Source: a phage
Reading direction: 5' to 3' (one strand)
Length of the DNA: 64,000 bases
Sequence record: PZ296772.1
In this document: positions 1 through 64,000 of the stretch, one piece after another
How positions within the stretch are numbered: position 1 is the first letter of the stretch
Layout: each line of letters starts with the position of its first letter
Translations under genes and position numbers: made by a program
Notes under the pieces: model-generated
What the model was told of the DNA's origin: nothing
What the model saw: only the letters and a program-made list of their open reading frames with translations
Databases searched by the model: none

Positions 1-24
1 ATCCGGCAACTGATATCACTGTAC

Positions 25-360
25 GTGGATATGGTATTAATGAGCCTATCCAATTGGTCGAATATGACCTTGCCACCGATGAGGAAATTCCTTATGTCGA
101 TTGAAGATATTAAAGGCTACAAGCCGCATACCGACGATAAAATCGGTAAAGTGAACGCTATTAAAGATGCAGAAGTCCGTCTTGGATTGTTGTTTGATGC
201 TCTGATTGAAGAAGCATATATCTTGAAAGAAAATGAAACAGAGCAACAAACCAAAGAAGATATGGATGCAGTACAGGCTCTTAAGTATGCTAAGCAACAT
301 CTAAAAGAAGCCAGCATGTGGGCCTGTCGTGCAGTATTTCGACCTGAGGAAAAATACTAA
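25..360 (+). CDS. hypothetical protein (start uncertain, may begin upstream)
   Basis: 111-aa ORF co-oriented with flanking early genes; no motif recognised. Confidence 0.35.
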   Translation: MDMVLMSLSNWSNMTLPPMRKFLMSIEDIKGYKPHTDDKIGKVNAIKDAEVRLGLLFDALIEEAYILKENETEQQTKEDMDAVQALKYAKQHLKEASMWACRAVFRPEEKY

Positions 361-575
361 TGGCTTCTACTATTACCGGGTTATTGGACTTTCAAGAAAA
401 AGTCAACAAAATTTGTAGTGAATACTTAAAGTATCTTGAAGAAGACCTTGAAGATTGTAAGGAAGAAGGCGAAGAAGACTATGCTGACCAACGTCGTCGC
501 CAAATCGAAGAGATGAGGCATTTCGCCAATATGGTATCTAAAGAATCTTGGGCTTTAACTCCATTTTATCAATAA
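360..575 (+). CDS. hypothetical acidic protein
   Basis: 71-aa ORF, start overlaps previous stop (taATGg). Confidence 0.4.
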   Translation: MASTITGLLDFQEKVNKICSEYLKYLEEDLEDCKEEGEEDYADQRRRQIEEMRHFANMVSKESWALTPFYQ

Positions 576-579
576 AGTA

Positions 580-628
580 GTTTACTTCTCCTCTAGTTGT
601 GTTACTATAGACATGTCAACTAGAGGAG
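580..628 (+). promoter_or_regulatory. early promoter-like cassette inside inverted repeat
   Basis: GTTTAC, 17-nt spacer, TACTAT; flanked by 12-bp inverted repeat ctcctctagttg/caactagaggag that includes the regB RBS. Confidence 0.5.
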
Positions 629-636
629 AAATCAAA

Positions 637-1095
637 ATGACTATCAATTCAGACGTTTTTATCCGCCGTAATAAACTCCGTCGAATCTTTGAAACGGAGT
701 TCCGCAAAATAAATGCCGGTATAAAAGATGCTGCAAAGTCTCTTGGGCTACCCGGCTTTCATATCAAGTATTCTCAACATCTCTTAGATCGTGCCATCCA
801 GAGAGAAATAGATGAGAATTACGTTTTTGAATTATTTCGTAAAGTAAAAAATCATGTTAAAGAAGTTGCAGAATTTTTATCAATGCCGGCACGTCCAGAT
901 GTTGATGAAGATTTTGTCGAAGGTGTCGAATATCGCCCGGGCCGTTTAGAAATAACTGATGGAAATCTTTGGTTAGGACTTACAGTTTGTCGCGAAAATC
1001 CAGCGTTCAAAATGAAGACTCTTCAATGCAGAATGGCTATTATTAACAGTAAACGACTACCAGGAAAAGCTTCTAAAGCAGTGATTAAAATCTAG
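637..1095 (+). CDS. regB: RegB sequence-specific endoribonuclease
   Basis: Start moved to ATG after GAGGAG RBS; ~153 aa; strong recalled similarity to T4 RegB (FIRRNKLRR, HLKYSQHLLDRAIQREIDE, RPGRLEITDGNLWLG, QCRMAIINS.RLPGKASKAVIK). Confidence 0.85.
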   Translation: MTINSDVFIRRNKLRRIFETEFRKINAGIKDAAKSLGLPGFHIKYSQHLLDRAIQREIDENYVFELFRKVKNHVKEVAEFLSMPARPDVDEDFVEGVEYRPGRLEITDGNLWLGLTVCRENPAFKMKTLQCRMAIINSKRLPGKASKAVIKI

Positions 1096-1103
1096 AGGTA
1101 AAC

Positions 1104-1646
1104 ATGAGAAAAGCACTACTCGCTGGTCTATTTGCTCTTTCATTATCAGCACATAGCTCCGAGCATACTTTTAGTAATGTCCAACTCGATAACTTGAATT
1201 ATGCTTATCAGTTTGGGGAGCAGTTTTCTAAGGATGGAAAATTTAAAACGCATGAAAATATGCATAAGAAAGGACTTGGATACATAATGGCCGCAATACT
1301 ATGGCAGGAATCATCTGCTGGTATTAATCTTAAAGATAAGAAAGGTCACCATGCGTATGGAATGTTCCAAAACTATCTACCAACAATGAGGGCAAGAATT
1401 AACCAGCTTGGTTATAATATGACTGATGCCCAAATTAAGAAAATGCTATCTAAGCGGTCTAATTCAACCAGATGGGCTTATATCGAATTTTCTTATTGGT
1501 TAAATATACATAACGGGGATATAAGAAAAGCTATATCCTCATACAATGCGGGATGGAAGACAAGTGCTGGAAGTAAATATGCTTCTGAAGTCCTAGAAAA
1601 GGCTAATTACCTTAAATCAAATAAACTACTGGAAATAAAAGAATGA
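1104..1646 (+). CDS. secreted lytic transglycosylase-like protein
   Basis: N-terminal signal peptide (MRKALLAGLFALSLSAHS); lysozyme-like/SLT motifs WQESS, YGMFQ, SYNAG. Confidence 0.5.
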   Translation: MRKALLAGLFALSLSAHSSEHTFSNVQLDNLNYAYQFGEQFSKDGKFKTHENMHKKGLGYIMAAILWQESSAGINLKDKKGHHAYGMFQNYLPTMRARINQLGYNMTDAQIKKMLSKRSNSTRWAYIEFSYWLNIHNGDIRKAISSYNAGWKTSAGSKYASEVLEKANYLKSNKLLEIKE

Positions 1647-1990
1647 CCAAAATGTTGGCTTTAATAGTTGGCTTGGTTTCATTTAACGCTCTTGCTAATA
1701 CTACATATACTGATGTAACGGAGTATACAAACAGAACGGCGTCTGATTATTGTGGTAAAAGTCAAGAGTGTAAAGTAGATTTTTCACAAAAATTGTTATA
1801 TGCGTATAAAGACGGAGAAAAAGATGGGGCGTCTAGTAGGTTCAAGGCGTCTACCTTAATTAAACGATATCATAAAAAATGGCAAATATTAGAATGCTCG
1901 GTGGCGGAACCTAAAGATAAGGCAGCATGCAATTCTATGGTAGACCGCCTAGTTGACTCTTATACTAGAGGACTTGCAGCAAGTGATTAA
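1643..1990 (+). CDS. secreted hypothetical protein
   Basis: Signal peptide MTKMLALIVGLVSFNALA; 115 aa; position matches T4 vs region (name not asserted). Confidence 0.45.
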   Translation: MTKMLALIVGLVSFNALANTTYTDVTEYTNRTASDYCGKSQECKVDFSQKLLYAYKDGEKDGASSRFKASTLIKRYHKKWQILECSVAEPKDKAACNSMVDRLVDSYTRGLAASD

Positions 1991-2450
1991 AAACTATATC
2001 AAGGGCGATATTGTCGCCCTGTTTTCTAAAGGTAATAATATTGCTCATGGGTGTAATTGTTTTCATACAATGGGCGCCGGTGTAGCAGGACAATTAGCAA
2101 AGGCTTATCCAAAAATTCTGGAAGCCGATAAACTTCAAACTGTATATGGAGATGAGTCTAAACTCGGGACTTATTCAGTTTATGAAAAATATTTTAAGAC
2201 CCATAAAGCTTATTGCTTTAATCTTTATACACAGTTTGAGCCGGGACCTAATTTTGAGTGCTCTGCTTTAATGAATTGTATAATAGAATTAAATGAATTC
2301 GGAAAGAATAAGATAACAAAGCCTGTAATTTATATGCCAAGAATTGGTGCAGGTATCGGTGGTGGAAACTGGGATGTCATCGAAGAGATTTTAGATACAT
2401 ATTCCACTAAACTAGAAATTGTGATTGTTGATTGGGAACCATTGTTATGA
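1983..2450 (+). CDS. macro domain protein (ADP-ribose binding/hydrolase-like); start uncertain (GTG 1983 or TTG 1953)
   Basis: Macro-domain signature GDIVALFSKGNNIAHGCNCFHTMGAGVAGQLAKAYP (cf. GDIT..DAIVNAAN..GGGVAGAI) and PRIGAGIGGGNWDVI. Confidence 0.5.
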   Translation: MIKNYIKGDIVALFSKGNNIAHGCNCFHTMGAGVAGQLAKAYPKILEADKLQTVYGDESKLGTYSVYEKYFKTHKAYCFNLYTQFEPGPNFECSALMNCIIELNEFGKNKITKPVIYMPRIGAGIGGGNWDVIEEILDTYSTKLEIVIVDWEPLL

Positions 2451-2659
2451 ATATACACTATCCACATCCATATGACCCAAAGAATAAGACAGTAATTATT
2501 CGTCAATGGGAACGCATTTGTCGTACTAAATGTCCAATTAATAGTCCACATGATGTAGATAAAGACTACATCGGAACATTCGTTGAATATACCTTTATTG
2601 ATAAGAAAGGCCGTAAACAACATGTAGAAGAATATTGCTTAAAGGTGACATGGCTATGA
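2432..2659 (+). CDS. hypothetical protein
   Basis: 75-aa ORF, start overlaps upstream stop. Confidence 0.4.
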   Translation: MGTIVMNIHYPHPYDPKNKTVIIRQWERICRTKCPINSPHDVDKDYIGTFVEYTFIDKKGRKQHVEEYCLKVTWL

Positions 2660-2862
2660 GTCAAACAAAAATTCTTACAGGTGCTAAATGCGAAAAATGC
2701 GAATGGCCTGTAGTTTTTGCTTTATGCAATGACGAAATGGCTTGTGATTTTGATTATTGGTGTTACTGTTCGAACAAAGGTTGTAGCAATCATAAAGGTG
2801 AAGGGTTTTACTCAGGATTTTACCCTTACCCGGATTTCGTTAAAGAAGGTGAACCTAAATGA
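2635..2862 (+). CDS. hypothetical Cys-rich protein
   Basis: CEKCEW..C..C..C.C...C pattern, possible zinc-binding. Confidence 0.4.
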   Translation: MLKGDMAMSQTKILTGAKCEKCEWPVVFALCNDEMACDFDYWCYCSNKGCSNHKGEGFYSGFYPYPDFVKEGEPK

Positions 2863-3041
2863 AATTGACTAAAGAAGAGAAAACTAAACTGTTCGAACTT
2901 ATCCATGACCTATTGGATGAACAAGCAGCCACCAGTGCGTATGATGAATACGCTCCTTTGACAGACGAAGAATATCAAGCATTGATGGAATCATTTGACA
3001 GGAAAGAACAAGAACTCATTGACTATGTGAATTCACTATAA
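2859..3041 (+). CDS. hypothetical acidic protein
   Basis: 60-aa ORF, coupled start (aATGa). Confidence 0.4.
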   Translation: MKLTKEEKTKLFELIHDLLDEQAATSAYDEYAPLTDEEYQALMESFDRKEQELIDYVNSL

Positions 3042-3050
3042 GGGACTCTT

Positions 3051-3632
3051 ATGGCTAGTTTAATTTTTACATATGCAGCAATGAACGCAGGTAAGTCTGC
3101 TTCATTACTTACTGCCGCACATAACTATAAAGAACGTGGCATGGGTGTATTAGTTCTTAAACCGGCTATTGATACTCGTGATTCAAAAGGTGAAATAGTC
3201 TCTCGCATTGGTATTCGTCAGGATGCCAATATAATTACAAAAGACATGGATATCTTTGAATTTTATAAATGGGCTGCAGCACAAAAGGATATTCACTGTG
3301 TATTTGTTGACGAAGCTCAGTTCTTAACTACTGAAAAGGTGTATCAACTTAGTCGTATTGTTGACGTATACAATGTGCCGGTAATGGCATATGGACTACG
3401 AACAGATTTTAAAGGTAATCTATTTGAAGGTTCTCAAGCATTAATGGCTATCGCCGATAAGCTTGTTGAACTTAAAGGTGTCTGTCATTGCGGTAAAAAG
3501 GCCACAATGGTAGCTAGAGTCGCGGAAGACGGACTTCCAATTACAGATGGCAGTCAAATTGAAATTGGTGATACTGATAGATATGTGTCATTATGCCGGA
3601 AGCATTGGAATGATTTGACAGGGTTGTTATAA
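3051..3632 (+). CDS. tk: thymidine kinase
   Basis: 193 aa; P-loop AAMNAGKSASLL; TK motifs VFVDEAQF and C-terminal zinc ribbon CHCGKKAT...CRKHW; matches recalled T4 Tk. Confidence 0.9.
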   Translation: MASLIFTYAAMNAGKSASLLTAAHNYKERGMGVLVLKPAIDTRDSKGEIVSRIGIRQDANIITKDMDIFEFYKWAAAQKDIHCVFVDEAQFLTTEKVYQLSRIVDVYNVPVMAYGLRTDFKGNLFEGSQALMAIADKLVELKGVCHCGKKATMVARVAEDGLPITDGSQIEIGDTDRYVSLCRKHWNDLTGLL

Positions 3633-3659
3633 ATACTAATATCTAACCAAGAGGTATAT

Positions 3660-3872
3660 ATGCAGCAATTAAACGAAAGACAACTTCGTAATCTTACTGT
3701 AACCCAATTGGATGAAATCCGAAGAGAATTAGGACATTCTATTTCTCATTTAAACGAGGATATCCGTCAAACTGGTTCTAAAGCTGATTATACACGCAAG
3801 CGCAAGCTGGAAAAATACCTCGCAGATGTTAAGGCCGTCCAAAGGCGAAAAATAAATACTGGCCAAAATTAA
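3660..3872 (+). CDS. hypothetical protein
   Basis: 70-aa ORF with GAGG RBS. Confidence 0.45.
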
Positions 3873-3884
3873 CAGGAGGCCTAT

Positions 3885-4187
3885 ATGGCCTTAAGAGCGA
3901 TAGCCATTGTGGCGATGCTGGGGTTTTTTGCAGCAACGACTCCTATTGTTGGCACTGCATATGTTGACCCGTACTTTGATAACTTTATGGAATCAGGGAT
4001 TAAAAACGTATATACTTTGTTCGAAATTCAAAATGTCGAGAATTCTGAAAAATTCTATAAGTATATGGCAAAGCATTACAAAAATAGCCCCTGTGATGAT
4101 GCATTTGAATGCCAGGAACAAGGCATAAAAACTGCCAGACAATTTGCCGAGTTCATGAAAATAAAATTAGAGCCTACATCTATCTAA
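3885..4187 (+). CDS. rI: lysis inhibition regulator RI
   Basis: Signal-anchor MALRAIAIVAMLGFF; recalled similarity to T4 RI (VDP.FD.FMESGI..VY.LFE, NIKLE). Confidence 0.7.
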   Translation: MALRAIAIVAMLGFFAATTPIVGTAYVDPYFDNFMESGIKNVYTLFEIQNVENSEKFYKYMAKHYKNSPCDDAFECQEQGIKTARQFAEFMKIKLEPTSI

Positions 4188-4219
4188 TCAAAGCCCCTTC
4201 CGAAAGGTTGGGGCTTTTT
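4185..4219 (+). terminator. rho-independent terminator (copy 1 of 35-bp direct repeat)
   Basis: Stem aagcccc/ggggctt, 12-nt loop, T5 run; identical sequence recurs at 4808..4842. Confidence 0.6.
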
Positions 4220-4220
4220 G

Positions 4221-4228
4221 TATAAATA
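4221..4228 (+). promoter_or_regulatory. T4-type late promoter TATAAATA
   Basis: Exact TATAAATA about 25 nt upstream of the 4253 ATG. Confidence 0.45.
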
Positions 4229-4252
4229 TCCTTGTAAACTAAGAGAGGATAT

Positions 4253-4810
4253 ATGAAATTTTTAAAATACATAAGTTGGGTTGTTCTTGTTCCTATAGAT
4301 TGGATCGCAGCGATTTTAGCAATTATTCTAGCACCATTTGTAGTTCCATTCCATAGTGAAAAAACAGGTAAACTACCTTATGGCTTTGACTGGATGATGA
4401 CTTACGATAATCCTATCGATGGTGACCGTGGTCATGTTGAACGTTGGTCTAAAATACGTAAAATTCCTGTTATAGGTAAATATGCTCAACGCGTAGCTTG
4501 GTTATGGCGCAACAAAGCATATAATTTTTCGTATCATGTTTTAGGTCGCGAAGCTTCATCAGAATGGCACTATAAAGGCAACGCTGAAACTAAATCTGGA
4601 TCTCCTGATCCGGCACATCATGGATATCTTTTAGTTTGGAACGAGTCTGCATGGGGATTATTCGCTGCTATACCTTATCTTAAGGTTGGTGGTATTACAT
4701 TTTATCTGCGTGTTTACTGTGGTTGGAAACTTAAGAGTCTTTTGAGTCGTCCTATTCCACGCGCAATGCTTTCATTCCATATCAACCCTTTACGATATTA
4801 CAAAAACTAA
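4253..4810 (+). CDS. membrane protein
   Basis: 185 aa; N-terminal transmembrane segment; flanked by identical terminators. Confidence 0.55.
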   Translation: MKFLKYISWVVLVPIDWIAAILAIILAPFVVPFHSEKTGKLPYGFDWMMTYDNPIDGDRGHVERWSKIRKIPVIGKYAQRVAWLWRNKAYNFSYHVLGREASSEWHYKGNAETKSGSPDPAHHGYLLVWNESAWGLFAAIPYLKVGGITFYLRVYCGWKLKSLLSRPIPRAMLSFHINPLRYYKN

Positions 4811-4842
4811 TCAAAGCCCCTTCCGAAAGGTTGGGGCTTTTT
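4808..4842 (+). terminator. rho-independent terminator (copy 2 of 35-bp direct repeat)
   Basis: Same hairpin and T-run as 4185..4219. Confidence 0.6.
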
Positions 4843-4853
4843 TGCATTTAACA

Positions 4854-4905
4854 GTTTACTTCTCCTCAGGTTGTGTTATAGTAGACCTTACTTACTAGAG
4901 GAGAA
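4854..4905 (+). promoter_or_regulatory. early promoter-like cassette
   Basis: GTTTAC, 17 nt, TATAGT; flanking tctcctc/gaggaga inverted repeat. Confidence 0.5.
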
Positions 4906-4909
4906 CGTT

Positions 4910-5089
4910 ATGTCACGTAAAGAAAAAATTTCTAAGTTAATGTTTTTGATTGAAGAGTATGCTAACGCTGTATCTGATTGGGAAAATGCCCATGGGTGTG
5001 AAGACGGTGATATCGACATTAACAGAGCTATGAAAAAGATGGCTGATACGCACACCGAATTGCAAATGTATGTTAACGAGATTATGTGA
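4910..5089 (+). CDS. hypothetical protein
   Basis: Start moved to ATG after GAGGAG RBS; 59 aa. Confidence 0.45.
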   Translation: MSRKEKISKLMFLIEEYANAVSDWENAHGCEDGDIDINRAMKKMADTHTELQMYVNEIM

Positions 5090-5096
5090 GGATATT

Positions 5097-5303
5097 ATGC
5101 TTTACGATTATACTGGAAAATCTGAAGACGGTGTACTTGAACTTTTACCTGAAAGCGCTGAAGATGATGATACGGTGGTGATGTTTTGTAAAAATGGTCC
5201 TGGGGATAAGGGATGGATTTATCTTCGTCAAGAAAATGACTTAATTGTTTTGGACCCTAAACAAGTTGAAGAACTTTATCAACATTTAAAACACAATCGG
5301 TAG
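5097..5303 (+). CDS. hypothetical acidic protein
   Basis: Start at internal ATG with GAGGA RBS. Confidence 0.45.
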   Translation: MLYDYTGKSEDGVLELLPESAEDDDTVVMFCKNGPGDKGWIYLRQENDLIVLDPKQVEELYQHLKHNR

Positions 5304-5341
5304 TTTACATCTTGGTAGGACTGTGTTATAGTAGTCCTACC
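5303..5341 (+). promoter_or_regulatory. early promoter-like cassette inside inverted repeat
   Basis: GTTTAC ... gtgTTATAGT flanked by perfect 9-bp inverted repeat ggtaggact/agtcctacc. Confidence 0.5.
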
Positions 5342-5469
5342 AAAAACAAATGGAGAACAAAATGAAACTTTTGCTTATCGCTTATGTTGTAGTACAATAC
5401 AATTATCCAATGTTTACTTATAACATGGTAAACGGCATAGTGAATCTTATTGAAGCGAGTATGGTAAAA

Positions 5470-5649
5470 TGACCCGTGAACAAGCTAATAAATTGATGGA
5501 CCTTATCCGTGACTTACGTGAAGCCGATTCAGATTTGAATGATGTAGCTTATCACGCGGTAAATGATAACGTAGACTTTTATGAAAATCAGGTTGATGCT
5601 TGTCAGAATGATTTGGTGAATTTTGTTGAAACTTTAATTGGTGAATAAT
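5470..5649 (+). CDS. hypothetical small protein (below the ORF-track threshold)
   Basis: 59-aa ORF MTREQANKLMDLIRDLREADSDL... filling the gap before 5650. Confidence 0.3.
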
Positions 5650-6180
5650 ATGAAAACTGTAATTGAAACGACTGAGTTGTTTGGTGATTTATGTATTGAA
5701 AAACGCGGGTATGCTTACGTTCTGACACAAGAAGATGATGCGGTTACTATTCTTCCTATGGAACTGGACAAGATTTTGAAACTCAATCCACCAGGCCATG
5801 CATCTGTAATTAACATTAACGAAGACCTTCAAGTTAGTTTTTATCATGGACTTTATAGTGGGGTTAATATCGAAACAGAAGACGAATGTTTTTCTATTAA
5901 TAATTGGAAAACATTCGTCACTAAAGTGAAAGAATTCATGGAATCTGAAACAGCCAAAAAGGCCAAACTTCAATGGGCTAAATGCCGTAATGCTTTTATT
6001 ACAAATCCGGACAACCCTGACTATACAACAGTCCTGAGTGTTAATCCTTCTTATGAAGATGGTGATGTTGTAGTTATTCGCCAAATTGATGACCTTCGTC
6101 AACATATCGTTGCATTAGACAAAGATGAAGCAGTTGCTCTTAAAGCTTATCTTGATTCTATTATCCCAACTTTGAAATAA
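5650..6180 (+). CDS. hypothetical protein
   Basis: Start moved to ATG after GGTGA; 176 aa. Confidence 0.5.
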   Translation: MKTVIETTELFGDLCIEKRGYAYVLTQEDDAVTILPMELDKILKLNPPGHASVININEDLQVSFYHGLYSGVNIETEDECFSINNWKTFVTKVKEFMESETAKKAKLQWAKCRNAFITNPDNPDYTTVLSVNPSYEDGDVVVIRQIDDLRQHIVALDKDEAVALKAYLDSIIPTLK

Positions 6181-6189
6181 GGAATTATT

Positions 6190-6663
6190 ATGATTATCAA
6201 TGAAAACTCTTGGCACTATAAAATTTATGCCGCATTCAATAGTACATGGAATCGTCCGAAAACATTATGTGCTTATTTTTGGAAAACGTTTATTCCGGTA
6301 TTAGCTGTTTCGATTATTGGATTTGCGATTTTAGCAGCAGCCACAATCATTGGCCAGGAAATTTTAACTAAATTCTTTGTTTTTAGCAGTCTATGGACAT
6401 TAGTTCCAGCCTCAATTGGTATAGGCATTTTAACAATATCAGTAATGGTTCTTATTGCTGTCGGGGCGGTAATTGGTCCATCTTGGTTGTTAGACAAATA
6501 TAACGACAGAAAATATTATAAAGAAATTGAGCTCATTGCACAAAACCAAGAACGAATTAAAAATGGACTTGGGCCTATTGAACGTAAGAAATCATTAATA
6601 GGTGAATACCTTAAAGCTCGTAAAGAAAAAGTCTGTCCTACCCTTGAATATAAGGCTAAATGA
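6190..6663 (+). CDS. membrane protein
   Basis: Two or three predicted transmembrane segments. Confidence 0.5.
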   Translation: MIINENSWHYKIYAAFNSTWNRPKTLCAYFWKTFIPVLAVSIIGFAILAAATIIGQEILTKFFVFSSLWTLVPASIGIGILTISVMVLIAVGAVIGPSWLLDKYNDRKYYKEIELIAQNQERIKNGLGPIERKKSLIGEYLKARKEKVCPTLEYKAK

Positions 6664-7649
6664 TGAAAACAATTATGAAAGGCTACTTTGGTAGCCACCT
6701 TTATGGAACGTCTACTCCTGAATCTGACGTCGATTTTAAAGAAATTTATGTCCCTCACGCTCGTGATATCTTGACCGGTAATGTTAAAGAACACATGAGC
6801 AAGAACACGAATAACACATCATCTAAAAACACTAAAGATGATATTGACCACGAGTTGTATAGTCTCAAATATTTCTTTAAACTAGCTGCAGATGGTGAAA
6901 CCGTCGCATTAGATATGCTTCACACTCCACCAAGTCTAGTAGTTAAATCTGATTTGCCTGATGTATGGAAGTATATTCAAGATAACAGGTCTCGTTTCTA
7001 TACCACTAACATGAAATCTTATTTAGGGTACGTCCGTAAGCAAGCTTCTAAATACGGTGTCAAGGGTTCTCGTCTGGCTGTTCTCCGCCAAGCCCTTAAA
7101 CGTTCTAATGAATGGGGACAATACTTTGATAATGGTGCAGTAATTCGTTTATCACATATGAAGAATGTTCTGCCTGTAGGTGAATTTGCTTCATGGGTTG
7201 AAACTGAAAACGAGAAAACAGGTAAGCAAACATTCTATAGTCTGTTGGACCGTAAATTCCAAGATACGTTAACCAATAAAGAGTTCAATGCCATCCTGGT
7301 TAAACTTGAAGAGAACTACGGTGAACGTGCTCGTAAGGCAGAAGCCAATGAAGGTATTGATTGGAAAGCATTGAGTCATGCATGCCGTGGTGGACTTCAG
7401 CTCTTAGAAATTTACAAAACCGGCGACCTGGTTTACCCGCTTAAGGATGCTCCATTTATTCTCGATGTTAAGCTTGGTAAACATACATTTAAAACTGTAC
7501 AAGAATTCCTAGAAGATATCGTTGACCAAGTTGAACATGCGGCAGAACAAGCTGCTAAGAACGGTATGCAGCAAAAAGTAGATATGAGTTTCTGGGATGA
7601 CTTCCTTGAGCAAGTCTACTTAGAAAACCACAATTCATACTATAAATGA
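6660..7649 (+). CDS. Pol-beta-superfamily nucleotidyltransferase-like protein
   Basis: N-terminal minimal nucleotidyltransferase motif YFGSHLYGTSTPESDVDF (GS...[DE]xD). Confidence 0.5.
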   Translation: MMKTIMKGYFGSHLYGTSTPESDVDFKEIYVPHARDILTGNVKEHMSKNTNNTSSKNTKDDIDHELYSLKYFFKLAADGETVALDMLHTPPSLVVKSDLPDVWKYIQDNRSRFYTTNMKSYLGYVRKQASKYGVKGSRLAVLRQALKRSNEWGQYFDNGAVIRLSHMKNVLPVGEFASWVETENEKTGKQTFYSLLDRKFQDTLTNKEFNAILVKLEENYGERARKAEANEGIDWKALSHACRGGLQLLEIYKTGDLVYPLKDAPFILDVKLGKHTFKTVQEFLEDIVDQVEHAAEQAAKNGMQQKVDMSFWDDFLEQVYLENHNSYYK

Positions 7650-7651
7650 TA

Positions 7652-7670
7652 AGGGCCTTCGGGCCCTTTA
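7652..7670 (+). terminator. terminator-like hairpin
   Basis: agggcc-TTCG-ggccct stem-loop followed by ttt. Confidence 0.4.
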
Positions 7671-7696
7671 GGGGGTCAAAATATTTTTAAAAAGTA

Positions 7697-7733
7697 GTGT
7701 ACATGCTTTTAGGATATGTTATTATAGACCTAT
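7697..7733 (+). promoter_or_regulatory. early promoter-like
   Basis: GTGTAC ... gtTATTATagacctat, same -10 context as other cassettes. Confidence 0.4.
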
Positions 7734-7742
7734 CGAAACGAA

Positions 7743-8744
7743 ATGAGTAAATTGGAGAATAAAATGTTCAACGTTCAAATCAAAAAAGGTATCTATCGTA
7801 ATAACGAAATCTCCGGTTCTTATGTTGCCACAAAGACCTGGTTCCCGGCAAAGCTTAATCCTGAATGTTCCCACTTAGGTGACGGTAAAATTTTCGTTAT
7901 GATTGATGGTTCTGAACGTGGAGTATGGGTCTTCAAATCAGATATCGTAATGGAAGGAGCTGAGACATCACCAGTTGCAGTTGTTGAAAGCACTGAAGAT
8001 ATGAAAACTCGTATCAACAAACGCTTTAAAGTAATGAACATGATGACGAATGGCATTATCGATGGCAAAATTCGTTCACTCATTATTTCAGGTGCAGCCG
8101 GTATTGGTAAGACGTATTCTCTGGATAGAGCGCTTAATAATGCTAATGATAACGGTTTCATCAAATACAAAAGCATTAATGGTAAAATCTCAGGTATTGG
8201 CCTTTACGAACAACTTTGGCTCAACCGTGATGCAGACAGCGTTCTCTTAATCGACGACGTTGACGTATTCTCGGATATGGATATCTTGAACCTTCTTAAA
8301 GCAGCATTAGATACTGGTGATAAACGCAAAGTTTGCTGGAGCACTGCATCATCTTATCTTGATGATAAGGGTATTGATAAAGAATTTGAGTTTGAAGGTA
8401 CTATCGTTTTCATTACAAACGTTGATATCGATAAAGAGTTAGAACGTGGTTCGAAACTTGCTCCACACCTTCAAGCTTTAGTATCTCGTTCAGTGTATCT
8501 TGACCTTGGAGTACACTCTAATGAAGAGATTATGGTTCGAGTTGAAGATGTAATATTATCTACTGACATGATGCAGAAACGTGGTCTGACGGATGCAGAA
8601 ACGTATAAAGCATTGTCCTGGATGAAGGCTAACATATCTCGTCTTCGCAATGTGTCATTACGTACGGCTCTTTATGTAGCAGATTTTATTTCAACTGATA
8701 AAGATGGTTGGGAGGAAATCTCTGAAGTAACTTTACTGAAATAA
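7743..8744 (+). CDS. AAA+/P-loop ATPase
   Basis: Walker A ISGAAGIGKTYSL and Walker B VLLIDDVD. Confidence 0.55.
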   Translation: MSKLENKMFNVQIKKGIYRNNEISGSYVATKTWFPAKLNPECSHLGDGKIFVMIDGSERGVWVFKSDIVMEGAETSPVAVVESTEDMKTRINKRFKVMNMMTNGIIDGKIRSLIISGAAGIGKTYSLDRALNNANDNGFIKYKSINGKISGIGLYEQLWLNRDADSVLLIDDVDVFSDMDILNLLKAALDTGDKRKVCWSTASSYLDDKGIDKEFEFEGTIVFITNVDIDKELERGSKLAPHLQALVSRSVYLDLGVHSNEEIMVRVEDVILSTDMMQKRGLTDAETYKALSWMKANISRLRNVSLRTALYVADFISTDKDGWEEISEVTLLK

Positions 8745-8882
8745 GCTTATAGGAAGTTCTGAGGTAACAAAAGCCATAAAGATGAATAATCATATGGCTT
8801 ACCTCAAAGAAGGACACCAGGAACCTACTGAGGGCATAGAAATATTTAAAAATAATGATGTACAAATCAAAGAGGATATGTT

Positions 8883-9170
8883 ATGGATTTTATGCAAAAA
8901 ATTAAAGCCGCAGTCGAACTCTATGCTCATCGTATGGTTAGTTCTACAATGCAATATAGCGAGGAGGTTCGCCAGGACTCTTCCTTGAAAGGAAAAACTA
9001 AAGCCTTAATTACCTTAGATCGTTTGCAAAAGAATGCCATAGAGATGCTCCAGTACGATAAGGATGTGTATAAGAAAGAACAGGAAGAGAAACTTAAATC
9101 TGAAAAATTACAAAAAATCCCGAAGTCGGTTTGGTTCAGTGGAAAAAATACCGAAAAAAGTTTCTTTTAG
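8883..9170 (+). CDS. hypothetical protein
   Basis: 95-aa ORF with AGAGGA RBS; preferred over overlapping 8782..8988 frame. Confidence 0.4.
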   Translation: MDFMQKIKAAVELYAHRMVSSTMQYSEEVRQDSSLKGKTKALITLDRLQKNAIEMLQYDKDVYKKEQEEKLKSEKLQKIPKSVWFSGKNTEKSFF

Positions 9171-9172
9171 TT

Positions 9173-9208
9173 GTTTACAAGGTCTATGATTATGTTATTA
9201 TAGACCTA
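9173..9208 (+). promoter_or_regulatory. early promoter-like cassette inside inverted repeat
   Basis: GTTTAC, 17 nt, TATTAT; aggtctat/atagacct inverted repeat. Confidence 0.5.
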
Positions 9209-9228
9209 TCAACTACTGGAGGTAAAAC

Positions 9229-9756
9229 ATGAACGCTAAAGATATTTTCAACCTGGTAAATTATAACGACGGTAAATTTAAATCTGAAGCACAAAGCAAG
9301 TTCTTTAATGACGTTGCTTATGGTAACGAGATTACCGTGGACGGAGGTCAGATTTTCAAATCTCGCTGGAATTGGATTGTTATCATCGATTCGGTTGGAA
9401 TTGTGGAAGTCTACAAAAACACTAACAAAAAACGTACATTATTCTGGTCTCGTGAAACTAACGAGCAGTACAAAAAGGATAAAGCATCTCGTTTATCCAA
9501 AGTAACCCAGGAAGATATCGAGTTTATCAAGAAAGATATCGAGATGTACGAAAATTTAATCGCTGAAGACCAGGCAGTACTCGATAAGTTTGATGAAATT
9601 AAAGCTTCTCGTGAAATCCCTGACTTCATGAAAGAAACAGTAAACGAACGATACGCTCTCACTTCAGAACGTATTGCAAACTATACAAAACAGAAAGCAG
9701 AACGTATTAGTACTCTTCGGAAATTTGAAGAACGTTTAAAGTCGGTTCACGCATAA
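9229..9756 (+). CDS. hypothetical protein
   Basis: 175 aa, RBS GGAGG. Confidence 0.5.
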   Translation: MNAKDIFNLVNYNDGKFKSEAQSKFFNDVAYGNEITVDGGQIFKSRWNWIVIIDSVGIVEVYKNTNKKRTLFWSRETNEQYKKDKASRLSKVTQEDIEFIKKDIEMYENLIAEDQAVLDKFDEIKASREIPDFMKETVNERYALTSERIANYTKQKAERISTLRKFEERLKSVHA

Positions 9757-9783
9757 ACGCTTTACCCAAGGACGGGTTATAAT
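9755..9783 (+). promoter_or_regulatory. MotA-box-like middle promoter candidate
   Basis: aaaCGCTTTA, 13 nt, TATAAT (Mot box consensus wwwTGCTTtA, one mismatch). Confidence 0.4.
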
Positions 9784-9818
9784 GGTTTTGAGTTCCAATT
9801 CAATCTGAGGAAATAGTT

Positions 9819-10814
9819 ATGAGCATTACATCTGATGCGGTAAAACATGAAATTAACGGTTTATGTGCTTCACAGATTAAAGTGTGGTTTAAAGACCATA
9901 ACGATCGCAGAGCACTTAATTATGAGCAAATTGCTATCCAAGTTCATCAATTACTGACAAGTAAATTTGATTTTCATATGCCGTCTGAAATCTATACTAA
10001 TCTGCCGCGAGCACTTATTAAAGCGTGTAAAGGTTATGGAAAATCAATGGCTGACGGAATATTCAGCGCGCTGAATAAACTTAACGTTCTGTCGATGATT
10101 AACTCTAACAACATCCTGCGTAATCTAGGACGTACTGATTTGTTCGGTCGTGAACAGTGTAAAATGCCTTTGAAATGGATTGTTGCCCATCTTAACGAGA
10201 ACCAAACACGTTTTATGGCTGTAACAGCACGTTTACAAATGGGCCTAGATCGTCAGATGAACTTTAAAACTCATCCACGTTATTCAGGTTCAACAAACTT
10301 TTATAAATGTGAGCTTCAAAAGGTTGGTGGCAAAACTGTCTTAGTAGTTCGTGTAACGTTTGAAGGACGTCGTCAAGGATATTTTGACATAATCGGCTCT
10401 GGACTTAAACATTGTGGATTTATCGACGAAGTTGATATCAAGCGAGACGGCATTGGATACCGTATTGGGTATGTTTGTACTCTTAAAGAAGAGATTTCAG
10501 GACCAGCACCAGGACTAAAAGACGTTAGATATAAAGACGAGCTCGTTGAAGAAATAAAAGAAGTTGAATATGATATCAACCAAGAAGATGCTCTTAAAGA
10601 CCTTATTGATGAACTGAACCAAGACGTTATTCCGGTTCAGAAATTTGAATCAAAACATGCTGAGCAAATCAAATACTTTGAAGCTTTGATTAACGAACTT
10701 AATGTAACTATTCAACAGACTGATGATGAAATCTCACGATTAGCGGGCTTAAACGGTAAAAATAAAACAGAACGAGCTAATCTTATTCAAGTAGTAAAAC
10801 TTCTTAAGGAATGA
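9819..10814 (+). CDS. hypothetical protein with C-terminal coiled-coil
   Basis: 331 aa; heptad-like C-terminal ~70 aa. Confidence 0.5.
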   Translation: MSITSDAVKHEINGLCASQIKVWFKDHNDRRALNYEQIAIQVHQLLTSKFDFHMPSEIYTNLPRALIKACKGYGKSMADGIFSALNKLNVLSMINSNNILRNLGRTDLFGREQCKMPLKWIVAHLNENQTRFMAVTARLQMGLDRQMNFKTHPRYSGSTNFYKCELQKVGGKTVLVVRVTFEGRRQGYFDIIGSGLKHCGFIDEVDIKRDGIGYRIGYVCTLKEEISGPAPGLKDVRYKDELVEEIKEVEYDINQEDALKDLIDELNQDVIPVQKFESKHAEQIKYFEALINELNVTIQQTDDEISRLAGLNGKNKTERANLIQVVKLLKE

Positions 10815-10843
10815 TGTACAACCAAGGATGGTTGGAGTATAAT
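10815..10843 (+). promoter_or_regulatory. promoter with CAACCA-N4-TGGTTG palindrome (family member 1)
   Basis: tGTACAaccaaggatggttggagTATAAT; palindrome in the spacer. Confidence 0.5.
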
Positions 10844-10869
10844 AAATTTTTCAACATGAGGAATATAAA

Positions 10870-11829
10870 ATGGCTTTTATTACACGTAGAGAACTTATCA
10901 AAGAATTTACCTCGAACGCATATACTCCAGGACCTAATCCTATCCGTATGCCTGTAAAGACTCCTGAAGAGATTGAGGAAATCTGTTCATATTATGGGAT
11001 TAATTCTCGTATGTTTACTCAATTTGAATGCGTTACTAACACACCCGTTAAAGAGTTCATTAAAAATGGTGAGTTCAGCCGTTTATTAGCCAAACAGAAA
11101 CTTCGTAATTTTTGTATCGGCGGCTGCGGACAATATTTTGCTAAACAGTTCCGAAATAACCTTAACAATCTGATGGCCATTGCTTCTCGTATTCGTCCTC
11201 AAGCAATTAACATGAAACATTTGAAATATACTTACGATAAGTTAGAAATCATGGTTATCAGTGAGAATGAGTTCACTCTTACATATAAACCTAAGAATGA
11301 TAACGTTGCTCGTGTATTCCACCAAGCGCTAGAAGTGTTAGGCGATAATATCCATGAGATTAAAGCAATTTATTCTCGTGAGCTTAATATTATCGACCCT
11401 ATCAAGAATAAGGGCCATATCGCTATCCAGGCTCGTGTATCTATTGGTAAAAAGGTTCCTGCGCCATGGTGGCACAAAGACTCTGAATACTATCAAAATC
11501 TTAAAAAGGAAAATGCATTGTTTGAAGGCAATATTACAGCAACACCAGTCGGTAATGCAGAGGTTCTAGGCGCATATTCTCCAGCACAATCTGGTATGTT
11601 TAAAGGTTTGCCAAATGTGTGCAAACTGTCGGCAGTAAAACTAAATGTTTCTAATGACCTTCTTCCGGCAGAAGATTATCATTACAACCAAATCAAGGCT
11701 ACTGTAGACCAACTGTCCGTTGAACTTGACAAAGCACAAGCTAAGCTTCGTGATGCTCAAAGTGTTGTAACGAATCTCCAGTTGCAGTATTCTAAACTTT
11801 TTAATGCAATGAATGCATTAAAATCATAA
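10870..11829 (+). CDS. hypothetical protein with C-terminal coiled-coil
   Basis: 319 aa; C-terminal LDKAQAKLRDAQSVVTNLQLQYSKL. Confidence 0.5.
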   Translation: MAFITRRELIKEFTSNAYTPGPNPIRMPVKTPEEIEEICSYYGINSRMFTQFECVTNTPVKEFIKNGEFSRLLAKQKLRNFCIGGCGQYFAKQFRNNLNNLMAIASRIRPQAINMKHLKYTYDKLEIMVISENEFTLTYKPKNDNVARVFHQALEVLGDNIHEIKAIYSRELNIIDPIKNKGHIAIQARVSIGKKVPAPWWHKDSEYYQNLKKENALFEGNITATPVGNAEVLGAYSPAQSGMFKGLPNVCKLSAVKLNVSNDLLPAEDYHYNQIKATVDQLSVELDKAQAKLRDAQSVVTNLQLQYSKLFNAMNALKS

Positions 11830-11833
11830 AACG

Positions 11834-11863
11834 GTTTACAACCAAGGATGGTTGGAATATAAT
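11834..11863 (+). promoter_or_regulatory. promoter with CAACCA-N4-TGGTTG palindrome (family member 2)
   Basis: GTTTACaaccaaggatggttggaaTATAAT. Confidence 0.5.
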
Positions 11864-11891
11864 GAATCTATCTTAACGAGAGGAAAATATT

Positions 11892-12842
11892 ATGACACGT
11901 TCACATTACATTGAATACTTTGCCGGGCTTATCGCTAACGTTCATGCCCAGCGCGCTTCTGGTGCACTAGGATTTGATGTTCCACACCGAGATGTAGTAA
12001 GTGGTATTCTTCGTGATTTTGGTACATACACAGGTCAAGAAAATCATATCTGTAAAGATACTCAAAATGCATATTCTCATTCATTAGGGACACTGCTTCA
12101 ATGGTTCAAACGTTCTCGTTTATTATCTTCTACTGTAGCTCGTGATAACATCAAAAACTTTATGAAGCCGAGCTTTATTAAATCTGTGACATCTAAAACC
12201 GATTTGGTTGAATTCACTATTGTTAATGATGTTAAAAAGACTCATTTGGCTGATTGGTTATCTACCATTCCTGAAACTAAATTTGCTGATAAATTTGCTT
12301 GTGAATTCAATAACCAAGTGAATATGCTTTTTAAACATTCTCGTAAATTATTCACGGGCGGTGATGGTCGTACAAATAAAGTTCATGTTAAAGATTGGGT
12401 TACTGCAGTATTCAAACCAACCGGTAATGGTAACGCATCATTATCAATTGATATCCAGGTTCCTTATTACTACTCACGTAATCTCGGTACCATGAAAGCT
12501 GAAGAAATTAATAAGCATAACAAAACCGTTCGTTCGTTGTCTTATAAACTTATTACATTGTTAGAGACTATGGATGTTGTTGAAACGTTCGACGAGTCCG
12601 AAGATAACGGTTCAATGTTATACAGTTCTCGCACCCGAATTAAGCTGAGGAACCCTAACGAGTATAAACTTAAGACTATTAAAGAACCTAAAGTAGAAAA
12701 AGTTGACAACTTGAGCGAAGAACGTGAGTACCTCAAATCTCGTCTGAAAGAAGTCGAAGCCCAGATTAAAGAACAGACTAAATCGTTAAAAGCTCTGAAT
12801 GCGAAAGCGGATGGTTTACGAAATGCCATTGAGGTGTTATAA
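11892..12842 (+). CDS. hypothetical protein with C-terminal coiled-coil
   Basis: 316 aa; C-terminal EEREYLKSRLKEVEAQIKEQTKSLKALNAKADGLRNAIEVL. Confidence 0.5.
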   Translation: MTRSHYIEYFAGLIANVHAQRASGALGFDVPHRDVVSGILRDFGTYTGQENHICKDTQNAYSHSLGTLLQWFKRSRLLSSTVARDNIKNFMKPSFIKSVTSKTDLVEFTIVNDVKKTHLADWLSTIPETKFADKFACEFNNQVNMLFKHSRKLFTGGDGRTNKVHVKDWVTAVFKPTGNGNASLSIDIQVPYYYSRNLGTMKAEEINKHNKTVRSLSYKLITLLETMDVVETFDESEDNGSMLYSSRTRIKLRNPNEYKLKTIKEPKVEKVDNLSEEREYLKSRLKEVEAQIKEQTKSLKALNAKADGLRNAIEVL

Positions 12843-13147
12843 TGAATCTACGTCTTCTAGAGGATATTGATATGAGCACTAATCATGGCTTAGTTAAGTT
12901 TATTGATGATAGTTCAAAGATTGAATTTGTTCAGCGAGATAAAATCCTCGGTGAAGAAGAGTTCGTTCCTCCGGCATGGAACGAAATAATGAAAATGGTT
13001 GAACGACGTGAAAATGCTGCCAAATCGGCAGCAAAACATCCATGCCCAGAATGTGGAACTATCCAGGTCCAACTGGTTAACTGGACCACTGATAACTTGA
13101 AATTGAAATGCCGTAAATGCTTCCACAAATTTGAGAGAACAATATAA
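12842..13147 (+). CDS. zinc-ribbon protein
   Basis: C-terminal CPECG...(17)...CRKC. Confidence 0.45.
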   Translation: MNLRLLEDIDMSTNHGLVKFIDDSSKIEFVQRDKILGEEEFVPPAWNEIMKMVERRENAAKSAAKHPCPECGTIQVQLVNWTTDNLKLKCRKCFHKFERTI

Positions 13148-13560
13148 TGAGATATAGCCTTCGTTGTTTTATCGCAGCTTTAGTTTTTGCCATTATTCCA
13201 TTCATTTGGAACAGCCAGAATACTTACATGGAAACTAAAGTAATTCCTGTGGAGGTAGTGGAATTAATCTCAGGCCAATCTACAGGAAAATATTCTAAAT
13301 TAGAATTTATTGCAGTCTATAAAGATGAGCAAGGACGAGTTTTTGACAGGCATGTATCACCATCGTTTTATACGCTTCTGAATAAAGGTGATACGATAGC
13401 TATAGAAATTCGTGAGATGGATATTCAGCAAAATACTCGAGATAACATCATTTGGTTCTTTGGTACAGTGCTGATGTTTTCTATCGGTATCACAGGTTTT
13501 ATTACATGTATTGTATTTGGCATTGCATATTTAATCGATGAAAGGAAAAATAATGTTTAA
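13147..13560 (+). CDS. membrane protein
   Basis: N-terminal and C-terminal hydrophobic segments. Confidence 0.45.
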   Translation: MRYSLRCFIAALVFAIIPFIWNSQNTYMETKVIPVEVVELISGQSTGKYSKLEFIAVYKDEQGRVFDRHVSPSFYTLLNKGDTIAIEIREMDIQQNTRDNIIWFFGTVLMFSIGITGFITCIVFGIAYLIDERKNNV

Positions 13561-13816
13561 AGTGTACGGGTATGACTCTACTATTCATAAATGCATTTAT
13601 TGTGATAATGCGAAACGATTGCTGACTGTTAAGAAACAGCCATTCGAATTCATTAATGTTATGCCAGAAAAAGGTGTGTTCGATGATGAGAAAATTGCTG
13701 AGCTTCTGGTTAAGCTTGGACGTGAATCACAAGTCGGATTGACTATGCCACAGATATTTGCTCCTGATGGAAGTCATATTGGTGGATTTGACCAACTGCG
13801 AGAATATTTTAAATGA
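13553..13816 (+). CDS. nrdC: glutaredoxin/thioredoxin NrdC
   Basis: Start moved to ATG after AAAGGA; 87 aa; MFKVYGYDSTIHKCIYCDNAKRLL with CxxC; matches recalled T4 NrdC. Confidence 0.8.
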   Translation: MFKVYGYDSTIHKCIYCDNAKRLLTVKKQPFEFINVMPEKGVFDDEKIAELLVKLGRESQVGLTMPQIFAPDGSHIGGFDQLREYFK

Positions 13817-14109
13817 GTATTGATTTAACTTTCCCGGGCTCTTATGACCAGGGTAAATTAGAAGCTTTGTTATATCAAGAAATGTGTTCTCGTGCTAAGA
13901 ACGATATCCAATATGCTATCGATAATCCATGGGGTGAATTTCGTATATTAATGGGTAATCGAATCATAGGTGTTCAATGGCGATTCGTTGGTCTTGAACC
14001 TGAAGACTACGAAGAAAACGAGCACGGTGACTGGATTCCTGTTGGTGAATATCACTGGGAATACGGTGGTCCTGATTTCGAAGTTTCCTGTGCCTGGGTA
14101 GAACAATAA
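13813..14109 (+). CDS. hypothetical protein
   Basis: 98-aa ORF with coupled start. Confidence 0.4.
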   Translation: MSIDLTFPGSYDQGKLEALLYQEMCSRAKNDIQYAIDNPWGEFRILMGNRIIGVQWRFVGLEPEDYEENEHGDWIPVGEYHWEYGGPDFEVSCAWVEQ

Positions 14110-14127
14110 ACTGCGAGAATATTTTAA

Positions 14128-14484
14128 ATGACATATTCATTAAATCTTAAAGATTTCCAAGATGCATACGAAGTTTGTGTATCAGAGCTTGGTCCTGAAT
14201 CTCCATCTATTATTGAAGTTTTAAATGTGCTCCCTTCATCATTAGCGTATGAAGCCAAATCATGGGGATGGAATGATACTATTGTTCGTGATGACTTGTA
14301 TGTCCTGATGAATGACATGATGGTTAAAAAGGCAGAACCGGTTGCACCAATGGTTACCATTACCGTTGAAGAATATAATCGCCTGCAAGCCATTGAAGAG
14401 CTTCTGTGGAACATTGAATGTGACCTGCCGTCAGGGCTAGAATCCTGGATTGATTATGAAGAGCTCAATAAACTCCGGGGTTAA
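14128..14484 (+). CDS. hypothetical acidic protein
   Basis: 118-aa ORF. Confidence 0.4.
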   Translation: MTYSLNLKDFQDAYEVCVSELGPESPSIIEVLNVLPSSLAYEAKSWGWNDTIVRDDLYVLMNDMMVKKAEPVAPMVTITVEEYNRLQAIEELLWNIECDLPSGLESWIDYEELNKLRG

Positions 14485-14533
14485 ACCGTGGTATTCTGCT
14501 CGATGGGAGACTGTCGAGCCAGACGTCGAAACG

Positions 14534-14563
14534 GTTTACAACGACGAAGAACCATGTTATGAT
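14534..14563 (+). promoter_or_regulatory. early promoter-like
   Basis: GTTTAC, 18 nt, TATGAT; cgtcg/cgacg palindrome around the -35. Confidence 0.4.
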
Positions 14564-14612
14564 GAACCTTCAATAAATGAATTAATTGATATGGAAATGG
14601 GAAGAGATTATT

Positions 14613-14783
14613 ATGCAAGTTAAATTATTGTACCGTTTATTAAAAAACGGCAAGCATGATTGGTATTTGCTTATTAAAACCGATCCGAATTTTTTCTCTG
14701 GACAACCATTTACAGTTCGTCCTACTAAACGTCAGCTTCGCAAAGCTAAACGTTCTCATCGTAACTTTTATAGAGAATATTGA
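14613..14783 (+). CDS. small basic protein with VRPTKRQ tail
   Basis: Start at internal ATG after GGGAAGAG; C-terminal FTVRPTKRQLRKAKR shared with 44045..44257. Confidence 0.35.
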   Translation: MQVKLLYRLLKNGKHDWYLLIKTDPNFFSGQPFTVRPTKRQLRKAKRSHRNFYREY

Positions 14784-14784
14784 T

Positions 14785-15198
14785 ATGAATATTTCTGAAA
14801 CTCGCGGTAAATGGTTCAAGATTGTTAAAGAAGACGAAGAACTACAAGACAAGTTTCCTGAATTAAAGAAAGGAACAATCCTCAAGGTAATTGGTACTAC
14901 TACCGAAGATGGTTATGGCGACCATGGCATTATCGAAGTGATGTTGAACACAGGTGAGAAACTTTGCATCTATGACCGTGATACTTCTCTTTGGTGCTTC
15001 TGGGAATCCCATTCAATAGATGAACTCGAAGAAATTGACCAAGTAGTTTGTGATGGTGGACTTGGCGAATTCGAAGGTGAACGTATTTCTTATGCTTTAG
15101 CTAAATTAGCTGGTCAAGAAAATAATGACGGTTATGAAGGTAATCTGATGCAAGCCGCAGCGGAATACATTGAATATTTAGAAAGACGTTTAAGTTAA
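14785..15198 (+). CDS. hypothetical acidic protein
   Basis: Start moved to internal ATG; 137 aa. Confidence 0.45.
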   Translation: MNISETRGKWFKIVKEDEELQDKFPELKKGTILKVIGTTTEDGYGDHGIIEVMLNTGEKLCIYDRDTSLWCFWESHSIDELEEIDQVVCDGGLGEFEGERISYALAKLAGQENNDGYEGNLMQAAAEYIEYLERRLS

Positions 15199-15203
15199 TA
15201 AAT

Positions 15204-15230
15204 ACCCTTATCTATTTAAGGTAAGGGTTT
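15204..15230 (+). terminator. hairpin immediately upstream of gene 49 (terminator or RBS-occluding structure)
   Basis: accctta / taagggt stem with 11-nt loop, ending 4 nt before the ATG. Confidence 0.35.
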
Positions 15231-15233
15231 ATC

Positions 15234-15707
15234 ATGTTATTATCAGGCGCAAAATATAAAGAAGAAAAACAAAAATTTTATGATGCACAGAATGGTAAGT
15301 GTCCTATTTGCCACCGTGAATTAGACCCTGATGTTCAAGGTAACCATCTTGACCACGACCATGAATTAAACGGGCCAAAAGCTGGTAAGGTTCGTGGTTT
15401 ACTATGTAACCTGTGCAATGCAGCAGAAGGTCAAATGAAGCATAAGTTCAACCGTTCTGGTCTTAAAGGTCAAAACGTTGATTACCTCGAATGGCTTGAA
15501 GCTCTTCTTGCTTATTTGAAACAAGATTATTCTGATAATAATATCCATCCTAATTTTGTTCCAGACAAAACTAAAGAGTTCTCAAGACTAGGTAAAGAGG
15601 AAATGATGACTGAGATGCTTCAAAGAGGATTTGAATATAATGAATCTGATACTAAAACACAATTAATAGCTTCATTCAAAAAGCAGCTTAGAAAGAGTTT
15701 AAAATGA
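15234..15707 (+). CDS. 49: endonuclease VII (Holliday junction resolvase)
   Basis: 157 aa; zinc motif CPIC...CNLCN and HLDHDHELNGPKAGKVRGLLC; near-identical to recalled T4 gp49. Confidence 0.9.
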   Translation: MLLSGAKYKEEKQKFYDAQNGKCPICHRELDPDVQGNHLDHDHELNGPKAGKVRGLLCNLCNAAEGQMKHKFNRSGLKGQNVDYLEWLEALLAYLKQDYSDNNIHPNFVPDKTKEFSRLGKEEMMTEMLQRGFEYNESDTKTQLIASFKKQLRKSLK

Positions 15708-16241
15708 CGATTGAAAAAGAAATTGAAGGACTAATTCATAAAACTAATAAAGACCTTTTAAACGAGAATGCTAATAAAGATTCTCGTGTTTTTCCAACTC
15801 AACGGGACCTTATGGCTGGTATTGTGTCTAAACACATTGCCAAAAATATGGTCCCGTCTTTTATTATGAAAGCGCATGAAAGCGGAATTATCCATTTCCA
15901 CGATATTGATTATTCCCCTGCTCTTCCATTTACTAATTGCTGTTTAGTAGATTTAAAAGGAATGCTTGAGAACGGATTTAAGCTCGGTAATGCACAGATT
16001 GAAACTCCTAAATCAATCGGCGTTGCTACTGCAATTATGGCGCAAATTACTGCACAGGTTGCTTCCCACCAATATGGCGGAACGACTTTTGCGAATGTAG
16101 ATAAAGTACTTTCTCCTTATGTTAAACGCACCTATGCAAAACATATTGAGGATGCAGAAAAATGGCAAATCGCTGATGCGTTGAATTATGCTCAATCTAA
16201 AACAGAAAAAGATGTATATGACGCGTTTCAGGCGTATGAGT
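15704..16241 (+). CDS. nrdD: anaerobic ribonucleoside-triphosphate reductase NrdD, exon 1
   Basis: ORF interrupted by an in-frame stop 2 codons past the predicted 5' splice site; P1 pairing defines the exon end. Confidence 0.8.
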
Positions 16242-16452
16242 TAATTTAATTCAGGCTCATGTAAAACCGGTCTAAACGGGGAACCTCTCTAGTAGACAAT
16301 CCCGTGCTAAATGTTCTTTTGAACTAAATGCCTAACGACTAACCGTGATGAATGTAGCGGTGTAGAATAGAAGCTAATGCTATTCGAAACGGCCGGCATC
16401 GAAAGATGAAGATATAGTCTAATCTGCATGGCGACATGCAGCAGTCATCTTG

Positions 16453-16460
16453 TATAAATA
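16453..16460 (+). promoter_or_regulatory. T4-type late promoter TATAAATA inside intron
   Basis: Exact TATAAATA about 30 nt upstream of the endonuclease ATG. Confidence 0.45.
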
Positions 16461-16489
16461 AGATTATCTTATGAATACGAGGTGAAACA

Positions 16490-17260
16490 ATGAAATGGAT
16501 AAAAAGACGTTGTACTAAAATAAAAGATAAAGACGCATTTACATACTTAGTTAAGTTTTCTAATGGCGACATTTATATCGGTTATAAAAAATTTAGAACA
16601 ATTAAAAACAAGCCCACAAACTGGAAAACTTACACAACGTCATCTAAGTATATAAATGAACGCTTAAAAACTGATACACCTACTAAATGGATAATTTTAA
16701 AAACATTTGATAGTTATAAAGATGCATTAAAACATGAAGAAGAGGTCATACGTAAATATTTTTATAGCAAAAAATGTTTAAATAAATCCATAGGCGGTAA
16801 AAAGTTTTATAAGCATCCGGATACTGAAGAACATATTCAAAAATTAAGAGATGCTCATAAGGGTAAAGTGTTATCCGAATCTCATAAAAACAATATAAAA
16901 TCTTCTGTGGCTGAATATTATGCTAAAAACAGAAGATCTAAGGAACATGTGCAAAATAATATCAATAGTCGAAAAAGTAAAAAACAAGTATCGATAAAGC
17001 TTAAAAATAAAACTTTTAGAAGTTTTAAAAAAGCAGCGGAATATTTAAATTGCACTGAAAGTGAAGTCGAAACTCATCCTCTTGTTTTGAGTATTAAGAC
17101 TACTATTCATAAAGTTCCTGAATATGTGGTTGTTGACGGTATTAAGTATACGTCTTATATAGAAGCAGCTAAAGCGCTAAATTTTCATCCTAGCACTATA
17201 AAAGAACGTTGCATATCTATGGACTATCCAAATTTTGTTGTTTCATATAAACGGGCATGA
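16490..17260 (+). CDS. intron-encoded GIY-YIG homing endonuclease (I-TevII-like)
   Basis: 256 aa in the 3' part of the intron; GIY-YIG-like TYLV..DIYIGY; NUMOD3-like basic repeats (HKGKVLSESHKNNIKSS); C-terminal HTH-like IKYTSYIEAAKALNFHPSTIKERC. Confidence 0.75.
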   Translation: MKWIKRRCTKIKDKDAFTYLVKFSNGDIYIGYKKFRTIKNKPTNWKTYTTSSKYINERLKTDTPTKWIILKTFDSYKDALKHEEEVIRKYFYSKKCLNKSIGGKKFYKHPDTEEHIQKLRDAHKGKVLSESHKNNIKSSVAEYYAKNRRSKEHVQNNINSRKSKKQVSIKLKNKTFRSFKKAAEYLNCTESEVETHPLVLSIKTTIHKVPEYVVVDGIKYTSYIEAAKALNFHPSTIKERCISMDYPNFVVSYKRA

Positions 17261-17274
17261 ATTTGCGACTCATG

Positions 17275-18566
17275 CTGAATATAATGATGAAGTAAATACA
17301 CTTTTCAGCTCTAATGGTCAAACGCCTTTTGTAACAATTACATTTGGTACGGGAACTGACTGGACTGAACGAATGATTCAGAAAGCAATTCTGAAAAATC
17401 GTATTAAAGGTCTTGGTCGTGATGGGATAACTCCTATTTTCCCTAAGCTTGTTATGTTCGTTGAAGAAGGTGTTAATCTTTATAAAGATGATCCGAACTA
17501 TGATATTAAGCAGCTTGCTTTAGAGTGTGCAAGCAAAAGGATGTATCCTGATATTATTTCAGCTAAGAACAATAAAGCTATCACTGGTTCATCTGTTCCT
17601 GTTTCTCCAATGGGTTGCCGTAGTTTCTTGAGCGTATGGAAAGATTCGACTGGTAATGAAATTCTTGATGGACGTAATAATCTTGGTGTTGTAACACTGA
17701 ATCTTCCTCGCATCGCGTTAGATTCTTATATTGGAACACAGTTCAATGAACAGAAATTTATCGAATTGTTCAATGAACGAATGGATTTATGTTTTGAAGC
17801 TTTGATGTGTAGAATTAGTTCCTTAAAAGGAATTAAAGCTACTGTTGCTCCTATTCTTTACCAAGAAGGTGCATTCGGGGTTCGTCTTAAACCCGATGAC
17901 GATATAATTGAGTTATTTAAAAACGGTAGAAGTTCAGTGTCTTTAGGATACATTGGTATTCACGAATTGAATATTCTTATCGGTCGTGATATTGGACAAG
18001 AAATTTTAACTAAAATGAATGCTCATCTTAAACAGTGGACTGAAAGAACTGGGTTTGCTTTTAGTTTGTATTCTACTCCTGCTGAAAACCTTTGCTATCG
18101 CTTCTGTAAACTTGATACAGAAAAATATGGAAGTGTAAAGGATGTTACTGATAAAGGTTGGTACACTAACAGTTTCCATGTTTCAGTAGAAGAAAATGTT
18201 ACTCCGTTTGAAAAGATTTCTCGTGAAGCGCCATATCATTTCATTGCGACAGGTGGTCACATTTCTTATGTTGAACTTCCTGATATGAAAAATAACTTAA
18301 AAGGTCTTGAGGCTGTATGGGATTATGCCGCACAACATTTAGATTATTTTGGTGTTAATATGCCAGTAGATAAATGTTTTACATGTGGAAGTACCCATGA
18401 AATGACTCCTACTGAAAACGGATTTGTTTGTTCTATTTGCGGAGAAACTGATCCTAAAAAGATGAATACCATAAGAAGAACATGTGGTTATTTGGGAAAT
18501 CCGAACGAACGCGGATTTAATCTCGGTAAAAATAAAGAAATCATGCATAGGGTTAAACACCAATGA
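17275..18566 (+). CDS. nrdD: anaerobic ribonucleoside-triphosphate reductase NrdD, exon 2
   Basis: NGQTPFVTITFG; zinc ribbon CFTCGS...CSICGE; C-terminal glycyl-radical motif RRTCGYLG. Confidence 0.85.
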
Positions 18567-19033
18567 ATTATGATAGATTTTATCCCTGTGATTTTGTGAA
18601 TGGCCCTGGATGCAGGGTCGTTCTTTTCGTCACAGGTTGTTTGCATAAATGCGAAGGGTGTTATAATAAATCAACATGGAATGCTAGAAATGGTATTCCA
18701 TTCACTGGTGAAACACTGGAACAATTAATTGAATGTTTGAATAATGATTATACAGAAGGATTAACTATAACTGGGGGAGACCCTCTTTATCCTGATAACA
18801 GAGATGTGATTCATTGCATTGTTCAAACAGTAAAAAATCTTTATCCCAGTAAAAGCATTTGGTTGTGGACAGGATATAAGTTTGAAGATATTAAACAACT
18901 AGAAATGCTTAAATATGTTGATGTTATTATTGATGGGAAGTATGAGAAAAATCTTCCGACCAAAAAGCTGTGGCGAGGATCAGATAATCAGCGACTTTGG
19001 TCAAATACCGATGGGGTGTGGAAACATGATTAA
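18563..19033 (+). CDS. nrdG: anaerobic RNR activating enzyme (radical SAM)
   Basis: 156 aa; CLHKCEGC radical-SAM cluster motif; coupled to nrdD stop. Confidence 0.85.
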   Translation: MNYDRFYPCDFVNGPGCRVVLFVTGCLHKCEGCYNKSTWNARNGIPFTGETLEQLIECLNNDYTEGLTITGGDPLYPDNRDVIHCIVQTVKNLYPSKSIWLWTGYKFEDIKQLEMLKYVDVIIDGKYEKNLPTKKLWRGSDNQRLWSNTDGVWKHD

Positions 19034-19148
19034 ATTGAATTACATTATGGATACTATAAATGATATGATTTTTCATTTTGGTCCAGAATTTTATTCCCAA
19101 TATAGTTTAGTGCTTATCAATGCTTGGTTAATTAATTAAGGATAAAAT

Positions 19149-19364
19149 ATGTATAAATTTCGTAAAGGTTTAGCTGATTTTCTTACAACTGTAACATTCT
19201 TTCTGTTTATGGCAGTTGGAGCTATTTTTCTTATTCCTTTTACTGGTGTATTTTTCGTGATTAGTTTAATTTCTCCAGAAAAGGGCTTATCTTCTAATGA
19301 GTTCAATGAGCGTCTGGATAAAATTACTAACAAACTGAATTCTGTTCTTGATAAAAAGGCTTAA
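19149..19364 (+). CDS. membrane protein
   Basis: 71 aa with central hydrophobic segment. Confidence 0.45.
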   Translation: MYKFRKGLADFLTTVTFFLFMAVGAIFLIPFTGVFFVISLISPEKGLSSNEFNERLDKITNKLNSVLDKKA

Positions 19365-19366
19365 TT

Positions 19367-19684
19367 ATGATTAGTTTTGAGCGGTACGTGGTAGAGAGTT
19401 GGAATGGGTTTGATATGTTCGGTAATGACTATTATTTTTACGAATGTAATCTAAATCCTAGTTTTTGGGCTGGACGTGAACGAGATCTCGAAGAAATTAA
19501 TGCTCGTGCCGAATTGTTAGGTGAACTGCCTACAGTTTATTTTACATTTGATGAATCCGGCTTCGTTATCCAGGTTTATTTTCCTGAAGAAAACTCGGGT
19601 GAGGATTCTGTTAATCCTCCTTATTGGGCTTACCAAGGAATTATTTCTCGTGGAACAAAACTCGAACTTAAAGAACAAGATTGA
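19367..19684 (+). CDS. hypothetical protein
   Basis: 105-aa ORF. Confidence 0.45.
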   Translation: MISFERYVVESWNGFDMFGNDYYFYECNLNPSFWAGRERDLEEINARAELLGELPTVYFTFDESGFVIQVYFPEENSGEDSVNPPYWAYQGIISRGTKLELKEQD

Positions 19685-19973
19685 AATTTATGGCATCCCT
19701 GAAGAAGTTGGACGTTGTCCAGGATGTTATACTGTTACAAAACTTTTAAAGGAGCTCAATGTTCCTTATACATTTTATAAAGTCCTCACTAATAATGGTA
19801 AGATTGAATACGACCGTCCTTTAATCGTATCTCTTGCTAAACGTGCAGGATTCACTTCACTTAATATTCGTTATCCTGTCATATTTTTAAATGATAAGAA
19901 ACAAAAGAATATTGCAGAGTTTAAAAAGTCCTTGATTTCATTAGGATACGACTCTGATATCATAGAAGATTGA
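19650..19973 (+). CDS. nrdH: glutaredoxin/thioredoxin-fold protein (NrdH-like); probable GTG start
   Basis: KIEIYGIPEEVGRCPGCYTV with CPGC redox motif and YPVIF; GTG at 19650 has AAGGA about 10 nt upstream; overlaps upstream gene. Confidence 0.5.
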   Translation: MEQNSNLKNKIEIYGIPEEVGRCPGCYTVTKLLKELNVPYTFYKVLTNNGKIEYDRPLIVSLAKRAGFTSLNIRYPVIFLNDKKQKNIAEFKKSLISLGYDSDIIED

Positions 19974-19979
19974 CCAGGT

Positions 19980-19998
19980 GCCGCCTGGTCTTCTTTAT
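19980..19998 (+). terminator. terminator-like hairpin
   Basis: gaccagg-tgccg-cctggtc stem-loop with weak T-rich tail. Confidence 0.35.
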
Positions 19999-20083
19999 CC
20001 TATTTCTAATATAATCCATTGGAATCTTCACTTCACTATCTCCTTGTGCCCCTCTCAAATCAAAAATATTTTTCATAAAACAG

Positions 20084-20111
20084 TTTACATCCTCGATAGA
20101 TGTGTTAAGAT
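20084..20111 (+). promoter_or_regulatory. early promoter-like
   Basis: GTTTAC, 17 nt, TAAGAT. Confidence 0.45.
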
Positions 20112-20139
20112 TAAACCAACTGCTATAGAGGAAAACAAA

Positions 20140-20322
20140 ATGACAATTGAAGATAAAGAAATTAAGGTTGACCAGTACTATTCTGTCAACGGTAACGCAG
20201 TACAGATAACCGGAGTTTCAAGCCTGGATGTTTGGTACCGTTCAATCAAATATCCAGAAATTGGTGAAATGCTTTGTGACCGTAGTATCTTCTGTTCAAT
20301 TGCGAAGGAAATTAAGCCATGA
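20140..20322 (+). CDS. hypothetical protein
   Basis: Start moved to ATG after AGAGGA; 60 aa. Confidence 0.45.
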   Translation: MTIEDKEIKVDQYYSVNGNAVQITGVSSLDVWYRSIKYPEIGEMLCDRSIFCSIAKEIKP

Positions 20323-20567
20323 TTAGTTTAGATTCAAAGAAGGTTGTTCTAACCCTTAAAGTTAATGACGAGCATCCGGTATTCATTACCATTTCCGATT
20401 TGCATGTTGAAATTGCTAATGGCGTTCGTACTTATCAAGCAAATAAAACTCATTGGGACTATATCCCAATGTTGACGCTTACTCAGCGTTTAGAATCAAT
20501 CGGTCTTAAAGACCTTTCAGTAAGTGAAGTGAATTTTATCAAACGCATTGTATCAATCAACCTCTGA
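20319..20567 (+). CDS. hypothetical protein
   Basis: 82-aa ORF, coupled start. Confidence 0.45.
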   Translation: MISLDSKKVVLTLKVNDEHPVFITISDLHVEIANGVRTYQANKTHWDYIPMLTLTQRLESIGLKDLSVSEVNFIKRIVSINL

Positions 20568-20574
20568 GGTACTT

Positions 20575-20868
20575 ATGGGTAAAACATATCGTCGTAAAGA
20601 TTTGAAAGTTCGCGATTACGACTATTTTGGTAAGCGTAAAGCTCCTGACGGTGTTAGCCACAAAGACATGGTTGAAAACATCTTCCGCTCAGATAAATGG
20701 AAACGTATGAAAGGTGTTGATTCTGAAGTCAAGAACGAAATGAATCGACAACTCCGCAAAGAAGTTCGTAAGTTGAAAAAAGATGTTTACAGTAAAGAAG
20801 ATTATGATTATAATACTTCTCATACTGAAGCCAAACGTAAAGCTAACGAATGTTATCGTTACAGTTGA
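20575..20868 (+). CDS. highly basic Lys/Arg-rich protein
   Basis: Start moved to ATG after GAGG; about 30% K+R. Confidence 0.45.
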   Translation: MGKTYRRKDLKVRDYDYFGKRKAPDGVSHKDMVENIFRSDKWKRMKGVDSEVKNEMNRQLRKEVRKLKKDVYSKEDYDYNTSHTEAKRKANECYRYS

Positions 20869-20875
20869 GGAAATT

Positions 20876-21007
20876 ATGAATATCAAACGCTGGCTTTTTA
20901 AGCAAGGGTTCTACACTTTAAATTCTGCTCCAAAAGGCGATACAACTAAGTGGTCAGTAAATGACTGGATTAAATTTATTGATGAAAACGGTAACTGGAA
21001 AATTTAA
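20876..21007 (+). CDS. hypothetical small protein
   Basis: 43-aa ORF with GAGGA RBS; upstream part of the track ORF overlaps the previous gene. Confidence 0.35.
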   Translation: MNIKRWLFKQGFYTLNSAPKGDTTKWSVNDWIKFIDENGNWKI

Positions 21008-21208
21008 ATGAATCCTGAAAATATTGTGTCATGGCAACTTCGTGAAGAACGTGCAGAATTCTTTGCCAATATGAAACTCAACGGCGTTGAGGATGAAGAC
21101 TTCTTACGTTGGTTCTGGATTTACAAATACAAAGAATGCCAGCACGCTGTACTACTGACTTGTGCAGTTATGTACGAAGGCTGGAAAGGCGCTAAAAAGT
21201 TCGGTTAA
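21008..21208 (+). CDS. hypothetical protein
   Basis: 66-aa ORF, coupled start (taaATG). Confidence 0.4.
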   Translation: MNPENIVSWQLREERAEFFANMKLNGVEDEDFLRWFWIYKYKECQHAVLLTCAVMYEGWKGAKKFG

Positions 21209-21211
21209 TAA

Positions 21212-21250
21212 TGTACAACGATAGGAAGACATGTTATTATCTTCCTATCG
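21212..21250 (+). promoter_or_regulatory. promoter inside inverted repeat
   Basis: TGTACA ... TATTAT flanked by perfect 10-bp inverted repeat cgataggaag/cttcctatcg. Confidence 0.5.
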
Positions 21251-21271
21251 TCTTAAAATGAGGAAAATATC

Positions 21272-21511
21272 ATGGCCCAAGAATTAGATTTTATCAAATT
21301 CAAAAAACACCTCGACGTTAAAATTGGGGATTCAATTGTTAGGATTGAGTATGACATTTTAACAGATGCTATTACTGTTAGTTGTGATGGAAATAGTTTC
21401 AGCTTCGATACAACCGAAAACAAATACCCAATCTATAAAGGCATCTTTGATATGGGTGTTGATATCACTCCACGTGATACAAATTACTTACTTTTCATGC
21501 TTAAAAAATAA
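21272..21511 (+). CDS. hypothetical protein
   Basis: 79 aa; RBS GAGGAAAA. Confidence 0.45.
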   Translation: MAQELDFIKFKKHLDVKIGDSIVRIEYDILTDAITVSCDGNSFSFDTTENKYPIYKGIFDMGVDITPRDTNYLLFMLKK

Positions 21512-21576
21512 TATACAACTCTTGAGAGATGAGTATAATTCTCTAGTTGGATAATAAAATAACCGAGGAAAATAAT

Positions 21577-21909
21577 ATGTCTACTAAAATCAAAAACGTA
21601 GTTAATTCTTTCGCTTTCGATAAAGTTGTTGCTCTTCTGGAATCCGGCAATATTGTTACTCCTCAAGTTCTTGACGCGTGGGAATTCCGTCTTTATGAAA
21701 TCATGCAAAAACATGGCCAGAAAATTGGACGTAATTCTATTCGCGAAATTCTAGTACAATATATTCTTTCTGAATTTGACGTTGCTGCATTTGGTGTTGA
21801 ATCTAAAGCTTATCAGAAACATGAAATCTCTGAAAAGACTATCCGTCGTATGAAAAATCAACGTAAGAAAAAATTCGTTGACCTGAAAATTGTTAAGGCG
21901 GTAAAATGA
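21577..21909 (+). CDS. hypothetical protein
   Basis: Start moved to ATG after GAGGAAAA; 110 aa. Confidence 0.45.
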   Translation: MSTKIKNVVNSFAFDKVVALLESGNIVTPQVLDAWEFRLYEIMQKHGQKIGRNSIREILVQYILSEFDVAAFGVESKAYQKHEISEKTIRRMKNQRKKKFVDLKIVKAVK

Positions 21910-22133
21910 GCGTATTAACAGAAACTTTGATTAATGACCTGCGTCTAGCTGGTTACGAAGTTGGTACAAATAGCCTAGGTCTTCCTCAGATTGAAGGTCC
22001 TGGATTTATTCTAGAATATGAATTCAAACAATGGTGGTTATATGCTACGGTTGACGATGCGTTGAATATTGATTTCGTTGACCAATTTGATTCGCTGGAT
22101 GCTGCTCTTGAAGCAGCAAAGGAACTAGAATGA
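21906..22133 (+). CDS. hypothetical acidic protein
   Basis: 75 aa, coupled start. Confidence 0.4.
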   Translation: MSVLTETLINDLRLAGYEVGTNSLGLPQIEGPGFILEYEFKQWWLYATVDDALNIDFVDQFDSLDAALEAAKELE

Positions 22134-22399
22134 AATTAACTCGAATCAGTATAACTGAAGAAAAGCTTGGCGAATTTTATGTTGACGAATACATGAAAGT
22201 CACGTATTTTCCATTCGTTAAAGGTGTTGGTTTTTGGGAAACTCATGTATCTCAATTAAACGAAGGCGACTATAACGAAACACATGAGAACTTTTTAGAT
22301 TTTCTTTATAATGCCGGTCTTACTGAGCTTTATATCGATATCCATGAGTTCAAACGTTTAATGGAAAAAGTGTTTCAGGCTTATTGTTTGCTCCGATAG
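22130..22399 (+). CDS. hypothetical protein
   Basis: 89 aa, coupled start. Confidence 0.4.
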   Translation: MKLTRISITEEKLGEFYVDEYMKVTYFPFVKGVGFWETHVSQLNEGDYNETHENFLDFLYNAGLTELYIDIHEFKRLMEKVFQAYCLLR

Positions 22400-22406
22400 T
22401 ATCTCG

Positions 22407-22442
22407 TGCTTTAAGATAGGTCTCTAAATATTATGATATAAT
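22407..22442 (+). promoter_or_regulatory. promoter-like region upstream of gene 55
   Basis: TGCTTTA Mot-box-like element, ataggtct/agacctat inverted repeat and TATAAT. Confidence 0.4.
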
Positions 22443-22471
22443 AGACCTATGAATTGAGCCAAGAGGTACTT

Positions 22472-23029
22472 ATGACTGAACAAAAACCTAAAAATAACTA
22501 TGTGAATAATAAAGAGCTTCTCGCCGCTATAATCGAGTGGAAAAAGGAGCTCTTAAATAATAAAGACCCAAACAAAATTATTCGTCAGAATGATACCATC
22601 GGTTTAGCAATTATGCTTATCGCCGAAGGCCTGTCCAAACGTTTCAACTTTTCAGGATATACCCAGTCTTGGAAGCAGGAGATGATTGCAGATGGGATTG
22701 AAGCCTCTATTAAGGGACTTCATAATTTCGACGAAACTAAGTACAATAACCCACATGCATACATAACTCGAGCTTGTTTTAATGCTTTTGTCCAACGTAT
22801 CAAAAAAGAACGTAAGGAAGTTGCAAAGAAATATAGTTACTTCGTTCATAATGTCTACGACAGTCATGACGATGATATGGTAGCGTTGGTAGATGAAACG
22901 TTTATTCAAGACATCTACGATAAAATGACGCATTATGAAGAATCCGCTTATAAAGCTCCTGGGGCTGAAAAGAAGGAAGTTGTTAGCGATTCGCCTAGTT
23001 TGGATTTTTTATATGAGGATGACAATTGA
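22472..23029 (+). CDS. 55: late-transcription sigma factor gp55
   Basis: Start moved to ATG after AAGAGG; 185 aa as in T4; N-terminus [23 protein letters not shown] matches recalled T4 gp55. Confidence 0.8.
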
Positions 23030-23228
23030 CATCTCTAACTACTTAGAAGAACCTTTTGACGAAGCAATCCCTTATTTGGTAAAACTGTTGGGTCGTGAAT
23101 TTAAAATTAATTTTGACATCGACCCTTTGAACCCACATGACGTGTCATTTTCGATAAATGGGACTCCGGTTGAGTATGAGTTCTGTATTGAAGAGGATGG
23201 ACGTTTTTATTTTAATTTAATGAGATAA
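23019..23228 (+). CDS. hypothetical protein
   Basis: Internal ATG start overlapping the gp55 stop. Confidence 0.35.
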
Positions 23229-23229
23229 T

Positions 23230-23553
23230 ATGACTACCGAGATTATTGAAAATAAAGAAGCAGAAGATGCAGTAGCTAAAATGCTACAAGAAATCCAAAA
23301 GAAAAATGAAGCTGAAGCACGTAAAAAATCCGAAAAGATTCTTAAAAAGAATCGTTTTGAACTAAACCGTCTTTATGCTCATGCTCAAGAAGCAGCAATT
23401 CAAAACAACTTCGAAGCTTACGAATATGCTATTAAGAAATCTCGGGATATTCTACGACAACCATATAATGACAAGTTAATTAAAATCCAGTGGGTTACTA
23501 CTCGTCAGGCTATTGAGGACATCATTAATGGCGCTAGTTCAAACAAAGTTTAA
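23230..23553 (+). CDS. hypothetical protein
   Basis: 107 aa, charged and helical. Confidence 0.45.
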   Translation: MTTEIIENKEAEDAVAKMLQEIQKKNEAEARKKSEKILKKNRFELNRLYAHAQEAAIQNNFEAYEYAIKKSRDILRQPYNDKLIKIQWVTTRQAIEDIINGASSNKV

Positions 23554-23773
23554 ACGATTGAAGCTGAACGCAGGGTTCACCCTTAAATTGGGAGGTCCTC
23601 TTTGTGTTAAAATCTCTGAAAAGGAATATCACGACAGTTCTATTACAGAAATTTGTCCACCTATTGTAAAGGCAGACCCAAAACAACTCGTGTGGGTTGA
23701 TTCATTTCAAGTTAAGAAATGGTGGAAACGATGAGAGAAATCGATTTAGGCATTTTCTGAGAGGTGATTATGC

Positions 23774-23947
23774 ATGACGAACATCCCGACTTCTGAAAAT
23801 TTCGATAAAATCCGTAAAGGCAAAGCAGAAAGAATGAGACGTTTTAAAGAGTCTTATGATAAAGCTAAAGCCGAAGGAACTATTACGTACAAGCCCATTC
23901 GATTTAAAAGTTCAAATGAGCCTCTGTACGGTGTACTATGTGGATAG
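23774..23947 (+). CDS. hypothetical small protein (below ORF-track threshold)
   Basis: 57-aa ORF MTNIPTSENFDKIRKGKAER... with GAGAGG RBS, ending at a strong terminator. Confidence 0.3.
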   Translation: MTNIPTSENFDKIRKGKAERMRRFKESYDKAKAEGTITYKPIRFKSSNEPLYGVLCG

Positions 23948-23970
23948 GAACTCTTCGGAGTTCCTTTTTT
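23947..23970 (+). terminator. rho-independent terminator
   Basis: ggaactc-TTCG-gagttcc followed by T6. Confidence 0.65.
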
Positions 23971-24016
23971 GCTTTATAAACGGATGATAGAATGAATTAA
24001 CTAATGAGGAAATAAT

Positions 24017-25036
24017 ATGAAAATTTTGCACTTAGGCGACTTCCATATCGGAGTCAAACAAGACGACCCATGGGTTCAAGATATTCAACGTGATGGTATT
24101 CGTCAAGCAATTGAATACTCTAAGAAACACGGGATTAAAACTTGGATTCAGTACGGCGATTGGTTTGACGTCCGTAAAGCAATAACACATCGTACAATGG
24201 AATTCAATCGTGAAATCGTTGATATGATTTCTAAAGCAGGCATTCACGTTCATGTCACGATAGGAAACCATGACATGGCGTTTAAGAATACAATAACACC
24301 TAACACTGTTTCTGAATTGTTAACTCAATTTGAAAACTTTACTATTTACGAGCGTCCGACTACTGTAGATTTTGACGGATGTCTGATTGATATCGTTCCA
24401 TGGATGTGTGAAGAAAATACAGGTGAAATCTTAGAGCACATCAAGACTTCTTCCGCAGCGTATTGTGTTGGGCACTGGGAACTGAACGGCTTTTATTTCT
24501 ATAAAGGAATGAAGTCTCATGGGCTTGAACCTGATTTCTTAAAGACCTATAAACAAGTCTGGTCCGGCCACTTCCACACAATCTCTGAAGCTGCTAACGT
24601 CAAATATATTGGGACACCATGGACCCTTACTGCAGGCGATGAGAACGACCCACGCGGATTCTGGGTATTTGACACTGATGTTGAACGTATGGAATTTATT
24701 CCTAATGAAACAACATGGCATCGACGAATCACTTATCCGTTTAAAGGCAAAATCAATTATTCTGATTATACTAATCTAGCCGTACGTGTTATAGTATCAG
24801 AAATTGATTCAGAGTTGACTAAGTTTGAATCTGAACTTGAAAAAGTAGTTCACTCTCTTCGTATGGTTTCTAAAGTTGATAACAGTGTTGAATCTGATGA
24901 TGACCAGGAAATCGAGATTAAATCACTTCAAGATATCATTAAAGAATATATTGACGCGATTCCAGATATCTCAGACGAAGACAGAGAAGCGCTGGTCAAA
25001 TATTCCAACGAACTTTATATTGAGGCAACACAATGA
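24017..25036 (+). CDS. 47: recombination endonuclease subunit gp47 (Mre11-like)
   Basis: 339 aa; phosphoesterase motifs LGDFHIG, GDWFD, IGNHD, GHWE; matches recalled T4 gp47. Confidence 0.9.
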   Translation: MKILHLGDFHIGVKQDDPWVQDIQRDGIRQAIEYSKKHGIKTWIQYGDWFDVRKAITHRTMEFNREIVDMISKAGIHVHVTIGNHDMAFKNTITPNTVSELLTQFENFTIYERPTTVDFDGCLIDIVPWMCEENTGEILEHIKTSSAAYCVGHWELNGFYFYKGMKSHGLEPDFLKTYKQVWSGHFHTISEAANVKYIGTPWTLTAGDENDPRGFWVFDTDVERMEFIPNETTWHRRITYPFKGKINYSDYTNLAVRVIVSEIDSELTKFESELEKVVHSLRMVSKVDNSVESDDDQEIEIKSLQDIIKEYIDAIPDISDEDREALVKYSNELYIEATQ

Positions 25037-25290
25037 CTTTAGATGAATTTAACAATGCTGGGCTCGGGCTTGAAGTTGAAATAGACGTTAAAGATGATGA
25101 TGGATTCGAGAACACCATCAAGTATTGGATTGAGCCATTACGCGTTGAAGGCAATGAAGTTAAAGCAGTTCATGTCTGCACCGACTGGGCTATTGAATTT
25201 AGCTTTAATATAATGGACAACGATACTCCCGGCTCTATTCTTAAAATGGCTGAAGCGTGTATCGAGGATGCGTATAATGACGAAGACTGA
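25033..25290 (+). CDS. hypothetical acidic protein
   Basis: 85 aa, coupled start. Confidence 0.45.
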   Translation: MTLDEFNNAGLGLEVEIDVKDDDGFENTIKYWIEPLRVEGNEVKAVHVCTDWAIEFSFNIMDNDTPGSILKMAEACIEDAYNDED

Positions 25291-25516
25291 TTATAAAATC
25301 CATCGTCATGAATTTAGTATTGGTGACGGTTATATTGGTATCGTTGAATGGACTGAGAATTACGAGGAATCAACTCCTCGTTTCTTTGGAACAATGTATG
25401 TTACCTGTGAGTACGCACCAGGTGTTGTTATGTATGCAGAACTAGATGAATATTTTGCTGATAGAGATGACATGTTAAAATATGTAGAGGACTTCATTCG
25501 AAGAGAATACATATGA
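25268..25516 (+). CDS. hypothetical protein
   Basis: 82 aa, coupled start. Confidence 0.45.
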   Translation: MRIMTKTDYKIHRHEFSIGDGYIGIVEWTENYEESTPRFFGTMYVTCEYAPGVVMYAELDEYFADRDDMLKYVEDFIRREYI

Positions 25517-27201
25517 AATCATTTAAATTAAATCGTGTTCGTTATCAAAACATCATGTCGGTAGGTGGGAATCCTATTGATATCCAATTAGATAAAGTCC
25601 AAAAGACATTAATCACCGGTAAAAACGGCGGTGGTAAATCTACGATGTTAGAAGCCATTACTTTCGGACTTTTCGGTAAACCATTTCGTGATGTTAAGAA
25701 AGGACAAATCATTAACAGCACGAATAAGAAAGAGCTCTTAGTTGAGCTTTGGATGGAATTCGATGATAAAAAATACTTCATTAAACGCGGCCAAAAGCCC
25801 AATATTTTCGAAATCTCCGTTGACGGTGTTCGTCTTGATGAATCTGCCAGCAGTCGGGACTTCCAAGAAGAATTTGAACGTAGCATCGGAATGTCATACG
25901 CGTCTTTTAAACAAATCGTTGTGCTTGGGACGGCAGGGTATACCCCTTTCATGGCTCTTAGCACCCCTGCTCGTAGAAAACTTGTCGAAGACCTTTTAGA
26001 AGTCGGCACACTCGCTGAAATGGATAAAATCAATAAGTCTCAAGTTCGAGAACTTAATTCCCAGGGACAAGTTCTAGATGCCAAGAAAGATGGTATTATC
26101 CAACAAATTAAGATTTATAACGAGAATATTGAACGTCAAAAGAAATTATCTGGTGATAATGTAGCGCGTCTACAGAATATGTATGACGATCTAGCCAAAG
26201 AAGCTCGTTCATTAAAAGCAGAAATCGAAGAAGCTAATGAGCGACTACTTAATATCGTTCTTGATGAAGACCCTACTGAGGCATTCAACAAGATCGGACA
26301 AGAAGCATTCTTGATTAAATCTAAAATTGACTCATATAACAAAGTTATTAAGATGTATCATGATGGCGGTACATGTCCTACTTGTGCATCACAGTTGCAC
26401 CAGGGTGATCCTATTGTCTCTAAGATTACCGATAAGCTTCACGAATGTAATCACTCATTCGAGCAACTTACATGTCACAGAGATAATCTGAGTGTCCTAG
26501 TGGACGAATATAGAGCTAATGTTAAGACTAAACAGGACCTTGCATCTGATATTCGTACCAAGAAACAAGCAATGATTGCCACTATTGATAAAGCTAAGAA
26601 AGTTAAAGCTGCAATAGAGCAAGCCTCAGCAGAATTTATCGACCATGCTGATGAGATAGCTTTGCTTCAAAAAGAACTTGATAAAATCATTAAAACAAAA
26701 TCAGACATCGTTCTTGAAAAATACCATCGTGGTATTATCACAGATATGTTAAAAGATTCTGGTATTAAAGGTGCTATCATTAAAAAATATGTGCCTTTGT
26801 TCAACAAGCAGATTAACCATTATCTTAAAATCATGGAAGCTGATTACGTGTTTTCTATTGACGAAGAATTCAATGAATCTATAAAATCACGTGGTCGTGA
26901 AGACTTTAGTTATGCTTCATTTAGTCAAGGTGAAAAGGCCCGTATCGATATCGCACTGTTGTTTACATGGCGAGATATTGCTGAAAAGGTCTCTGGTGTT
27001 AAAATCAACACTCTGATTCTTGATGAGGTTTTTGATGGTGCTGTCGATTCTGAGGCTGTTAAGGCTATAGATACCATCCTTGGTAGTTTACAAAATACTA
27101 ATGTGTTCATTATCTCTCATCGAGATCATGACCCTCAACGTTATGGACAACATCTTCAAATGAGCAAAGTTGGACGATTTACTGTAATGACTGTTTCATA
27201 A
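25513..27201 (+). CDS. 46: recombination endonuclease subunit gp46 (Rad50/SbcC-like ATPase)
   Basis: 562 aa; Walker A GKNGGGKST; central coiled coil with zinc hook CPTC; signature FSQGEKAR; Walker B LILDEVF. Confidence 0.9.
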   Translation: MKSFKLNRVRYQNIMSVGGNPIDIQLDKVQKTLITGKNGGGKSTMLEAITFGLFGKPFRDVKKGQIINSTNKKELLVELWMEFDDKKYFIKRGQKPNIFEISVDGVRLDESASSRDFQEEFERSIGMSYASFKQIVVLGTAGYTPFMALSTPARRKLVEDLLEVGTLAEMDKINKSQVRELNSQGQVLDAKKDGIIQQIKIYNENIERQKKLSGDNVARLQNMYDDLAKEARSLKAEIEEANERLLNIVLDEDPTEAFNKIGQEAFLIKSKIDSYNKVIKMYHDGGTCPTCASQLHQGDPIVSKITDKLHECNHSFEQLTCHRDNLSVLVDEYRANVKTKQDLASDIRTKKQAMIATIDKAKKVKAAIEQASAEFIDHADEIALLQKELDKIIKTKSDIVLEKYHRGIITDMLKDSGIKGAIIKKYVPLFNKQINHYLKIMEADYVFSIDEEFNESIKSRGREDFSYASFSQGEKARIDIALLFTWRDIAEKVSGVKINTLILDEVFDGAVDSEAVKAIDTILGSLQNTNVFIISHRDHDPQRYGQHLQMSKVGRFTVMTVS

Positions 27202-27227
27202 ACGCTTTAACACGATGTGGTTATAAT
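27200..27227 (+). promoter_or_regulatory. MotA-box-like middle promoter inside inverted repeat
   Basis: aaaCGCTTTA, 12 nt, TATAAT; -10 flanked by gatgtggt/accacatc inverted repeat. Confidence 0.45.
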
Positions 27228-27255
27228 GACCACATCAAATTAAATGGAGAACAAC

Positions 27256-27444
27256 ATGGAGTATTCAACTGGCCAACATCTTCTCGTTGTCCCTGAAATT
27301 AAAAAATATGTTTTGACCAATACGTTTTCAGGTGAAGAACATATTGTTACTGAACAAATGCTCAAATCTGCTTTTAAAGATGAGTATAATAAAATAATGT
27401 CTAATCGCAATTCCGCCTGGACAGTTACCGACTTCTACGAATAA
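27256..27444 (+). CDS. hypothetical protein
   Basis: Start moved to ATG after GGAGAA. Confidence 0.4.
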   Translation: MEYSTGQHLLVVPEIKKYVLTNTFSGEEHIVTEQMLKSAFKDEYNKIMSNRNSAWTVTDFYE

Positions 27445-27456
27445 GAGAGAAATAAT

Positions 27457-27873
27457 ATGTTTACTACTGCTAAAGGTTTCACTGCTGCTGATCTGAAAGT
27501 TACTTCTATCCGTACTGACGTTAACCCACATAACCATAATCGTGTTCGTAAAGCATGGGTCCTGCATTGTGATGACGCAAGTGCTAAAAAACTTCAATCT
27601 TTGCCACAAGAAACTCGTTTTATGATTTATGGTTTTATTGATAACGATGTATCTGATATGTGGATTCATCTGATGCGTAAGCACTATAAAGATTCTATTG
27701 AAGCTGGCGGAAAAATCGTTCTTGATAAAGACGGTTCTGAGCGTCTGGAAGATTTATATTGTGTTGATGCAGACGAACAACTAATTGCAGCTGGCGAAAT
27801 TGTTGCTTCTAAAATTCCAGAATATATTGAATCATTGCCTGAAGCTATTAAAAAGCAGATGGTTGCTGCATAA
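27457..27873 (+). CDS. hypothetical protein (position of T4 rpbA)
   Basis: 138 aa immediately upstream of gene 45; name by synteny only. Confidence 0.4.
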   Translation: MFTTAKGFTAADLKVTSIRTDVNPHNHNRVRKAWVLHCDDASAKKLQSLPQETRFMIYGFIDNDVSDMWIHLMRKHYKDSIEAGGKIVLDKDGSERLEDLYCVDADEQLIAAGEIVASKIPEYIESLPEAIKKQMVAA

Positions 27874-27915
27874 TAAATTTGTTATAAACTTTGAATTGTC
27901 TTGAAAGGAAATAAA

Positions 27916-28602
27916 ATGAAACTGTCTAAAGATACTATTGCTATTCTGAAAAACTTTGCCTCTATTAACTCCGGTATTCTGCTGAGTCAAGGTAAATTTA
28001 TTATGACTCGTGCAGTTAATGGCACTACTTATGCGGAAGCAAATATCTCTGATGAAATTGATTTTGACGTAGCACTTTATGATTTGAATAGCTTCTTAAG
28101 CATTTTGAGTCTAGTGTCTGATGATGCTGAAATTTCAATGCACACTGATGGTAATATTAAAATTGCAGATACACGTTCCACAGTTTATTGGCCTGCCGCT
28201 GACAAGAGCACTATTGTTTTTCCTAATAAGCCAATTCAATTCCCAGTGGCTTCTGTGATTACTGAAATTAAAGCCGAAGACCTTCAACAATTGCTTCGAG
28301 TTTCACGTGGTCTTCAGATTGATACAATTGCTATTACAAATAAAGATGGTAAAATTGTTATCAATGGCTATAATAAAGTTGAAGATTCAGGACTAACTCG
28401 TCCTAAGTATTCTTTGACTCTTACCGATTATGATGGTTCTAACAACTTTAACTTCGTAATCAATATGGCTAATATGAAAATCCAGCCAGGTAACTATAAA
28501 GTAATGCTGTGGGGAGCCGGTGATAAAGTTGCAGCCAAGTTTGAAAGCTCTCAAGTAAGTTATATTATTGCGATGGAAGCCGATTCTACCCACGACTTCT
28601 AA
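27916..28602 (+). CDS. 45: sliding clamp gp45
   Basis: Start moved to ATG after AAAGGAAA; 228 aa as in T4; MKLSKDTIAILKNFASINSGILL matches recalled T4 gp45. Confidence 0.85.
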   Translation: MKLSKDTIAILKNFASINSGILLSQGKFIMTRAVNGTTYAEANISDEIDFDVALYDLNSFLSILSLVSDDAEISMHTDGNIKIADTRSTVYWPAADKSTIVFPNKPIQFPVASVITEIKAEDLQQLLRVSRGLQIDTIAITNKDGKIVINGYNKVEDSGLTRPKYSLTLTDYDGSNNFNFVINMANMKIQPGNYKVMLWGAGDKVAAKFESSQVSYIIAMEADSTHDF

Positions 28603-28604
28603 GT

Positions 28605-28632
28605 CAAAGCTTTACGTTTAATGTAGTACGAT
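28605..28632 (+). promoter_or_regulatory. MotA-box-like middle promoter candidate upstream of gene 44
   Basis: caaaGCTTTA, 12 nt, TACGAT. Confidence 0.35.
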
Positions 28633-28677
28633 TATGGAGGAGAAATCCTCCAGTTTAATGATAATGAGGAAAATTAC

Positions 28678-29640
28678 ATGATTACTATCAATTCCAAAGA
28701 ACACATTCTAGAACAGAAATATCGTCCTTCTTCCATTGACGAATGTATTCTGCCTGCGTATGACCATGAAACATTCAAGTCTTTAGTATCTAAAGGAAAA
28801 CTTCCTCATATTATTTTGCACTCTCCTTCTCCTGGTACAGGTAAAACAACTGTAGCAAAAGCATTATGTAATGATATCAATGCCGAAATGATGTTCGTCA
28901 ACGGTTCTGATTGTAAGATTGATTTTGTGCGTGGCCCGTTAACTGCATTCGCTCGTTCAGTCTCAATGGAAGGCAAGCCTAAAGTTATTGTTATTGATGA
29001 ATTCGACCGTAGTGGTCTCGCCGAATCACAACGTCACCTTCGTACGTTTATGGAAGAATTCTCTAGTAACTGCTCTATTGTTATTACTGCTAACAACATC
29101 GATGGAATTATTGAACCATTACGTAGTCGTTGTCGAGTTATCGAATTCGGACGTCCAACCGAAGAAGATAAAATCTCGATGATGAAGAAAATGATTCATC
29201 GTATGGTTGAAATCTGTAAGAATGAAAATATCGAAATCGCTGATATGAAAGTTGTTGCAGCTCTGGTTAAAAAGAACTTCCCGGACTTTCGTCGTACAAT
29301 TGGTCAATTAGACCAGTACTCGTCTAAAGGTGTTCTTGATGCAGGTATTCTGTCTATCGTAACTAATGACCGTGGCACAGTCTCTGACGTTATCGAAGCA
29401 ATGAAGAATAAAGATATCAAACAGCTTCGTGCATTAGCTCCAAAATATGCTGCAGATTATTCATGGTTCATCGATAAATTAGTTTCAGAATGTTATGACC
29501 AAGTTGCACCTGGTAAAAGTATTATTTCGCTTTACGAAATTGCAGGCGAAAATAATAAGTTTCATGGACTAGCAAGTAATATTGAATTACATGTTATGTA
29601 TATGCTTCTTCAACTGACCTGCGAACTGACTTGGAAATAA
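28678..29640 (+). CDS. 44: clamp loader large subunit gp44 (AAA+)
   Basis: Walker [11 protein letters not shown], Walker [12 protein letters not shown] motif RSRCRVIEF. Confidence 0.9.
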
Positions 29641-29641
29641 T

Positions 29642-30205
29642 ATGAACTTATTTGATGATGACGTCCAGCTTAACGAGCACCAAATTGCATGGAAGTCTAA
29701 TGACGCTGATGCGATCCAAAAATGTGCTGATATGTTTAAAGAAAAACCTGAGAATGAATTCTTTAAAATCATTAATGCTATTAATGAAAAGAAACCTATG
29801 TCAATTGCTCAGGTCGACTACTCAAAATTTATGGTTGAGAACTCATTATCCCAGTTCCCAGAATGTATGCCAGCTGTTTACATGATGAACTTAGTCGGTT
29901 CTGAATTAAGTGATGAAGCGCACTTCAACTATATGATGGCGGCAATTCCGCGTGGTCGACGATTCTCTAAATGGGCTAAACTAGTAGAAGACACTTCAGA
30001 GTTACTAGTTATCAAACTGTTGATGAAACATTACACAATCAACATGAATGATGCTACCGAGTATAAGCGGCTCCTTGAAAAAAATAACAAGTTGCCAATA
30101 GTCCTTAAAGAACTGAAGGCCATGGTCACTGATGAATTTCTCAAAGAAGTTACCAAAAACGTGAAAGAACAAAAACAATTTAAAAAATTAGCATTGGAAT
30201 GGTAA
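29642..30205 (+). CDS. 62: clamp loader small subunit gp62
   Basis: 187 aa immediately downstream of 44, as in T4. Confidence 0.75.
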
Positions 30206-30207
30206 AA

Positions 30208-30576
30208 ATGATTGAAATTAAATTGAAGAACCCCGAAGATTTTCTGAAAGTCAAAGAGACTTTGACCCGTATGGGCATCGCTAATAACAAGGATAAAGTT
30301 CTTTATCAGTCCTGTCATATCCTCCAAAAGCAAGGTAAGTACTATATCGTCCACTTTAAAGAAATGTTGCGTATGGATGGACGTCAGGTTGATATCGACG
30401 GTGAAGACTATCAGCGACGTGATTCGATTGCCCAGTTGCTTGAAGACTGGGGATTGATTATTATTGAAGACTCTGCTCGTGAAGATCTATTTAGTCTGAC
30501 TAATAACTTCCGAGTTATCTCTTTTAAACAGAAAGATGACTGGACTTTGAAAGCAAAATATACAATTGGTAATTAA
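30208..30576 (+). CDS. regA: translational repressor RegA
   Basis: Start moved to ATG; 122 aa; near-identical to recalled T4 RegA (KVKETLTRMGIANNKDKVLYQSCHIL, FKEMLRMDGRQV). Confidence 0.85.
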   Translation: MIEIKLKNPEDFLKVKETLTRMGIANNKDKVLYQSCHILQKQGKYYIVHFKEMLRMDGRQVDIDGEDYQRRDSIAQLLEDWGLIIIEDSAREDLFSLTNNFRVISFKQKDDWTLKAKYTIGN

Positions 30577-30580
30577 AGCA

Positions 30581-30598
30581 ATGGGACTTCGGTCCCAT
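30581..30598 (+). promoter_or_regulatory. hairpin between regA and gene 43 (terminator or part of the gp43 translational operator)
   Basis: atgggac-TTCG-gtcccat stem-loop followed by ggagTATAAT. Confidence 0.35.
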
Positions 30599-30657
30599 TT
30601 GGAGTATAATAAGTTCATCAACAAACAAAAGACAATAACTCGTCTAAAGGAAATTAA

Positions 30658-33369
30658 ATGAAAGAATTTTACTTAACGGTTGAACAGATTGGTGATTCAA
30701 TTTTTGAACGTTACATCGATTCTAATGGCCGTGAACGTACTCGTGAAGTAGAATATAAACCATCACTGTTTGCTCATTGTCCAGAAAGTCAGGCTACGAA
30801 ATATTTCGATATCTACGGTAAGCCGTGTACTCGTAAGTTGTTCGCTAATATGCGTGATGCCTCCCAATGGATTAAACGCATGGAAGATATCGGACTTGAA
30901 GCACTTGGCATGGACGATTTCAAATTGGCGTATTTGTCTGACACTTATAACTATGAAATCAAATACGACCATACAAAAATTCGTGTGGCTAACTTCGACA
31001 TCGAAGTAACATCTCCGGATGGGTTCCCTGAGCCGTCACAAGCAAAACATCCAATTGATGCTATCACCCATTATGACTCAATTGATGACAGGTTTTATGT
31101 ATTTGACCTTTTGAATTCTCCATACGGTAATGTGGAAGAATGGTCTATCGAAATTGCGGCTAAGCTTCAAGAACAAGGTGGTGATGAAGTTCCATCCGAA
31201 ATTATCGATAAAATCATTTATATGCCGTTCGATAACGAAAAAGAATTGTTGATGGAATATCTCAACTTCTGGCAACAGAAAACTCCTGTCATTTTGACTG
31301 GATGGAACGTTGAGTCATTTGATATTCCATATGTGTATAACCGAATCAAGAATATTTTTGGCGAATCAACTGCGAAACGTTTATCACCACATCGTAAAAC
31401 TCGTGTTAAAGTTATCGAAAACATGTATGGTTCTCGTGAAATCATTACATTGTTCGGTATCTCTGTTCTTGATTACATTGACCTTTACAAAAAATTCTCT
31501 TTTACCAATCAACCGTCATATTCTCTGGATTACATTTCAGAATTTGAATTGAACGTTGGTAAACTGAAATACGACGGCCCTATTTCTAAGCTTCGTGAAA
31601 GCAATCACCAACGATATATTTCTTATAACATTATCGACGTGTATCGTGTATTGCAAATTGATGCTAAGCGTCAGTTCATCAACTTGAGCTTGGACATGGG
31701 TTATTATGCTAAAATTCAGATTCAATCCGTGTTCAGTCCAATTAAAACTTGGGACGCTATTATTTTTAATAGCCTTAAAGAACAAAACAAGGTGATTCCA
31801 CAAGGTCGTTCGCATCCAGTTCAACCTTACCCAGGTGCTTTTGTTAAGGAACCTATTCCAAATCGATACAAATATGTTATGAGCTTCGACCTCACATCTC
31901 TGTATCCAAGTATTATTCGCCAAGTGAATATTAGTCCGGAAACAATAGCAGGAACGTTTAAAGTAGCTCCATTGCATGATTATATTAACGCTGTTGCTGA
32001 ACGTCCTTCTGATGTGTACAGTTGTTCTCCTAACGGCATGATGTATTATAAAGACCGTGATGGTGTAGTTCCAACTGAAATCACTAAGGTCTTTAATCAA
32101 CGTAAAGAACATAAAGGTTACATGCTTGCAGCTCAACGTAATGGTGAAATAATTAAAGAGGCATTGCATAATCCTAATTTTTCTGATGACGAACCGTTAG
32201 ATGTTGATTATCGTTTCGACTTCAGCGATGAGATTAAAGAAAAGATTAAAAAGTTGTCTGCTAAATCTCTTAATGAAATGTTGTTTAGAGCTCAACGTAC
32301 TGAAGTTGCAGGTATGACTGCACAAATTAACCGTAAATTGCTTATCAACTCACTTTATGGTGCACTTGGCAACGTTTGGTTCCGTTATTACGATTTGCGT
32401 AATGCTACTGCAATCACAACATTCGGGCAAATGGCTTTACAGTGGATTGAACGTAAAGTCAATGAATATCTGAATGAAGTTTGTGGTACAGAAGGCGAAG
32501 CTTTCGTTCTATATGGTGATACAGACTCCATTTACGTATCTGCAGATAAAATTATTGATAAGGTTGGTGAATCTAAATTCCGTGATACCAACCATTGGGT
32601 AGACTTCTTAGATAAGTTCGCTCGTGAACGTATGGAACCTGCTATTGATAGAGGTTTCCGTGAAATGTGCGAATACATGAATAATAAGCAACATTTGATG
32701 TTCATGGACCGAGAAGCTATCGCTGGACCTCCGCTTGGTTCTAAAGGTATTGGCGGATTTTGGACTGGTAAGAAACGTTATGCATTAAACGTGTGGGATA
32801 TGGAAGGCACTCGTTACGCTGAGCCTAAACTCAAAATCATGGGTCTAGAGACTCAGAAATCTTCGACTCCTAAAGCAGTACAGAAAGCTCTTAAGGAATG
32901 TATTCGTCGTATGCTTCAGGAAGGTGAAGAATCATTACAAGAATATTTTAAAGAGTTTGAAAAAGAATTCCGTCAATTGAATTATATTAGCATCGCGTCG
33001 GTATCTTCTGCGAATAACATCGCTAAATATGATGTTGGTGGATTCCCTGGTCCCAAATGCCCGTTCCATATTCGTGGAATTCTGACGTATAACCGGGCTA
33101 TCAAAGGTAATATCGATGCACCACAAGTTGTAGAAGGTGAAAAAGTATATGTTCTGCCTTTACGTGAAGGAAACCCATTCGGTGATAAATGTATCGCATG
33201 GCCTTCTGGTACTGAAATCACAGATTTAATTAAAGACGACGTACTTCATTGGATGGACTACACTGTTCTCCTTGAGAAGACATTTATTAAACCACTTGAA
33301 GGATTCACATCAGCAGCGAAACTCGATTACGAGAAGAAAGCATCTCTGTTCGATATGTTCGATTTTTGA
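30658..33369 (+). CDS. 43: family B DNA polymerase gp43 (RB69-type)
   Basis: 903 aa; exo motifs FDIEV, YNIIDV; pol motifs DLTSLYPSII, LYGDTDSIYV; N-terminus MKEFYLTVEQIGDSIFERYIDSNGRERTREVEYKP matches recalled RB69 gp43. Confidence 0.95.
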   Translation: MKEFYLTVEQIGDSIFERYIDSNGRERTREVEYKPSLFAHCPESQATKYFDIYGKPCTRKLFANMRDASQWIKRMEDIGLEALGMDDFKLAYLSDTYNYEIKYDHTKIRVANFDIEVTSPDGFPEPSQAKHPIDAITHYDSIDDRFYVFDLLNSPYGNVEEWSIEIAAKLQEQGGDEVPSEIIDKIIYMPFDNEKELLMEYLNFWQQKTPVILTGWNVESFDIPYVYNRIKNIFGESTAKRLSPHRKTRVKVIENMYGSREIITLFGISVLDYIDLYKKFSFTNQPSYSLDYISEFELNVGKLKYDGPISKLRESNHQRYISYNIIDVYRVLQIDAKRQFINLSLDMGYYAKIQIQSVFSPIKTWDAIIFNSLKEQNKVIPQGRSHPVQPYPGAFVKEPIPNRYKYVMSFDLTSLYPSIIRQVNISPETIAGTFKVAPLHDYINAVAERPSDVYSCSPNGMMYYKDRDGVVPTEITKVFNQRKEHKGYMLAAQRNGEIIKEALHNPNFSDDEPLDVDYRFDFSDEIKEKIKKLSAKSLNEMLFRAQRTEVAGMTAQINRKLLINSLYGALGNVWFRYYDLRNATAITTFGQMALQWIERKVNEYLNEVCGTEGEAFVLYGDTDSIYVSADKIIDKVGESKFRDTNHWVDFLDKFARERMEPAIDRGFREMCEYMNNKQHLMFMDREAIAGPPLGSKGIGGFWTGKKRYALNVWDMEGTRYAEPKLKIMGLETQKSSTPKAVQKALKECIRRMLQEGEESLQEYFKEFEKEFRQLNYISIASVSSANNIAKYDVGGFPGPKCPFHIRGILTYNRAIKGNIDAPQVVEGEKVYVLPLREGNPFGDKCIAWPSGTEITDLIKDDVLHWMDYTVLLEKTFIKPLEGFTSAAKLDYEKKASLFDMFDF

Positions 33370-33409
33370 TATAATACCATGGACGGTAAACTAATTAAAT
33401 GAGAGAAAT

Positions 33410-34045
33410 ATGAAAACTACTCCTATTACTATCGCTATTGACGCAATCATAAAACAAGCTTCTTCTTTGGCCGCTATGGCCAAAGTAATTAGTCAAAACC
33501 CTGCTCGTTATAATGCTATTCTAGAAACTCTTCGACGCCCGGGACTTAGTAATTATGAAAGCCGAGTAATTATTACAGGTGTTGGTAAGAATGCTAATAT
33601 TGCAACTAAAGCTTCTGAGACATTTGCTTCACTCGGTATCCCGAGTATGTACTTGAACACCGGGCACTATTCTCACGGTGATGCAGGATTTATTGCGCCT
33701 AATGATGTATTAGTTCACATCAGTCGTTCTGGTAAGACTGAAGAAATGATAGGTGTTGCTAAACATCTTCGTATGATTCGTCCTCAGGTTAAACAGATTC
33801 TGTTACATTGTAACCCTGACATTCCACAAGAATACGAAGCTCTTTTTGATTATACGTTCTGTACCGGTATCGCGGTAGAAGTTGACGAGAACTCTTTAGC
33901 TCCGACAATGTCAACCACATTGTTGTTAGCGCTTATCGATACGTTCGCTATCAACCTTTCGTCTGAGCGTGGATTTACCTCTAATGACTTCCTTAAGTTC
34001 CACCCTGGTGGTGCACTAGGTGCCATGTTACGAGGCGAACAATGA
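33410..34045 (+). CDS. SIS-domain sugar-phosphate isomerase (arabinose-5-phosphate isomerase-like, no CBS domains)
   Basis: SIS motifs GVGKNANIATKA, HISRSGKTEE and C-terminal FHPGGALG typical of KdsD/GutQ/KpsF isomerases. Confidence 0.65.
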   Translation: MKTTPITIAIDAIIKQASSLAAMAKVISQNPARYNAILETLRRPGLSNYESRVIITGVGKNANIATKASETFASLGIPSMYLNTGHYSHGDAGFIAPNDVLVHISRSGKTEEMIGVAKHLRMIRPQVKQILLHCNPDIPQEYEALFDYTFCTGIAVEVDENSLAPTMSTTLLLALIDTFAINLSSERGFTSNDFLKFHPGGALGAMLRGEQ

Positions 34046-34185
34046 AAGCAATAACAATAGGACTTTTACTATTGATGCTTGTCATGACTATCTACTGGAG
34101 CTTAACGGCTCCAGTAATGATTCCAACACTTGTAATTGGATGGATTATGATTGGTCTACAGGCAAAGTATGAATGCTTTAACTAG
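34042..34185 (+). CDS. small hydrophobic protein (below ORF-track threshold)
   Basis: 47-aa ORF MKAITIGLLLLMLVMTIYWSLTAPVMIPTLVIGWIMIGL..., two transmembrane-like segments, coupled start. Confidence 0.3.
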   Translation: MKAITIGLLLLMLVMTIYWSLTAPVMIPTLVIGWIMIGLQAKYECFN

Positions 34186-34226
34186 AATAGTGTACAATAC
34201 ATCTACTTACCAATGAGGACCACAAC

Positions 34227-35912
34227 ATGAAAAAAGCTGTTATTCTTGGTGCTGGACTGGCAACTCGTTTGTATCCAATAACGCATCATATTCCAAAAGT
34301 TCTTGTGAACTATAAACAAGACACTATTCTGAGCAATTTGTATACAATTTATTCTGACCTTGGCGCAGATGAAATTATTGTAGTAGTTCATTCAAAATTT
34401 GCTGAAACTGTTCGAGCTTATTGTGAGCAAGAAGGGTTCAATGTGACTATTCGTACAGTTGATGAAGCGTATGGTTCTGCTTATGCTCTTGCTAAATTAC
34501 ACAAAGATTTAGACGGCCATAATGTAATTGTTAACTGGTGTGATATTATTCCTGATTTTGGTTCATGGTCTTGGAATGTTAACGCAATCTATGTTAAGGG
34601 TGACGAATGTCGGTATAATTTCGACGGTGAAAATATCACTAACGTAGGTTCAACAGGTGGTAATGTTGTAGGAATTTATCAGTTCAAAGACTGGGAATTC
34701 TATATGGGTTCTACTGATGAGGAAATTCATGAATACTGCAAAGGACGCGATTTCGTAGAATTCCTTTACAGCGGCGCATTCAATAAATCAGAGCTTATGA
34801 ATCTAATTGATTTAGGTGATATGCCTAAACTTGAAAAAGCTCATGAAGTTCGTGAACTTAATCGTAGTTTTAATGCAGTTGAAATTGGTGAAGAAACTGT
34901 AACTAAATTCGCATTAACCGAACAGGGTCGAGCTCTTCAGAAAGATGAGATTTCATGGTATCTTAAAGTGAAATCAGATTCAGTTCCTCAGTTAGTTTCT
35001 GTAAATGAAAATAACTTTGAAATGGAACGTATTAAAGGTAAGCCGGCATTTGAATATATTAAATCCAAATCAAGTCTTGCTCGTCCACAAATTGTTGATG
35101 CAATTTTAGATGCACTAAAATTCAGCACAGACACGTATTTTGTAAGTCCTGAAACTGTTCGTCGTGATTTCACTAAAGAATTCTATACGAAAGTTATTGA
35201 TCGTTGTGAAAGCATTCAGCCATTGATTGATTCATTTGGTAAAATCACACACGTGAACTACACTAAGATTGGACGTCTGAAGCCAATGCTGAAACAAGCT
35301 TTAGAACACCTTATTCGTTATCATAACCGTTCTCAGGGACAGTACTCTGTTATTCATGGTGACCCGAACTTCAGTAATACTATGATTACTGATAACGGCG
35401 AAGTCAAGTTTATCGACCCTCGTGGATATTTTGGCGAAACCAAGATTTACGGGCCAAAATTGTATGATGAAGCTAAAGTGCTTTATGCTGTTTCAGGTTA
35501 TGATGAATTCAATGCTAATCCGACCTGGGGACAGTTTACTATTGATGAAACAACTTGTAATGTGACTATTAACATCAATCCATTAATTTACAAATATGGA
35601 AAGATGAGTTCGTTTAACGAGTATCATCATTTGGCTGTAGCAATTATCTGGATTGCATTAGGTGGTTATTTCAAGAATAATCCACTTAAAGCGGTAGCCG
35701 CATATTATAAAGGTATGGAACTTCTGACTAAGCAATTACGTAACATGGGCCGTGTACTTCAAGATGGCTCTATTAGTTATGACGTAGCAGAACCTGTAAC
35801 GGCTACTCTGATTACAAAAAATCCTGGTAAATGGGTACTAACTGATAAAGAAACTGGTGTTTCCTATCGTCCAATCGGTGGCGATATCACTCATCAATGG
35901 GAACGAATCTAA
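34227..35912 (+). CDS. bifunctional sugar-1-phosphate nucleotidyltransferase / APH-type anomeric sugar kinase
   Basis: N-terminus ILGAGLATRLYPIT (NTP-transferase G-x-G-T-R-L); C-terminus kinase catalytic loop VIHGDPNFSNTMI and metal-binding FIDPRG. Confidence 0.6.
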   Translation: MKKAVILGAGLATRLYPITHHIPKVLVNYKQDTILSNLYTIYSDLGADEIIVVVHSKFAETVRAYCEQEGFNVTIRTVDEAYGSAYALAKLHKDLDGHNVIVNWCDIIPDFGSWSWNVNAIYVKGDECRYNFDGENITNVGSTGGNVVGIYQFKDWEFYMGSTDEEIHEYCKGRDFVEFLYSGAFNKSELMNLIDLGDMPKLEKAHEVRELNRSFNAVEIGEETVTKFALTEQGRALQKDEISWYLKVKSDSVPQLVSVNENNFEMERIKGKPAFEYIKSKSSLARPQIVDAILDALKFSTDTYFVSPETVRRDFTKEFYTKVIDRCESIQPLIDSFGKITHVNYTKIGRLKPMLKQALEHLIRYHNRSQGQYSVIHGDPNFSNTMITDNGEVKFIDPRGYFGETKIYGPKLYDEAKVLYAVSGYDEFNANPTWGQFTIDETTCNVTININPLIYKYGKMSSFNEYHHLAVAIIWIALGGYFKNNPLKAVAAYYKGMELLTKQLRNMGRVLQDGSISYDVAEPVTATLITKNPGKWVLTDKETGVSYRPIGGDITHQWERI

Positions 35913-36298
35913 TGCATCGTGTAGAAAACATGCTTAATCTTTGTTTTGATGTCGACGATTGTATAACAGAGTGGAATAACAATCGTGATTACGTGAACTT
36001 CAAGCCAGACGTCGAAATGGTGACTGCCATTAATGCCCTGTATGATGCAGGGCATACCATAACGCTTTACACTGCTCGTGGTATGAAGTCAGTAGGTCCT
36101 GGACGTATAGCAATTGACATTCTACCGAGTCTGATTCAGAACTTGGAAAACATTGGTTTGAAGTACCATAATTTGCTAACACATAAACCAGTATATGATT
36201 GGATTATCGACGACAAAGCTATGCGTCCTGACGAATTCAAAGCTCTTATGAATAAAGGCGAATTCGAAACATTTAAATCATATAAACCGAACCTATAA
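35912..36298 (+). CDS. HAD-like phosphatase (small)
   Basis: Start at ATG overlapping upstream stop; motif I CFDVDDCIT (DxDx-). Confidence 0.4.
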   Translation: MHRVENMLNLCFDVDDCITEWNNNRDYVNFKPDVEMVTAINALYDAGHTITLYTARGMKSVGPGRIAIDILPSLIQNLENIGLKYHNLLTHKPVYDWIIDDKAMRPDEFKALMNKGEFETFKSYKPNL

Positions 36299-36346
36299 TA
36301 ATTTAAGTAAGACCTGCAAAAAAACCATCGCATCAATTAACGTGAG

Positions 36347-37516
36347 ATGCAAAAAATGAATACTTTTAAAATCGGAACGAATTTTGATTTAGCTCTTCTT
36401 GATAAAATCGTAGAGCTCAATAAAACTTATCCTAATAGCTTGATAAACGAAGTGTACGGCTCTACAAGAGAAATGGCTTTTGTAGCAGCCAGACCTGATT
36501 TTAGGCTTCCTGACGTTGACAAAAAGATGTTAGAAGATTACGTTAAACGTTGTAACGAATTAGGTATTTGCTTTAACTATACACTCAACACGATAAATCC
36601 TGGTTCAAAAAGAGAACTAGTTGAGTGGAAGAAGAAAGCTATTCAGGATTATGTTCAGTATCTTTGGTCAATAGGCGTATGGCGTATTACTATCGCTAAC
36701 CCTGTTGTTATGGAAATTGTTCGTGAAGTAAATAAAGACATTGAGATTGAAGTTTCAACAATTCTACATGTTGATGCTGTAACTCAAATCAAATACTTGC
36801 ATGACCAATATAATATCAAAAAGGTCTGCTGTGGAATTCATAAGAACCGTTCAGTTTCTTTCCTGAAGCGTGCAGCAGAGTTTTGCAATAAGAACAATAT
36901 AATATTTGAAGTTCTTGTAAATGAGTTCTGTTCTAATGCTGGTAAAGGGTATACAACACATTGTAGCTATCGTGACTCTTGCTATATTTTCCATAGTACT
37001 GATGTTACAGCTGATGATGCTAAATCCTTAAATGGATATCCAATGCAGCACTGTATTAAAGCTCGTGATACAGACCCATTTAACTGGTTGAGAACTCGTT
37101 TTGTTCGTCCTCAAGATTTGAAACTTTATAATGATATTGGTATCACTCAATTCAAAGTTTCAGGACGTACAGGTAGCACAGACTACATTTTGAAAGTTCT
37201 TGAAGCATACGCTTCTGAAAAGTTTGAAGGTAATTTGTTAGAACTGTGGAAGCCTTTAGAGACTATTTTCACTCTTGAAAACGAAACCGAGTTTTCACAT
37301 ACAGTAAATATTGAAACCTCTTTGTTAGATGGCTTTTTAGAAAAAAGGTGGTTCAGACATCCAGATTTCGATTGTGCTAATGAAATCTGTGGGACGACGT
37401 GTACATATTGTGAAAGATATTATAAACGTCAGTTATCTAAAAACGGGTTAGCAGAAAACTCTATATCTATTATTGATATAACTAACTCTGATGACGCTTT
37501 GAGGTACCCGGAATGA
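36347..37516 (+). CDS. peptidase-U32-family-like protein (putative Fe-S enzyme)
   Basis: Central region resembles recalled U32 pattern (FNYTLNTI...GVWRITIANPVVMEIVRE...IEVSTILHV...NRSVSFLKRAAE); multiple Cys (CSNAGKG..HCSYRDSC, CANEICGTTCTYC). Confidence 0.35.
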   Translation: MQKMNTFKIGTNFDLALLDKIVELNKTYPNSLINEVYGSTREMAFVAARPDFRLPDVDKKMLEDYVKRCNELGICFNYTLNTINPGSKRELVEWKKKAIQDYVQYLWSIGVWRITIANPVVMEIVREVNKDIEIEVSTILHVDAVTQIKYLHDQYNIKKVCCGIHKNRSVSFLKRAAEFCNKNNIIFEVLVNEFCSNAGKGYTTHCSYRDSCYIFHSTDVTADDAKSLNGYPMQHCIKARDTDPFNWLRTRFVRPQDLKLYNDIGITQFKVSGRTGSTDYILKVLEAYASEKFEGNLLELWKPLETIFTLENETEFSHTVNIETSLLDGFLEKRWFRHPDFDCANEICGTTCTYCERYYKRQLSKNGLAENSISIIDITNSDDALRYPE

Positions 37517-37752
37517 TTTCTAGAAAAACTTTTAATCACCAACTTAATGAAGAGATTTTGACTACGAAACTGAACACTAACGAACAAATTCTTAAAAAGG
37601 CCCTTATGGGCCTGTTTGAAACCAAAGCGGCTAAAGTGATTAAAGAACCTGTTCAATTGGAATACTACGCTGATGCATTTCTTCACAGTGTTCTTGGAAG
37701 TATCGATGCTGAAGCTTTACGGTATACCAACATTGCCAAGAAATTCAAATAA
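37513..37752 (+). CDS. hypothetical protein
   Basis: 79 aa, coupled start. Confidence 0.4.
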   Translation: MISRKTFNHQLNEEILTTKLNTNEQILKKALMGLFETKAAKVIKEPVQLEYYADAFLHSVLGSIDAEALRYTNIAKKFK

Positions 37753-37775
37753 GCTTTACGAATCGAGTATATAAT
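37749..37775 (+). promoter_or_regulatory. MotA-box-like middle promoter candidate upstream of gene 42
   Basis: ataaGCTTTA, 11 nt, TATAAT. Confidence 0.4.
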
Positions 37776-37794
37776 AAATTGTATTGAGGTAAAC

Positions 37795-38511
37795 ATGGGA
37801 AAACATAACACAATGAAATATATCAAAGCCGCAGATTTTCAAGCCGCATTTAAAGCAGTCAATCGTGAAATTTTAGAAAACCCAGAATTCGTAACTGATT
37901 CTCGTATTGGACGTTGTAATGAAATTGGGTCTATGACAGTAGTTGTTGACACTCCATCATCATTCAAAATGACCGACCCACGTATTAACCGCATCTCTTA
38001 TGAATATGCTGAAGACTTCTGGAAGTTTATGATTTCTGGTGGTACTGACGCAGAAGAAGCGTTTAAGGCATACCCTAATGTCGCTAAATTTATTTCTAAA
38101 CCCAAATCAGACGCTTTGCCGGCGAACTTCAACACTTTCTATGGTCCTCGCATTGCGGCCCAATTACCAGCTCTTCTAAAAGAACTTAAAGAGAAGCCTA
38201 ACTCTCGAAGAGTTGTGTTCCAAATTCTAGAAAGTTCTGATCAGGCTTTGCTTGATTCGGACGAAACGCTTGAATATCCATGTACTGACTCAGTGACTTA
38301 TTATATTCGTGATGGTAAGCTTTATACCCACTGTCATATGCGTTCTCAGAACTGTGCTGTTGTTATGCAGTTGGATTTTTATCTCCAAGGAAAATTACTT
38401 CATTATATCGCTAACGAATGCGGTGTAGAAGTAGGTGATTATACTCATACCATGGTAAGTGCCCATGTGTTTGAACGTGATTTTGATTATGTTAAAGGAT
38501 TCCTTGACTAA
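37795..38511 (+). CDS. 42: dCMP hydroxymethylase (divergent)
   Basis: Thymidylate-synthase fold: nucleophile YPCTD, then HMRSQNCAVVMQLDF with Asp where TS has the PFNIAS Asn; T4 gene 42 position. Confidence 0.65.
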   Translation: MGKHNTMKYIKAADFQAAFKAVNREILENPEFVTDSRIGRCNEIGSMTVVVDTPSSFKMTDPRINRISYEYAEDFWKFMISGGTDAEEAFKAYPNVAKFISKPKSDALPANFNTFYGPRIAAQLPALLKELKEKPNSRRVVFQILESSDQALLDSDETLEYPCTDSVTYYIRDGKLYTHCHMRSQNCAVVMQLDFYLQGKLLHYIANECGVEVGDYTHTMVSAHVFERDFDYVKGFLD

Positions 38512-39410
38512 TGGCTATTTTCCGCGTACCTATCTTGAGTATGCGGTCTTATGAAACTGGACAGTATGCTATCCTTAAGGATGGCAACTTCCAACTTCAT
38601 TTGCACCGTGCTAATCCAGGTGATGTGATTACATATCCACGTAATGCATCTGATATTAAAGAATGTGAACGTCTTTTCCCGGAATTTAAGTTTGTTCCAT
38701 TATGGTATAAAGATAACGCGTATAACACTCGTAAATATTTCTGGTCTGAAAATGAATTTGTGGTTGATTCATTAATTGCTTATTATGATTGTGATTTTCT
38801 AATCACAGATATCACTGGATATGATGGCGCTTTTGACGTAGAATTCAATTTCAATATCACTGCAGACCCTAATAAACCACGTTTTTATATTGATGAATTC
38901 TTAAAAACCGACATGTTGTCTGTTAATCGTTCAATCCAAACAACTGTGTTGAATAAACGTCAAAAGGAAGTGCTGGTTAACGCTGGTGCCGATGGTAATA
39001 AGATTATCGTAACGCAGAAAGTTATACGTCCTTCCGTCATGCAGCGTCTTGTAGGTGATTTGGCTCCTATTCATCTAGATGGTATTTTTCATCCATTTCG
39101 AATTAGTGACCCATGCTATCGTTTTGAACAAGTTGTTGAATGCGCAATTCAATTAGGTCAACCGCTTTATATAACTGATCCAAATAATAGTTTCGACAGA
39201 AATAAGTATCCTGAAGAAGCGCTGATTCGAATTTTTAATCCAACTAAAACTGAGTACTATCAAATTCTTAAAGGACGTCCGAAGATTCAATATTTCGAAA
39301 ATCCTGAAGAAGTATTCCATCCAGGTCTTGGTGAGTTCATCTACTTTAATGCTTTAATTTCTTCACCGTATAATATACCTAAATACGAAGATGTCGTAAT
39401 CGAGGAATAA
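38511..39410 (+). CDS. hypothetical protein occupying the T4 beta-glucosyltransferase position
   Basis: 299 aa, coupled to the gp42 stop; no recognisable similarity to recalled T4 beta-gt. Confidence 0.45.
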   Translation: MAIFRVPILSMRSYETGQYAILKDGNFQLHLHRANPGDVITYPRNASDIKECERLFPEFKFVPLWYKDNAYNTRKYFWSENEFVVDSLIAYYDCDFLITDITGYDGAFDVEFNFNITADPNKPRFYIDEFLKTDMLSVNRSIQTTVLNKRQKEVLVNAGADGNKIIVTQKVIRPSVMQRLVGDLAPIHLDGIFHPFRISDPCYRFEQVVECAIQLGQPLYITDPNNSFDRNKYPEEALIRIFNPTKTEYYQILKGRPKIQYFENPEEVFHPGLGEFIYFNALISSPYNIPKYEDVVIEE

Positions 39411-39411
39411 A

Positions 39412-39960
39412 ATGGCTAAAATTATTTTAGTAGATGGCCCGGATAATGCCGGTAAAACAACTTTCATTAATGACGTAATGGAAATTAGTGAAAGATATGT
39501 AAAGATTGATTTCCCTAAACGAACAATTGATGGACGTTTCGATGTTAAGTCTCGAAATGAAGTTGGCTGTTTCGAAACGATGTTGAATTATTTAGACCCT
39601 ACTAAGATTTATCTGTTAGACCGTGGATATATTAGTAACTGGGTTTATGGACGTATTCGACAAGATGCGGACTCAGTTCTTGACGTTTATGAACAGGATT
39701 ATGTTCGTCTTTGCCAAAACCATGATGTGTTCACAATTATTTTAACACGTAACGAAATGACTGAAAGTTTTGAAGACGACCTTATTACTTTGTCTTCATT
39801 AGGTTTTAATACAGTCATTTCATATTTTGAAGAGTTTGCAATTCATAACAAAATCCAAACGTATCAATTACTTAATCATGATGGTGCTAACAAAGTTATA
39901 GGATTTAATGCAAGCGAACGTAATAATTTGATTACAGAAATCATCAAATGGGCTCGTTAA
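39412..39960 (+). CDS. P-loop nucleoside/nucleotide kinase-like protein
   Basis: Walker A VDGPDNAGKTT; LLDRGYISNWVYG resembling the dNK/TMPK DR(Y) motif. Confidence 0.5.
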   Translation: MAKIILVDGPDNAGKTTFINDVMEISERYVKIDFPKRTIDGRFDVKSRNEVGCFETMLNYLDPTKIYLLDRGYISNWVYGRIRQDADSVLDVYEQDYVRLCQNHDVFTIILTRNEMTESFEDDLITLSSLGFNTVISYFEEFAIHNKIQTYQLLNHDGANKVIGFNASERNNLITEIIKWAR

Positions 39961-40058
39961 GAGCCATTTAAAGTTTTAAATGCTGTATAACCCTTAGTAT
40001 ATAATCATCTTATCTTTTAAACATGAGTAAAATATAATGATGCCTATGGAAAAATACA

Positions 40059-41231
40059 ATGTCTGATTTAAAATCTCGTCTGATTAAAGCTTCTACTTCT
40101 AAAATGACTGCAGACTTGACTAAGTCTAAGCTGTTTAATAATCGTGATGAAGTCCCTACTCGTATTCCGATGTTGAATATTGCACTAGGTGGTGCTCTGA
40201 ATGCAGGATTGCAATCAGGCTTGACTATTTTTGCTGCTCCTTCTAAACACTTTAAAACGTTGTTTGGGCTGACTATGGTTGCAGCGTATATGAAGAAATA
40301 TAAAGATGCAATCTGTTTGTTTTATGACTCGGAATTCGGTGCTTCAGAATCTTATTTTCGTTCAATGGGTGTCGATTTAGACCGTGTAGTTCATACACCA
40401 ATTCAGTCTGTCGAACAACTTAAAGTCGATATGACTAATCAGCTTGACGCTATTGAACGCGGTGATAAAGTTATTATCTTTATCGATTCAATCGGTAATA
40501 CTGCATCTAAGAAAGAAACCGAAGATGCGTTGAACGAGAAAGTTGTAGGTGATATGTCTCGTGCTAAGGCACTTAAATCTCTTTTCCGTATTGTGACCCC
40601 GTATCTGACTATTAAAGATATTCCGTGTGTTGCAATTAACCATACCGCAATGGAAATTGGCGGATTGTATCCTAAAGAGATTATGGGCGGTGGTACAGGT
40701 ATTCTTTATTCTGCCAACACAGTATTTTTTATCTCTAAACGTCAGGTTAAAGAAGGTACAGAATTGACCGGTTATGACTTCACGTTGAAAGCAGAAAAAT
40801 CTCGCACCGTTAAAGAAAAATCTACTTTCCCAATCACGGTTAATTTTGATGGTGGTATCGACCCATTCAGTGGCTTGCTAGAAATGGCAACTGAAATCGG
40901 TTTTGTGGTTAAGCCTAAAGCCGGGTGGTATGCTCGTGAATTCCTTGACGAAGAAACAGGTGAAATGATTCGTGAAGAAAAATCATGGCGTGCTAAAGCT
41001 ACTGATTGTGTAGAATTCTGGGGACCTTTGTTTAAACACAAACCTTTCCGAGATGCAATTGAAACCAAATATAAACTAGGTGCTATCTCTTCTATTAAAG
41101 AAGTTGATGACGCTGTTAACGACCTTATTAATTGCAAAGCAACAACTAAGGTTCCAGTTAAAACTTCTGATGCTCCATCTGCAGCAGATATAGAAAACGA
41201 CCTTGACGAAATGGAAGATTTCGATGAATAA
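40059..41231 (+). CDS. uvsX: RecA-like recombinase UvsX
   Basis: 390 aa; MSDLKSRLIKASTSK, Walker A, FDGGIDPFSGLLEMA, WYAREFLDEETGEMIREEKSWRAK; near-identical to recalled T4 UvsX. Confidence 0.9.
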   Translation: MSDLKSRLIKASTSKMTADLTKSKLFNNRDEVPTRIPMLNIALGGALNAGLQSGLTIFAAPSKHFKTLFGLTMVAAYMKKYKDAICLFYDSEFGASESYFRSMGVDLDRVVHTPIQSVEQLKVDMTNQLDAIERGDKVIIFIDSIGNTASKKETEDALNEKVVGDMSRAKALKSLFRIVTPYLTIKDIPCVAINHTAMEIGGLYPKEIMGGGTGILYSANTVFFISKRQVKEGTELTGYDFTLKAEKSRTVKEKSTFPITVNFDGGIDPFSGLLEMATEIGFVVKPKAGWYAREFLDEETGEMIREEKSWRAKATDCVEFWGPLFKHKPFRDAIETKYKLGAISSIKEVDDAVNDLINCKATTKVPVKTSDAPSAADIENDLDEMEDFDE

Positions 41232-41565
41232 TCTCGATGATTTAAATCTAGAAATCGTTGATGAATCCCCTTCTTTGGAAGGGGAGGACATTCGCAAAGA
41301 ACGAGTGTTTAATGAATCTCTTAAAATTATCCGTTCAGCAATGGAAAATGTCATTCAAGAGATTCTGATTACACTTGAAGACGGTTCACATCATATAGTC
41401 TATATTACAAAACTAGACTGGGTTGATGGTAAAATCGTAATGGACTTTGCAGTTCTTGACCAGGACAGAAAAGCAGAACTTGCACCACATGTTGAAAAAT
41501 GTGTTACAATGCAAGTACAACAAGCTTTTAATGAACGAACCAAGAAAAAATTTAAATTCTTTTAA
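41224..41565 (+). CDS. 40: head vertex assembly chaperone gp40 (by position)
   Basis: Start moved to ATG overlapping uvsX stop; 113 aa between uvsX and 41. Confidence 0.5.
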   Translation: MNNLDDLNLEIVDESPSLEGEDIRKERVFNESLKIIRSAMENVIQEILITLEDGSHHIVYITKLDWVDGKIVMDFAVLDQDRKAELAPHVEKCVTMQVQQAFNERTKKKFKFF

Positions 41566-41574
41566 GGAGTTATC

Positions 41575-43017
41575 GTGGTAGAAATTATTTTGTCTCATCT
41601 CGTATATGACCAGGCTTATTTTTCTAAGGTCTGGCCTTATATGGATTCTGAGTATTTTGAGCGTGGACCGGCAAAAAATGTCTTTAAAATTATAAAGAGC
41701 CACGTTAACGAATATAATGCAATGCCATCCATCAATGCATTAAAGGTGGCTTTAGATAACAGTTCTTTAACTGAAGCCGAATATAAAGGAACTTCAGACC
41801 TAATTGAAAAATTGGCTGATACTCCTGAAGACCACGAATGGTTGGTTAAAGAAACTGAGAAATATGTCCAGCAAAAAGCGATGTATAATGCTACATCCAA
41901 AATCATTGAGATTCAGTCTAATGCTGAACTACCTCCAGAACAACGTAACAAGAAAATGCCTGACGTAGGAGCTATTCCTGATATTATGCGTCAAGCACTT
42001 TCAATTTCGTTCGATAGTTATGTTGGACATGACTGGATGGAAGACTACGAAGCACGCTGGCTTTCTTATCTGAACAAAGCACGTAAGGTCCCGTTCAAAT
42101 TAAACATTCTGAATAAAATCACTAAAGGTGGTGCTGAAACCGGTACACTAAACGTTTTAATGGCTGGTGTTAACGTTGGTAAATCTTTAGGCCTTTGTTC
42201 ACTTGCTGCAGATTATCTTCAAACAGGTCATAATGTTCTTTATATTTCCATGGAAATGGCTGAAGAAGTTTGTGCTAAGCGTATAGATGCAAACATGCTT
42301 GACGTATCGCTCGATGATATCGATGATGGTAATGTATCTTATGCTGAATATAAAGCCAAGATGGAAAAATGGCGTTCAAAATCCACATTAGGACGTTTAG
42401 TAGTTAAACAGTATCCTACCGGTGGAGCTAATGCTAATACATTTCGTGCATTGCTTAATGAGTTAAAACTTAAGAAGAACTTTGTGCCATCCGTAATCAT
42501 GGTTGATTACTTAGGTATTTGTGGGTCTTGTCGTATCAGAGTTTACACTGAAAATAGCTACACATTAGTTAAAGCTATCGCAGAAGAACTTCGTGCATTA
42601 GCAGTAGAATCTGAAACAGTTTTATGGACTGCAGCTCAAGTAGGACGTGCAGCATGGGATGCTTCGGATATGAACATGAGCGATATTGCAGAATCAGCAG
42701 GTTTACCAGCAACGGCAGATTTCATGTTGGCCGTAATTGAAACCGAAGAACTTGCACAAGCTGAACAACAACTTATCAAACAAATCAAATCACGATATGG
42801 TGATAAGAATAAATGGAATAAATTCCTGATGGGTGTACGTAAAGGCAACCAAAAATGGATTGAGATTGAGCAAGAAGGCATGAACACACCTAACACAGTA
42901 AATGAAAACGCAGGTGCTCAGATGCGTCAGGCAGAGGTGAATCGTACGGAACGCGTAGGTAAAGCCAAAGCAACACGGGCTGACCTAGATAGCTTAGCCA
43001 ATGAGTTAAAATTTTAA
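41575..43017 (+). CDS. 41: replicative DnaB-like helicase gp41
   Basis: GTG start after AAGGAG; Walker A AGVNVGKS; near-identical to recalled T4 gp41. Confidence 0.9.
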   Translation: MVEIILSHLVYDQAYFSKVWPYMDSEYFERGPAKNVFKIIKSHVNEYNAMPSINALKVALDNSSLTEAEYKGTSDLIEKLADTPEDHEWLVKETEKYVQQKAMYNATSKIIEIQSNAELPPEQRNKKMPDVGAIPDIMRQALSISFDSYVGHDWMEDYEARWLSYLNKARKVPFKLNILNKITKGGAETGTLNVLMAGVNVGKSLGLCSLAADYLQTGHNVLYISMEMAEEVCAKRIDANMLDVSLDDIDDGNVSYAEYKAKMEKWRSKSTLGRLVVKQYPTGGANANTFRALLNELKLKKNFVPSVIMVDYLGICGSCRIRVYTENSYTLVKAIAEELRALAVESETVLWTAAQVGRAAWDASDMNMSDIAESAGLPATADFMLAVIETEELAQAEQQLIKQIKSRYGDKNKWNKFLMGVRKGNQKWIEIEQEGMNTPNTVNENAGAQMRQAEVNRTERVGKAKATRADLDSLANELKF

Positions 43018-43024
43018 TAAAAAA

Positions 43025-43043
43025 GGAGACTTCGGTCTCCTTT
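43025..43043 (+). terminator. terminator-like hairpin
   Basis: ggagac-TTCG-gtctcc followed by ttt. Confidence 0.5.
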
Positions 43044-43047
43044 CGGG

Positions 43048-43077
43048 GTTTACATCTTCCTCTAGGCATGATATGAT
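43048..43077 (+). promoter_or_regulatory. early promoter-like
   Basis: GTTTAC, 18 nt, TATGAT. Confidence 0.45.
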
Positions 43078-43106
43078 GAACTTACACCAACCAAGAGGAA
43101 AACATT

Positions 43107-43481
43107 ATGAATATGTCTCAAGCAATTTTTACTGCAATCACCGAAAACAAAACTGTTGAAGTAGTTTCTCCGCTGGCAACCTACGTTATTCTTGCTCCTA
43201 AAACTATTGTATCTCGTATGGAAAACACGGGCAAACGTATCGTACAAATAGTTGGAGCTGGAAATCAAAAACTTGATTATCTACGAACCATCAAAGCTTA
43301 TGAACATTTCCAACTCGAAAAAGGTTCTCCTATCCAGGTAGAACTCGTAAATGGTGATATCGTTCGAGCAATGTTCCATCATTTCTATGCATTGAATGAC
43401 CCATCTAAAGCGGTTCGTTTAATTGCATACGACGCAAACCAAAACGAAATCAACGCAGATATATCTAAATTACATTTTTAA
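43107..43481 (+). CDS. hypothetical protein
   Basis: 124 aa, RBS AAGAGGAAAA. Confidence 0.45.
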   Translation: MNMSQAIFTAITENKTVEVVSPLATYVILAPKTIVSRMENTGKRIVQIVGAGNQKLDYLRTIKAYEHFQLEKGSPIQVELVNGDIVRAMFHHFYALNDPSKAVRLIAYDANQNEINADISKLHF

Positions 43482-43482
43482 G

Positions 43483-43532
43483 TTTACTTCTCCAGTAGTT
43501 GTGTTATTATAGACCCTATCAACTACTGGAGA
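43483..43532 (+). promoter_or_regulatory. early promoter-like cassette inside inverted repeat
   Basis: GTTTAC, 17 nt, TATTAT; perfect 12-bp inverted repeat ctccagtagttg/caactactggag includes the RBS. Confidence 0.5.
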
Positions 43533-43537
43533 ACAAA

Positions 43538-43855
43538 ATGAAAACCATCGATTGTAAAGCAGAATTTAAGATTTTTTATCACGGTTCAAGTAGTTCAGCT
43601 AACATCAAAAACATGCTTTGTCCTCCTGAAGAAACAGGAGTTCTGTCTGAAACAGGACGTAAGAAAAACTTGGATCGTGTATTCTTTACTGAAGATATCG
43701 GTTTAGCAAAGATTTATGCAGGACGAGCAGCACGCTCTTATGGAGGTGAACCACGTCTCTATCGAGTAATTTCTCCGGTAGATGTAGTTCAAATGAATGA
43801 TACTAAAGGCGCTACAGTTTATCACGCTGAATGGGCATTTTGCGAGGAAATATGA
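43538..43855 (+). CDS. hypothetical protein with possible minimal ADP-ribosyltransferase-like (Arr-like) motifs
   Basis: Start moved to internal ATG; FYHGSSS, VFFTEDIGLAKIYAG and RLYRVISP loosely resemble recalled Arr-type H-Y-E transferases. Confidence 0.4.
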   Translation: MKTIDCKAEFKIFYHGSSSSANIKNMLCPPEETGVLSETGRKKNLDRVFFTEDIGLAKIYAGRAARSYGGEPRLYRVISPVDVVQMNDTKGATVYHAEWAFCEEI

Positions 43856-44043
43856 GCAAATTAACTAAAGTTACTTTTATTGGCTGGTTTAAAAGCGGTG
43901 AGATGTTCACTAAAGATATCATGTTATCAGGCGACCGTGAAGAAATCGAGTGGGTTGCGGTACAACTTGCTGAAGTGAACAACGCATTAGTTAAAGCATT
44001 TGTTAATGACGAGAAAGTTTTTGAAGCTGATTTCAGAGGATAA
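43852..44043 (+). CDS. dmd: Dmd (discriminator of mRNA degradation, antitoxin-like)
   Basis: Start moved to ATG overlapping upstream stop; 63 aa; FIGWFKSGEMFTKDIM and AEVNNALVKAFVNDEKVFEADFRG match recalled T4 Dmd. Confidence 0.65.
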   Translation: MSKLTKVTFIGWFKSGEMFTKDIMLSGDREEIEWVAVQLAEVNNALVKAFVNDEKVFEADFRG

Positions 44044-44044
44044 T

Positions 44045-44257
44045 ATGTATTCAACTGTGTTTAAACCATCAACATACGAATTTGCATCAACTACACAATG
44101 GAAAGCTCTTATTCTGGAAGGATGGGAACTAATGATGGACTGTGAAGCATCTGAAAAGTTTCCACACGGCAAAGTGGACTTCGTTAAATTTGCTGTACGT
44201 CCGACTAAACGACAGATTCGTCAAGAAAAACGCAAATTTCGCAAAAGTTTAAAATAA
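44045..44257 (+). CDS. small basic protein with VRPTKRQ tail
   Basis: Start at ATG after AGAGGA; C-terminal FAVRPTKRQIRQEKRKFRK paralogous to 14613..14783. Confidence 0.4.
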   Translation: MYSTVFKPSTYEFASTTQWKALILEGWELMMDCEASEKFPHGKVDFVKFAVRPTKRQIRQEKRKFRKSLK

Positions 44258-44259
44258 CT

Positions 44260-44289
44260 GTTTACAAGCACCACATACTGTGTTACTAT
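44260..44289 (+). promoter_or_regulatory. early promoter-like
   Basis: GTTTAC, 18 nt, TACTAT. Confidence 0.45.
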
Positions 44290-44317
44290 CTTTCTATCAA
44301 CTACAGAGGAAATTGAA

Positions 44318-44686
44318 ATGAAAAAATTAATCGCTTTAGCAATGGTATTTGGATTAACCGGATGTGGTGCCCATGGCTTTATTCCTAATAACGTTGGCCA
44401 ACTGATTTACAATCCGAATGTTAAACAATATGAACAACCTAAAGTTGAAGTGGAAGACCCGGTTACTGTAGGTAATCGAATGATTCAAGCTGATGCTCAT
44501 GCTCAACGTTATCGTGATTCTGATACTGTAGCTATGTCAAAAGAACAACGTGTTAAAGAACATTGCTTACAGGCTACTGAAATCGCATTCATTCGCTATG
44601 TTGAAACAACTGGTAAAGAGCCTACCCAGAAACAAATCGCAAATAACTACGTCCAGTGTATTGAACGTTTAAACAAATTTAATTAA
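44318..44686 (+). CDS. lipoprotein
   Basis: Signal peptide plus lipobox MVFGLTGC. Confidence 0.5.
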   Translation: MKKLIALAMVFGLTGCGAHGFIPNNVGQLIYNPNVKQYEQPKVEVEDPVTVGNRMIQADAHAQRYRDSDTVAMSKEQRVKEHCLQATEIAFIRYVETTGKEPTQKQIANNYVQCIERLNKFN

Positions 44687-44689
44687 TTG

Positions 44690-44720
44690 GTTTACACCAA
44701 AGTTAAAATAAGATACTATA
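44690..44720 (+). promoter_or_regulatory. early promoter-like
   Basis: GTTTAC, about 19 nt, TACTAT. Confidence 0.4.
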
Positions 44721-44747
44721 AACATAACAAATCAAGAGGAAATTAAC

Positions 44748-44996
44748 ATGGAATTATTCGTGGCTAGTTCAGTAGCAGTTTTAATCGCAGGTATTGGTTC
44801 AATCATCATTTACATGTTGCCTTGGGTAATCGCACTTATTCGTGGCACAAAAAGCACAACAGCAATCTTCTTTGTATCTTTACTCTTTAACTGGACGATG
44901 GTTGGTTGGATTGGAACTTTAATTTGGTCTATCGTTGCCGAAAAGAAATCTGCTCAGCAGCCTCAACAAGTAATTATTATTCGCGAAAAAGAATAA
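44748..44996 (+). CDS. membrane protein
   Basis: Two transmembrane segments. Confidence 0.45.
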   Translation: MELFVASSVAVLIAGIGSIIIYMLPWVIALIRGTKSTTAIFFVSLLFNWTMVGWIGTLIWSIVAEKKSAQQPQQVIIIREKE

Positions 44997-45000
44997 ACTT

Positions 45001-45035
45001 GTTTACATTATAGATGGACTATAGTATAGTAGTCC
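45001..45035 (+). promoter_or_regulatory. early promoter-like cassette inside inverted repeat
   Basis: GTTTAC, 18 nt, TATAGT; ggacta/tagtcc inverted repeat. Confidence 0.45.
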
Positions 45036-45059
45036 TATCAAATCAACTAAGGAGTTAAA

Positions 45060-45353
45060 ATGAAAAAGTTATCATTGGCAGCAATCTTACTCGCAGTATC
45101 ATGTGCACCAGCTCCAGTTACGGCAGGTTATGATAAAGACCTCTGTGAGTGGTCAATGACTGCAAATCAAGAAGATGTTGAACAACAAATCTTCTCTGAT
45201 ATCATGAACATCACTAAACGAGACCGTCCTAATATGGTTAATAAAGTTGTTGAACAACTTAAGTCTGGTGGTATCATGCAGTACAATTATGTTTTGTATT
45301 GTGACCCTAATTTCGATAACAAAGATATCGTAACCGAAATCACAGGTGAATAA
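45060..45353 (+). CDS. sp: Spackle periplasmic protein
   Basis: 97 aa with signal peptide; AGYDKDLCEWSMTA, SGG.MQYNYVLYCD match recalled T4 Sp. Confidence 0.7.
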   Translation: MKKLSLAAILLAVSCAPAPVTAGYDKDLCEWSMTANQEDVEQQIFSDIMNITKRDRPNMVNKVVEQLKSGGIMQYNYVLYCDPNFDNKDIVTEITGE

Positions 45354-45354
45354 T

Positions 45355-46005
45355 ATGATTTATTACATGCACAAAAACGCGCCATTTAAATATGGTAAAT
45401 TTCCTAATGCACAATGTTATAATATAACGCCGAATGAAAATAATAACGGTTATCATATTGGTGTAATTTTTGTAATTGTTAAAGATAACGAAATCGTTGC
45501 CTGGGCTGATTTTAAAGGTACAACGTATGATGTTAATCCGGTGCCTTTCACATATTATAATATAATGGATTTGGCATATGATTATAATTGGTTTAATCAT
45601 GACGCGTTGGCTCATATTGAAGGTGTAGGATTTGACATCTCTTATTCTAGTTATTCATTATGTCCTATGAGCCGAGCTCACGGTAAAGATGCATCATATC
45701 TTTCATTTCGGAAACGTGTAAACTTCAAACGTAGTACAGAGTATGTCGGTGGACTCTTTGTTAAAGATAATAAAATAACCCGTATTAGTTATCCTTTAAG
45801 TGTAGGTCAAAAAGATGTTGATGTTGATTTAGACTTAACCGAAAATAACATTAATCATATTGCTTCCGTGTATTTTGATATCGATGAAAAAATTGTAGTG
45901 TGTGGATACGAATTACCGCCTGAAGAAAAGGCTGAAACAATTGAAGTCGAATTAGAAATTTCTGTTGATGACCAAATATTTAATGCATTTATGAATCGAG
46001 GTTAA
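45355..46005 (+). CDS. hypothetical protein
   Basis: Start moved to ATG after GGTGA; 216 aa. Confidence 0.5.
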   Translation: MIYYMHKNAPFKYGKFPNAQCYNITPNENNNGYHIGVIFVIVKDNEIVAWADFKGTTYDVNPVPFTYYNIMDLAYDYNWFNHDALAHIEGVGFDISYSSYSLCPMSRAHGKDASYLSFRKRVNFKRSTEYVGGLFVKDNKITRISYPLSVGQKDVDVDLDLTENNINHIASVYFDIDEKIVVCGYELPPEEKAETIEVELEISVDDQIFNAFMNRG

Positions 46006-46006
46006 A

Positions 46007-46204
46007 ATGACTACTGCAATTTGCACTGGTTCTAAAATTAGTGTTTTTACAAGTTTTGAAGATTACGAAGTTGTTTCAAAACACCAATGCCATATTAGCG
46101 TAAAAGCTAATGATGGTGTAATTTGGAATATTCCGCAGTATGAAGGCACTACATATGAAGTCACAGATATAAATGGTGACAAAGCAATCTTTGTAATTGA
46201 TTAA
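46007..46204 (+). CDS. hypothetical protein
   Basis: 65 aa. Confidence 0.4.
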   Translation: MTTAICTGSKISVFTSFEDYEVVSKHQCHISVKANDGVIWNIPQYEGTTYEVTDINGDKAIFVID

Positions 46205-46223
46205 ATATACTCAGGAGGTACCT

Positions 46224-46691
46224 ATGGGTATTATTAACACTGCAATAGATTCTGTTTACGCATATAAGTTTATTCGACTAATGCAAAAACCTTTTACCGA
46301 ATGGAAAGCATACGAAGCCAAAATCATCGATGAACGTGGAAGTGTTCTTAAACGTCCTTCTACTCCCGAAGAGAAAGCAGCGTATACACCTTTTCATGCT
46401 TCAGTTCGTTCAATGAAGCGAATGATGAGCACTGTTCCGGGTCTTAATGGAATGGCCTCAATGATGTCTGCCTGGAGTGCTGTAGCTTCACGCTATAACA
46501 TTACGGAAGAACAACAGAAAGAAATATTTAAAGAACTCCCTTTATTTGAGGATATGGTTGCTGGTGATTCAGGTGGCAGCCCTCAAGCTATTGCATCAGG
46601 AACAACTACAGGTGCAGTCGTAAATAAAGGTCCAGAACAAATTCCTTCCAAGAAAAGAAAGCGAATTAAAGTAAATATTAATAAGTTGTGA
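46224..46691 (+). CDS. hypothetical protein
   Basis: Start moved to ATG after CAGGAGG; 155 aa. Confidence 0.45.
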   Translation: MGIINTAIDSVYAYKFIRLMQKPFTEWKAYEAKIIDERGSVLKRPSTPEEKAAYTPFHASVRSMKRMMSTVPGLNGMASMMSAWSAVASRYNITEEQQKEIFKELPLFEDMVAGDSGGSPQAIASGTTTGAVVNKGPEQIPSKKRKRIKVNINKL

Positions 46692-46697
46692 TATGAT

Positions 46698-46717
46698 GGC
46701 CTTATTAATTTAAGGCC
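46698..46717 (+). promoter_or_regulatory. RNA hairpin abutting the gene 61 RBS
   Basis: ggcctta-ttaatt-taaggcc stem-loop directly upstream of GGAG-N9-ATG; no T-run. Confidence 0.3.
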
Positions 46718-46730
46718 TCTGGAGAATACT

Positions 46731-47753
46731 ATGGCTGAATGGATAGATAATGAATTTGCGTATCGTGCGTTTTCTCACCTACCTCGTTTTAGACAAATCA
46801 ATAATTCAAGCACATTTAAATTAACATTTCGTTGTCCAGTTTGTGGCGACTCCCAGACAGATGCAATGAAAGCTCGTGGATGGTATTATGGCGGTACTCC
46901 TGGTAATGTACATTGCTATAATTGTCAATACCACAATACAATTTCCGGATACTTAAAAGAATATGACGAAGAGCTTTATCGCGAATATCTAATGGAAGTT
47001 CGTAAAGAAAAAGCTAGAATGGAACCAAAGATTGAAAAGGTTCCTGAAGCTAAGCCGGAGCCAGAGAAAAAGACTATAAATTCTTTGCCGTCTTGTTCTC
47101 GTCTGGACAAGCTGCCTGAAGAGCATCCTATTGTGAAATATGTTAAGTCTCGATGCATTCCTAAAGAATCATGGAACAGATTATGGTTCACATTAGAATG
47201 GCCTAAATTGGTCAACAAGATTCAACCTGGTACGTATAAGAAAGAGATTCCCGAACCACGTTTAGTGATTCCTATTTTTAATAAAGACGGGAAGGCTGAG
47301 TCATTCCAAGGACGTGCACTTCGTAAAGATGCTCCTCAGAAATATATCACTATTAAAGCGTTTGAGTCTGCAACAAAAATTTATGGTGTTGAACGTGTTA
47401 AGGAAGGGGACGTCTGGGTAATGGAAGGCCCTATTGATAGTTTATTCATACCCAATGCAATCGCTATTACAGGCGGCTCAATAGATTTAGATGTGGTACC
47501 ATTTAAAGAACGTCGGGTATGGGTAATGGATAATGAACCTAGGCATCCGGATACTATAGCTCGCATGAAGCGATTAGTTGATGCAGGCGAACGTGTCATG
47601 TTCTGGGACCGAGCTCCATGGAGATCAAAGGATGTGAATGATATGGTAATGAAAGAAAATGCAACACCACAAGAAATTTTAGAATATATGAAACAGAATA
47701 TTTCAAGTGGGTTGCATGCTAAAATGAGATTATCTCGTTATTCGAAGATTTAA
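46731..47753 (+). CDS. 61: DNA primase gp61
   Basis: 340 aa; zinc ribbon CPVCGDS...CYNCQYH; WIDNEFAYRA, KYITIKA, RVWVMDNEPRHPDTI match recalled T4 gp61. Confidence 0.9.
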   Translation: MAEWIDNEFAYRAFSHLPRFRQINNSSTFKLTFRCPVCGDSQTDAMKARGWYYGGTPGNVHCYNCQYHNTISGYLKEYDEELYREYLMEVRKEKARMEPKIEKVPEAKPEPEKKTINSLPSCSRLDKLPEEHPIVKYVKSRCIPKESWNRLWFTLEWPKLVNKIQPGTYKKEIPEPRLVIPIFNKDGKAESFQGRALRKDAPQKYITIKAFESATKIYGVERVKEGDVWVMEGPIDSLFIPNAIAITGGSIDLDVVPFKERRVWVMDNEPRHPDTIARMKRLVDAGERVMFWDRAPWRSKDVNDMVMKENATPQEILEYMKQNISSGLHAKMRLSRYSKI

Positions 47754-47947
47754 ACAAGCCCTATAATAGCAAAGGCCAAATCAACTACAGTATCCAATGG
47801 AACAGAAGGAACTATAATACCATGGGCAACTAACAATGGCGCAATCCCGAAGTTCCATGAAATAATGCCACCTACAACTATTGCAGCGATAGCAGTTTTC
47901 TTTTTATTGCCTTTAATAGCGTTGATTAACGATGGAAGTTTAAACAT
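47750..47947 (-). CDS. small membrane protein (minus strand)
   Basis: 65 aa with two hydrophobic segments; minus-strand RBS AAGGAG 5 nt before ATG; no competing + ORF in the 61-56 gap. Confidence 0.5.
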   Translation of the reverse strand: MFKLPSLINAIKGNKKKTAIAAIVVGGIISWNFGIAPLLVAHGIIVPSVPLDTVVDLAFAIIGLV

Positions 47948-48035
47948 AATATCTCCTTAGTTACCTATTATTTATTACGCTTTATAAAATTAATGTTAGA
48001 ATTAACTCTCTTATACTGAATTGAAAGGAAAAATT

Positions 48036-48557
48036 ATGGCACACTTTAACGAATGTTCACAACTTATTTCTGGTGTTGATAAAGCAGAAGAAGCTTATTT
48101 TAATGCTCTGATTCACGAAGATAAAGACCCACTGCAGGTAATGCTTGATATGCAGAAATCTTTACAGGTTCGTTTGGCAAATGATAAGCCTGAACATAAC
48201 AAACATCCTGATGAATTGGCTACTGCCGGTGATGTTGTTGATTGGCTGCGTAATCAGAAAGATTATATTGATGATGAATTCCGTGAACTGCTGACTTCAC
48301 TTGGCGGTATGAGCAATGGTGAAAAAGCCGCTAGCTCTGTATGGAAGCCGTGGAAAGCACAACATGCTGAATATCGTAATCGTCGTATCGATGAACTGTC
48401 TCCTGAAGACCAGCTTGAAATTAAATTCGAGATGATTGACATCCTCCACTTTGTTCTGAATATGTTCCAAGGTCTGGGTCTTTCTGCTGAAGAAATCTTT
48501 AAACTTTACTACTTGAAAAACCAACACAACTTTGAACGCCAGGATAACGGTTACTAA
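48036..48557 (+). CDS. 56: dCTP pyrophosphatase gp56 (MazG-like)
   Basis: Start moved to ATG after AAAGGAAA; MAHFNEC, DPLQVMLDMQ, TAGDVV.W, IDDEFRELLTSLG, LEIKFE..DI.HFVLNMF match recalled T4 gp56. Confidence 0.85.
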   Translation: MAHFNECSQLISGVDKAEEAYFNALIHEDKDPLQVMLDMQKSLQVRLANDKPEHNKHPDELATAGDVVDWLRNQKDYIDDEFRELLTSLGGMSNGEKAASSVWKPWKAQHAEYRNRRIDELSPEDQLEIKFEMIDILHFVLNMFQGLGLSAEEIFKLYYLKNQHNFERQDNGY

Positions 48558-48563
48558 TTAAGT

Positions 48564-48571
48564 TATAAATA
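48564..48571 (+). promoter_or_regulatory. T4-type late promoter TATAAATA for soc
   Basis: Exact TATAAATA about 30 nt upstream of soc ATG. Confidence 0.5.
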
Positions 48572-48602
48572 CACCTGTAATTAAACAACAAAGGAGTTAA
48601 TT

Positions 48603-48839
48603 ATGGGTGGTTACGTTAATATCAAAACCTTTACGCATCCTGCCGGTGAAGGCAAAGAAGTTAAAGGTATGGAAGTTTCTGTACCGTTTGAGATTTATTC
48701 AAACGAACATCGGATTGCAGATTCTCATTACCAAATCTTTCCATCAGAAAAGGCAGCATATTCTACTGTAGTTTCTGATGCGGCTGATTGGAAAACTAAG
48801 AATGCCGCAATGTTTACCCCTACACCAGTAAGTGGTTAA
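48603..48839 (+). CDS. soc: small outer capsid protein Soc
   Basis: 78 aa; GYVNIKTF and HYQ.FPSEKAAYSTV match recalled T4 Soc. Confidence 0.8.
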   Translation: MGGYVNIKTFTHPAGEGKEVKGMEVSVPFEIYSNEHRIADSHYQIFPSEKAAYSTVVSDAADWKTKNAAMFTPTPVSG

Positions 48840-48846
48840 ATAATTT

Positions 48847-48872
48847 AAGGAATCCTTCGGGATTCCTTTTTT
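48847..48872 (+). terminator. rho-independent terminator
   Basis: aaggaatcc-TTCG-ggattcctt followed by T6. Confidence 0.7.
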
Positions 48873-48881
48873 GTTTCTACA

Positions 48882-48911
48882 GTTTACAACCACTAAAAAC
48901 TGTGTTAAGAT
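48882..48911 (+). promoter_or_regulatory. early promoter-like
   Basis: GTTTAC, 18 nt, TAAGAT. Confidence 0.45.
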
Positions 48912-48939
48912 ATTTTTACTTACTCAAGAGGAGAACAAT

Positions 48940-49167
48940 ATGTTAAATCGTTGGATTAAACCTAATAACACATTAGGTGCTTTGATTGCTCAAGAAGTTT
49001 CATTGAAATACGGCCTTGGATATTATGATGATGTAGTCGTACACTCGTTCATGATGGATGGTGAAAACGTCAAATTTAATGCCGAAATCCGTTGGGATGA
49101 CGGTGGTGTTCGTTTTGTTCGAGGAACAATTAATGCTTACGATGCTGAAGAAGTTGTTTGCTGTTAA
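48940..49167 (+). CDS. hypothetical protein
   Basis: Start moved to ATG after AAGAGGAG; 75 aa. Confidence 0.4.
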   Translation: MLNRWIKPNNTLGALIAQEVSLKYGLGYYDDVVVHSFMMDGENVKFNAEIRWDDGGVRFVRGTINAYDAEEVVCC

Positions 49168-49350
49168 ACCAGGCGAAGGTATGATGCCGATTCCTGATAC
49201 ACACGAAAAAAGTTGGGAATACATTGGTGATGGAATGATGGAAGAAGTTGTTCGTCCAAAAACAAAACAGGTTAATGCTTCAAGCTCTTCCGATTATAAT
49301 CATTCATACGTATCGTCTTGGCCTGGTGATTCTGGGTCAAGTTATTCTGA

Positions 49351-49557
49351 TTGTGGTTCAAGCTCAGGGAGCTGCGAATGAACAGAATAGTAAAATGGTT
49401 TAAAAGCTTGAATGATGGTGTCGGTCCGGAAGATTGGCTGGATGTTCTTGAAGAGAATATGGCTAAAGAATTCCAGAAACACGAAGAGAAGCTCGTCGAA
49501 GATGAAGGCGAACGTATTGTAAAACTTTATATGGGTGAACCATCGAGGAAATTATAA
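49351..49557 (+). CDS. hypothetical protein
   Basis: 68 aa. Confidence 0.35.
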   Translation: MWFKLRELRMNRIVKWFKSLNDGVGPEDWLDVLEENMAKEFQKHEEKLVEDEGERIVKLYMGEPSRKL

Positions 49558-50021
49558 TGGATGCTATGTTATTTAAAATGTATTTGCTTGAAGCCAAGTC
49601 GTTTAAACATATACCAGTAGAAGATAAGACTCCACTAGAAATAGCTATTCTCATTAACAAAAGTCTAAATAATCCGCAATATATCGTAGAAGAATTCTGC
49701 AAATTGCAGATTCCTAAAGGTTACAAAATTCGTGTAGAGCGAGTTGGAGCTATTACTCATTCTAAAAATTCTCCGTTTAGTCTTGAAGAAGGCATAAAGG
49801 ACTTAGGTTATGAATCTACGGAAAATGCAGTTTATGTGAATCCTGAAAAGCGTTTAGACTTGTTTGAAAAGCGAGACCATAAGTATTTTGCCAAAAAATA
49901 CTTTATTACATCATTAGCAGATTTAATCCATTTGCAACGAGCTATTTGGAAATTTTTTAAGACAAAAGGTGTAGTACTAGAAACATTCTCTGAACCTGCT
50001 AGTTTTTATCTCGGTGAATAA
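49557..50021 (+). CDS. hypothetical protein
   Basis: 154 aa, coupled start. Confidence 0.45.
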   Translation: MDAMLFKMYLLEAKSFKHIPVEDKTPLEIAILINKSLNNPQYIVEEFCKLQIPKGYKIRVERVGAITHSKNSPFSLEEGIKDLGYESTENAVYVNPEKRLDLFEKRDHKYFAKKYFITSLADLIHLQRAIWKFFKTKGVVLETFSEPASFYLGE

Positions 50022-50022
50022 T

Positions 50023-50202
50023 ATGGACTTGATGAGTATGTTTGATGAGCCTGAAGTTGAGGCTCCTAAAGTGCATCGTAGTGAACTTGTTGATGAACTA
50101 GATAGTATTATACAACGACACGGCTTTAGTTTACCTGTTGAAGCCCTGAAAGACCTTGCCTCTTATTATGACGACCCTCCACCATGGAGTCCTTGGAAAT
50201 GA
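50023..50202 (+). CDS. hypothetical acidic protein
   Basis: Start moved to internal ATG after GGTGA. Confidence 0.35.
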   Translation: MDLMSMFDEPEVEAPKVHRSELVDELDSIIQRHGFSLPVEALKDLASYYDDPPPWSPWK

Positions 50203-50362
50203 AAGAGAAATTTAAAGAGAAATTCTTACTAGAAATCAAGGAAAAAGACTTTGAGACATGGTATCGAATGGTGAAAGGGTTGACATTGCTTTTTAAAGCA
50301 TCCTTATTCATGTTAGAACAACCTGGTCCTGATGGACCTTTAGTAGGAAAGCTTAAAAAGTA

Positions 50363-50391
50363 GTTTACATTCCCTCCTCTCGTGTTATGAT
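50363..50391 (+). promoter_or_regulatory. early promoter-like
   Basis: GTTTAC, 17 nt, TATGAT. Confidence 0.45.
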
Positions 50392-50418
50392 AGGCTTATC
50401 TTTAAATGGAGGTCTATC

Positions 50419-51000
50419 ATGACATGTCAATCTGAACTTCAAGAACATGAATACCTAACAAATCTGATTGATAGCAAATTCACCCGCCAAGAACAAAACA
50501 TTCTCTGGGCCTGCACCGATTCTAAGGAAGACCCGGATTTCCACTATGAATTAGACCATCTTGTTCGTAAGCATATGACTTCTACAGTGCCAGTAGAACT
50601 CTACCGTGGTGTAACTCCAGAAGAAGTAGAACGTCTTTCCCTTCTTTCTGTGGGATGCCATTGGTCTCCTGGACGAGTAACATCGTTCACAACTGATTTC
50701 AGTACAGCTCGTCAATTCTCCGGGAGATGGGAATATCAGACGTACACTATTCTTAGTCTCAGGAATGCTCCATTCATTTTTGATTACTACCAAAACATGG
50801 TTAACATTGTACTTGCCGGAAAGAACCCTAAGCATGTTATGGAAGAAACGCGTGTTGACGTCCTAGATATGATTGAATCTGAACAAGAATACATGGTCTC
50901 AGGTATCTCTAGATTTGAGATTGTGGAAATTGAAGAGTTAGAGTATGACCCTTTGCCTCGAGTATACAAAATCATTCACTTAAAGATGTTGAATTTTTAG
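50419..51000 (+). CDS. modA: ADP-ribosyltransferase, ModA/ModB type (first of pair)
   Basis: R-S-E motifs: LYRGV, SFTTDF, EQEYMVSG; paralogous to next ORF; symbol by recalled T4 order. Confidence 0.55.
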   Translation: MTCQSELQEHEYLTNLIDSKFTRQEQNILWACTDSKEDPDFHYELDHLVRKHMTSTVPVELYRGVTPEEVERLSLLSVGCHWSPGRVTSFTTDFSTARQFSGRWEYQTYTILSLRNAPFIFDYYQNMVNIVLAGKNPKHVMEETRVDVLDMIESEQEYMVSGISRFEIVEIEELEYDPLPRVYKIIHLKMLNF

Positions 51001-51030
51001 TGTACAAACTCTACCTACGATGATACTATA
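51001..51030 (+). promoter_or_regulatory. early promoter-like
   Basis: TGTACA, 18 nt, TACTAT. Confidence 0.4.
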
Positions 51031-51057
51031 CTTTTATCAACCAGAGGAGAAACCTAA

Positions 51058-51666
51058 ATGTTTATGCCGTATAACGAGTGTGAAATTGAAGAAATGGTTC
51101 GTCGTGCTCAAAACCCCGAATATCAAGATGTATTGCAGTACGAAATTGATAGTCAATTCAGCGACATTGAACAAAGTGTACTGTGGCAGTGTATGGAAAA
51201 CAAGCCAGACTGTATTCAACAGGAGTTAAGTTCAATCGTTCGTAGAAATTGGACGTCTTCTGTTCCTGAGACAATGTATCGTGGAATCTCTAAGAAAACT
51301 ATGGCCACACTCGATGATAAAGGCATTGGTAGTATTATTAAATTTGACAGAGTAATGAGCTTTAGTCCAGTGTTTGGTGTAGCACGTAACTTCGCTTCAT
51401 ATAATTTTTATGGAACATTTAATATGTTCTGCGTCAAAGATGCACCATTTGCTTTCAACTTCCGTGAACATATGCTTAATATGATTCTGGCTGCACCATC
51501 TTGTGAGTTCAATGGAGCTTTCCCTGAAGCGACAAGACGGTCTAATGCTAGACTTATATCTGACGAATGTGAATTTATGCTCCCTATAGGGACTACACTG
51601 CGTGTAGATTCTATTATTCAAGATGGACGTTATACAATCTGGAATCTGTCTATTGTTGGTTACTGA
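51058..51666 (+). CDS. modB: ADP-ribosyltransferase, ModA/ModB type (second of pair)
   Basis: R-S-E motifs: MYRGI, SFSPVF, ECEFMLPIG; symbol by recalled T4 order. Confidence 0.55.
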   Translation: MFMPYNECEIEEMVRRAQNPEYQDVLQYEIDSQFSDIEQSVLWQCMENKPDCIQQELSSIVRRNWTSSVPETMYRGISKKTMATLDDKGIGSIIKFDRVMSFSPVFGVARNFASYNFYGTFNMFCVKDAPFAFNFREHMLNMILAAPSCEFNGAFPEATRRSNARLISDECEFMLPIGTTLRVDSIIQDGRYTIWNLSIVGY

Positions 51667-51740
51667 CTGGATTGGAATAACCGGATGGAACTCAGAACCA
51701 TTATAACACATAAAAAATTAAAGCATTTTACGAAAAAAGT

Positions 51741-51769
51741 GTGTACACTACCTGAGGGCATGATATTAT
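51741..51769 (+). promoter_or_regulatory. early promoter-like
   Basis: GTGTAC, 17 nt, TATTAT. Confidence 0.4.
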
Positions 51770-51818
51770 AGACCTATCAGCTAAATGACCTAACGTCCGT
51801 AAGACAGAGGAAAATATT

Positions 51819-52565
51819 ATGTTATCAAATAATAAAATTAACAAAATCAATCGTCGTCTTGACCACACCAGAGCTTCTGCGAAGAGACGCTCTAAGGATT
51901 TTAACTTAGATTTTAATTACCTTAAAAACATTCTTGATCAAAAGGTCTGCGCTTACTCAGGTGAATCTTTCAATAACTCTGTTGAAGGTGAGAAATTATC
52001 CTTAGAACGTTTTAATAATGATATAGGCTACATTAAAGGTAATGTTATCCCAGTTAAGAAAAAATATAACACGGCTCGTTCTGATTTAACATTAGAAGAA
52101 CTTATTGAGAAACGTGATGCCATTGCAAGACGTATTGCTAATCCTTCTGCCCGTAAAGTAGAGAAACTTAATCTTGACGAGAAGAAATGGGCCCAAATTA
52201 AAAAGGTTTATGGTACTATTTTAAAAATCCGAGCAAAACGTGAAAACCGTGTTAAGCATATGGCGAACATGATGAAAAATCAACCTTTATCTAACGAATC
52301 TAAACTTAGAATTGTTGCTTTGAAAGCACGCATTAATGGCTCACATCAAGCAGAAGGCCATGAACTTACTAAACTCAACGTTCTTCTTAAAGGCTCTGAC
52401 TGGAAAACTAAAACTAAATTAACTGACGCCGAATCGCTTTTCGATACATATGATAAAGTTATCCAAGGTCTGCAACGTTTTGAAAAGATCGGTTTCATTG
52501 GTAAATTAAAATTGAAACGTGGCCTACCACTTAGCGCATCATTATTCCAACTGATTAAAGGTTAA
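51819..52565 (+). CDS. hypothetical protein (position of T4 srd)
   Basis: 248 aa between the mod pair and dda; name by synteny only. Confidence 0.4.
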   Translation: MLSNNKINKINRRLDHTRASAKRRSKDFNLDFNYLKNILDQKVCAYSGESFNNSVEGEKLSLERFNNDIGYIKGNVIPVKKKYNTARSDLTLEELIEKRDAIARRIANPSARKVEKLNLDEKKWAQIKKVYGTILKIRAKRENRVKHMANMMKNQPLSNESKLRIVALKARINGSHQAEGHELTKLNVLLKGSDWKTKTKLTDAESLFDTYDKVIQGLQRFEKIGFIGKLKLKRGLPLSASLFQLIKG

Positions 52566-52567
52566 TT

Positions 52568-52879
52568 ATGGTTTATGTATATGCAATAGTTTATCGAGAT
52601 ATGGAAGGATTTACTGTCCCGGTTCCACTTGATGAGCATCGTCCTGCAGTATTTTTTAGAAAGGATATTGCAGATAAAGTTTTCGATACTTTGAAAACAC
52701 AGTATAAAACAGATTTAAAAATGGGAGTTCTAAGAATGGTCGAAACTCCGCGTAAGTTCTGGTTTAATAAGCTTGAAATGAAACACGTTAAACTAGATGC
52801 GGAGACGCAAAAATTGTATCAACGAATCCTGGACACAGGCCGTATTGTTAGTATTCCAATTGCAGGGACTTTACGATGA
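52568..52879 (+). CDS. hypothetical protein
   Basis: 103 aa immediately upstream of dda. Confidence 0.45.
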   Translation: MVYVYAIVYRDMEGFTVPVPLDEHRPAVFFRKDIADKVFDTLKTQYKTDLKMGVLRMVETPRKFWFNKLEMKHVKLDAETQKLYQRILDTGRIVSIPIAGTLR

Positions 52880-54189
52880 CATTTGATGATTTGACTGAAG
52901 GCCAGAAAAACGCCTTCAACGTTGTTATGGAAGCTATTAAAGAAAAGAAACATCATGTAACTATTAATGGACCTGCTGGTACAGGTAAAACAACCCTTAC
53001 TAGATTCATCGTTGAAGCCCTTATTTCTTCTGGAGAATCAGGTATTATTTTAGCAGCCCCTACACATGCTGCTAAAAAGGTTCTAAGCAAACTTGCGGGT
53101 CAAGAAGCATCGACTATTCATAGCATTCTTAAAATCAACCCAACTACATACGAAGAAAACGTATTATTTGAACAGAAAAAGGTTCCAGACTTAGCCTTGT
53201 GTCGTGTACTGTTATTTGATGAAGCGTCAATGTGCGACCGTTCTCTGTTTAAAATAATGTTAGCTAGTATCCCTAAATGGTGTACAGTAATTGGAATCGG
53301 CGACCGATGCCAGATTCGTCCGGTAGACCCAGGCGAATCAACTGCGTATCTAAGTCCTTTCTTCACTCACAAAGACTTCGTGCAATGCAACCTTACAGAA
53401 GTTAAACGTAGCAATGCACCAATTATTGATGTTGCGACTGATATTCGTAACGGCAAATGGATTTACGATAAAGTAGTTGATGGGCACGGTGTTCACGGAT
53501 ATACAGACCTTAAATCGTATATGATGAACTATTTTAACGTCGTTAAAACTCCTGAAGACCTTTTCGAAAATCGAATGATGGCATTCACAAATAAGTCGGT
53601 GGACAAGTTAAATTCAATTATTCGCCGAAAACTTCTTGAAACAGAAAAACCATTTATTAAAGACGAAGTCATTGTTCTACAAGAGCCGTTTACTAAGACA
53701 TATAAGCTAGATGGTAAAAATATGACCGAAATGCTTTTCAATAACGGTCAATTCGTTCGTATTCGAGATGCTGTAGAAACGTCTACATTCGTTAAAGCAC
53801 GTGGTGTTTCAGGCGAATATATGATACGATACTGGAATCTTACAGTAGAAACGTATGGGGATGATGAAGAATACATCCGCGAAGATATAAAGGTTATTTC
53901 TTCTGAAGAAGAGCTTTATAAATTCAATTTGTTTTTGGCTAAGACCGCAGAAACATACAAATTTTGGAATAAAGGTGGTAAAGCTCCATGGAGCGAATTC
54001 TGGGATGCTAAACGTATGTTCACTAAGGTGAAGGCACTACCAGTATCAACCTTCCATAAGGCCCAGGGTATGTCTGTTGACACGGCCTTTGTTTATACAC
54101 CGTGTATCCATTACGCCGATTCAGAATTAGCTAAACAGTTATTGTATGTCGGCACAACTCGTGGTCGGTTTGACGTCCATTTTATTTGA
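52876..54189 (+). CDS. dda: Dda SF1 DNA helicase
   Basis: 437 aa; motif I GPAGTGKTT, motif II LLFDEASM, C-terminal VGTTRG; matches recalled T4 Dda. Confidence 0.85.
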   Translation: MTFDDLTEGQKNAFNVVMEAIKEKKHHVTINGPAGTGKTTLTRFIVEALISSGESGIILAAPTHAAKKVLSKLAGQEASTIHSILKINPTTYEENVLFEQKKVPDLALCRVLLFDEASMCDRSLFKIMLASIPKWCTVIGIGDRCQIRPVDPGESTAYLSPFFTHKDFVQCNLTEVKRSNAPIIDVATDIRNGKWIYDKVVDGHGVHGYTDLKSYMMNYFNVVKTPEDLFENRMMAFTNKSVDKLNSIIRRKLLETEKPFIKDEVIVLQEPFTKTYKLDGKNMTEMLFNNGQFVRIRDAVETSTFVKARGVSGEYMIRYWNLTVETYGDDEEYIREDIKVISSEEELYKFNLFLAKTAETYKFWNKGGKAPWSEFWDAKRMFTKVKALPVSTFHKAQGMSVDTAFVYTPCIHYADSELAKQLLYVGTTRGRFDVHFI

Positions 54190-54198
54190 GAGAAAATT

Positions 54199-54876
54199 AT
54201 GAGCACTGATGTTATTATAGATTTTGAAACATTCGGCAATACATCAAAAGCGGCTGTTATTGACCTTGCGGTTATTGCATATAATTCCGACCCTGAAGTT
54301 GTTGAATCATTTGAAGAACTTGTTCAACGAGGTAAGCGAATTAAATTTAATTTAGCTTCTCAGAAAGGGAAGCGAGTTTTCGCTAAATCCACTATGAAAT
54401 GGTGGAAAGAACAATCGGCTGAAGCACGTAAAAACTTGGCTCCGTCTGAAGACGATGTCACTACGCTTGAAGGCATTAAAATCTTTTTAGACTATTGCCG
54501 AGCTAATAAAGTTGACCAATGGAAATCACAGATGTGGTGTCGTGGTATGAGCTTTGACTTCCCGATATTGGTCGATTTGATTCGTGACCTCTATCGTGAT
54601 GAAGGTGTTCCTGAACCAGAGATTGATACTGATAAATTAGAACCGGTTAAATTCTGGGCTCAACGTGATATTCGTACGGCAATCGAAGCTTACTCGTTGA
54701 CACGAGGATTAAGTATGTGTCCATTACCGATGGGTACGCTAAAAGGATTCGTTGCCCATGATAGTATTCATGATTGTGCTAAAGATATTTTGATGTTAAA
54801 ATATGCTCAGCGTTATGCGCTTGGTCTTGAAGATGTCCCTGAGAATCCTGACCCGTTAAGTGTAAAACAGCGATAA
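54199..54876 (+). CDS. dexA: exonuclease A (DnaQ-like)
   Basis: 225 aa; Exo I motif IDFETFG; T4 dexA position. Confidence 0.65.
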   Translation: MSTDVIIDFETFGNTSKAAVIDLAVIAYNSDPEVVESFEELVQRGKRIKFNLASQKGKRVFAKSTMKWWKEQSAEARKNLAPSEDDVTTLEGIKIFLDYCRANKVDQWKSQMWCRGMSFDFPILVDLIRDLYRDEGVPEPEIDTDKLEPVKFWAQRDIRTAIEAYSLTRGLSMCPLPMGTLKGFVAHDSIHDCAKDILMLKYAQRYALGLEDVPENPDPLSVKQR

Positions 54877-54882
54877 AATCAG

Positions 54883-54911
54883 TTTACAACCAAGGACGGT
54901 TGGAGTATAAT
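54883..54911 (+). promoter_or_regulatory. promoter with CAACCA-N4-CGGTTG palindrome (family member 3)
   Basis: GTTTACaaccaaggacggttggagTATAAT. Confidence 0.5.
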
Positions 54912-54941
54912 CTTTCTATCTTAACCAAACGGGAAACAATT

Positions 54942-55436
54942 ATGAATATCAATACTACGTCTACTTACATCCTGAAAGACGAAAAACAAATCAACTGGTA
55001 CGGTGCTTCAGTGCGAGCTTATGAAAAGTTTTGTGAAATTTTAGGTGCCACTCAAGGTAATAGTTTCACTATTGTTAACTTCATTAAACAAGTTGAAGGC
55101 CCTTGGTTATTCTTAGAAATTAAAAATTCATACGGTACAATTTCTACTACTGCCATCCCAAGCACCGACTTTGAACTGTTGATTGAAGAAGCACCTGTTA
55201 AAGATGGTCTCCACTTTGATATGGATATCGTTTGTATGTACGGTACTCTGATTAAGCCTATTGAGCCTACTGATTTATTGTGTAAATATGTTTCAATTCG
55301 ACGCCCATTCGATGGTCCAGTAAATGGATGGGTAACTGACCAGTGGATTGAAGATGGGGTTGAACTTCTGAACGTTGTTCATGCCGGTGATTTTAGTGTG
55401 GTTCCACGTAGTGCAGTAGTTAATATTCTAAATTAA
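54942..55436 (+). CDS. paralog-family protein 1 (shared C-terminal domain)
   Basis: Start moved to ATG; C-terminal TDQWIEDGVELLNVVHAGDFSVVP shared with 55498 and 55963. Confidence 0.5.
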   Translation: MNINTTSTYILKDEKQINWYGASVRAYEKFCEILGATQGNSFTIVNFIKQVEGPWLFLEIKNSYGTISTTAIPSTDFELLIEEAPVKDGLHFDMDIVCMYGTLIKPIEPTDLLCKYVSIRRPFDGPVNGWVTDQWIEDGVELLNVVHAGDFSVVPRSAVVNILN

Positions 55437-55438
55437 TG

Positions 55439-55468
55439 TTGTACATCCAAGGATGGATGGAGTATAAT
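55439..55468 (+). promoter_or_regulatory. promoter with degenerate CATCCA-N4-TGGATG palindrome (family member 4)
   Basis: tGTACAtccaaggatggatggagTATAAT. Confidence 0.5.
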
Positions 55469-55497
55469 GAATTCAATTTAACAAAGAGAGAAAAATT

Positions 55498-55953
55498 ATG
55501 ATTACTATTGGTGAAATTAAGCGTGTATCAACTGCATCCCGGTCTAAAGCCGCAGGTCGTCTGGTTGAAGTGGTAGGACTTCGCACAAATGGCATGGGAC
55601 GCATTAAAGAAGTTAAAGTTCGAATCATTCCTAGTTTTGGACGTCAGGATACTCAGCACGCTTACGTAAGTCCTAAATTCTTGGAAACTCCTGTGAGCGC
55701 TCATTTTGCTTCTACTGAACCTAATGCACAGTTCAAATGGGCCTTGTGTAAAGGTGTTGAATTCCAGACTGATAAAGAATTTGACTTCATCGATGAATAC
55801 GGTTATCCAAGCAAAACTGATACTATGTGTGGCTTCATTAGTGACCAATGGGTTGAAGATGGTGAAAAGTTATACAATATCGTATTCTTAGGTGACTTCC
55901 GAGTTGTTAAAGAATCTGAAATCACTCGTTATGTGTCTCCTCGTAAAGCTTAA
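55498..55953 (+). CDS. paralog-family protein 2 (possible MotB-like by position)
   Basis: 151 aa; SRSKAAGRLVEV and CGFISDQWVEDGEKLYNIVFLGDF shared with neighbour; MotB assignment is recollection only. Confidence 0.5.
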   Translation: MITIGEIKRVSTASRSKAAGRLVEVVGLRTNGMGRIKEVKVRIIPSFGRQDTQHAYVSPKFLETPVSAHFASTEPNAQFKWALCKGVEFQTDKEFDFIDEYGYPSKTDTMCGFISDQWVEDGEKLYNIVFLGDFRVVKESEITRYVSPRKA

Positions 55954-55962
55954 GGAATTATT

Positions 55963-56382
55963 ATGAATATTGTAAATCTCTCTACAGGTGATTACGTATA
56001 TGTATCTGTTGCTTCTCGCTCTAAAGTTGCCGGGAAGTTGGTTGAAGTTCTTTCTGTGAGTGATCCGGTTTTTGGTCGTAACCAAGTTAAAGTTCGTGAC
56101 GCCGATGGTAACATTGGTTACGTTAAAAGCCAATTTATTGAACCAGAAGAAAAAGCGTTCAAATGGAAACTGGGCAGATCAGTTTTAGTTGTAAAAGACT
56201 ACGAGTTCACCATTGCCGCTGCGACAGATGGAACACCGTGGACAACGAATCAAGTTGCTGGTTTTATTTCGGACCAATGGGTAGAAGATGGTGTTAAGCT
56301 TTATAACATTGTTTTCGCTGGGCAGTTCATGGTAGTTCCTGAGTTCCAAATCAAAAAATATTGTCCAGCATCTTTTGCATAA
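55963..56382 (+). CDS. paralog-family protein 3
   Basis: 139 aa; SRSKVAGKLVEV and AGFISDQWVEDGVKLYNIVFAGQF, clear tandem paralog of 55498. Confidence 0.5.
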   Translation: MNIVNLSTGDYVYVSVASRSKVAGKLVEVLSVSDPVFGRNQVKVRDADGNIGYVKSQFIEPEEKAFKWKLGRSVLVVKDYEFTIAAATDGTPWTTNQVAGFISDQWVEDGVKLYNIVFAGQFMVVPEFQIKKYCPASFA

Positions 56383-56386
56383 AGTT

Positions 56387-56415
56387 GTTTACTTCTCCTC
56401 CGGTTTTGATATTAT
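56387..56415 (+). promoter_or_regulatory. early promoter-like cassette
   Basis: GTTTAC, 17 nt, TATTAT; tctcctccggtt/aaccagaggaga near-inverted repeat. Confidence 0.45.
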
Positions 56416-56441
56416 AACCATATCAACCAGAGGAGAATAAT

Positions 56442-56966
56442 ATGTTAGTTTACCGCGTAGAACGTAGTTTTTGTACTCAACGTGAATCATTACCAGGAAT
56501 TGCTATCGAAGATGGTAAAGCCGTCAGAATTTGGGAAACCTCTTGGAATAAAGAACCTCGCTCACCATACGGTTGGTCAGGCACCGACAACTCTGAAGAA
56601 ACATGGGAGTTCCTTGATAAACATGGAATACTCTCAGGTAACTTCTACCATCATGGCGACAACTATAATGTCCCTAATCGTCCTACAGTAAATGAAGACA
56701 AACTCCTTGAACAAAATATCTTAAGATACCATAGAATTGAGCACACATTTGAATTGAACGAAGATTGGGCTCAAGGGTTCTATTTTGGATTTGAAAGTGT
56801 TGACGCGGTTTATGCATGGTTTGATGACCAGGTGGATGTTGAACTCTTGAAAGCTAAAGGATACTACATCGCTGTCTATGAAGCACCCGATTTCATCCTC
56901 GGAAGTTGTCAATTAATGTTTAGACGTTCATTGGCAGAACAAGTTGATTTTATTTTGCTAAAATGA
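56442..56966 (+). CDS. hypothetical protein
   Basis: 174 aa, RBS GAGGAG. Confidence 0.5.
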   Translation: MLVYRVERSFCTQRESLPGIAIEDGKAVRIWETSWNKEPRSPYGWSGTDNSEETWEFLDKHGILSGNFYHHGDNYNVPNRPTVNEDKLLEQNILRYHRIEHTFELNEDWAQGFYFGFESVDAVYAWFDDQVDVELLKAKGYYIAVYEAPDFILGSCQLMFRRSLAEQVDFILLK

Positions 56967-56994
56967 TGTACAACAACTATGGTCTATGATACTA
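56967..56994 (+). promoter_or_regulatory. early promoter-like cassette
   Basis: TGTACA ... TATGATACTAT; ggtctat/atagacc inverted repeat. Confidence 0.4.
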
Positions 56995-57023
56995 TAGACC
57001 TATCAAAACAAGAGGAGAATATT

Positions 57024-57251
57024 ATGAAACGTCAAATCATTAAAAACGTAACTACTGATTCAAACATCGATGAGTTTGAAGATGTTCTGTTTAATCCTGA
57101 TTTAGTTGTTGTACAGAAAAACTGGACCGAATTTTTATGCTACACCGAAGTGGTTTACGTTTACGAAAAACTCGGCGATGAAATGCCTATCTATGGTATC
57201 TTCCGTGAAATCACTGAAAATGGTACAACTTATTGGAAGGAAACTTACTAA
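57024..57251 (+). CDS. hypothetical protein
   Basis: Start moved to ATG after AGAGGAGAA; 75 aa. Confidence 0.4.
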
Positions 57252-57661
57252 TGGCTAATAAATTCCGCGTTAACTCATGGTACCAATTTATAGATAAACG
57301 TGCCCAAGAAGAGTTTATTAAAGACCACACTGATAATGGGATTTATGCACGACGTCTTGGCATGGAACCATTTAAAGTATTAGATGTTGACCATCTCGGA
57401 CGTCCTACTAAAATTTTAACATCTACTGGCACGGTTGGATACGCAACAGGCGGTGATATCCTTGATGAAAACTTTATCTGGCTCTCCACGAATGAAGCAG
57501 AGTTCTTTGACGAAGTTGAAAATCCATATCAAGCGTCCGAAGAGCAAGATTCTGGTGAACTTGGCGAATTGTCTGAATTTCCTGTGATGACGATTACTAT
57601 CGAAAATAATGACCAGGCATGGTCTTTGTATCAAATGTTGAAAGCACATTTTAAGGAATAA
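57251..57661 (+). CDS. hypothetical protein
   Basis: Start moved to internal ATG overlapping upstream stop; 136 aa. Confidence 0.4.
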
Positions 57662-57663
57662 TA

Positions 57664-57843
57664 ATGCCATTATACGACTATAAATGCCAATCTAAAGATT
57701 GTGGCCATGAATATGAAAAAATTAAAAGAATTTCTGAACGAGAAAACGATGTTTGCCCTGAATGTCATCGTTTGTCTACTCGTCGGGTTTCTGCTCCTAA
57801 ACATGTGAACGGTGGTTTTTACGACTTACTTAAGAAGGGTTAA
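57664..57843 (+). CDS. zinc-ribbon small protein (FmdB-like), below ORF-track threshold
   Basis: 59-aa ORF MPLYDYKCQSKDCGHEYEKIKRISERENDVCPECHRL... with CxxxxC...CPxC; fills the gap between 57661 and 57846. Confidence 0.45.
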   Translation: MPLYDYKCQSKDCGHEYEKIKRISERENDVCPECHRLSTRRVSAPKHVNGGFYDLLKKG

Positions 57844-57845
57844 TT

Positions 57846-58271
57846 ATGGCTTTTAAAGGTTTTGAAGTTGGTAAGAAATATCGTATTATCAAAGGACAGG
57901 AAGATAATTTCTTGAGAATTCTTAATACGACTGGTAAACGTCTTAATACTAATCTGCATACTACTTTATTGACCAAAGATTTTATTGTGGAAGAGATGAT
58001 TGGTTACGGCGTTTCGGTTATTGCCGTAGAAGCCGTAGGCGATTATGGGCGAACTATTCATAGTATGCAAGGTGATATTCTGCTTTATGGTGCAGAATTT
58101 AAATTCTTTGAAGAAGTTCCGGAACCAGATACAGCTGTCGATTTCAAAAAAGGCTCTATAGAATTTGTTGATGGTTCGGTGATCGTATCAGGCGATGTGG
58201 TCATTACAGTTAAAAGTGAACAAGGGCGTTTGGCTGCAATTGATACACTTCAGAAAATTAAATTTAAATAA
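57846..58271 (+). CDS. hypothetical protein
   Basis: 141 aa, followed by a terminator. Confidence 0.45.
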   Translation: MAFKGFEVGKKYRIIKGQEDNFLRILNTTGKRLNTNLHTTLLTKDFIVEEMIGYGVSVIAVEAVGDYGRTIHSMQGDILLYGAEFKFFEEVPEPDTAVDFKKGSIEFVDGSVIVSGDVVITVKSEQGRLAAIDTLQKIKFK

Positions 58272-58288
58272 GGGCTTCGGCCCTTTTT
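58271..58288 (+). terminator. rho-independent terminator
   Basis: agggc-TTCG-gccct followed by T5. Confidence 0.6.
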
Positions 58289-58334
58289 GCTTTAGATTTC
58301 GGATGATAGAATACCTTCATAACGAGGAGACAAC

Positions 58335-60152
58335 ATGATTAAAAATGAAATTAAGGTATTGTCAGATGTAGAACATATTAAGAAACGTAGTGGTATGTAT
58401 ATTGGTTCTTCGGCCAAAGAAGCACATGAGCGTTTTTTGTTTGGTAAATATCAACAAGTTGAATATGTTCCTGGTCTGGTTAAATTAATCGATGAGATTA
58501 TTGACAACTCGGTCGATGAAGCTATTCGTACATCATTTAAGTTTGCAAATAAAATTGATGTGCAAATTAAAAATAATCAAGTTTCGGTGGAAGATAACGG
58601 ACGTGGTATTCCTCAAGGTTTAGTTACAGACCAAACAGGTGAACAAATTCCTGGGCCTGTAGCAGCCTGGACTATTCCAAAGGCCGGTGGTAACTTTGGT
58701 GATGACTCTGAACGCAAGACTGGTGGTATGAACGGTGTCGGGAGTAGTTTAACTAATATCTTCTCTACGTTGTTTACAGGCATTACGTCAGATGGCGAAA
58801 ATGAAATCACTGTTAACTGTTCAAACGGAATGGAAAACAAATCATGGTCTTCTAAGAAATCTAAAGGTAAAGGCACTAAAGTAATCTTCACTCCTGATTT
58901 CTCTTCATTTGAAGAGCATAATTTATCTCAAATTTATTTAGATATTACTTTAGACCGACTTCAAACATTAGCAGTCGTTTATCCTGATATCAAGTTCACA
59001 TTTAATGGTAAAAAGGTTGATGGTAATTTTAAACGATTTGCTAAACAATTTGGTGAAGATAACATCATTCAAGAAAATGATAAAGTCTCTATAGCATTCA
59101 CAACATCACCAGATGGCTTCCGTCATTTAACTTATGTGAATAACATCCATACTAAAAATGGCGGACATCATGTTGAATGTGTAATGGATGATATCTGCGA
59201 ACATCTTTTGCCGGGTATTAAAAAGAAATATAAAGGTATTGAAGTCACTAAAGCTCGTGTTAAAGAATGCCTCACAATGTTGATGTTTATTAGAGACATG
59301 AGCAACGTGCGTTTTGATTCTCAGACTAAAGAACGTTTAACGTCGACGTATGGTGATATTCGTAATCATATCCAATTAGATGCTAAGAAAATTGCTCAGG
59401 CACTTCTTAAAAACGAAGCCTTGATTATGCCTATTGTTGAAGCAGCATTAGCTCGTAAATTGGCGGCAGAAAAGGCTGCAGAAACTAAAGCAGCTAAAAA
59501 GGCAACTAAAGCTAAAGTTCATAAGCATATTAAAGCTAACCAATGTGGTAAAGATGCAGATACGACATTGTTCTTAACAGAAGGTGATTCGGCAATTGGT
59601 TATCTCATTGATGTTCGTGACCGTGAACTACACGGTGGATTCCCATTACGTGGTAAGGTGATGAATAGCTGGGGTATGTCATATGCTGATATGATGAAGA
59701 ACAAAGAGCTCTTTGATATCTGTGCTATCACAGGTCTTATTCTTGGTGAAAAGGCAGAGAATACGAACTATCGTAATATTGCAATTATGACTGATGCCGA
59801 TCATGACGGTCTTGGAAGTATTTATCCGGCTTTGCTTGCTTTCTTTAGTAATTGGCCTGAATTGTTTGAACAAGGACGTATTCGCTTTGTTAAAACGCCT
59901 GTAATTATTGCACAAATTGGCAAAACTCAAAAATGGTTTTATACTGTAGCTGAGTATGAAGAAGTTAAAGATACACTGCCTAAGCATAGTATTCGATACA
60001 TCAAGGGATTAGGCTCCCTTGAAAAGTCAGAATATCGTGAAATGATTCAGAACCCAGTGTACGACGTAGTTAAACTTCCTGAAAATTGGAAAGAACTATT
60101 TGAAATGCTCATGGGTGATGATTCAGAACTTCGTAAAGAATGGATGTCCTAA
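58335..60152 (+). CDS. 39: DNA topoisomerase II large subunit (GyrB-like), single fused gp39+gp60-equivalent ORF
   Basis: 605 aa; GHKL ATPase motif LIDEIIDNSVDEA, GGMNGVGSS; Toprim LTEGDSA and DADHDG in one frame. Confidence 0.85.
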   Translation: MIKNEIKVLSDVEHIKKRSGMYIGSSAKEAHERFLFGKYQQVEYVPGLVKLIDEIIDNSVDEAIRTSFKFANKIDVQIKNNQVSVEDNGRGIPQGLVTDQTGEQIPGPVAAWTIPKAGGNFGDDSERKTGGMNGVGSSLTNIFSTLFTGITSDGENEITVNCSNGMENKSWSSKKSKGKGTKVIFTPDFSSFEEHNLSQIYLDITLDRLQTLAVVYPDIKFTFNGKKVDGNFKRFAKQFGEDNIIQENDKVSIAFTTSPDGFRHLTYVNNIHTKNGGHHVECVMDDICEHLLPGIKKKYKGIEVTKARVKECLTMLMFIRDMSNVRFDSQTKERLTSTYGDIRNHIQLDAKKIAQALLKNEALIMPIVEAALARKLAAEKAAETKAAKKATKAKVHKHIKANQCGKDADTTLFLTEGDSAIGYLIDVRDRELHGGFPLRGKVMNSWGMSYADMMKNKELFDICAITGLILGEKAENTNYRNIAIMTDADHDGLGSIYPALLAFFSNWPELFEQGRIRFVKTPVIIAQIGKTQKWFYTVAEYEEVKDTLPKHSIRYIKGLGSLEKSEYREMIQNPVYDVVKLPENWKELFEMLMGDDSELRKEWMS

Positions 60153-60168
60153 GCTCCTTCGGGAGCTT
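60151..60168 (+). terminator. terminator-like hairpin
   Basis: aagctcc-TTCG-ggagctt followed by cattttaatttt. Confidence 0.5.
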
Positions 60169-60194
60169 CATTTTAATTTTAATAAGGCTTAATT

Positions 60195-61295
60195 ATGAAA
60201 GTTATGTTTATCCCATCTCGTGCAGTCCCATTTAATCCTGACCGTGTACAAGGTGGACTTGAAGCAGTACATTTAAATGTGTTGAAATATCTTGTGTCCA
60301 TCGGTGCTGATATTGATTATATCGGCTTTGATAATGACACGTTTGGTGACTGGAAAGTTACACACCATCCTGTTGGTCATCTGACTAAATTCAGTCTAGG
60401 TATGAGTTATACTATGGCTCGTAAGATTGTTGAACTAGCCGGCATCCATGAATACGATTTTGTTGTTACTATGGAACCGACTAAACTAACCGTCCAAGCA
60501 ATTAAAGACGCAGGTCTCTCTAAAGTTCATAAGAATTTTATGGCTACGCCATTTGAACCGGTGTCTCGTGGTATTGTTCAAATTTGGGATCAGACTATCC
60601 AGATTCACAAGAACGGTGGGAAGAGCTATGCTCCTACTAAAGCCTTCCGTGAATTTGAACGTAAATATTGTCATATGACTTCAGCTCTTACTGACAAAAT
60701 TGATTATGACTACTGGCGTGAAAATCCATTATTTGAACCTGATGACTACCCGGTTATTTGTTTGAATGAAAAACCTGAAGTTCTTCCGGCAACTGATTTG
60801 ATTATTAGTGCTCAACGTTATGACACTAAGATGCGTCGCACTGATGTTGCTCTTGAAGCAATTAAAGCACTAGGCGAAAATGGTATTGGTTATTGTCCAA
60901 GCAAATGGGCACCACCAGCTAAATATCCTGTTATTATTGATGCTCCACACAGTGAAATCATGGAACGTCTTAAAACAGCTAAAGCACTTATTAATACATG
61001 TCCTGACACAGGTACGGTAGAGAATAGTTCTATTGAAGCCATCTCTAAAGGTGTCCCTGTAATCCAGTTAGTTTTTAAGGATTATCCTCATGCGACATTC
61101 GAATACGACCCAGATACTGTGCGTGTAGAAATTGATTCCTCTACTCCTAAGAAAGAAGTAGTTGCGCTTTACACAAAAGCTGTATTAGAATTCACTGACA
61201 CATACAAAGCTCGAGTTAAACGTGCTGAAGCAGTATGGAAGAAGTATAATCGAGATGCAGTTGTTGCGATGTGGGATAAAATCTTCACAGCGTAA
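60195..61295 (+). CDS. GT-B-fold glycosyltransferase (candidate DNA hmC glycosyl/arabinosyl transferase)
   Basis: 366 aa; N-terminal MKVMFIPSRAVPFNPDRVQGGLEAVHLNV and C-terminal ENSSIEAISKGVPVIQ resembling the GT4/GT-B donor-binding motif; between 39 and rIIA. Confidence 0.55.
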   Translation: MKVMFIPSRAVPFNPDRVQGGLEAVHLNVLKYLVSIGADIDYIGFDNDTFGDWKVTHHPVGHLTKFSLGMSYTMARKIVELAGIHEYDFVVTMEPTKLTVQAIKDAGLSKVHKNFMATPFEPVSRGIVQIWDQTIQIHKNGGKSYAPTKAFREFERKYCHMTSALTDKIDYDYWRENPLFEPDDYPVICLNEKPEVLPATDLIISAQRYDTKMRRTDVALEAIKALGENGIGYCPSKWAPPAKYPVIIDAPHSEIMERLKTAKALINTCPDTGTVENSSIEAISKGVPVIQLVFKDYPHATFEYDPDTVRVEIDSSTPKKEVVALYTKAVLEFTDTYKARVKRAEAVWKKYNRDAVVAMWDKIFTA

Positions 61296-61387
61296 ATCCT
61301 GAATAGCCTGAGGCACTATTACACATAAGATGATAAATTATATGGTCTTTAGTAATAGTGCCCTAGGAATCTACTGAAGAGAATATT

Positions 61388-61588
61388 ATGAGAACATATA
61401 ACGTGGACTTGGAACTTTTTGATAAAGCGGTGCTCCGGGAATTCCGGCTTATCCAAAGATTTTTTGATATCGAGTCAGCAGAGTCATTTAAAGAACGCTT
61501 TAAAGAAATTCGATATAAAATACAAACCGATACAGCTACTAAAGAAGAACTTCTTGAAGTAGCAGAAATTTTTAAACGTAACTTGTGA
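61388..61588 (+). CDS. hypothetical protein (rIIA-proximal small ORF)
   Basis: 66 aa immediately upstream of rIIA. Confidence 0.4.
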   Translation: MRTYNVDLELFDKAVLREFRLIQRFFDIESAESFKERFKEIRYKIQTDTATKEELLEVAEIFKRNL

Positions 61589-61600
61589 TGAGAGAAAAAT

Positions 61601-63814
61601 ATGATTATTGAAACAGCTAAAGAAACGATTATTGGTTCAGGCGGTAAGAGCACAGCATTCACTATTCAAGGCAATAGCAAAGTTTATAAGATTTTGTCTA
61701 ATGACCTTTATACAAACAAAGAATTGGCTTGTGTACGTGAATTAATCACAAACTGTATCGATGGACAAATTCTTAATGGTTGCACTGATAAGTTTATTGT
61801 TCAGGCTCCAGGTCGTTTAGACCCACGTTTTGTAGTTCGAGACTTTGGTCCTGGCATGAGCGATTTCACCATTAGAGGTAATGACGAAGAGCCAGGAATC
61901 TATAACTCATATTTTGCTTCAACTAAAACATCGAGTAACGATTTCATTGGCGGATTCGGACTCGGCTCTAAAGCTCCACTAGCATATACCGATACGTTTA
62001 ACCTTACGTCTTATCACAACGGTGAAGTTCGTGGTTACGTAATCTACCAAGATGACAGTGGTCCACAGATTAAGCCGACCTTTGTAGATAAGATGGGCCC
62101 TGATGACCGTACGGGTGTAGAAGTAGTTGTGCCGGTTAACCCAGAAGATTTTGAAAAGTTCGCATCTGAAATTGCATATGTTATGCGTCCTCTAGGTGAT
62201 ATTGCAGAAGTTCGCGGTGTTAAAGATATTAAATACTTTCCTGAATTTGACGATGTATATTTGGCTAAGGAAGCTCCATGGGGTGAACGTGGTAATATCA
62301 TGGCTGTTTATGGTGGTATTGTATATCCAATCGGAAGTGTTATTAAAGAACAAACATGGATGATGACGCGATGCACTACAGCTTATATTAAATTCCCTAT
62401 GGGTGAACTAGATGTAGCCCCGTCTCGTGAAGCATTGTCATTTGATAAACGTACAGTAGCAAATATCCATAAACGCGTTGCAGAAATTGATGCAAAATTA
62501 TTTGCTGAAGATTCTAAGAAATGGATTGATTGTGAATATCCACGTCATGTATTCCGTGAAATCGATTCTCTTGGTTACTCTGCTCGTAAATACATGGAAA
62601 AAGCTGGTTCTAATATTGAATCACTGAAATATTCTAAAGAACAGCTAACTTATTCTGAGTTGTACAAACGTTTTAAAATGGGACCCGAATGGTGCAACCT
62701 TGGTGTTGTATATGATATCGTTTCAGACCCACGACTTCGTCGTATTCGTGAAAGCGGAAGCTCGTCTGCAACTATTTCAATTAATAGCCTGCTAGGTATT
62801 AGTCGTAAGCATATTGATATTGTTATTGACGATGTGAAAGGCCGCGTACCAATGATGCGTGCTCTGAACGATGCTTTGACTTCCACAGATGCATCAACAC
62901 TCGTTGATAAGGTTCCTTCCGGATATGGTAGTAGCGTATTATTCATTAACCCGGAAGATGAAGTTGCAATGAAACTTCTGGAACGATTAAAGGTTATTTT
63001 CGCTGGTGATAGCCTTAAATTTTATAAGACCTCTGAAATTCTTGCATTAGTTAAACCGTGGATTGAAGTTAAAGAACGTTCATCGCAGCCTCGTCCTAAA
63101 TCCCCAAGTGCTCATCGGTTCTTTAAGAACGAAAAAGATGTTTGGGTATCAGAAGACCTTTTTATTCCGGCCAGTAAAGCTGATGAGATTCAAGGTTATG
63201 TTGTAATTCGTAATCGTTCTAATGCTGAATGTCTTGATGCAGATAAAGGTTGGTTGAACTATGATTCAAATTTCTTGACCCGTATTGCTGATTTGTCAGG
63301 TATTAAAGAGTTCACTGTAGTTCGCCCACAGATTGCTAAGAAAGTTCGTAAACTTGGTGAAGTAGAATGTTTGTTCGAAAAATCAATTAATGACTATGTT
63401 ATGCTAATTGATAAAGTGGATTATGATGAGTATGTATCACCAAGTCGTAGAGCACAGCCTTATTTGAATCATATTACTCGTAATGAAGAGCTTAATTTCC
63501 TTAGTAAATATTTTAGCTCTAAGAACAAAGAAATCAGTAAAGACTTTGCAAAACTCTCAACAGTAAATAATCGCTGGGGATGGAATCGATTCGCAGGTGC
63601 TGATAACAAAGACCTGAACAGGAAGTTAGAATTGTGTGCTAAAATTTTCGATAAGCTTAAAGATAATGCTTACGATAATGATGATAAAATGGTTATTGAA
63701 TTCGAAACCAATTATCATATTGTGTCAGAATACATGGGACGACGTGGTACTCTTTCCAAAGAACAGGTCGCTCAAATCGTTAAATTCATGAAGGCCGTGG
63801 AAGCGGCCAAATAA
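61601..63814 (+). CDS. rIIA: rIIA protein
   Basis: 737 aa; N-terminus MIIETAKETIIGSGGKS...KVYKILSNDLYTNKELACVRELITNCID matches recalled T4 rIIA. Confidence 0.8.
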   Translation: MIIETAKETIIGSGGKSTAFTIQGNSKVYKILSNDLYTNKELACVRELITNCIDGQILNGCTDKFIVQAPGRLDPRFVVRDFGPGMSDFTIRGNDEEPGIYNSYFASTKTSSNDFIGGFGLGSKAPLAYTDTFNLTSYHNGEVRGYVIYQDDSGPQIKPTFVDKMGPDDRTGVEVVVPVNPEDFEKFASEIAYVMRPLGDIAEVRGVKDIKYFPEFDDVYLAKEAPWGERGNIMAVYGGIVYPIGSVIKEQTWMMTRCTTAYIKFPMGELDVAPSREALSFDKRTVANIHKRVAEIDAKLFAEDSKKWIDCEYPRHVFREIDSLGYSARKYMEKAGSNIESLKYSKEQLTYSELYKRFKMGPEWCNLGVVYDIVSDPRLRRIRESGSSSATISINSLLGISRKHIDIVIDDVKGRVPMMRALNDALTSTDASTLVDKVPSGYGSSVLFINPEDEVAMKLLERLKVIFAGDSLKFYKTSEILALVKPWIEVKERSSQPRPKSPSAHRFFKNEKDVWVSEDLFIPASKADEIQGYVVIRNRSNAECLDADKGWLNYDSNFLTRIADLSGIKEFTVVRPQIAKKVRKLGEVECLFEKSINDYVMLIDKVDYDEYVSPSRRAQPYLNHITRNEELNFLSKYFSSKNKEISKDFAKLSTVNNRWGWNRFAGADNKDLNRKLELCAKIFDKLKDNAYDNDDKMVIEFETNYHIVSEYMGRRGTLSKEQVAQIVKFMKAVEAAK

Positions 63815-63823
63815 GGAAACATT

Positions 63824-64000
63824 ATGTACAATATCAAATGCTTGTCCCAAGAAGAACAGTTAGAAGCTTACGGTCTGGTTGAATCAGGCAAATGGACTCG
63901 TAAAGAAATTGCCGATTACTTCGACATTTCAACAGATACTCTTCGTAAGATTGTTAAGAATTTTAAAGCTGAAGAGAAAGCAGCTGAATTTGAAGACGAA
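63824..64000 (+). CDS. rIIB: rIIB protein, 5' partial (runs off window end)
   Basis: ATG after AAGGAAA; MYNIKCLSQEEQ... matches recalled T4 rIIB N-terminus (MYNIKCL). Confidence 0.7.
   Translation, partial: MYNIKCLSQEEQLEAYGLVESGKWTRKEIADYFDISTDTLRKIVKNFKAEEKAAEFEDE

Follow-up and report, generated by a model that had tools for sequence, protein, structure and literature searches.

The DNA analysed here (the window; 64,000 nucleotides of sequence record PZ296772.1) belongs to a Mosigvirus, an RB69-like phage of the T4 type, and it raises the question of why four early promoters in front of two distant gene sets share a block of about 30 bp with a palindrome in the spacer. A sequence-only reading of the window had taken this palindrome for the operator of a dimeric DNA-binding regulator. 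Our analysis favors a different answer, to which we assign a probability of roughly 75%, namely that the four sites are recombining cassettes of the PeSL (promoter-early stem-loop) type, and thus a known type of mobile promoter rather than a new repressor site.

The four promoters and the genes behind them

All four promoters lie on the plus strand, at the places given in the sequence-only reading. The early promoter of the nrdC.5 homologue (s1, 10815..10843; TGTACAaccaaggatggttggagTATAAT) begins immediately 3' of the nrdC.6 stop codon and combines a -35 hexamer TGTACA (10815-10820) with a -10 hexamer TATAAT (10838-10843). The promoter of nrdC.3 (s2, 11835..11863; TTTACAaccaaggatggttggaaTATAAT) has TTTACA and TATAAT (11858-11863), that of motB.1 (s3, 54883..54911; TTTACAaccaaggaCggttggagTATAAT) has TTTACA and TATAAT (54906-54911), and that of motB (s4, 55440..55468; TGTACAtccaaggatggAtggagTATAAT) has TGTACA and TATAAT (55463-55468); capitals in these blocks mark the hexamers and the bases that differ from the common CAACCA/TGGTTG arms. 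Each site matches the sigma70 consensus at 10-11 of 12 positions with a spacer of 17 bp, and the four are identical to one another at 25-28 of 30 nucleotides, as against a mean of 14.5 for the window's other early promoters, whose extended -10 element (TGn) is absent from this family. The likeness ends at the promoter, the flanks being unrelated. With up to 3 mismatches allowed, the 16-mer CAACCAAGGATGGTTG has 5 matches in the window (0.41 expected), a number reached in 0 of 100 shuffles, and the fifth of these, located within gene 46 on the minus strand (27071), is probably due to chance. The 30 nucleotides upstream are 73% (s1), 70% (s2), 63% (s3), and 77% (s4) AT, so that the lead-in of s3 is no more AT-rich than the window average of 63%. 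One GenBank record labels the site "promoter." By these features the sites appear to be promoter elements of the T4 early type that form a distinct sub-family, as had been proposed.

Downstream of each promoter lies a Shine-Dalgarno sequence followed by an ATG (10870, 11892, 54942, and 55498), again in agreement with the sequence-only reading. The nrdC.5 homologue (10870..11829, plus strand; DUF7235), which is 25% identical to T4 NrdC.5, lies between s1 and s2, and the nrdC.3 homologue (11892..12842, plus strand) lies behind s2; no paralogy is detectable between these two genes, which had been grouped together as coiled-coil genes. The motB.1 homologue (54942..55436, plus strand), which matches the C-terminal part of the Pfam motB family and is 37% identical to T4 MotB.1, lies between s3 and s4, and the motB homologue (55498..55953, plus strand; PF17613) lies behind s4. 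The proteins of the latter pair, described as members of a tandem paralog cluster, have only a C-terminal stretch of 36 residues in common.

Pairing within the spacer palindrome

A palindrome of the 6-4-6 form lies within the 17-bp spacer region at all four sites, although it is perfect, as CAACCA and TGGTTG around AGGA, only in s1 (10819..10834) and s2 (11839..11854). In s3 (54887..54902) the right arm is CGGTTG, in which a T-to-C change breaks the innermost pair, and in s4 (55444..55459) the arms are CATCCA and TGGATG, a symmetric A-to-T and T-to-A variant that is identical to the palindrome of the nrdC.4 promoter in the Dhakavirus IME08. The predicted stem-loop has a 6-bp stem and a 4-nt loop in s1, s2, and s4, and a stem of 5 bp in s3; folded as RNA, it is weak, at -6.2 to -6.9 kcal/mol and a z-score between -0.4 and -1.4. 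Among the 18 early promoters of the window, 39% have a stem of 6 bp or longer, compared with 12% of the background (p = 0.001), and many of these inverted repeats flank the -10 hexamer.

Related promoters also carry palindromes centered on AGGA, with the arms CAACCA, CATCCA, CTTCCA, AGCCA, CCACA, TATACCA, and ACCC, each with its matching complement. In 14 distinct palindromes from promoters of four Tevenvirinae genera (Mosig-, Tequatro-, Dhaka-, and Gaprivervirus), which form a small set of related sequences whose structure was chosen after the sequences had been viewed, 89.3% of the positions are paired, as against 64.7% in shuffles (none of 500 as high), and the covariation score is 0.566 as against 0.12; slid controls are 14-43% paired. 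Both sides have changed in 4 of the 6 stem pairs, and at one pair all four Watson-Crick types are represented. Arms differ even within one genome (AGCCA, CCACA, and TATACCA in T4; CAACCA, CATCCA, and ACCC in the window), and only 2-4 copies occur per genome. Its position relative to the -10 hexamer varies by up to 9 bp, the AGGA center lying at -25..-22 in the s1-s4 family, at -21..-18 in T4 nrdC.4, at -19..-16 in T4 nrdC.7, and at -26..-23 in T4 nrdC.3. Because the arms change by compensation and the palindrome shifts against the -10 hexamer, these comparisons indicate that selection acts on the pairing of the arms and not on the sequence of a half-site; conservation of pairing across genera also bears out the earlier view that the palindrome is no accident. 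If so, the PeSL concept would gain a refinement open to testing, in which small promoter hairpins are selected for pairing.

Two further observations concern the origin and the center of the palindrome. Templated (quasi-palindrome) mutation can likewise produce symmetric changes in a DNA palindrome and does not require selection. In addition, the apex CA-AGGA-TG is more strongly conserved than are the arms, a difference for which a purely structural role gives no explanation, and unrelated, uncultivated phages have a similar apex (CA-NGGA-TG) in their promoter arrays.

Recombination between promoter copies

The order of genes varies exactly at these junctions, being nrdC.5|.4|.3 in T4,.5|.3 in Mosigvirus, and.5|.4|.2 in Dhakavirus and Gaprivervirus. 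The nrdC.5 gene is missing in 21 of 154 related records, which carry an exact s1/s2 chimera as the fused form of the two promoters; in p000v, one of the 21, this chimera forms the junction of nrdC.6 and nrdC.3. For the other pair, an s3/s4 chimera (flank and TTTACA from s3, followed by the arms of s4) was built as a hypothetical sequence and predicted before the search, and was then matched intact in 17 related records, all of which lack motB.1. The copies are 1020 bp (s1 to s2) and 557 bp (s3 to s4) apart. Exchange between the loci is also seen, as site 2 of RB69 has the downstream sequence of site 3, and the s4 variant at motB is that of the Dhakavirus nrdC.4 promoter, whereas the motB promoter of Tequatrovirus and Gaprivervirus differs. 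Natural chimeras in sequenced relatives thus show, at the level of sequence, that recombination between copies has removed or inserted nrdC.5 and motB.1.

These features fit the PeSLs described previously. In those of RB49 and phi1 (Arbiol et al. 2010, PMC2839356), a sigma70 early promoter follows an AT-rich lead-in and precedes the Shine-Dalgarno sequence and ATG of a small non-essential gene, with a stem-loop most often between the -35 and -10 hexamers or over the -10; they form direct repeats around single ORFs, and when recombination removes or adds an ORF, a chimeric element is left behind. Likewise, s1-s4 are intergenic sites before small, mostly non-essential genes of variable regions, have a stem-loop in the promoter, and recombine with loss or gain of the ORF that they flank. 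However, the -35 hexamer of s1-s4 is of the T-even type (TTTACA or TGTACA) and not TTGACA, the stem is short and far weaker than the "stable" G/C (polyG/polyC) stems of RB49 and phi1, the AGGA apex is common to several genera, and terminator activity appears unlikely. The PeSLs of T4/PST and nt-1/KVP40 (Comeau et al. 2014, PMC4122927), in an analysis that did not take in RB69-type phages, also lie in hyperplastic regions and are associated with indels between close relatives. Their T4/PST promoter consensus, TTTACW-N17-TAYWAT, is fitted by s1-s4, with TGTACA at s1 and s4, but their stems (AGNA-loop-TCNT) are described as lying just upstream of the promoter, whereas those of s1-s4 lie within the spacer and have a CCA-AGGA-TGG core.

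We therefore favor PeSL-type cassettes, each comprising an AT-rich lead-in, a strong promoter for host sigma70 (T[T/G]TACA, 17 bp, TATAAT), the spacer palindrome, and a single small accessory gene that starts with its Shine-Dalgarno sequence and start codon. Judging from the consensus, host RNA polymerase would fire s1-s4 right after infection. The common block of about 30 bp would serve as a homology patch for the very active recombination system of the phage, such that exchange between s1 and s2 removes or inserts nrdC.5, and exchange between s3 and s4 does so for motB.1; exchange between the two loci would homogenize the copies and appears to have moved promoter alleles across loci. The palindrome would be retained because its two arms must pair, as the covariation indicates, and pairing most likely takes place on the sense strand, in read-through RNA from the co-directional upstream gene. 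This RNA would gain an intercistronic hairpin that promoter-initiated transcripts lack, and the hairpin may act as a weak attenuator or as a processing or stability mark. A similar arrangement is known for T4 e, soc, 49, and I-TevI (PMC3014915), where a promoter lies in hairpin-coding DNA and read-through RNA is structured but promoter-initiated RNA is not. In those genes, however, the promoter is a late one and the ribosome-binding site is sequestered in the hairpin, whereas the hairpin of s1-s4 stops about 35 nt short of the start codon and leaves the Shine-Dalgarno sequence outside.

The window thus offers a clean natural example of the gain and loss of accessory genes in T4-type phages, with each of two optional genes bracketed by near-identical 30-bp promoter repeats and with exact recombinant junctions in sequenced relatives. 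Since nrdC.5 of T4, to which the bracketed nrdC.5 is distantly homologous, has been shown to overcome the Dsr1 defence of the host (PMC9391042), cassettes of this kind may exchange anti-defence genes and influence host range.

Alternative roles of the palindrome

The dyad itself might suggest a classical operator, at which a dimeric DNA-binding protein of the phage or host would bind the duplex palindrome and switch the four promoters off or on together. Half-site centers one helical turn apart, dyad symmetry over about 16 bp, and a position between the -35 and -10 hexamers are all features of repressor operators of the dimeric helix-turn-helix and MerR types; the core CCAAGGATGG is well conserved, the family stands apart from the other early promoters in lacking TGn, and the shut-off of T4 early promoters is still unexplained (PMC2988021). 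However, classical operators have half-sites conserved in sequence and fixed in place, whereas here the arms vary within one genome yet stay complementary beyond the common core, which a protein reading the duplex does not need, and the shifting site has no fixed geometry relative to RNA polymerase. The copies per genome are few, and orthologous motB promoters of other genera lack the palindrome. MerR-type promoters have spacers of 19-20 bp; that of s1-s4 is the optimal 17 bp. The proposed regulator, the family of the gene at 55498, is MotB, for which non-specific DNA binding and no significant change of the T4 transcriptome on knockdown are reported (PMC7827196). An operator is therefore very unlikely. 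Co-regulation of the two distant gene sets holds only in a trivial sense, since all four sites are early promoters, and the common block is better explained by a recombining PeSL cassette. Still less credible, to the point of being nearly dismissed, is an intrinsic terminator that halts transcription from the upstream gene immediately ahead of the promoter that follows. Such a role was proposed for PeSL stem-loops, one G/C-rich stem-loop of RB49 having cut lacZ expression as much as rrnB T1. The stem here is not the G+C-rich stem with a U-run of an intrinsic terminator but has 6 bp with 3 G-C pairs (about -7 kcal/mol), with GAGUAUAAU (GAGTATAAT) on its 3' side. A role of the RB49 type, as terminator or attenuator, may not apply here, because the hairpin is weak, lacks a U-tract, and is absent from a scan that picks up canonical terminators at other places in the window.

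Two other possibilities start from the RNA or the apex. The hairpin of the read-through RNA, with its purine, Shine-Dalgarno-like loop (AAGGA) and a 3' GGAG, might be a sequence-specific recognition site for RegB/S1 processing, for the 30S subunit, or for a phage RNA-binding protein, and would fix the boundaries or the stability of mRNA between cassettes. Consistent with this are the conservation of the apex above that of the arms, G.T wobbles confined to the sense strand (in T4 nrdC.4 at the outermost pair, which is A-T in AR1, and within the VR20 stem), and GGAG 3' of the stem in most copies; RegB cleaves intergenic GGAG in early RNAs, with the consensus GG*AGRAYARAA (PMC3014915), and MotB.1, GoF, and Frd.2 are predicted LSm-like proteins (PMC12152347). 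Yet GGAGUAUAAU matches the extended RegB consensus only in part, s2 has GGAA, T4 nrdC.4 and nrdC.7 lack GGAG, Rfam has no match at gathering score across the whole window, and there is no obvious reason for an RNA element to sit in a promoter spacer; overall, we regard this role as unlikely. It is also unlikely that the CA-AGGA-TG apex, which is conserved in at least four Tevenvirinae genera while the arms covary, is a specific element read single-stranded, as RNA or extruded DNA, for which possible readers include a phage RNA-binding protein, RegB/S1 or the ribosome in the role of an intercistronic insulator, or a structure-specific nuclease by which cassette recombination is started. If this were true, s1-s4 would serve two purposes and would have a trans-acting partner that has so far escaped recognition. 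Finally, the palindrome could be a functionless passenger on a recombining promoter, its symmetry restored by quasi-palindrome template switching and its identity by gene conversion. Templated mutation in quasi-palindromes is reportedly well established from the work of Ripley and co-workers on T4 rII, gene conversion and chimeras are demonstrated for these sites, and the hairpin is thermodynamically marginal. However, pairing kept in four genera despite many arm sequences and shifted positions, and the enrichment of early promoters generally in inverted repeats, would not be expected of a passenger, and we consider this explanation quite improbable.

A diverged relative of the family lies on the plus strand in the nrdC.6 promoter region (9758..9783; cGCTTTAcccaaggacgggtTATAAT), with a palindrome of ACCC and GGGT arms around AAGGAC at 9764-9777. 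This element is absent from the T4 middle-promoter table (PMC2988021). Its orthologues are present in IME08, VR20, and T4, and cGCTTTA is separated from TATAAT by 12 nt in these three and by 13 nt in the window. MotA-dependent middle promoters have a TGCTTtA-like MotA box about 12 bp upstream of the -10 hexamer and no -35 hexamer, and the geometry of the element seems to fit such a promoter better than an early promoter with -35 and -10 hexamers.

PeSL-type promoters in the nrdC and motB regions

Four predicted early promoters of the window, all on the + strand (sites 1–4: 10815..10843, 11835..11863, 54883..54911 and 55440..55468), form a real family and belong to a kind of element that has already been described, the promoter-early stem-loop (PeSL), a mobile promoter cassette published for T4-type phages. 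The significance of the finding is modest; what is new here is clear covariation around a conserved apex, together with chimeric junctions that occur naturally among RB69-type phages. The phage is a Mosigvirus, RB69-like and within the T4-type Tevenvirinae, and every gene of the window lies on the + strand. The coordinates proposed in the sequence-only reading agree exactly with the window sequence, and each site has a T-even type -35 element (TTTACA or TGTACA) separated by 17 bp from an exact TATAAT, with a Shine-Dalgarno sequence and an ATG on its 3' side (at 10870, 11892, 54942 and 55498). Site 1 would drive nrdC.5 (DUF7235), site 2 nrdC.3 (no Pfam family), site 3 motB.1 (which matches just the C-terminal part of the Pfam motB family) and site 4 motB (Pfam motB family).

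The spacer palindrome CAACCA-AGGA-TGGTTG, which had been ascribed to all four sites, is perfect at sites 1 and 2 and altered at the others: a T>C change disrupts the innermost pair of site 3, and site 4 carries the symmetric variant CATCCA-AGGA-TGGATG. With up to 3 mismatches, this 16-mer has 5 matches in the window against 0.41 expected, a number reached by none of 100 shuffles. Sites 1–4 share 25–28 identities over 30 nt, compared with an average of 14.5 for the other early promoters of the window, and alignment of their surroundings limits the similarity to the promoter, the flanks being unrelated. Directly 5' of TATAAT, GGAG is found at sites 1, 3 and 4 (the -10 of site 1 being 10838-10843) and GGAA at site 2. 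In most of the window's other early promoters, the extended -10 motif TGn (tgtTATAAT) occupies this position; sites 1–4 may differ from these in strength or factor dependence.

These promoters are much more alike than their genes, as no similarity between nrdC.5 and nrdC.3 was detectable and the likeness of motB.1 to motB is confined to 36 C-terminal residues. The family is thus not left over from gene duplication, and a duplication remnant was rejected because the genes are unrelated or have diverged far beyond their promoters. A family 45-mer matched 215 phage records, with 2–4 places per genome among the records listed, which implies that the window contains the entire promoter family. A 5-bp version of the palindrome (TACCA-AGGA-TGGTA) at 27071-27086 on the - strand, within the gene 46 coding region and outside any promoter context, is probably due to chance.

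Covariation and possible role of the spacer hairpin

Loci of relatives were drawn from INPHARED records; protein-guided retrieval from IMG/VR yielded only 3–4 loci per gene. All four sites occupy orthologous positions in Mosigvirus relatives, where sites 1–3 are near-invariant and the CATCCA/TGGATG variant is always at the motB site. AGGA-centred palindromes with other arms are found at nrdC-cluster promoters of other genera, namely at nrdC.3 (AGCCA-AGGA-TGGCT), nrdC.4 (CCACA-AGGA-TGTGG) and nrdC.7 (TATACCA-AGGA-TGGTATA) of T4 (Tequatrovirus), and at nrdC.4 of AR1 (Tequatrovirus; TACCACA-AGGA-TGTGGTA), IME08 (Dhakavirus; CATCCA-AGGA-TGGATG) and VR20 (Gaprivervirus; CTTCCA-AGGA-TGGAGG); the nrdC.6 promoter of this window has ACCC-AAGGAC-GGGT. 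Across 14 distinct palindromes, which are few and related and for which the structure was written after the sequences had been viewed, 89.3% of cells are paired versus 64.7% in shuffles (0 of 500 reaching the observed value), with a covariation score of 0.566 versus 0.12, and slid controls are 14–43% paired. Both sides change in 4 of the 6 pairs, one pair occurring as A-U, C-G, U-A and G-C, while the CA-AGGA-TG centre is nearly invariant. Relative to the -10, AGGA lies at -25..-22 in sites 1–4, -26..-23 in T4 nrdC.3, -21..-18 in T4 nrdC.4 and -19..-16 in T4 nrdC.7.

The palindrome had been read as a likely operator of a dimeric DNA-binding regulator, with the MotB family as candidate, meaning that a protein would recognize the symmetric sequence on duplex DNA. 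Retained pairing between variable arms at a drifting position is the pattern of a hairpin and not of such an operator, and MotB is reported to be a non-specific DNA binder with no significant effect on the T4 transcriptome (PMC7827196); we give the operator only a small probability. The E. coli sites for RcsAB, NarL and FadR/PdhR-type regulators (TGGT-ACCA) do not fit the palindrome, and the papers retrieved by a literature search with CCAAGGATGG were all unrelated. Templated mutation in quasi-palindromes is another possible source of symmetric changes. Both G.T wobbles (T4 nrdC.4 and VR20 nrdC.4) fall on the sense strand, a weak argument that this is the strand that folds. The hairpin is marginal, at -6.2 to -6.9 kcal/mol as RNA (z -0.4 to -1.4) and -3.3 to -6.0 kcal/mol as DNA; a cruciform switch was set aside, as 6-bp arms were judged too short for extrusion.

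Because the hairpin lies wholly 5' of the start site, it is present only in RNA whose synthesis began in the gene upstream and continued across the promoter. In such read-through RNA, our preferred reading is that it would serve as a weak attenuator or as a processing or stability mark; attenuation of upstream transcription has been proposed for the PeSL stem-loop (Arbiol et al.; PMC2839356). An intrinsic terminator was rejected given the weak stem and the lack of a U-tract, and the spacer hairpins were not listed by a terminator scan that detects canonical terminators elsewhere in the window. Most copies have GGAG, the RegB target, 3' of the stem, and some members lack it; its context fits the extended RegB consensus GG*AGRAYARAA only in part. 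Rfam gave 0 matches across the whole window. Canonical terminators with a GC-rich stem, a TTCG-type loop and a T-run are located at 48847-48911, 23946-23965 and 58270-58285; the one at 48847 is directly followed by an early-type promoter at 48883, an arrangement distinct from the spacer hairpins.

Recombination between promoter copies

In the PeSL model, direct promoter repeats would bracket removable cassettes, and excision of a flanked ORF as a mini-circle via recombination between PeSLs was shown by Arbiol et al. (PMC2839356). The Mosigvirus p000v is without nrdC.5, and its nrdC.6|nrdC.3 junction is an exact chimera of sites 1 and 2, in which the site 1 upstream flank and TGTACA are followed by the shared block and then by the site 2 downstream sequence; this fused form is in one piece in 21 of the 154 records matching the junction. 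A hypothetical junction of sites 3 and 4, without motB.1, was constructed first and then searched for, and this chimera is intact in 17 records, in which dexA adjoins motB. In phi25-307 and G2285 the junction reads cagTTTACA (site 3 type), then tCCAAGGATGGATGG, then site 4 downstream sequence, which places the crossover within the four bases TACA, between discriminating positions. Gene order varies at exactly these junctions, being nrdC.5|nrdC.4|nrdC.3 in T4, nrdC.5|nrdC.3 in Mosigvirus and nrdC.5|nrdC.4|nrdC.2 in Dhaka- and Gaprivervirus.

The two promoter loci are 44 kb apart in the window. In RB69, the nrdC.3 promoter (site 2) has the downstream 12 nt ctttctatctta of the motB.1 promoter (site 3), the copies lying 42 kb apart on the - strand of its record (L011, 46502 versus 4430), and the nrdC.3 promoter of the window differs; this sharing suggests gene conversion between the two remote copies. 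The motB-site variant has exactly the sequence of the nrdC.4 promoter of Dhakavirus, and exchange, as read from sequence identity, also occurs between the nrdC and motB loci.

The promoter repeats thus bracket accessory genes, nrdC.5 and motB.1, that are variably present in nature. T4 nrdC.5 restores infection of cells with the Dsr1 defence (PMC9391042); the window nrdC.5 product is of the same Pfam family as T4 NrdC.5 but shares only 25% identity with it. An LSm-like fold is predicted for MotB.1 (PMC12152347), and the window and T4 versions share 37% identity.

A further sign of exchange between the loci is that motB of T4, Aplg8, VR7 and ECML-359 has another promoter, whose -10 is flanked by an inverted repeat. 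On the 3' side of this promoter lies a -10-like remnant, gtGGAGTATAAAatc in T4 (L010, - strand, about 1660-1720) and tGGAGAATAAA in Aplg8 (L137 1415-1505) and VR7 (L138 1410-1505), similar to the Mosigvirus family in its 3' half (TGGAGTATAAT), as if the other promoter had been placed before a decayed AGGA-type one. Upstream of nrdC.6, the sequence at 9758-9783 (cGCTTTAcccaaggacgggtTATAAT) contains a diverged AGGA-type palindrome within what looks like a MotA-box middle promoter, with the box 12–13 nt from the -10 and no -35. The same layout is seen at T4 nrdC.7 and at nrdC.6 of IME08 and VR20, and TATACCA-AGGA-TGGTATA continues into the -10. The nrdC and motB promoters were not found in the T4 middle-promoter table.

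Inverted repeats in other early promoters and beyond T4-type phages

Inverted repeats are enriched in the 18 early-type promoters collected from the window: 39% of these have a best perfect stem of 6 bp or more, compared with 12% for random segments (Mann-Whitney p = 0.001), and in many of the promoters the inverted repeat flanks the -10 hexamer. At 9174-9211 (8 bp, -15 kcal/mol), 21212-21250 (12 bp, -16.7 kcal/mol), 45002-45040 (6 bp, -11.1 kcal/mol) and 5304-5345 (9 bp, GGTAGGACT/AGTCCTACC), the stem forms between the spacer and the start of the transcribed sequence, with the -10 in the loop; these repeats are much stronger than the spacer palindrome of sites 1–4. Judged by layout, the early-promoter architecture of the window is that of the published PeSLs, these four promoters being assignable to the subclass overlapping the -10 and sites 1–4 to that between -35 and -10. 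PeSLs also occur in T4/PST, with the promoter consensus TTTACW-N17-TAYWAT (Comeau et al., 2014; PMC4122927).

Enrichment of the core CCAAGGATGG outside T4-type phages is not claimed, as chance dominates among the matches listed in an IMG/VR scan for CCAAGGATGG-N0-8-TATAAT. Three uncultivated IMG/VR contigs (L063, L125 and L032) are without relatives in INPHARED, and the stretches fetched encode no T4-like proteins; megablast found no cultured relative of L063 or L032. TTGACA-N17-TATAAT promoters recur along these contigs in arrays, at intervals of a few hundred bases, and many have a hairpin in the spacer or at the -10. Several array promoters, unselected by the query, have a CA-NGGA-TG apex at -21..-18 (GTGCAgggaTGCAC, GCCAcggaTGGC). 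PeSL-like architecture may reach beyond the cultured T4-type phages.

Follow-up and report, generated by a model that had tools for sequence, protein, structure and literature searches.

The nrdD gene of this phage is interrupted by about 1 kb of additional sequence, which raises the questions of what the interrupting element is, where it ends and how it relates to the intron that T4 carries in the same gene. We addressed these questions in a window of 64,000 nucleotides, which is the whole stretch of DNA that was analysed. Our reading is that nrdD very probably carries a mobile group I intron of the T4 family (subgroup IA2) at 16242..17286 and that this intron represents a second, diverged lineage at the T4 nrdD (sunY) site. 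The splicing and the exact junctions are predicted here from homology. The features on which the argument is based are collected in Table 1.

Table 1. Positions of the nrdD exons, the predicted intron and its structural and coding elements in the window
Feature	Position	Strand	Description or basis
nrdD	15704..18566	+	Interrupted by a group I intron
nrdD exon 1	15704..16241	+	179 codons and base 1 of codon 180; read from the ORF and the Pfam NRDD profile
P1	16236..16260	+	Exon AUGAGU (16236-16241) with guide GCUCAU (16255-16260)
Group I intron, 1045 nt	16242..17286	+	Ends set by homology and intronless alleles
Ribozyme core P3-P9	16267..16441	+	Includes P7.1, P7.2 and, as the loop of P9, GCGA (GNRA-type); RF00028 and comparison with T4
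A-U of J7/9	16422..16423	+	Proposed P9.0 partner of A17284-U17285
Hairpin sequestering the Shine-Dalgarno GAGG (16479-16482)	16445..16485	+	11 bp, 16445-16455 with 16475-16485
TATAAATA, T4 late-promoter consensus	16453..16460	+	Exact match
Stretch resembling the intronless nrdD junction, putative autorepression operator	16466..16486	+	14/17 identities to the RB14 junction
Long-range helix, 5′ strand (P9.1-like)	16482..16492	+	11 bp, pairs with 17236-17246 and closes the ORF loop
Homing endonuclease gene, I-TevII-like, 256 aa	16490..17260	+	Pfam and I-TevII homology
Long-range helix, 3′ strand	17236..17246	+	Inside the 3′-terminal codons of the endonuclease ORF
Terminal 7-bp hairpin (P9.2-like)	17254..17276	+	GGCAUGA with UCAUGCU; fold and comparison with T4 nrdD, td and nrdB
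Single-stranded 3′ tail GAAUAUAAUG	17277..17286	+	Terminal G is 17286
nrdD exon 2	17287..18566	+	Begins AT GAA GTA..., stop codon included; Pfam NRDD and Gly_radical

The interrupted gene and its ribozyme core

The nrdD gene is flanked by gene 49 (endonuclease VII, 15234..15707) on one side and by nrdG (18563..19033) on the other. The frame of exon 1 reads ...DAFQAYE and then LI followed by a stop codon (16241/16249), and the rest of the protein is found in a second ORF. The first-pass annotation, made from the letters of the DNA, had described a frame that breaks after QAYE and resumes about 1 kb further on, and this is borne out by the ORFs and by the Pfam NRDD profile, whose positions 1-141 match exon 1 and whose positions 145-562 match exon 2, where the glycyl-radical domain (Pfam Gly_radical) is also located. 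Both exons are 97-98% identical to those of T4. Among the 46 GenBank carrier records that were examined or listed with annotation, none contains an annotation that joins the two halves. Because the halves were never joined in those records, nrdD stands there as two genes.

The Rfam group I covariance model, proposed as a check in the first-pass annotation, was run on the intron region. A search of 16200..17320 alone with RF00028 (Intron_gpI) returned a match at 16210..16441 that spans the full model (positions 1-253 of 253) and scores 73.2 bits against a gathering score of 50, with an E value of 2e-18. The Rfam scan of the whole window at gathering thresholds gave no match. Because the targeted search yields 73.2 bits, we attribute the empty whole-window scan to a miss by the speed filter and not to an absence of the intron.

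The 5′ splice site, between 16241 and 16242, is homologous to that of T4. The earlier reading had proposed a guide, ttcag followed by gctcat (16250..16260), of which gctcat pairs with the exon sequence atgagT with a U:G pair at the splice site, and the same P1 is present in T4: all 6 pairs, including the U16241:G16255 wobble, are the same there. The P1 that Rfam itself placed within the exon (16214-16239) was dropped in favour of this T4-homologous helix.

We compared the helices of the intron with those of T4 pair by pair. The results showed 10 compensatory pair changes and no broken pair among 45 (P1, P3-P7, P7.1, P9 and P9.0), a covariation that is shallow in depth, as it comes from two lineages only. 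Pairs altered on both sides were located in P3 (2), P4 (2), P6a (3) and P7.1 (2; 16342-16345 with 16358-16361), while P1, P5, P6, P7 and P9 were unchanged, and P1, P7 and P9 of the T4 intron are identical to those in the window. As read from the sequence, P7.2 (GAAUAG with CUAUUC) lies, like P7.1, between P7 and P3′. Taken as predicted structures, P7.1 and P7.2 are features of subgroup IA2 that the T4 introns of this subgroup also have. An 8-bp pairing of T4 between the P7.2 region and the 3′ strand of the terminal hairpin was discarded, as it is not conserved in the window intron. The long-range helix that would loop out the ORF retains 11 of 11 pairs in T4, three of them with one-sided changes.

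The 3′ splice site

By comparison with its homologs, the predicted 3′ boundary of the intron is 17286/17287 and not 17274/17275. The first-pass annotation had regarded the intron as resolved to the nucleotide, which holds for the 5′ site; its 3′ site, with G17274 as the terminal G, is 12 nt off. We base the boundary at 17286 on the intronless alleles, the boundaries in T4, the spliced gene, the 3′ module shared with other T4 introns and the change in P9.0.

The 12 nt CTGAATATAATG that separate the two sites are absent from the intronless alleles of RB14 and Jbel, which read TATGAAT/ATGAAGTAAAT (TATGAAT/ATGAAGT; the slash marks the junction). In total, 620 phage records cover the 399-nt spliced-junction query in its 17274 version, and the intronless alleles that were checked span 387 nt. 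The T4 intron aligned to 16242..17286 comes to exactly 1033 nt and yields the 605-aa T4 protein. For the window intron, the homologous boundaries give 1045 nt instead of the 1033 nt proposed earlier, so the agreement of that earlier figure with the length of the T4 intron is accidental.

Splicing at 17286 is predicted to join GAGT to ATGAAGTAAAT (GAGT/ATGAAG), giving an nrdD mRNA of 1818 nt, for which the alignments with spliced T4 and with RB14 are gap-free. The encoded NrdD of 605 aa, with the predicted peptide DVYDAFQAYEYEVNTLF..., would read QAYEYEVNTLF, and the same residues are found in the crystallised T4 NrdD (PDB 1H78). Splicing at 17274 would instead join GAGT to CTGAATATAATGATGAAG (GAGT/CTGAAT), with the predicted peptide ...QAYESEYNDEVNTLF... 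In the product that the first-pass annotation had written as QAYE-S-EYNDEVNTLF, SEYND replaces Y, which is a spurious insertion of 4 aa relative to PDB 1H78 and to the NRDD profile; the profile runs from 141 to 145 over the junction and leaves no space for four added residues. Because the frame of exon 2 is open upstream to 17235, the argument that splicing at 17274 is in frame carries no weight.

The T4 td, nrdB and nrdD introns and the window intron have a 3′ module in common, which consists of CGGG, a 7-bp hairpin and a single-stranded tail. The stems of the hairpin differ and yet pair in all four introns (besides that of the window, GGUAGAG with CUCUACU, GGGUAAG with CUUAUCU and GGUUGAG with CUCAAUC), and the loops contain CGA (ACGA in td and GCGA in the other three). 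The tail follows the consensus GAAYAYAWUG (for nrdB, GAACAUACG). In T4 td, nrdB and nrdD the intron terminates with the final G of this tail; G17286 is the homologous nucleotide in the window. With C17275 and U17276 added, the tail reads CUGAAUAUAAUG, and 11 of its 12 positions are the same in the final 12 nt of the T4 td intron (CUGAACAUAAUG). The hairpin, which folds at -7.6 kcal/mol, encloses both the stop codon of the ORF (17258-17260) and G17274, so that the terminal G of the first-pass annotation is paired inside a conserved element. In the 3′-terminal 65 nt, the divergent records aligned among the 46 carriers each have one variant position, G17254A or A17268T (BYEP01). The natural variant G17254A converts the closing G:U pair of the hairpin to A-U; neither variant discriminates between 17274 and 17286.

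The nucleotide at -2 of the window intron and J7/9 have changed together relative to T4, and in the candidate P9.0 (A-A with U-U in T4) one pair is thereby altered on both sides. That P9.0 forms in the nrdD intron is an assumption that we take, as we do the long-range pairing of sunY, from general knowledge of the sunY intron.

We compared the P10 candidates by duplex energies. AUUCAG (16249-16254) can pair with CUGAAU (17275-17280) over 6 bp at -4.0 kcal/mol, whereas the P10 candidate for 17286, UUCA with UGAA (17288-17291), is weaker at -1.9 kcal/mol. The complementarity noted in the first pass is therefore real, and longer than had been claimed, but its partner, taken there as ctgaa of exon 2, is the conserved tail of the intron. 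Such a P10 speaks for an intron that ends at 17274 (16242..17274, 1033 nt), with CUGAA(U) as its P10 and a 609-aa NrdD that carries SEYND in place of Y180; an A-U also precedes G17274, so that P9.0 could form there too, and the product is in frame. At the nrdD site of T4, however, P10 is weak (3 bp), so that selection of the 3′ site in the T4 intron does not depend on a strong P10, and the P10 of td, as read from its sequence, is likewise short (approximately 2 bp). T4 has A and not G at the position homologous to 17274, and CUGAAC is intronic there. Use of 17274 alone would also require the stem that holds G17274 and C17275 (-7.2 kcal/mol) to melt, a stem kept by compensatory changes in four introns, and would place in the exon 12 nt that no intronless allele examined contains and that correspond by homology to the 3′-terminal 12 nucleotides of the T4 nrdD and td introns. 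Considering also the four extra residues, which neither the crystallised protein nor the Pfam profile has, and a frame that is open back to 17235 regardless, we judge this boundary to be very unlikely.

Another reading has two in-frame 3′ sites in tandem, G17274 and G17286, spaced 12 nt apart and yielding two NrdD isoforms, with 17274 as a minor or cryptic site. Each G is preceded by A-U and followed by xUGAA, and two changes in the guide extension relative to T4 (16250 and 16254; UUCAG in the window intron compared with GUCAA in T4) together with one in the tail (17280) double the length of the duplex with 17275-17280, which grows from 3 bp to 6 bp. Two of these three changes are specific to 17274, a coincidence with an estimated chance of about 1 in 10; the terminal hairpin sequesters 17274, and the AUG at 17272-17274 can be accounted for as the stem complement of GCA-UGA, the last codons of the ORF. 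We consider such tandem sites very unlikely. That a strong 6-bp guide-extension pairing evolved in this lineage and that G17274 is used alongside G17286, with NrdD isoforms of 605 and 609 aa, is a distinctly unlikely proposition. If it were true, a bacteriophage group I intron would here be choosing between alternative 3′ splice sites.

With the boundary at 17286, the splicing route that we propose from the family is as follows. P1 would present the U16241:G16255 pair, and exogenous guanosine would attack after U16241. The 11-bp helix would loop out the ORF, and the terminal hairpin and the 10-nt tail would lead the chain back to the core. G17286 would then enter the G-binding site, aided by the 2-bp P9.0 (16422-16423 with 17284-17285) and the weak P10, and joining of the exons would restore the 605-aa NrdD.

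The endonuclease gene and its control

The product of the intron ORF can be aligned over its full length of 256 aa with I-TevII of T4 (NP_049691; 258 aa and thus of the same length class) at 56% identity (E 1e-85). The Pfam family SegE_GIY-YIG (PF19835) matched residues 9-106 with 27.5 bits (cut-off 25), and the generic GIY-YIG family PF01541 scored 10.5 bits. The GIY-YIG endonuclease recognised in the first-pass annotation is upheld by the SegE_GIY-YIG match above the Pfam cut-off and by the homology to I-TevII. A NUMOD3-like motif had been reported as well, but PF07460 gave no match in the ORF up to E=10 and NUMOD1 was found, with 25.3 bits (cut-off 22.8). At the homologous residues, I-TevII of T4 has a sub-threshold NUMOD3 match (18.8 bits, cut-off 20.4).

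An exact late promoter had been proposed upstream of the ORF. The exact TATAAATA is indeed present, as it is in T4 at the homologous place of the intron; across the 64,000-nt window the motif is not enriched, with 4 copies compared with 7.07 expected. Because the count alone gives no excess over chance, the value of the motif rests on its homologous placement in the T4 intron. According to PMC2988022, primer extension was used to map the promoters of the endonuclease genes in the T4 introns.

The hairpin that sequesters the Shine-Dalgarno sequence has a predicted energy of -17.3 kcal/mol (z = -5.1), and a transcript that begins downstream of TATAAATA loses it (-1.3 kcal/mol). The same arrangement of the ribosome-binding site (RBS) in a hairpin was described for I-TevII (PMC2988022). 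In early read-through transcripts the RBS would thus be locked in the hairpin, and transcripts from the putative TATAAATA late promoter would free it.

Just upstream of the ORF, the stretch that resembles the junction of intronless nrdD was matched equally well to the RB14 junction by 15 of 2000 shuffled sequences. The idea of an autorepression operator comes from earlier work (PMC2988022), and the resemblance fits this idea, which makes the stretch a putative operator. The predicted I-TevII-like GIY-YIG enzyme would cut intronless nrdD, and repair of the double-strand break would carry the intron and short flanking exon segments into further alleles.

Two intron lineages at one site

The first-pass annotation had equated the intron with that of T4 nrdD (NC_000866, 44815..45847), which does not hold at the level of sequence: nucleotide identity is 66.5%, compared with 97-98% for the exons, the endonucleases share 56% of their residues, and the lengths are 1045 and 1033 nt. 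The host gene is the same and the insertion site is identical, between the T of codon 180 and AT. The layout is also the same: the core is followed by an RBS hairpin containing TATAAATA, by the ORF, which an 11-bp helix would loop out, and finally by the terminal hairpin and a tail of approximately 10 nt. The window intron differs in a 9-nt insertion after TATAAATA and in P6a, P7.2 and P8, and the exon flanks from -28 to +38 have other synonymous bases than those of T4.

In the P3-P6 region, a run of 42 nt (16271-16312) is shared at 100% identity with the T4 td intron (I-TevI), whose terminal hairpin loop and last 12 nt are near-identical to those of the window intron; the td intron resides in a different host gene, and its ORF lies upstream of P6′ and P7, whereas the ORF of the window intron lies in P9.1. 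I-TevI gave no match to the window ORF at E<=1e-8 in a tblastn search, and the td endonuclease is not closely related. The T4 nrdB intron (I-TevIII) ends in the same 3′ module of CGGG, a 7-bp hairpin and a tail with terminal G; it is located in another gene, contains the remnant of an HNH endonuclease and is 598 nt in length.

The window-type intron was present at an identity of at least 99% in 46 phage records, mostly of Tequatrovirus and two of Mosigvirus, with an identical copy in HY03. Approximately 25 records, including T4, U5, PST and RB55, have the T4-type intron, and these two lineages are the only ones in the phage collection. A search of 5.8 billion proteins with the ORF returned 2 clusters, which correspond to the same two lineages. 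No further lineage of nrdD introns was found in IMG/VR (1 locus with a DNA pattern and 1 locus in a protein scan) or in the JGI metagenomes (1 identical locus). We found no published description of the second lineage in the literature searched, a body to which the survey of Sandegren and Sjoberg (2004) did not belong; the GenBank entries of that survey among our matches are intronless (RB14 and T6) or of the T4 type (U5). In all, the intron is an essentially ordinary element of textbook type, and the sister lineage is a new member of a known family.

The exons differ from those of T4 by 18 synonymous changes between -28 and +38, 7 at third codon positions from -28 to -7 and 11 from +8 to +38, and there are no differences from -165 to -29 or from +39 to +202. 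This cluster is a co-conversion-type patch around the predicted target of the endonuclease. The end of the patch varies among carriers. We count the patch among the signs of mobility, along with the ORF-deleted derivatives and the presence of a nearly unchanged intron in the 46 records, two Mosigvirus genomes among them.

The nrdD gene is dispensable for aerobic growth, and some relatives have a damaged endonuclease ORF, with internal deletions in two carriers and frameshifts in three (four records). Both points would suit a dead remnant, in which the insertion neither splices nor moves and nrdD is a split pseudogene. Against this stand the core helices, all intact and with compensatory changes, and the ORF, which is uninterrupted and recurs without change in a cluster with 64 members. 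Both exons are as close to T4 as noted above, with changes near the junction that are synonymous only, and the intron is nearly invariant over 46 genomes. We therefore regard a dead remnant as extremely unlikely and retain the reading of a mobile intron in an interrupted nrdD gene.

For annotation, a boundary at 17274 would put four false residues into NrdD. For the T-even phages, the finding means that two diverged lineages (66% nt and 56% aa identity) compete for an identical site in nrdD, each with its own patch of synonymous changes in the exon flanks. The pair of lineages is thus a natural system for the target specificity of I-TevII, for co-conversion and for intron turnover.

Detection and annotation of the split nrdD

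The first-pass annotation had placed a group I intron in nrdD, and the Rfam group I covariance model supported this claim with a score of 73.2 bits against a gathering score of 50 when the 1.1-kb region 16200..17320 was searched alone. A search of the whole window (1..64000) at gathering thresholds returned no match. Had an absent covariance-model match on whole windows been taken as a refutation, the finding would have been dismissed wrongly.

In the annotated carrier records that we examined, nrdD is entered as two separate, unjoined CDSs. The intron P9 hairpin, annotated as a rho-independent terminator by the depositors of OL960581 (phage SA20RB), is more likely a ribozyme helix. Downstream, the nrdD stop codon is overlapped by the nrdG start codon, and the window, unlike T4, lacks the mobC homing-endonuclease gene between the two genes.

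Features of the intron, its exon flanks and related introns (window positions unless stated)
Feature	Position	Detail
Exon-flank patch	16213..16234 and 17294..17324	-28..+38 of the junction
5′ splice-site region	16233..16243	GUAUGAGUU
P3-P6 core	16271..16312	42 nt, identity with the T4 td intron 100% across hundreds of phages
P6′ to P7.1	16324..16365	42 nt, 97.6% identity to sequences adjoining phage HNH homing-endonuclease genes
P9 hairpin	16424..16451	equivalent to 883..910 of the SA20RB locus (OL960581)
Junction-like stretch	16466..16486	5′ of the endonuclease start codon
Terminal hairpin, 3′ strand	17267..17275	GACUCAUGC
nrdD/nrdG overlap	18563..18566	
Intron of phage 215Ecol030PP (PP328843)		insert ~479 nt; endonuclease ORF mostly deleted; core and 3′ module (terminal hairpin plus 10-nt tail) intact
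Intron of phage BYEP01 (OR757453)		insert ~345 nt; endonuclease ORF mostly deleted; core and 3′ module intact

Relatives of the ribozyme core

Because the P3-P6 stretch is identical to that of the td intron and the T4 nrdD intron differs there, sequence comparison suggests that td-type and nrdD-type introns have exchanged cores. The phages sharing the P6′ to P7.1 stretch include Alf5, GE_vB_7A, VSe102 and D1-2 (genomes of 85-88 kb), and in some of those records the match lies inside or beside nrdD. Related cores were also found in Campylobacter and Aeromonas phages.

Exon flanks and the 5′ splice site

Within the exon-flank patch, the window and T4 differ at 18 clustered sites spaced by 3 nt, and every change is synonymous; the adjacent ~140-160 nt on each side hold no differences. 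The patch resembles a signature of co-conversion or of a target site, one particular to the window intron lineage. Its end point varies among carriers; in KAW3E185, the change to intronless-type sequence comes 13 nt into exon 2. Exon 1 ends in GAGT in the intron-containing alleles (window and T4) and in GAAT in the intronless alleles of RB14 and Jbel. Because G16240 (exon 1, position -2) forms the P1 G-C pair adjoining the U:G wobble, a flank travelling with the intron would also preserve P1.

The terminal hairpin has a 3′ strand similar in sequence to the internal guide. This strand could make a 9-bp duplex with the region around the 5′ splice site, and folding the two strands together gives that pairing as the lowest-energy structure; its T4 counterpart has 5 bp (AACUC with GAGUU).

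The endonuclease ORF across the lineage

The junction-like stretch, which overlaps the ribosome-binding site of the endonuclease ORF, shares 14/17 identities with the intronless nrdD junction, a likeness equalled in 15 of 2000 shuffles. It is consistent with the autorepression operator proposed for T4 intron endonucleases.

The introns of 215Ecol030PP and BYEP01 belong to the same lineage as the window intron, and frameshifted endonuclease ORFs occur in phages F1, FN and 236Ecol005PP (four records, including the RefSeq copy of F1). Judged from their sequences, these ORF-deleted and frameshifted introns look like stages of endonuclease decay.

Follow-up and report, generated by a model that had tools for sequence, protein, structure and literature searches.

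The genes 55 and 47 of phage T4 flank a segment that includes the gene for its 400-aa alpha-glucosyltransferase (a-gt). In the stretch of phage DNA analysed here (64,000 nucleotides of sequence record PZ296772.1, referred to as the window) no such gene was seen at this position, and the question is whether its absence means that the DNA of this phage is left without a sugar. The source of the window is a Mosigvirus, an RB69-like T-even coliphage. Positions 22000–25100 are 99.3% identical to Mosigvirus vB_EcoM_NBG1 and mar005P1, placing the region nearer to the species Mosigvirus mar005p1 than to RB69. The same positions align as one place, over at least 80% of their length and with 95–99% identity, to 147 phage records, RB69 among them, and the layout is therefore no artefact of a single isolate. 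A missing a-gt is a known hallmark of Mosigvirus (PMC6024577), a genus in which glucosyl-hmC is not made, and both the lack of glucosyltransferases and an arabinose-based route have already been published (Thomas 2018; Lee 2026; He 2026).

Organization of the region between genes 55 and 47

The following features were identified in this part of the window.

22472..23029, + strand: gene 55, late-transcription sigma factor (90.7% identical to T4 gp55 over 182 aa; same CDS annotated in NBG1)
23019..23228, + strand: a-gt.5 homologue, 69 aa (46.6% identical to T4 a-gt.5, E 1e-14; Pfam DUF5491; phrog_1169)
23230..23553, + strand: a-gt.4 homologue, 107 aa (57.7% identical to T4 a-gt.4, E 2.5e-32; Pfam DUF2654, E 1e-27)
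23528..23734, + strand: a-gt.3 homologue, 68 aa (72.3% identical to T4 a-gt.3, E 5e-30; phrog_1648)
23774..23947, + strand: a-gt.2 homologue, 57 aa (75.9% identical to T4 a-gt.2, E 3e-24; Pfam DUF5486, E 4.5e-28)
23946..23971, + strand: predicted intrinsic terminator (8-bp stem, UUCG loop, U6 tail; terminator scan)
23948..24016, + strand: spacer of 69 bp from the end of a-gt.2 to gene 47 (T4 annotation and junction alignments)
24017..25036, + strand: gene 47, SbcD-like recombination nuclease subunit (75.8% identical to T4 gp47 over 339 aa; Pfam Metallophos)

The distance from gene 55 to gene 47 is 987 bp, which excludes a gene of 1.2 kb. The biggest ORF of the interval is the a-gt.4 homologue, sharing an overlap of 26 nt with the a-gt.3 homologue. 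On the − strand of the interval there is no ORF of more than 50 aa, and an Rfam scan of 22000–25200 found no structured RNA at E 1 or better. The predicted terminator overlaps the stop codon of a-gt.2 and has the G+C-rich hairpin and U run of an intrinsic (Rho-independent) terminator. Its hairpin (23946–23965) reads AGGAACUC-UUCG-GAGUUCCU, followed by U6, and folds with −13.9 kcal/mol (z-score −4.05). A terminator is annotated at the same place in NBG1, and T4 and RB69 also conserve it. The original prediction, made from the sequence, that this interval holds nothing other than ORFs of 107 aa or less and a strong terminator was thus confirmed. The locus is a variable one, of which the window has the short form.

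Search for glucosyltransferase genes

The T4 alpha-gt, T4 beta-gt and T6 beta-alpha-gt proteins were used as queries against the whole window, using tblastn and phmmer --max with six-frame ORFs of at least 60 aa. No homologue of alpha-gt was found (best E 2.7 by tblastn and 0.56 by phmmer --max), nor of beta-gt (best E 0.9–1.8) or beta-alpha-gt (best E 0.55–7.6). The slot in which a-gt would be expected, between the end of a-gt.2 (23947) and the start of gene 47 (24017), contains no gene and is only 69 bp long. Outside the window the check covered the relative NBG1, namely its other 124 kb (44.6–168.9 kb). There the best match of alpha-gt had an E of 0.05 over 69 aa, which is not a homologue, and beta-gt and beta-alpha-gt gave nothing at E 1 or better. 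The earlier claims that alpha-gt is missing between genes 55 and 47, and beta-gt from the window, were accordingly upheld, with no copy found elsewhere in the window or in this part of NBG1.

In a phage collection, matches to alpha-gt with at least 90% identity came from Escherichia coli and Shigella phages and those in the 60–80% band from Klebsiella phages, with no Mosigvirus among the 60 matches listed; beta-gt was found in only 126 records. An a-gt pseudogene remnant between genes 55 and 47 was rejected, as tblastn returned no fragment at E up to 10 and the interval is filled by a-gt.5 to a-gt.2. Five ORFs considered as hidden transferases (6660–7649, 7743–8744, 9819–10814, 10870–11829 and 11892–12842) were also rejected, as Pfam and PHROGs assign them to unrelated or unknown families with no glycosyltransferase signal; none has similarity to a-gt, b-gt or ba-gt.

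Probable genes for the arabinosylation of 5-hydroxycytosine

The RB69 genes gp45 to gp55, ORF003c and gp56 are all represented in the window, and the arabinosylation genes are the same as those of RB69, with protein identities of 94–100%. The gene products relevant to the modification of cytosine are as follows.

33410..34045, + strand: arabinose-5-phosphate isomerase, RB69 gp55 homologue (97.6% identical to RB69 gp55; Pfam SIS domain; role from PMC13326640)
34227..35912, + strand: bifunctional sugar kinase/UDP-arabinose pyrophosphorylase, RB69 gp52:53, HY126 AfhE-like (98.6–99.4% identical to RB69 gp53 and gp52; role from PMC13326640)
35912..36298, + strand: HAD-like sugar phosphatase, RB69 gp51, HY126 AfhF-like (97.7% identical to RB69 gp51; role from PMC13326640)
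36347..37516, + strand: Peptidase-U32-like protein, RB69 gp50 (99.5% identical to RB69 gp50; Pfam Peptidase_U32)
37795..38511, + strand: thymidylate-synthase-family 5-hydroxy-dCMP synthase (99.6% identical to RB69 gp48; Pfam Thymidylat_synt; T4 gene 42 position)
38511..39410, + strand: glycosyltransferase 1, RB69 gp46:47, single ORF of 299 aa, proposed first arabinosyltransferase (GT-B fold)
39412..39960, + strand: thymidylate-kinase-like nucleotide kinase, RB69 gp45 (96.7% identical to RB69 gp45; phrog_761 thymidylate kinase)
48036..48557, + strand: gene 56, dCTPase (97.1% identical to RB69 gp56; Pfam dUTPase_2)
60195..61295, + strand: glycosyltransferase 2, RB69 ORF003c, proposed second arabinosyltransferase (97.5% identical to RB69 ORF003c)

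The genes for UDP-arabinose synthesis span 33410–36298, and the bifunctional enzyme is encoded by a single ORF of 561 aa with an NTP_transferase match in Pfam at its N-terminus and kinase-like matches at its C-terminus. The product of 37795–38511 is only 24.8% identical to T4 gp42, the dCMP hydroxymethylase. It is near-identical to PDB 9IQC/9IR2 (E 4.5e-162), and RB69 gp48 has been shown by experiment to make 5-hydroxy-dCMP (PMC13326640). Glycosyltransferase 1 fills the slot of T4 beta-gt, between gene 42 and uvsX. The gene for glycosyltransferase 2 sits between gene 39 and rIIA, and 360 of the 366 residues of its product (98.4%) are those of PDB 9IQZ/9IR0, a crystal structure entitled ‘phage HY126 glycosyltransferase with UDP’; its source paper, cited in PMC13326640, is He et al. 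(Nat Chem Biol 2026). Pfam gave no match for either glycosyltransferase at E 0.01, and both assignments are proposed on the basis of fold and of near-identical characterised relatives. A deep homologue search with glycosyltransferase 2 covered 1.84 billion representatives and returned only 15 matches at E ≤0.001, of which about 10 are clear relatives. Of the Mosigvirus system, the 5-hydroxy-dCMP synthase, the UDP-arabinose genes (97.6–99.4% identical to those of RB69) and two GT-B transferases were all found in the window. Gene content, homologies, the GT-B fold of glycosyltransferase 1 and the lack of any glucosyltransferase homologue are direct observations on this DNA.

Proposed modification pathway

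It is very likely that the window encodes a complete route to arabinosyl-5-hydroxycytosine of the RB69/HY126 type. The phage has no need of an alpha- or beta-glucosyltransferase, because the modification of its cytosine uses this other route. In the proposed pathway, dCTPase (gene 56) and the flavin-dependent thymidylate-synthase homologue would lead from dCMP to 5-hydroxy-dCMP, which would be phosphorylated and then incorporated in DNA instead of C. UDP-arabinofuranose would be supplied by the arabinose-5-phosphate isomerase, the bifunctional kinase/uridylyltransferase and the HAD phosphatase. The GT-B enzyme encoded at 38511–39410 would place the first (alpha) arabinose onto the 5-hydroxyl, and that encoded at 60195–61295 may add a second (beta-1,3) arabinose. 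The activity of the synthase, the arabinose chemistry and the matching of steps to enzymes come from papers on proteins of 97–99.6% identity. The order of the transferases is a hypothesis even in the published work on the RB69-type pathway, and the DLP3 counterparts of the RB69 transferases, when purified singly, were inactive on 5hoC DNA (PMC13326640).

All components of the pathway described for RB69, HY126, NP and DLP3 (Thomas 2018; Lee 2026; He 2026; Mahler 2025) are present in the window with no material difference, and the gene order of these phages is kept from gene 43 to uvsX and from gene 39 to rIIA. DLP3 has three transferases, whereas the window has two, from which mono- and di-arabinose would be predicted and not tri-arabinose. 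Mono- and di-arabinosylated cytidines have been identified by MS and NMR in the DNA of the Mosigvirus phages RB69 and NP (chemistry and enzymology in PMC6024577, PMC13326640 and PMC13390438), and we infer that the present phage would likewise make mono- and di-arabinosyl-5-hydroxycytosine. Nothing in the sequence of the window speaks against this explanation.

It had originally been predicted that glucosylation of hydroxymethylcytosine (hmC) is not encoded in the window. This stands as regards the transferases, for which there is no homologue, but the modified base itself is, judging from the synthase, very probably not hmC. The implied lack of DNA glycosylation is contradicted by the two GT-B glycosyltransferases and the UDP-arabinose pathway of the same window. 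DNA glycosylation is encoded, with another base and another sugar than in T4, and the absence of a-gt is no sign of unglycosylated DNA.

Alternative explanations

The lack of homologues of alpha-gt, beta-gt and beta-alpha-gt, alongside a gene-42-like thymidylate-synthase homologue and a dCTPase, is what would be expected of a phage whose DNA contains hmC without any sugar on it. Such a phage is nevertheless highly improbable, given that the gene-42 homologue shares 99.6% identity with RB69 gp48, whose product is 5-hydroxy-dCMP and not hmdCMP, and only 25% with T4 gp42; the two transferases and the UDP-arabinose pathway, as well as the arabinosylated cytidines of RB69 and NP, also stand against it. 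Still less probable is that glucosylation persists by means of a glucosyltransferase of an unrecognised family, encoded among a-gt.2 to a-gt.5 or other ORFs of unknown role. The four small genes are without known function and several ORFs of at least 300 aa in the window are without Pfam annotation, but no nucleotide-sugar transferase would fit into 57–107 aa, a-gt.2 to a-gt.5 are equally conserved in T4, which owns its transferases, and the sugar reported in published analyses of Mosigvirus DNA is arabinose and not glucose.

Equally remote is a fresh deletion or degradation of a-gt in this isolate, whether made in the laboratory, simulated by an assembly gap or still visible as a pseudogene remnant. 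The spacer before gene 47 does look as if the terminator modules on either side of mobB and a-gt in T4 had been fused into one, a pattern that recombinational deletion would leave. Against a recent event, the interval yields no a-gt fragment (tblastn, E up to 10) and the same short form occurs in the 147 independent phage records, RB69 included, at 95–99% identity; any loss of a-gt would therefore be ancient and fixed in the genus, and not specific to this isolate. The preferred explanation remains the arabinosyl-5-hydroxycytosine route.

Comparison with related phages and possible origin of the empty slot

The corresponding region of RB69 (RB69p067–p071) has the same order, 55, a-gt.5, a-gt.4, a-gt.3, a-gt.2, terminator and 47, with a junction that is almost base-for-base identical. 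T4 shares the flanking genes, the four small genes (46–76% identity) and a UUCG-type terminator after a-gt.2, but between a-gt.2 and gene 47 it has 2,283 bp, compared with 69 bp in the window, which encode mobB (an HNH homing endonuclease), the alpha-glucosyltransferase and 47.1 (46 aa). There is also a second, similar terminator module at the far end of the T4 segment, whereas the window has one terminator. Klebsiella phage RCIP0032 and Erwinia phage Cronus (Roskildevirus) have the same order of 55, four small ORFs and 47, with CUUCGG-type terminators. Unlike the window, with its empty slot and single terminator, both carry alpha-gt in the slot (66% and 56.5% identical to that of T4, respectively), between two terminators and without mobB.

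In every a-gt-bearing genus examined (T4, RCIP0032 and Cronus), a-gt lies between a pair of similar terminator modules with CUUCGG loops, and a T run and GCTTTAT come after each module. Only one such module is left in the window; its left half matches the T4 copy upstream of mobB and a-gt and its right half the copy downstream of a-gt. Junction alignments agree with this, the left half of the spacer corresponding to the T4 sequence after a-gt.2 and the right half (CGGA..TGATAgAATGA) to that after a-gt. It is possible, if short of probable, that an ancient recombination between the short terminator repeats, in an ancestor of Mosigvirus, removed a-gt precisely and left the empty slot as its scar. 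Such an excision would coincide with a switch of that ancestor from glucosyl-hmC to arabosyl-5-hydroxycytosine chemistry. If this is true, repeated terminators could be the borders of cassettes by which T-even phages exchange modification genes.

For annotation, the absence of alpha-gt and beta-gt from a T-even-like genome should not be taken to mean unglycosylated hmC DNA; for Mosigvirus, arabinosylated 5-hydroxycytosine is to be expected. With this modification, the phage is open to attack by a different set of restriction enzymes, Type IV systems, CRISPR nucleases and DNA glycosylases, a point that bears on phage therapy and on the cloning or sequencing of such DNA. This biology has been in print since 2018 and was refined in 2025–2026, and the finding adds no new knowledge to it. 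A difference to RB69 concerns gp46/gp47 and gp52/gp53: split in that phage, each pair forms one ORF in the window (299 and 561 aa, respectively), in agreement with the published view that the splits of RB69 are sequencing errors.

Gene Content of the Interval between Genes 55 and 47

The 3.1 kb at 22000-25100 of the window share 99.3% identity with Escherichia phages vB_EcoM_NBG1 (hereafter NBG1) and vB_Eco_mar005P1, both of the genus Mosigvirus, species Mosigvirus mar005p1, and 147 phage records each align to this query at one place, over 80% or more of its length. The window runs in reverse of the T4 map, with the gene order nrdG (18563), 55, 47, 46, 45, 44, 62, regA, 43, uvsX, 41, 61, 56, dda, 39 and rIIA (61601-63814). 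Genes 55 and 47 are separated by 987 bp, filled by four small genes homologous to those of T4:

22472-23029, + strand, gene 55 (90.7% identity to T4 gp55)
23019-23228, + strand, a-gt.5 homolog, 69 aa (46.6% identity, E 1e-14; Pfam DUF5491)
23230-23553, + strand, a-gt.4 homolog, 107 aa (57.7% identity, E 2.5e-32; Pfam DUF2654)
23528-23734, + strand, a-gt.3 homolog, 68 aa (72.3% identity, E 5e-30; no Pfam match)
23774-23947, + strand, a-gt.2 homolog, 57 aa (75.9% identity, E 3e-24; Pfam DUF5486)
24017-25036, + strand, gene 47 (75.8% identity to T4 gp47)

All four small gene products matched PHROG families and three matched Pfam families, each of unknown function, and no ORF on the opposite strand exceeds 50 aa. 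A terminator hairpin, AGGAACUC-UUCG-GAGUUCCU followed by U6 (23946-23965; -13.9 kcal/mol, z = -4.05 against shuffles), begins within the a-gt.2 stop codon. The same genes and terminator are annotated at matching positions in NBG1, and no family was matched in an Rfam scan of the region. The original prediction, that this interval contains only ORFs of up to 107 aa and a strong terminator, was accurate. For gene 55, the mechanically called ORF opens at TTG 22454; ATG 22472 fits T4 gp55, the NBG1 annotation and the start first proposed.

Search for Glucosyltransferase Genes

The T4 alpha-glucosyltransferase (alpha-gt), T4 beta-glucosyltransferase (beta-gt) and T6 beta-alpha-glucosyltransferase gave nothing better than E 1.8 against the window by tblastn, and a best E of 0.55 against its six-frame ORFs of at least 60 aa by phmmer with all filters off. 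The predicted lack of alpha-gt between genes 55 and 47, and of beta-gt from the window, was thus borne out by both methods. Nor was either gene found elsewhere using NBG1 (44.6-168.9 kb) as a proxy genome, where the best match of alpha-gt was at E 0.05 over 69 aa and beta-gt and beta-alpha-gt had none at E 1 or better. Among 50,697 phage records, alpha-gt homologs occurred in 657, with bands of at least 90% identity (Tequatrovirus-type phages of E. coli and Shigella) and 60-80% (Klebsiella phages), and beta-gt homologs in 126; no Mosigvirus was among the matches listed for either. This outcome agrees with the report that RB69 has no identified homolog of the known glucosyltransferase genes (Thomas et al., 2018; PMC6024577). 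The absence of both genes is a published hallmark of Mosigvirus.

Comparison of the alpha-gt Slot with Other Phages

From the a-gt.2 stop codon to the gene 47 start codon there are 2,283 bp in T4, comprising mobB (an HNH homing endonuclease), alpha-gt (400 aa) and 47.1 (46 aa), whereas the window has 69 bp, a short form shared nearly base for base with RB69. The mobB-to-alpha-gt segment of T4 is flanked by two similar modules, each made up of a hairpin with a CUUCGG loop, a T-rich stretch and GCTTTATA, in that order. Klebsiella phage RCIP0032 and Erwinia phage Cronus (Roskildevirus) carry alpha-gt in the same slot without mobB (66 and 56.5% identical to that of T4, respectively), likewise bracketed by two CUUCGG-loop terminators with GCTTTAT-like sequence after them:

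T4 (locus L002), 36585-36625 and 38684-38732
RCIP0032 (locus L009), about 3428-3460 and 4697-4766
Cronus (locus L010), about 3436-3500 and 4697-4739

The window has a single, hybrid-looking module (23946-23990), in which the left portion can be aligned to the module behind a-gt.2 in T4 and the right portion (CGGA..TGATAGAATGA) to the one behind alpha-gt. Given this one copy and the two terminators bracketing alpha-gt in the three other phages, it is plausible from sequence comparison that recombination of terminator repeats long ago removed the gene from the Mosigvirus lineage. Such short repeated terminators may represent borders of an alpha-gt gene cassette.

Arabinosylation Genes and the Modified Base

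The window contains homologs of all RB69 genes from gp45 to gp55 and of ORF003c and gene 56, with protein identities of 94-100%:

33410-34045, arabinose-5-phosphate isomerase (gp55 homolog)
34227-35912, NTP-transferase/kinase fusion, 561 aa (gp52:53 homolog)
35912-36298, HAD-like phosphatase (gp51 homolog)
36347-37516, U32-like protein (gp50 homolog, 99.5% identity)
37795-38511, thymidylate-synthase homolog (gp48 homolog)
38511-39410, 299-aa protein (gp46:47 homolog)
39412-39960, kinase (gp45 homolog)
48036-48557, dCTPase (gp56 homolog)
60195-61295, 366-aa protein (ORF003c homolog)

The SIS, NTP_transferase, U32 and thymidylate-synthase assignments were supported by Pfam. The 366-aa protein shares 360 of its 366 residues with the 'phage HY126 glycosyltransferase', known from crystal structures in the presence of UDP (9IQZ, 9IR0). 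The 299-aa and 561-aa products are each encoded by one unbroken ORF, which supports the published claim that the gp46/gp47 and gp52/gp53 splits of the RB69 reference are sequencing errors. The peptidase-U32-family protein lies mid-cluster; the literature offers only a guess for the gp50 type, a 'sugar or heterocycle reductase'.

The thymidylate-synthase homolog is 99.6% identical to RB69 gp48 but only 24.8% to T4 dCMP hydroxymethylase, and matched PDB 9IQC and 9IR2 at E 4.5e-162. RB69 gp48, which binds flavin, produces 5-hydroxy-dCMP with oxygen from O2, and in RB69 DNA, beta-D-Araf-(1-3)-alpha-D-Araf is attached to 5-hydroxy-dC rather than to hmC (Lee et al., 2026; PMC13326640). In Mosigvirus NP, mono- and di-arabinosylated cytidines occur at a ratio of 1:4 (PMC13390438). 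No third copy of either transferase (299 or 366 aa) was found in the searched parts of the NBG1 genome, a result consistent with the addition of two arabinoses and not three. In what order the two transferases act, and on which substrates, is hypothetical in the papers cited. The further claim that the window encodes no glucosylation of hmC is literally true, with no glucosyltransferase homolog present, but the base is most likely 5-hydroxycytosine, and DNA glycosylation is encoded, with arabinose as the sugar. The observation on the interval was confirmed and its interpretation partly supported.

Intron in nrdD and Other Features

The nrdD gene is broken by a 1,045-bp insertion (about 16242-17286) absent from NBG1, which contains a group I intron core (16210-16441; Rfam RF00028, 73.2 bits, E 2e-18) and a 256-aa GIY-YIG/NUMOD1 homing-endonuclease ORF (16490-17260), resembling the T4 nrdD intron carrying I-TevII. 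Substitutions are clustered in the flanking exon sequence, in what looks like a co-conversion tract. Rfam returned nothing for the whole window at the gathering threshold, as speed filters on long input hid the real match; a local scan (16150-17400) placed the intron well above the gathering score.

A 219-aa product of the 61.x region (45346-46005) gave a full-length match to Pfam AdfA (Anti-DarT factor A; E 5e-121), identifying an anti-defence gene. Outside the window, NBG1 134520-135512, adjoining the dCMP deaminase gene, is annotated as a 330-aa '2-keto-3-deoxy-D-arabino-heptulosonate-7-phosphate synthase', a sugar-phosphate enzyme unusual for a T-even phage.
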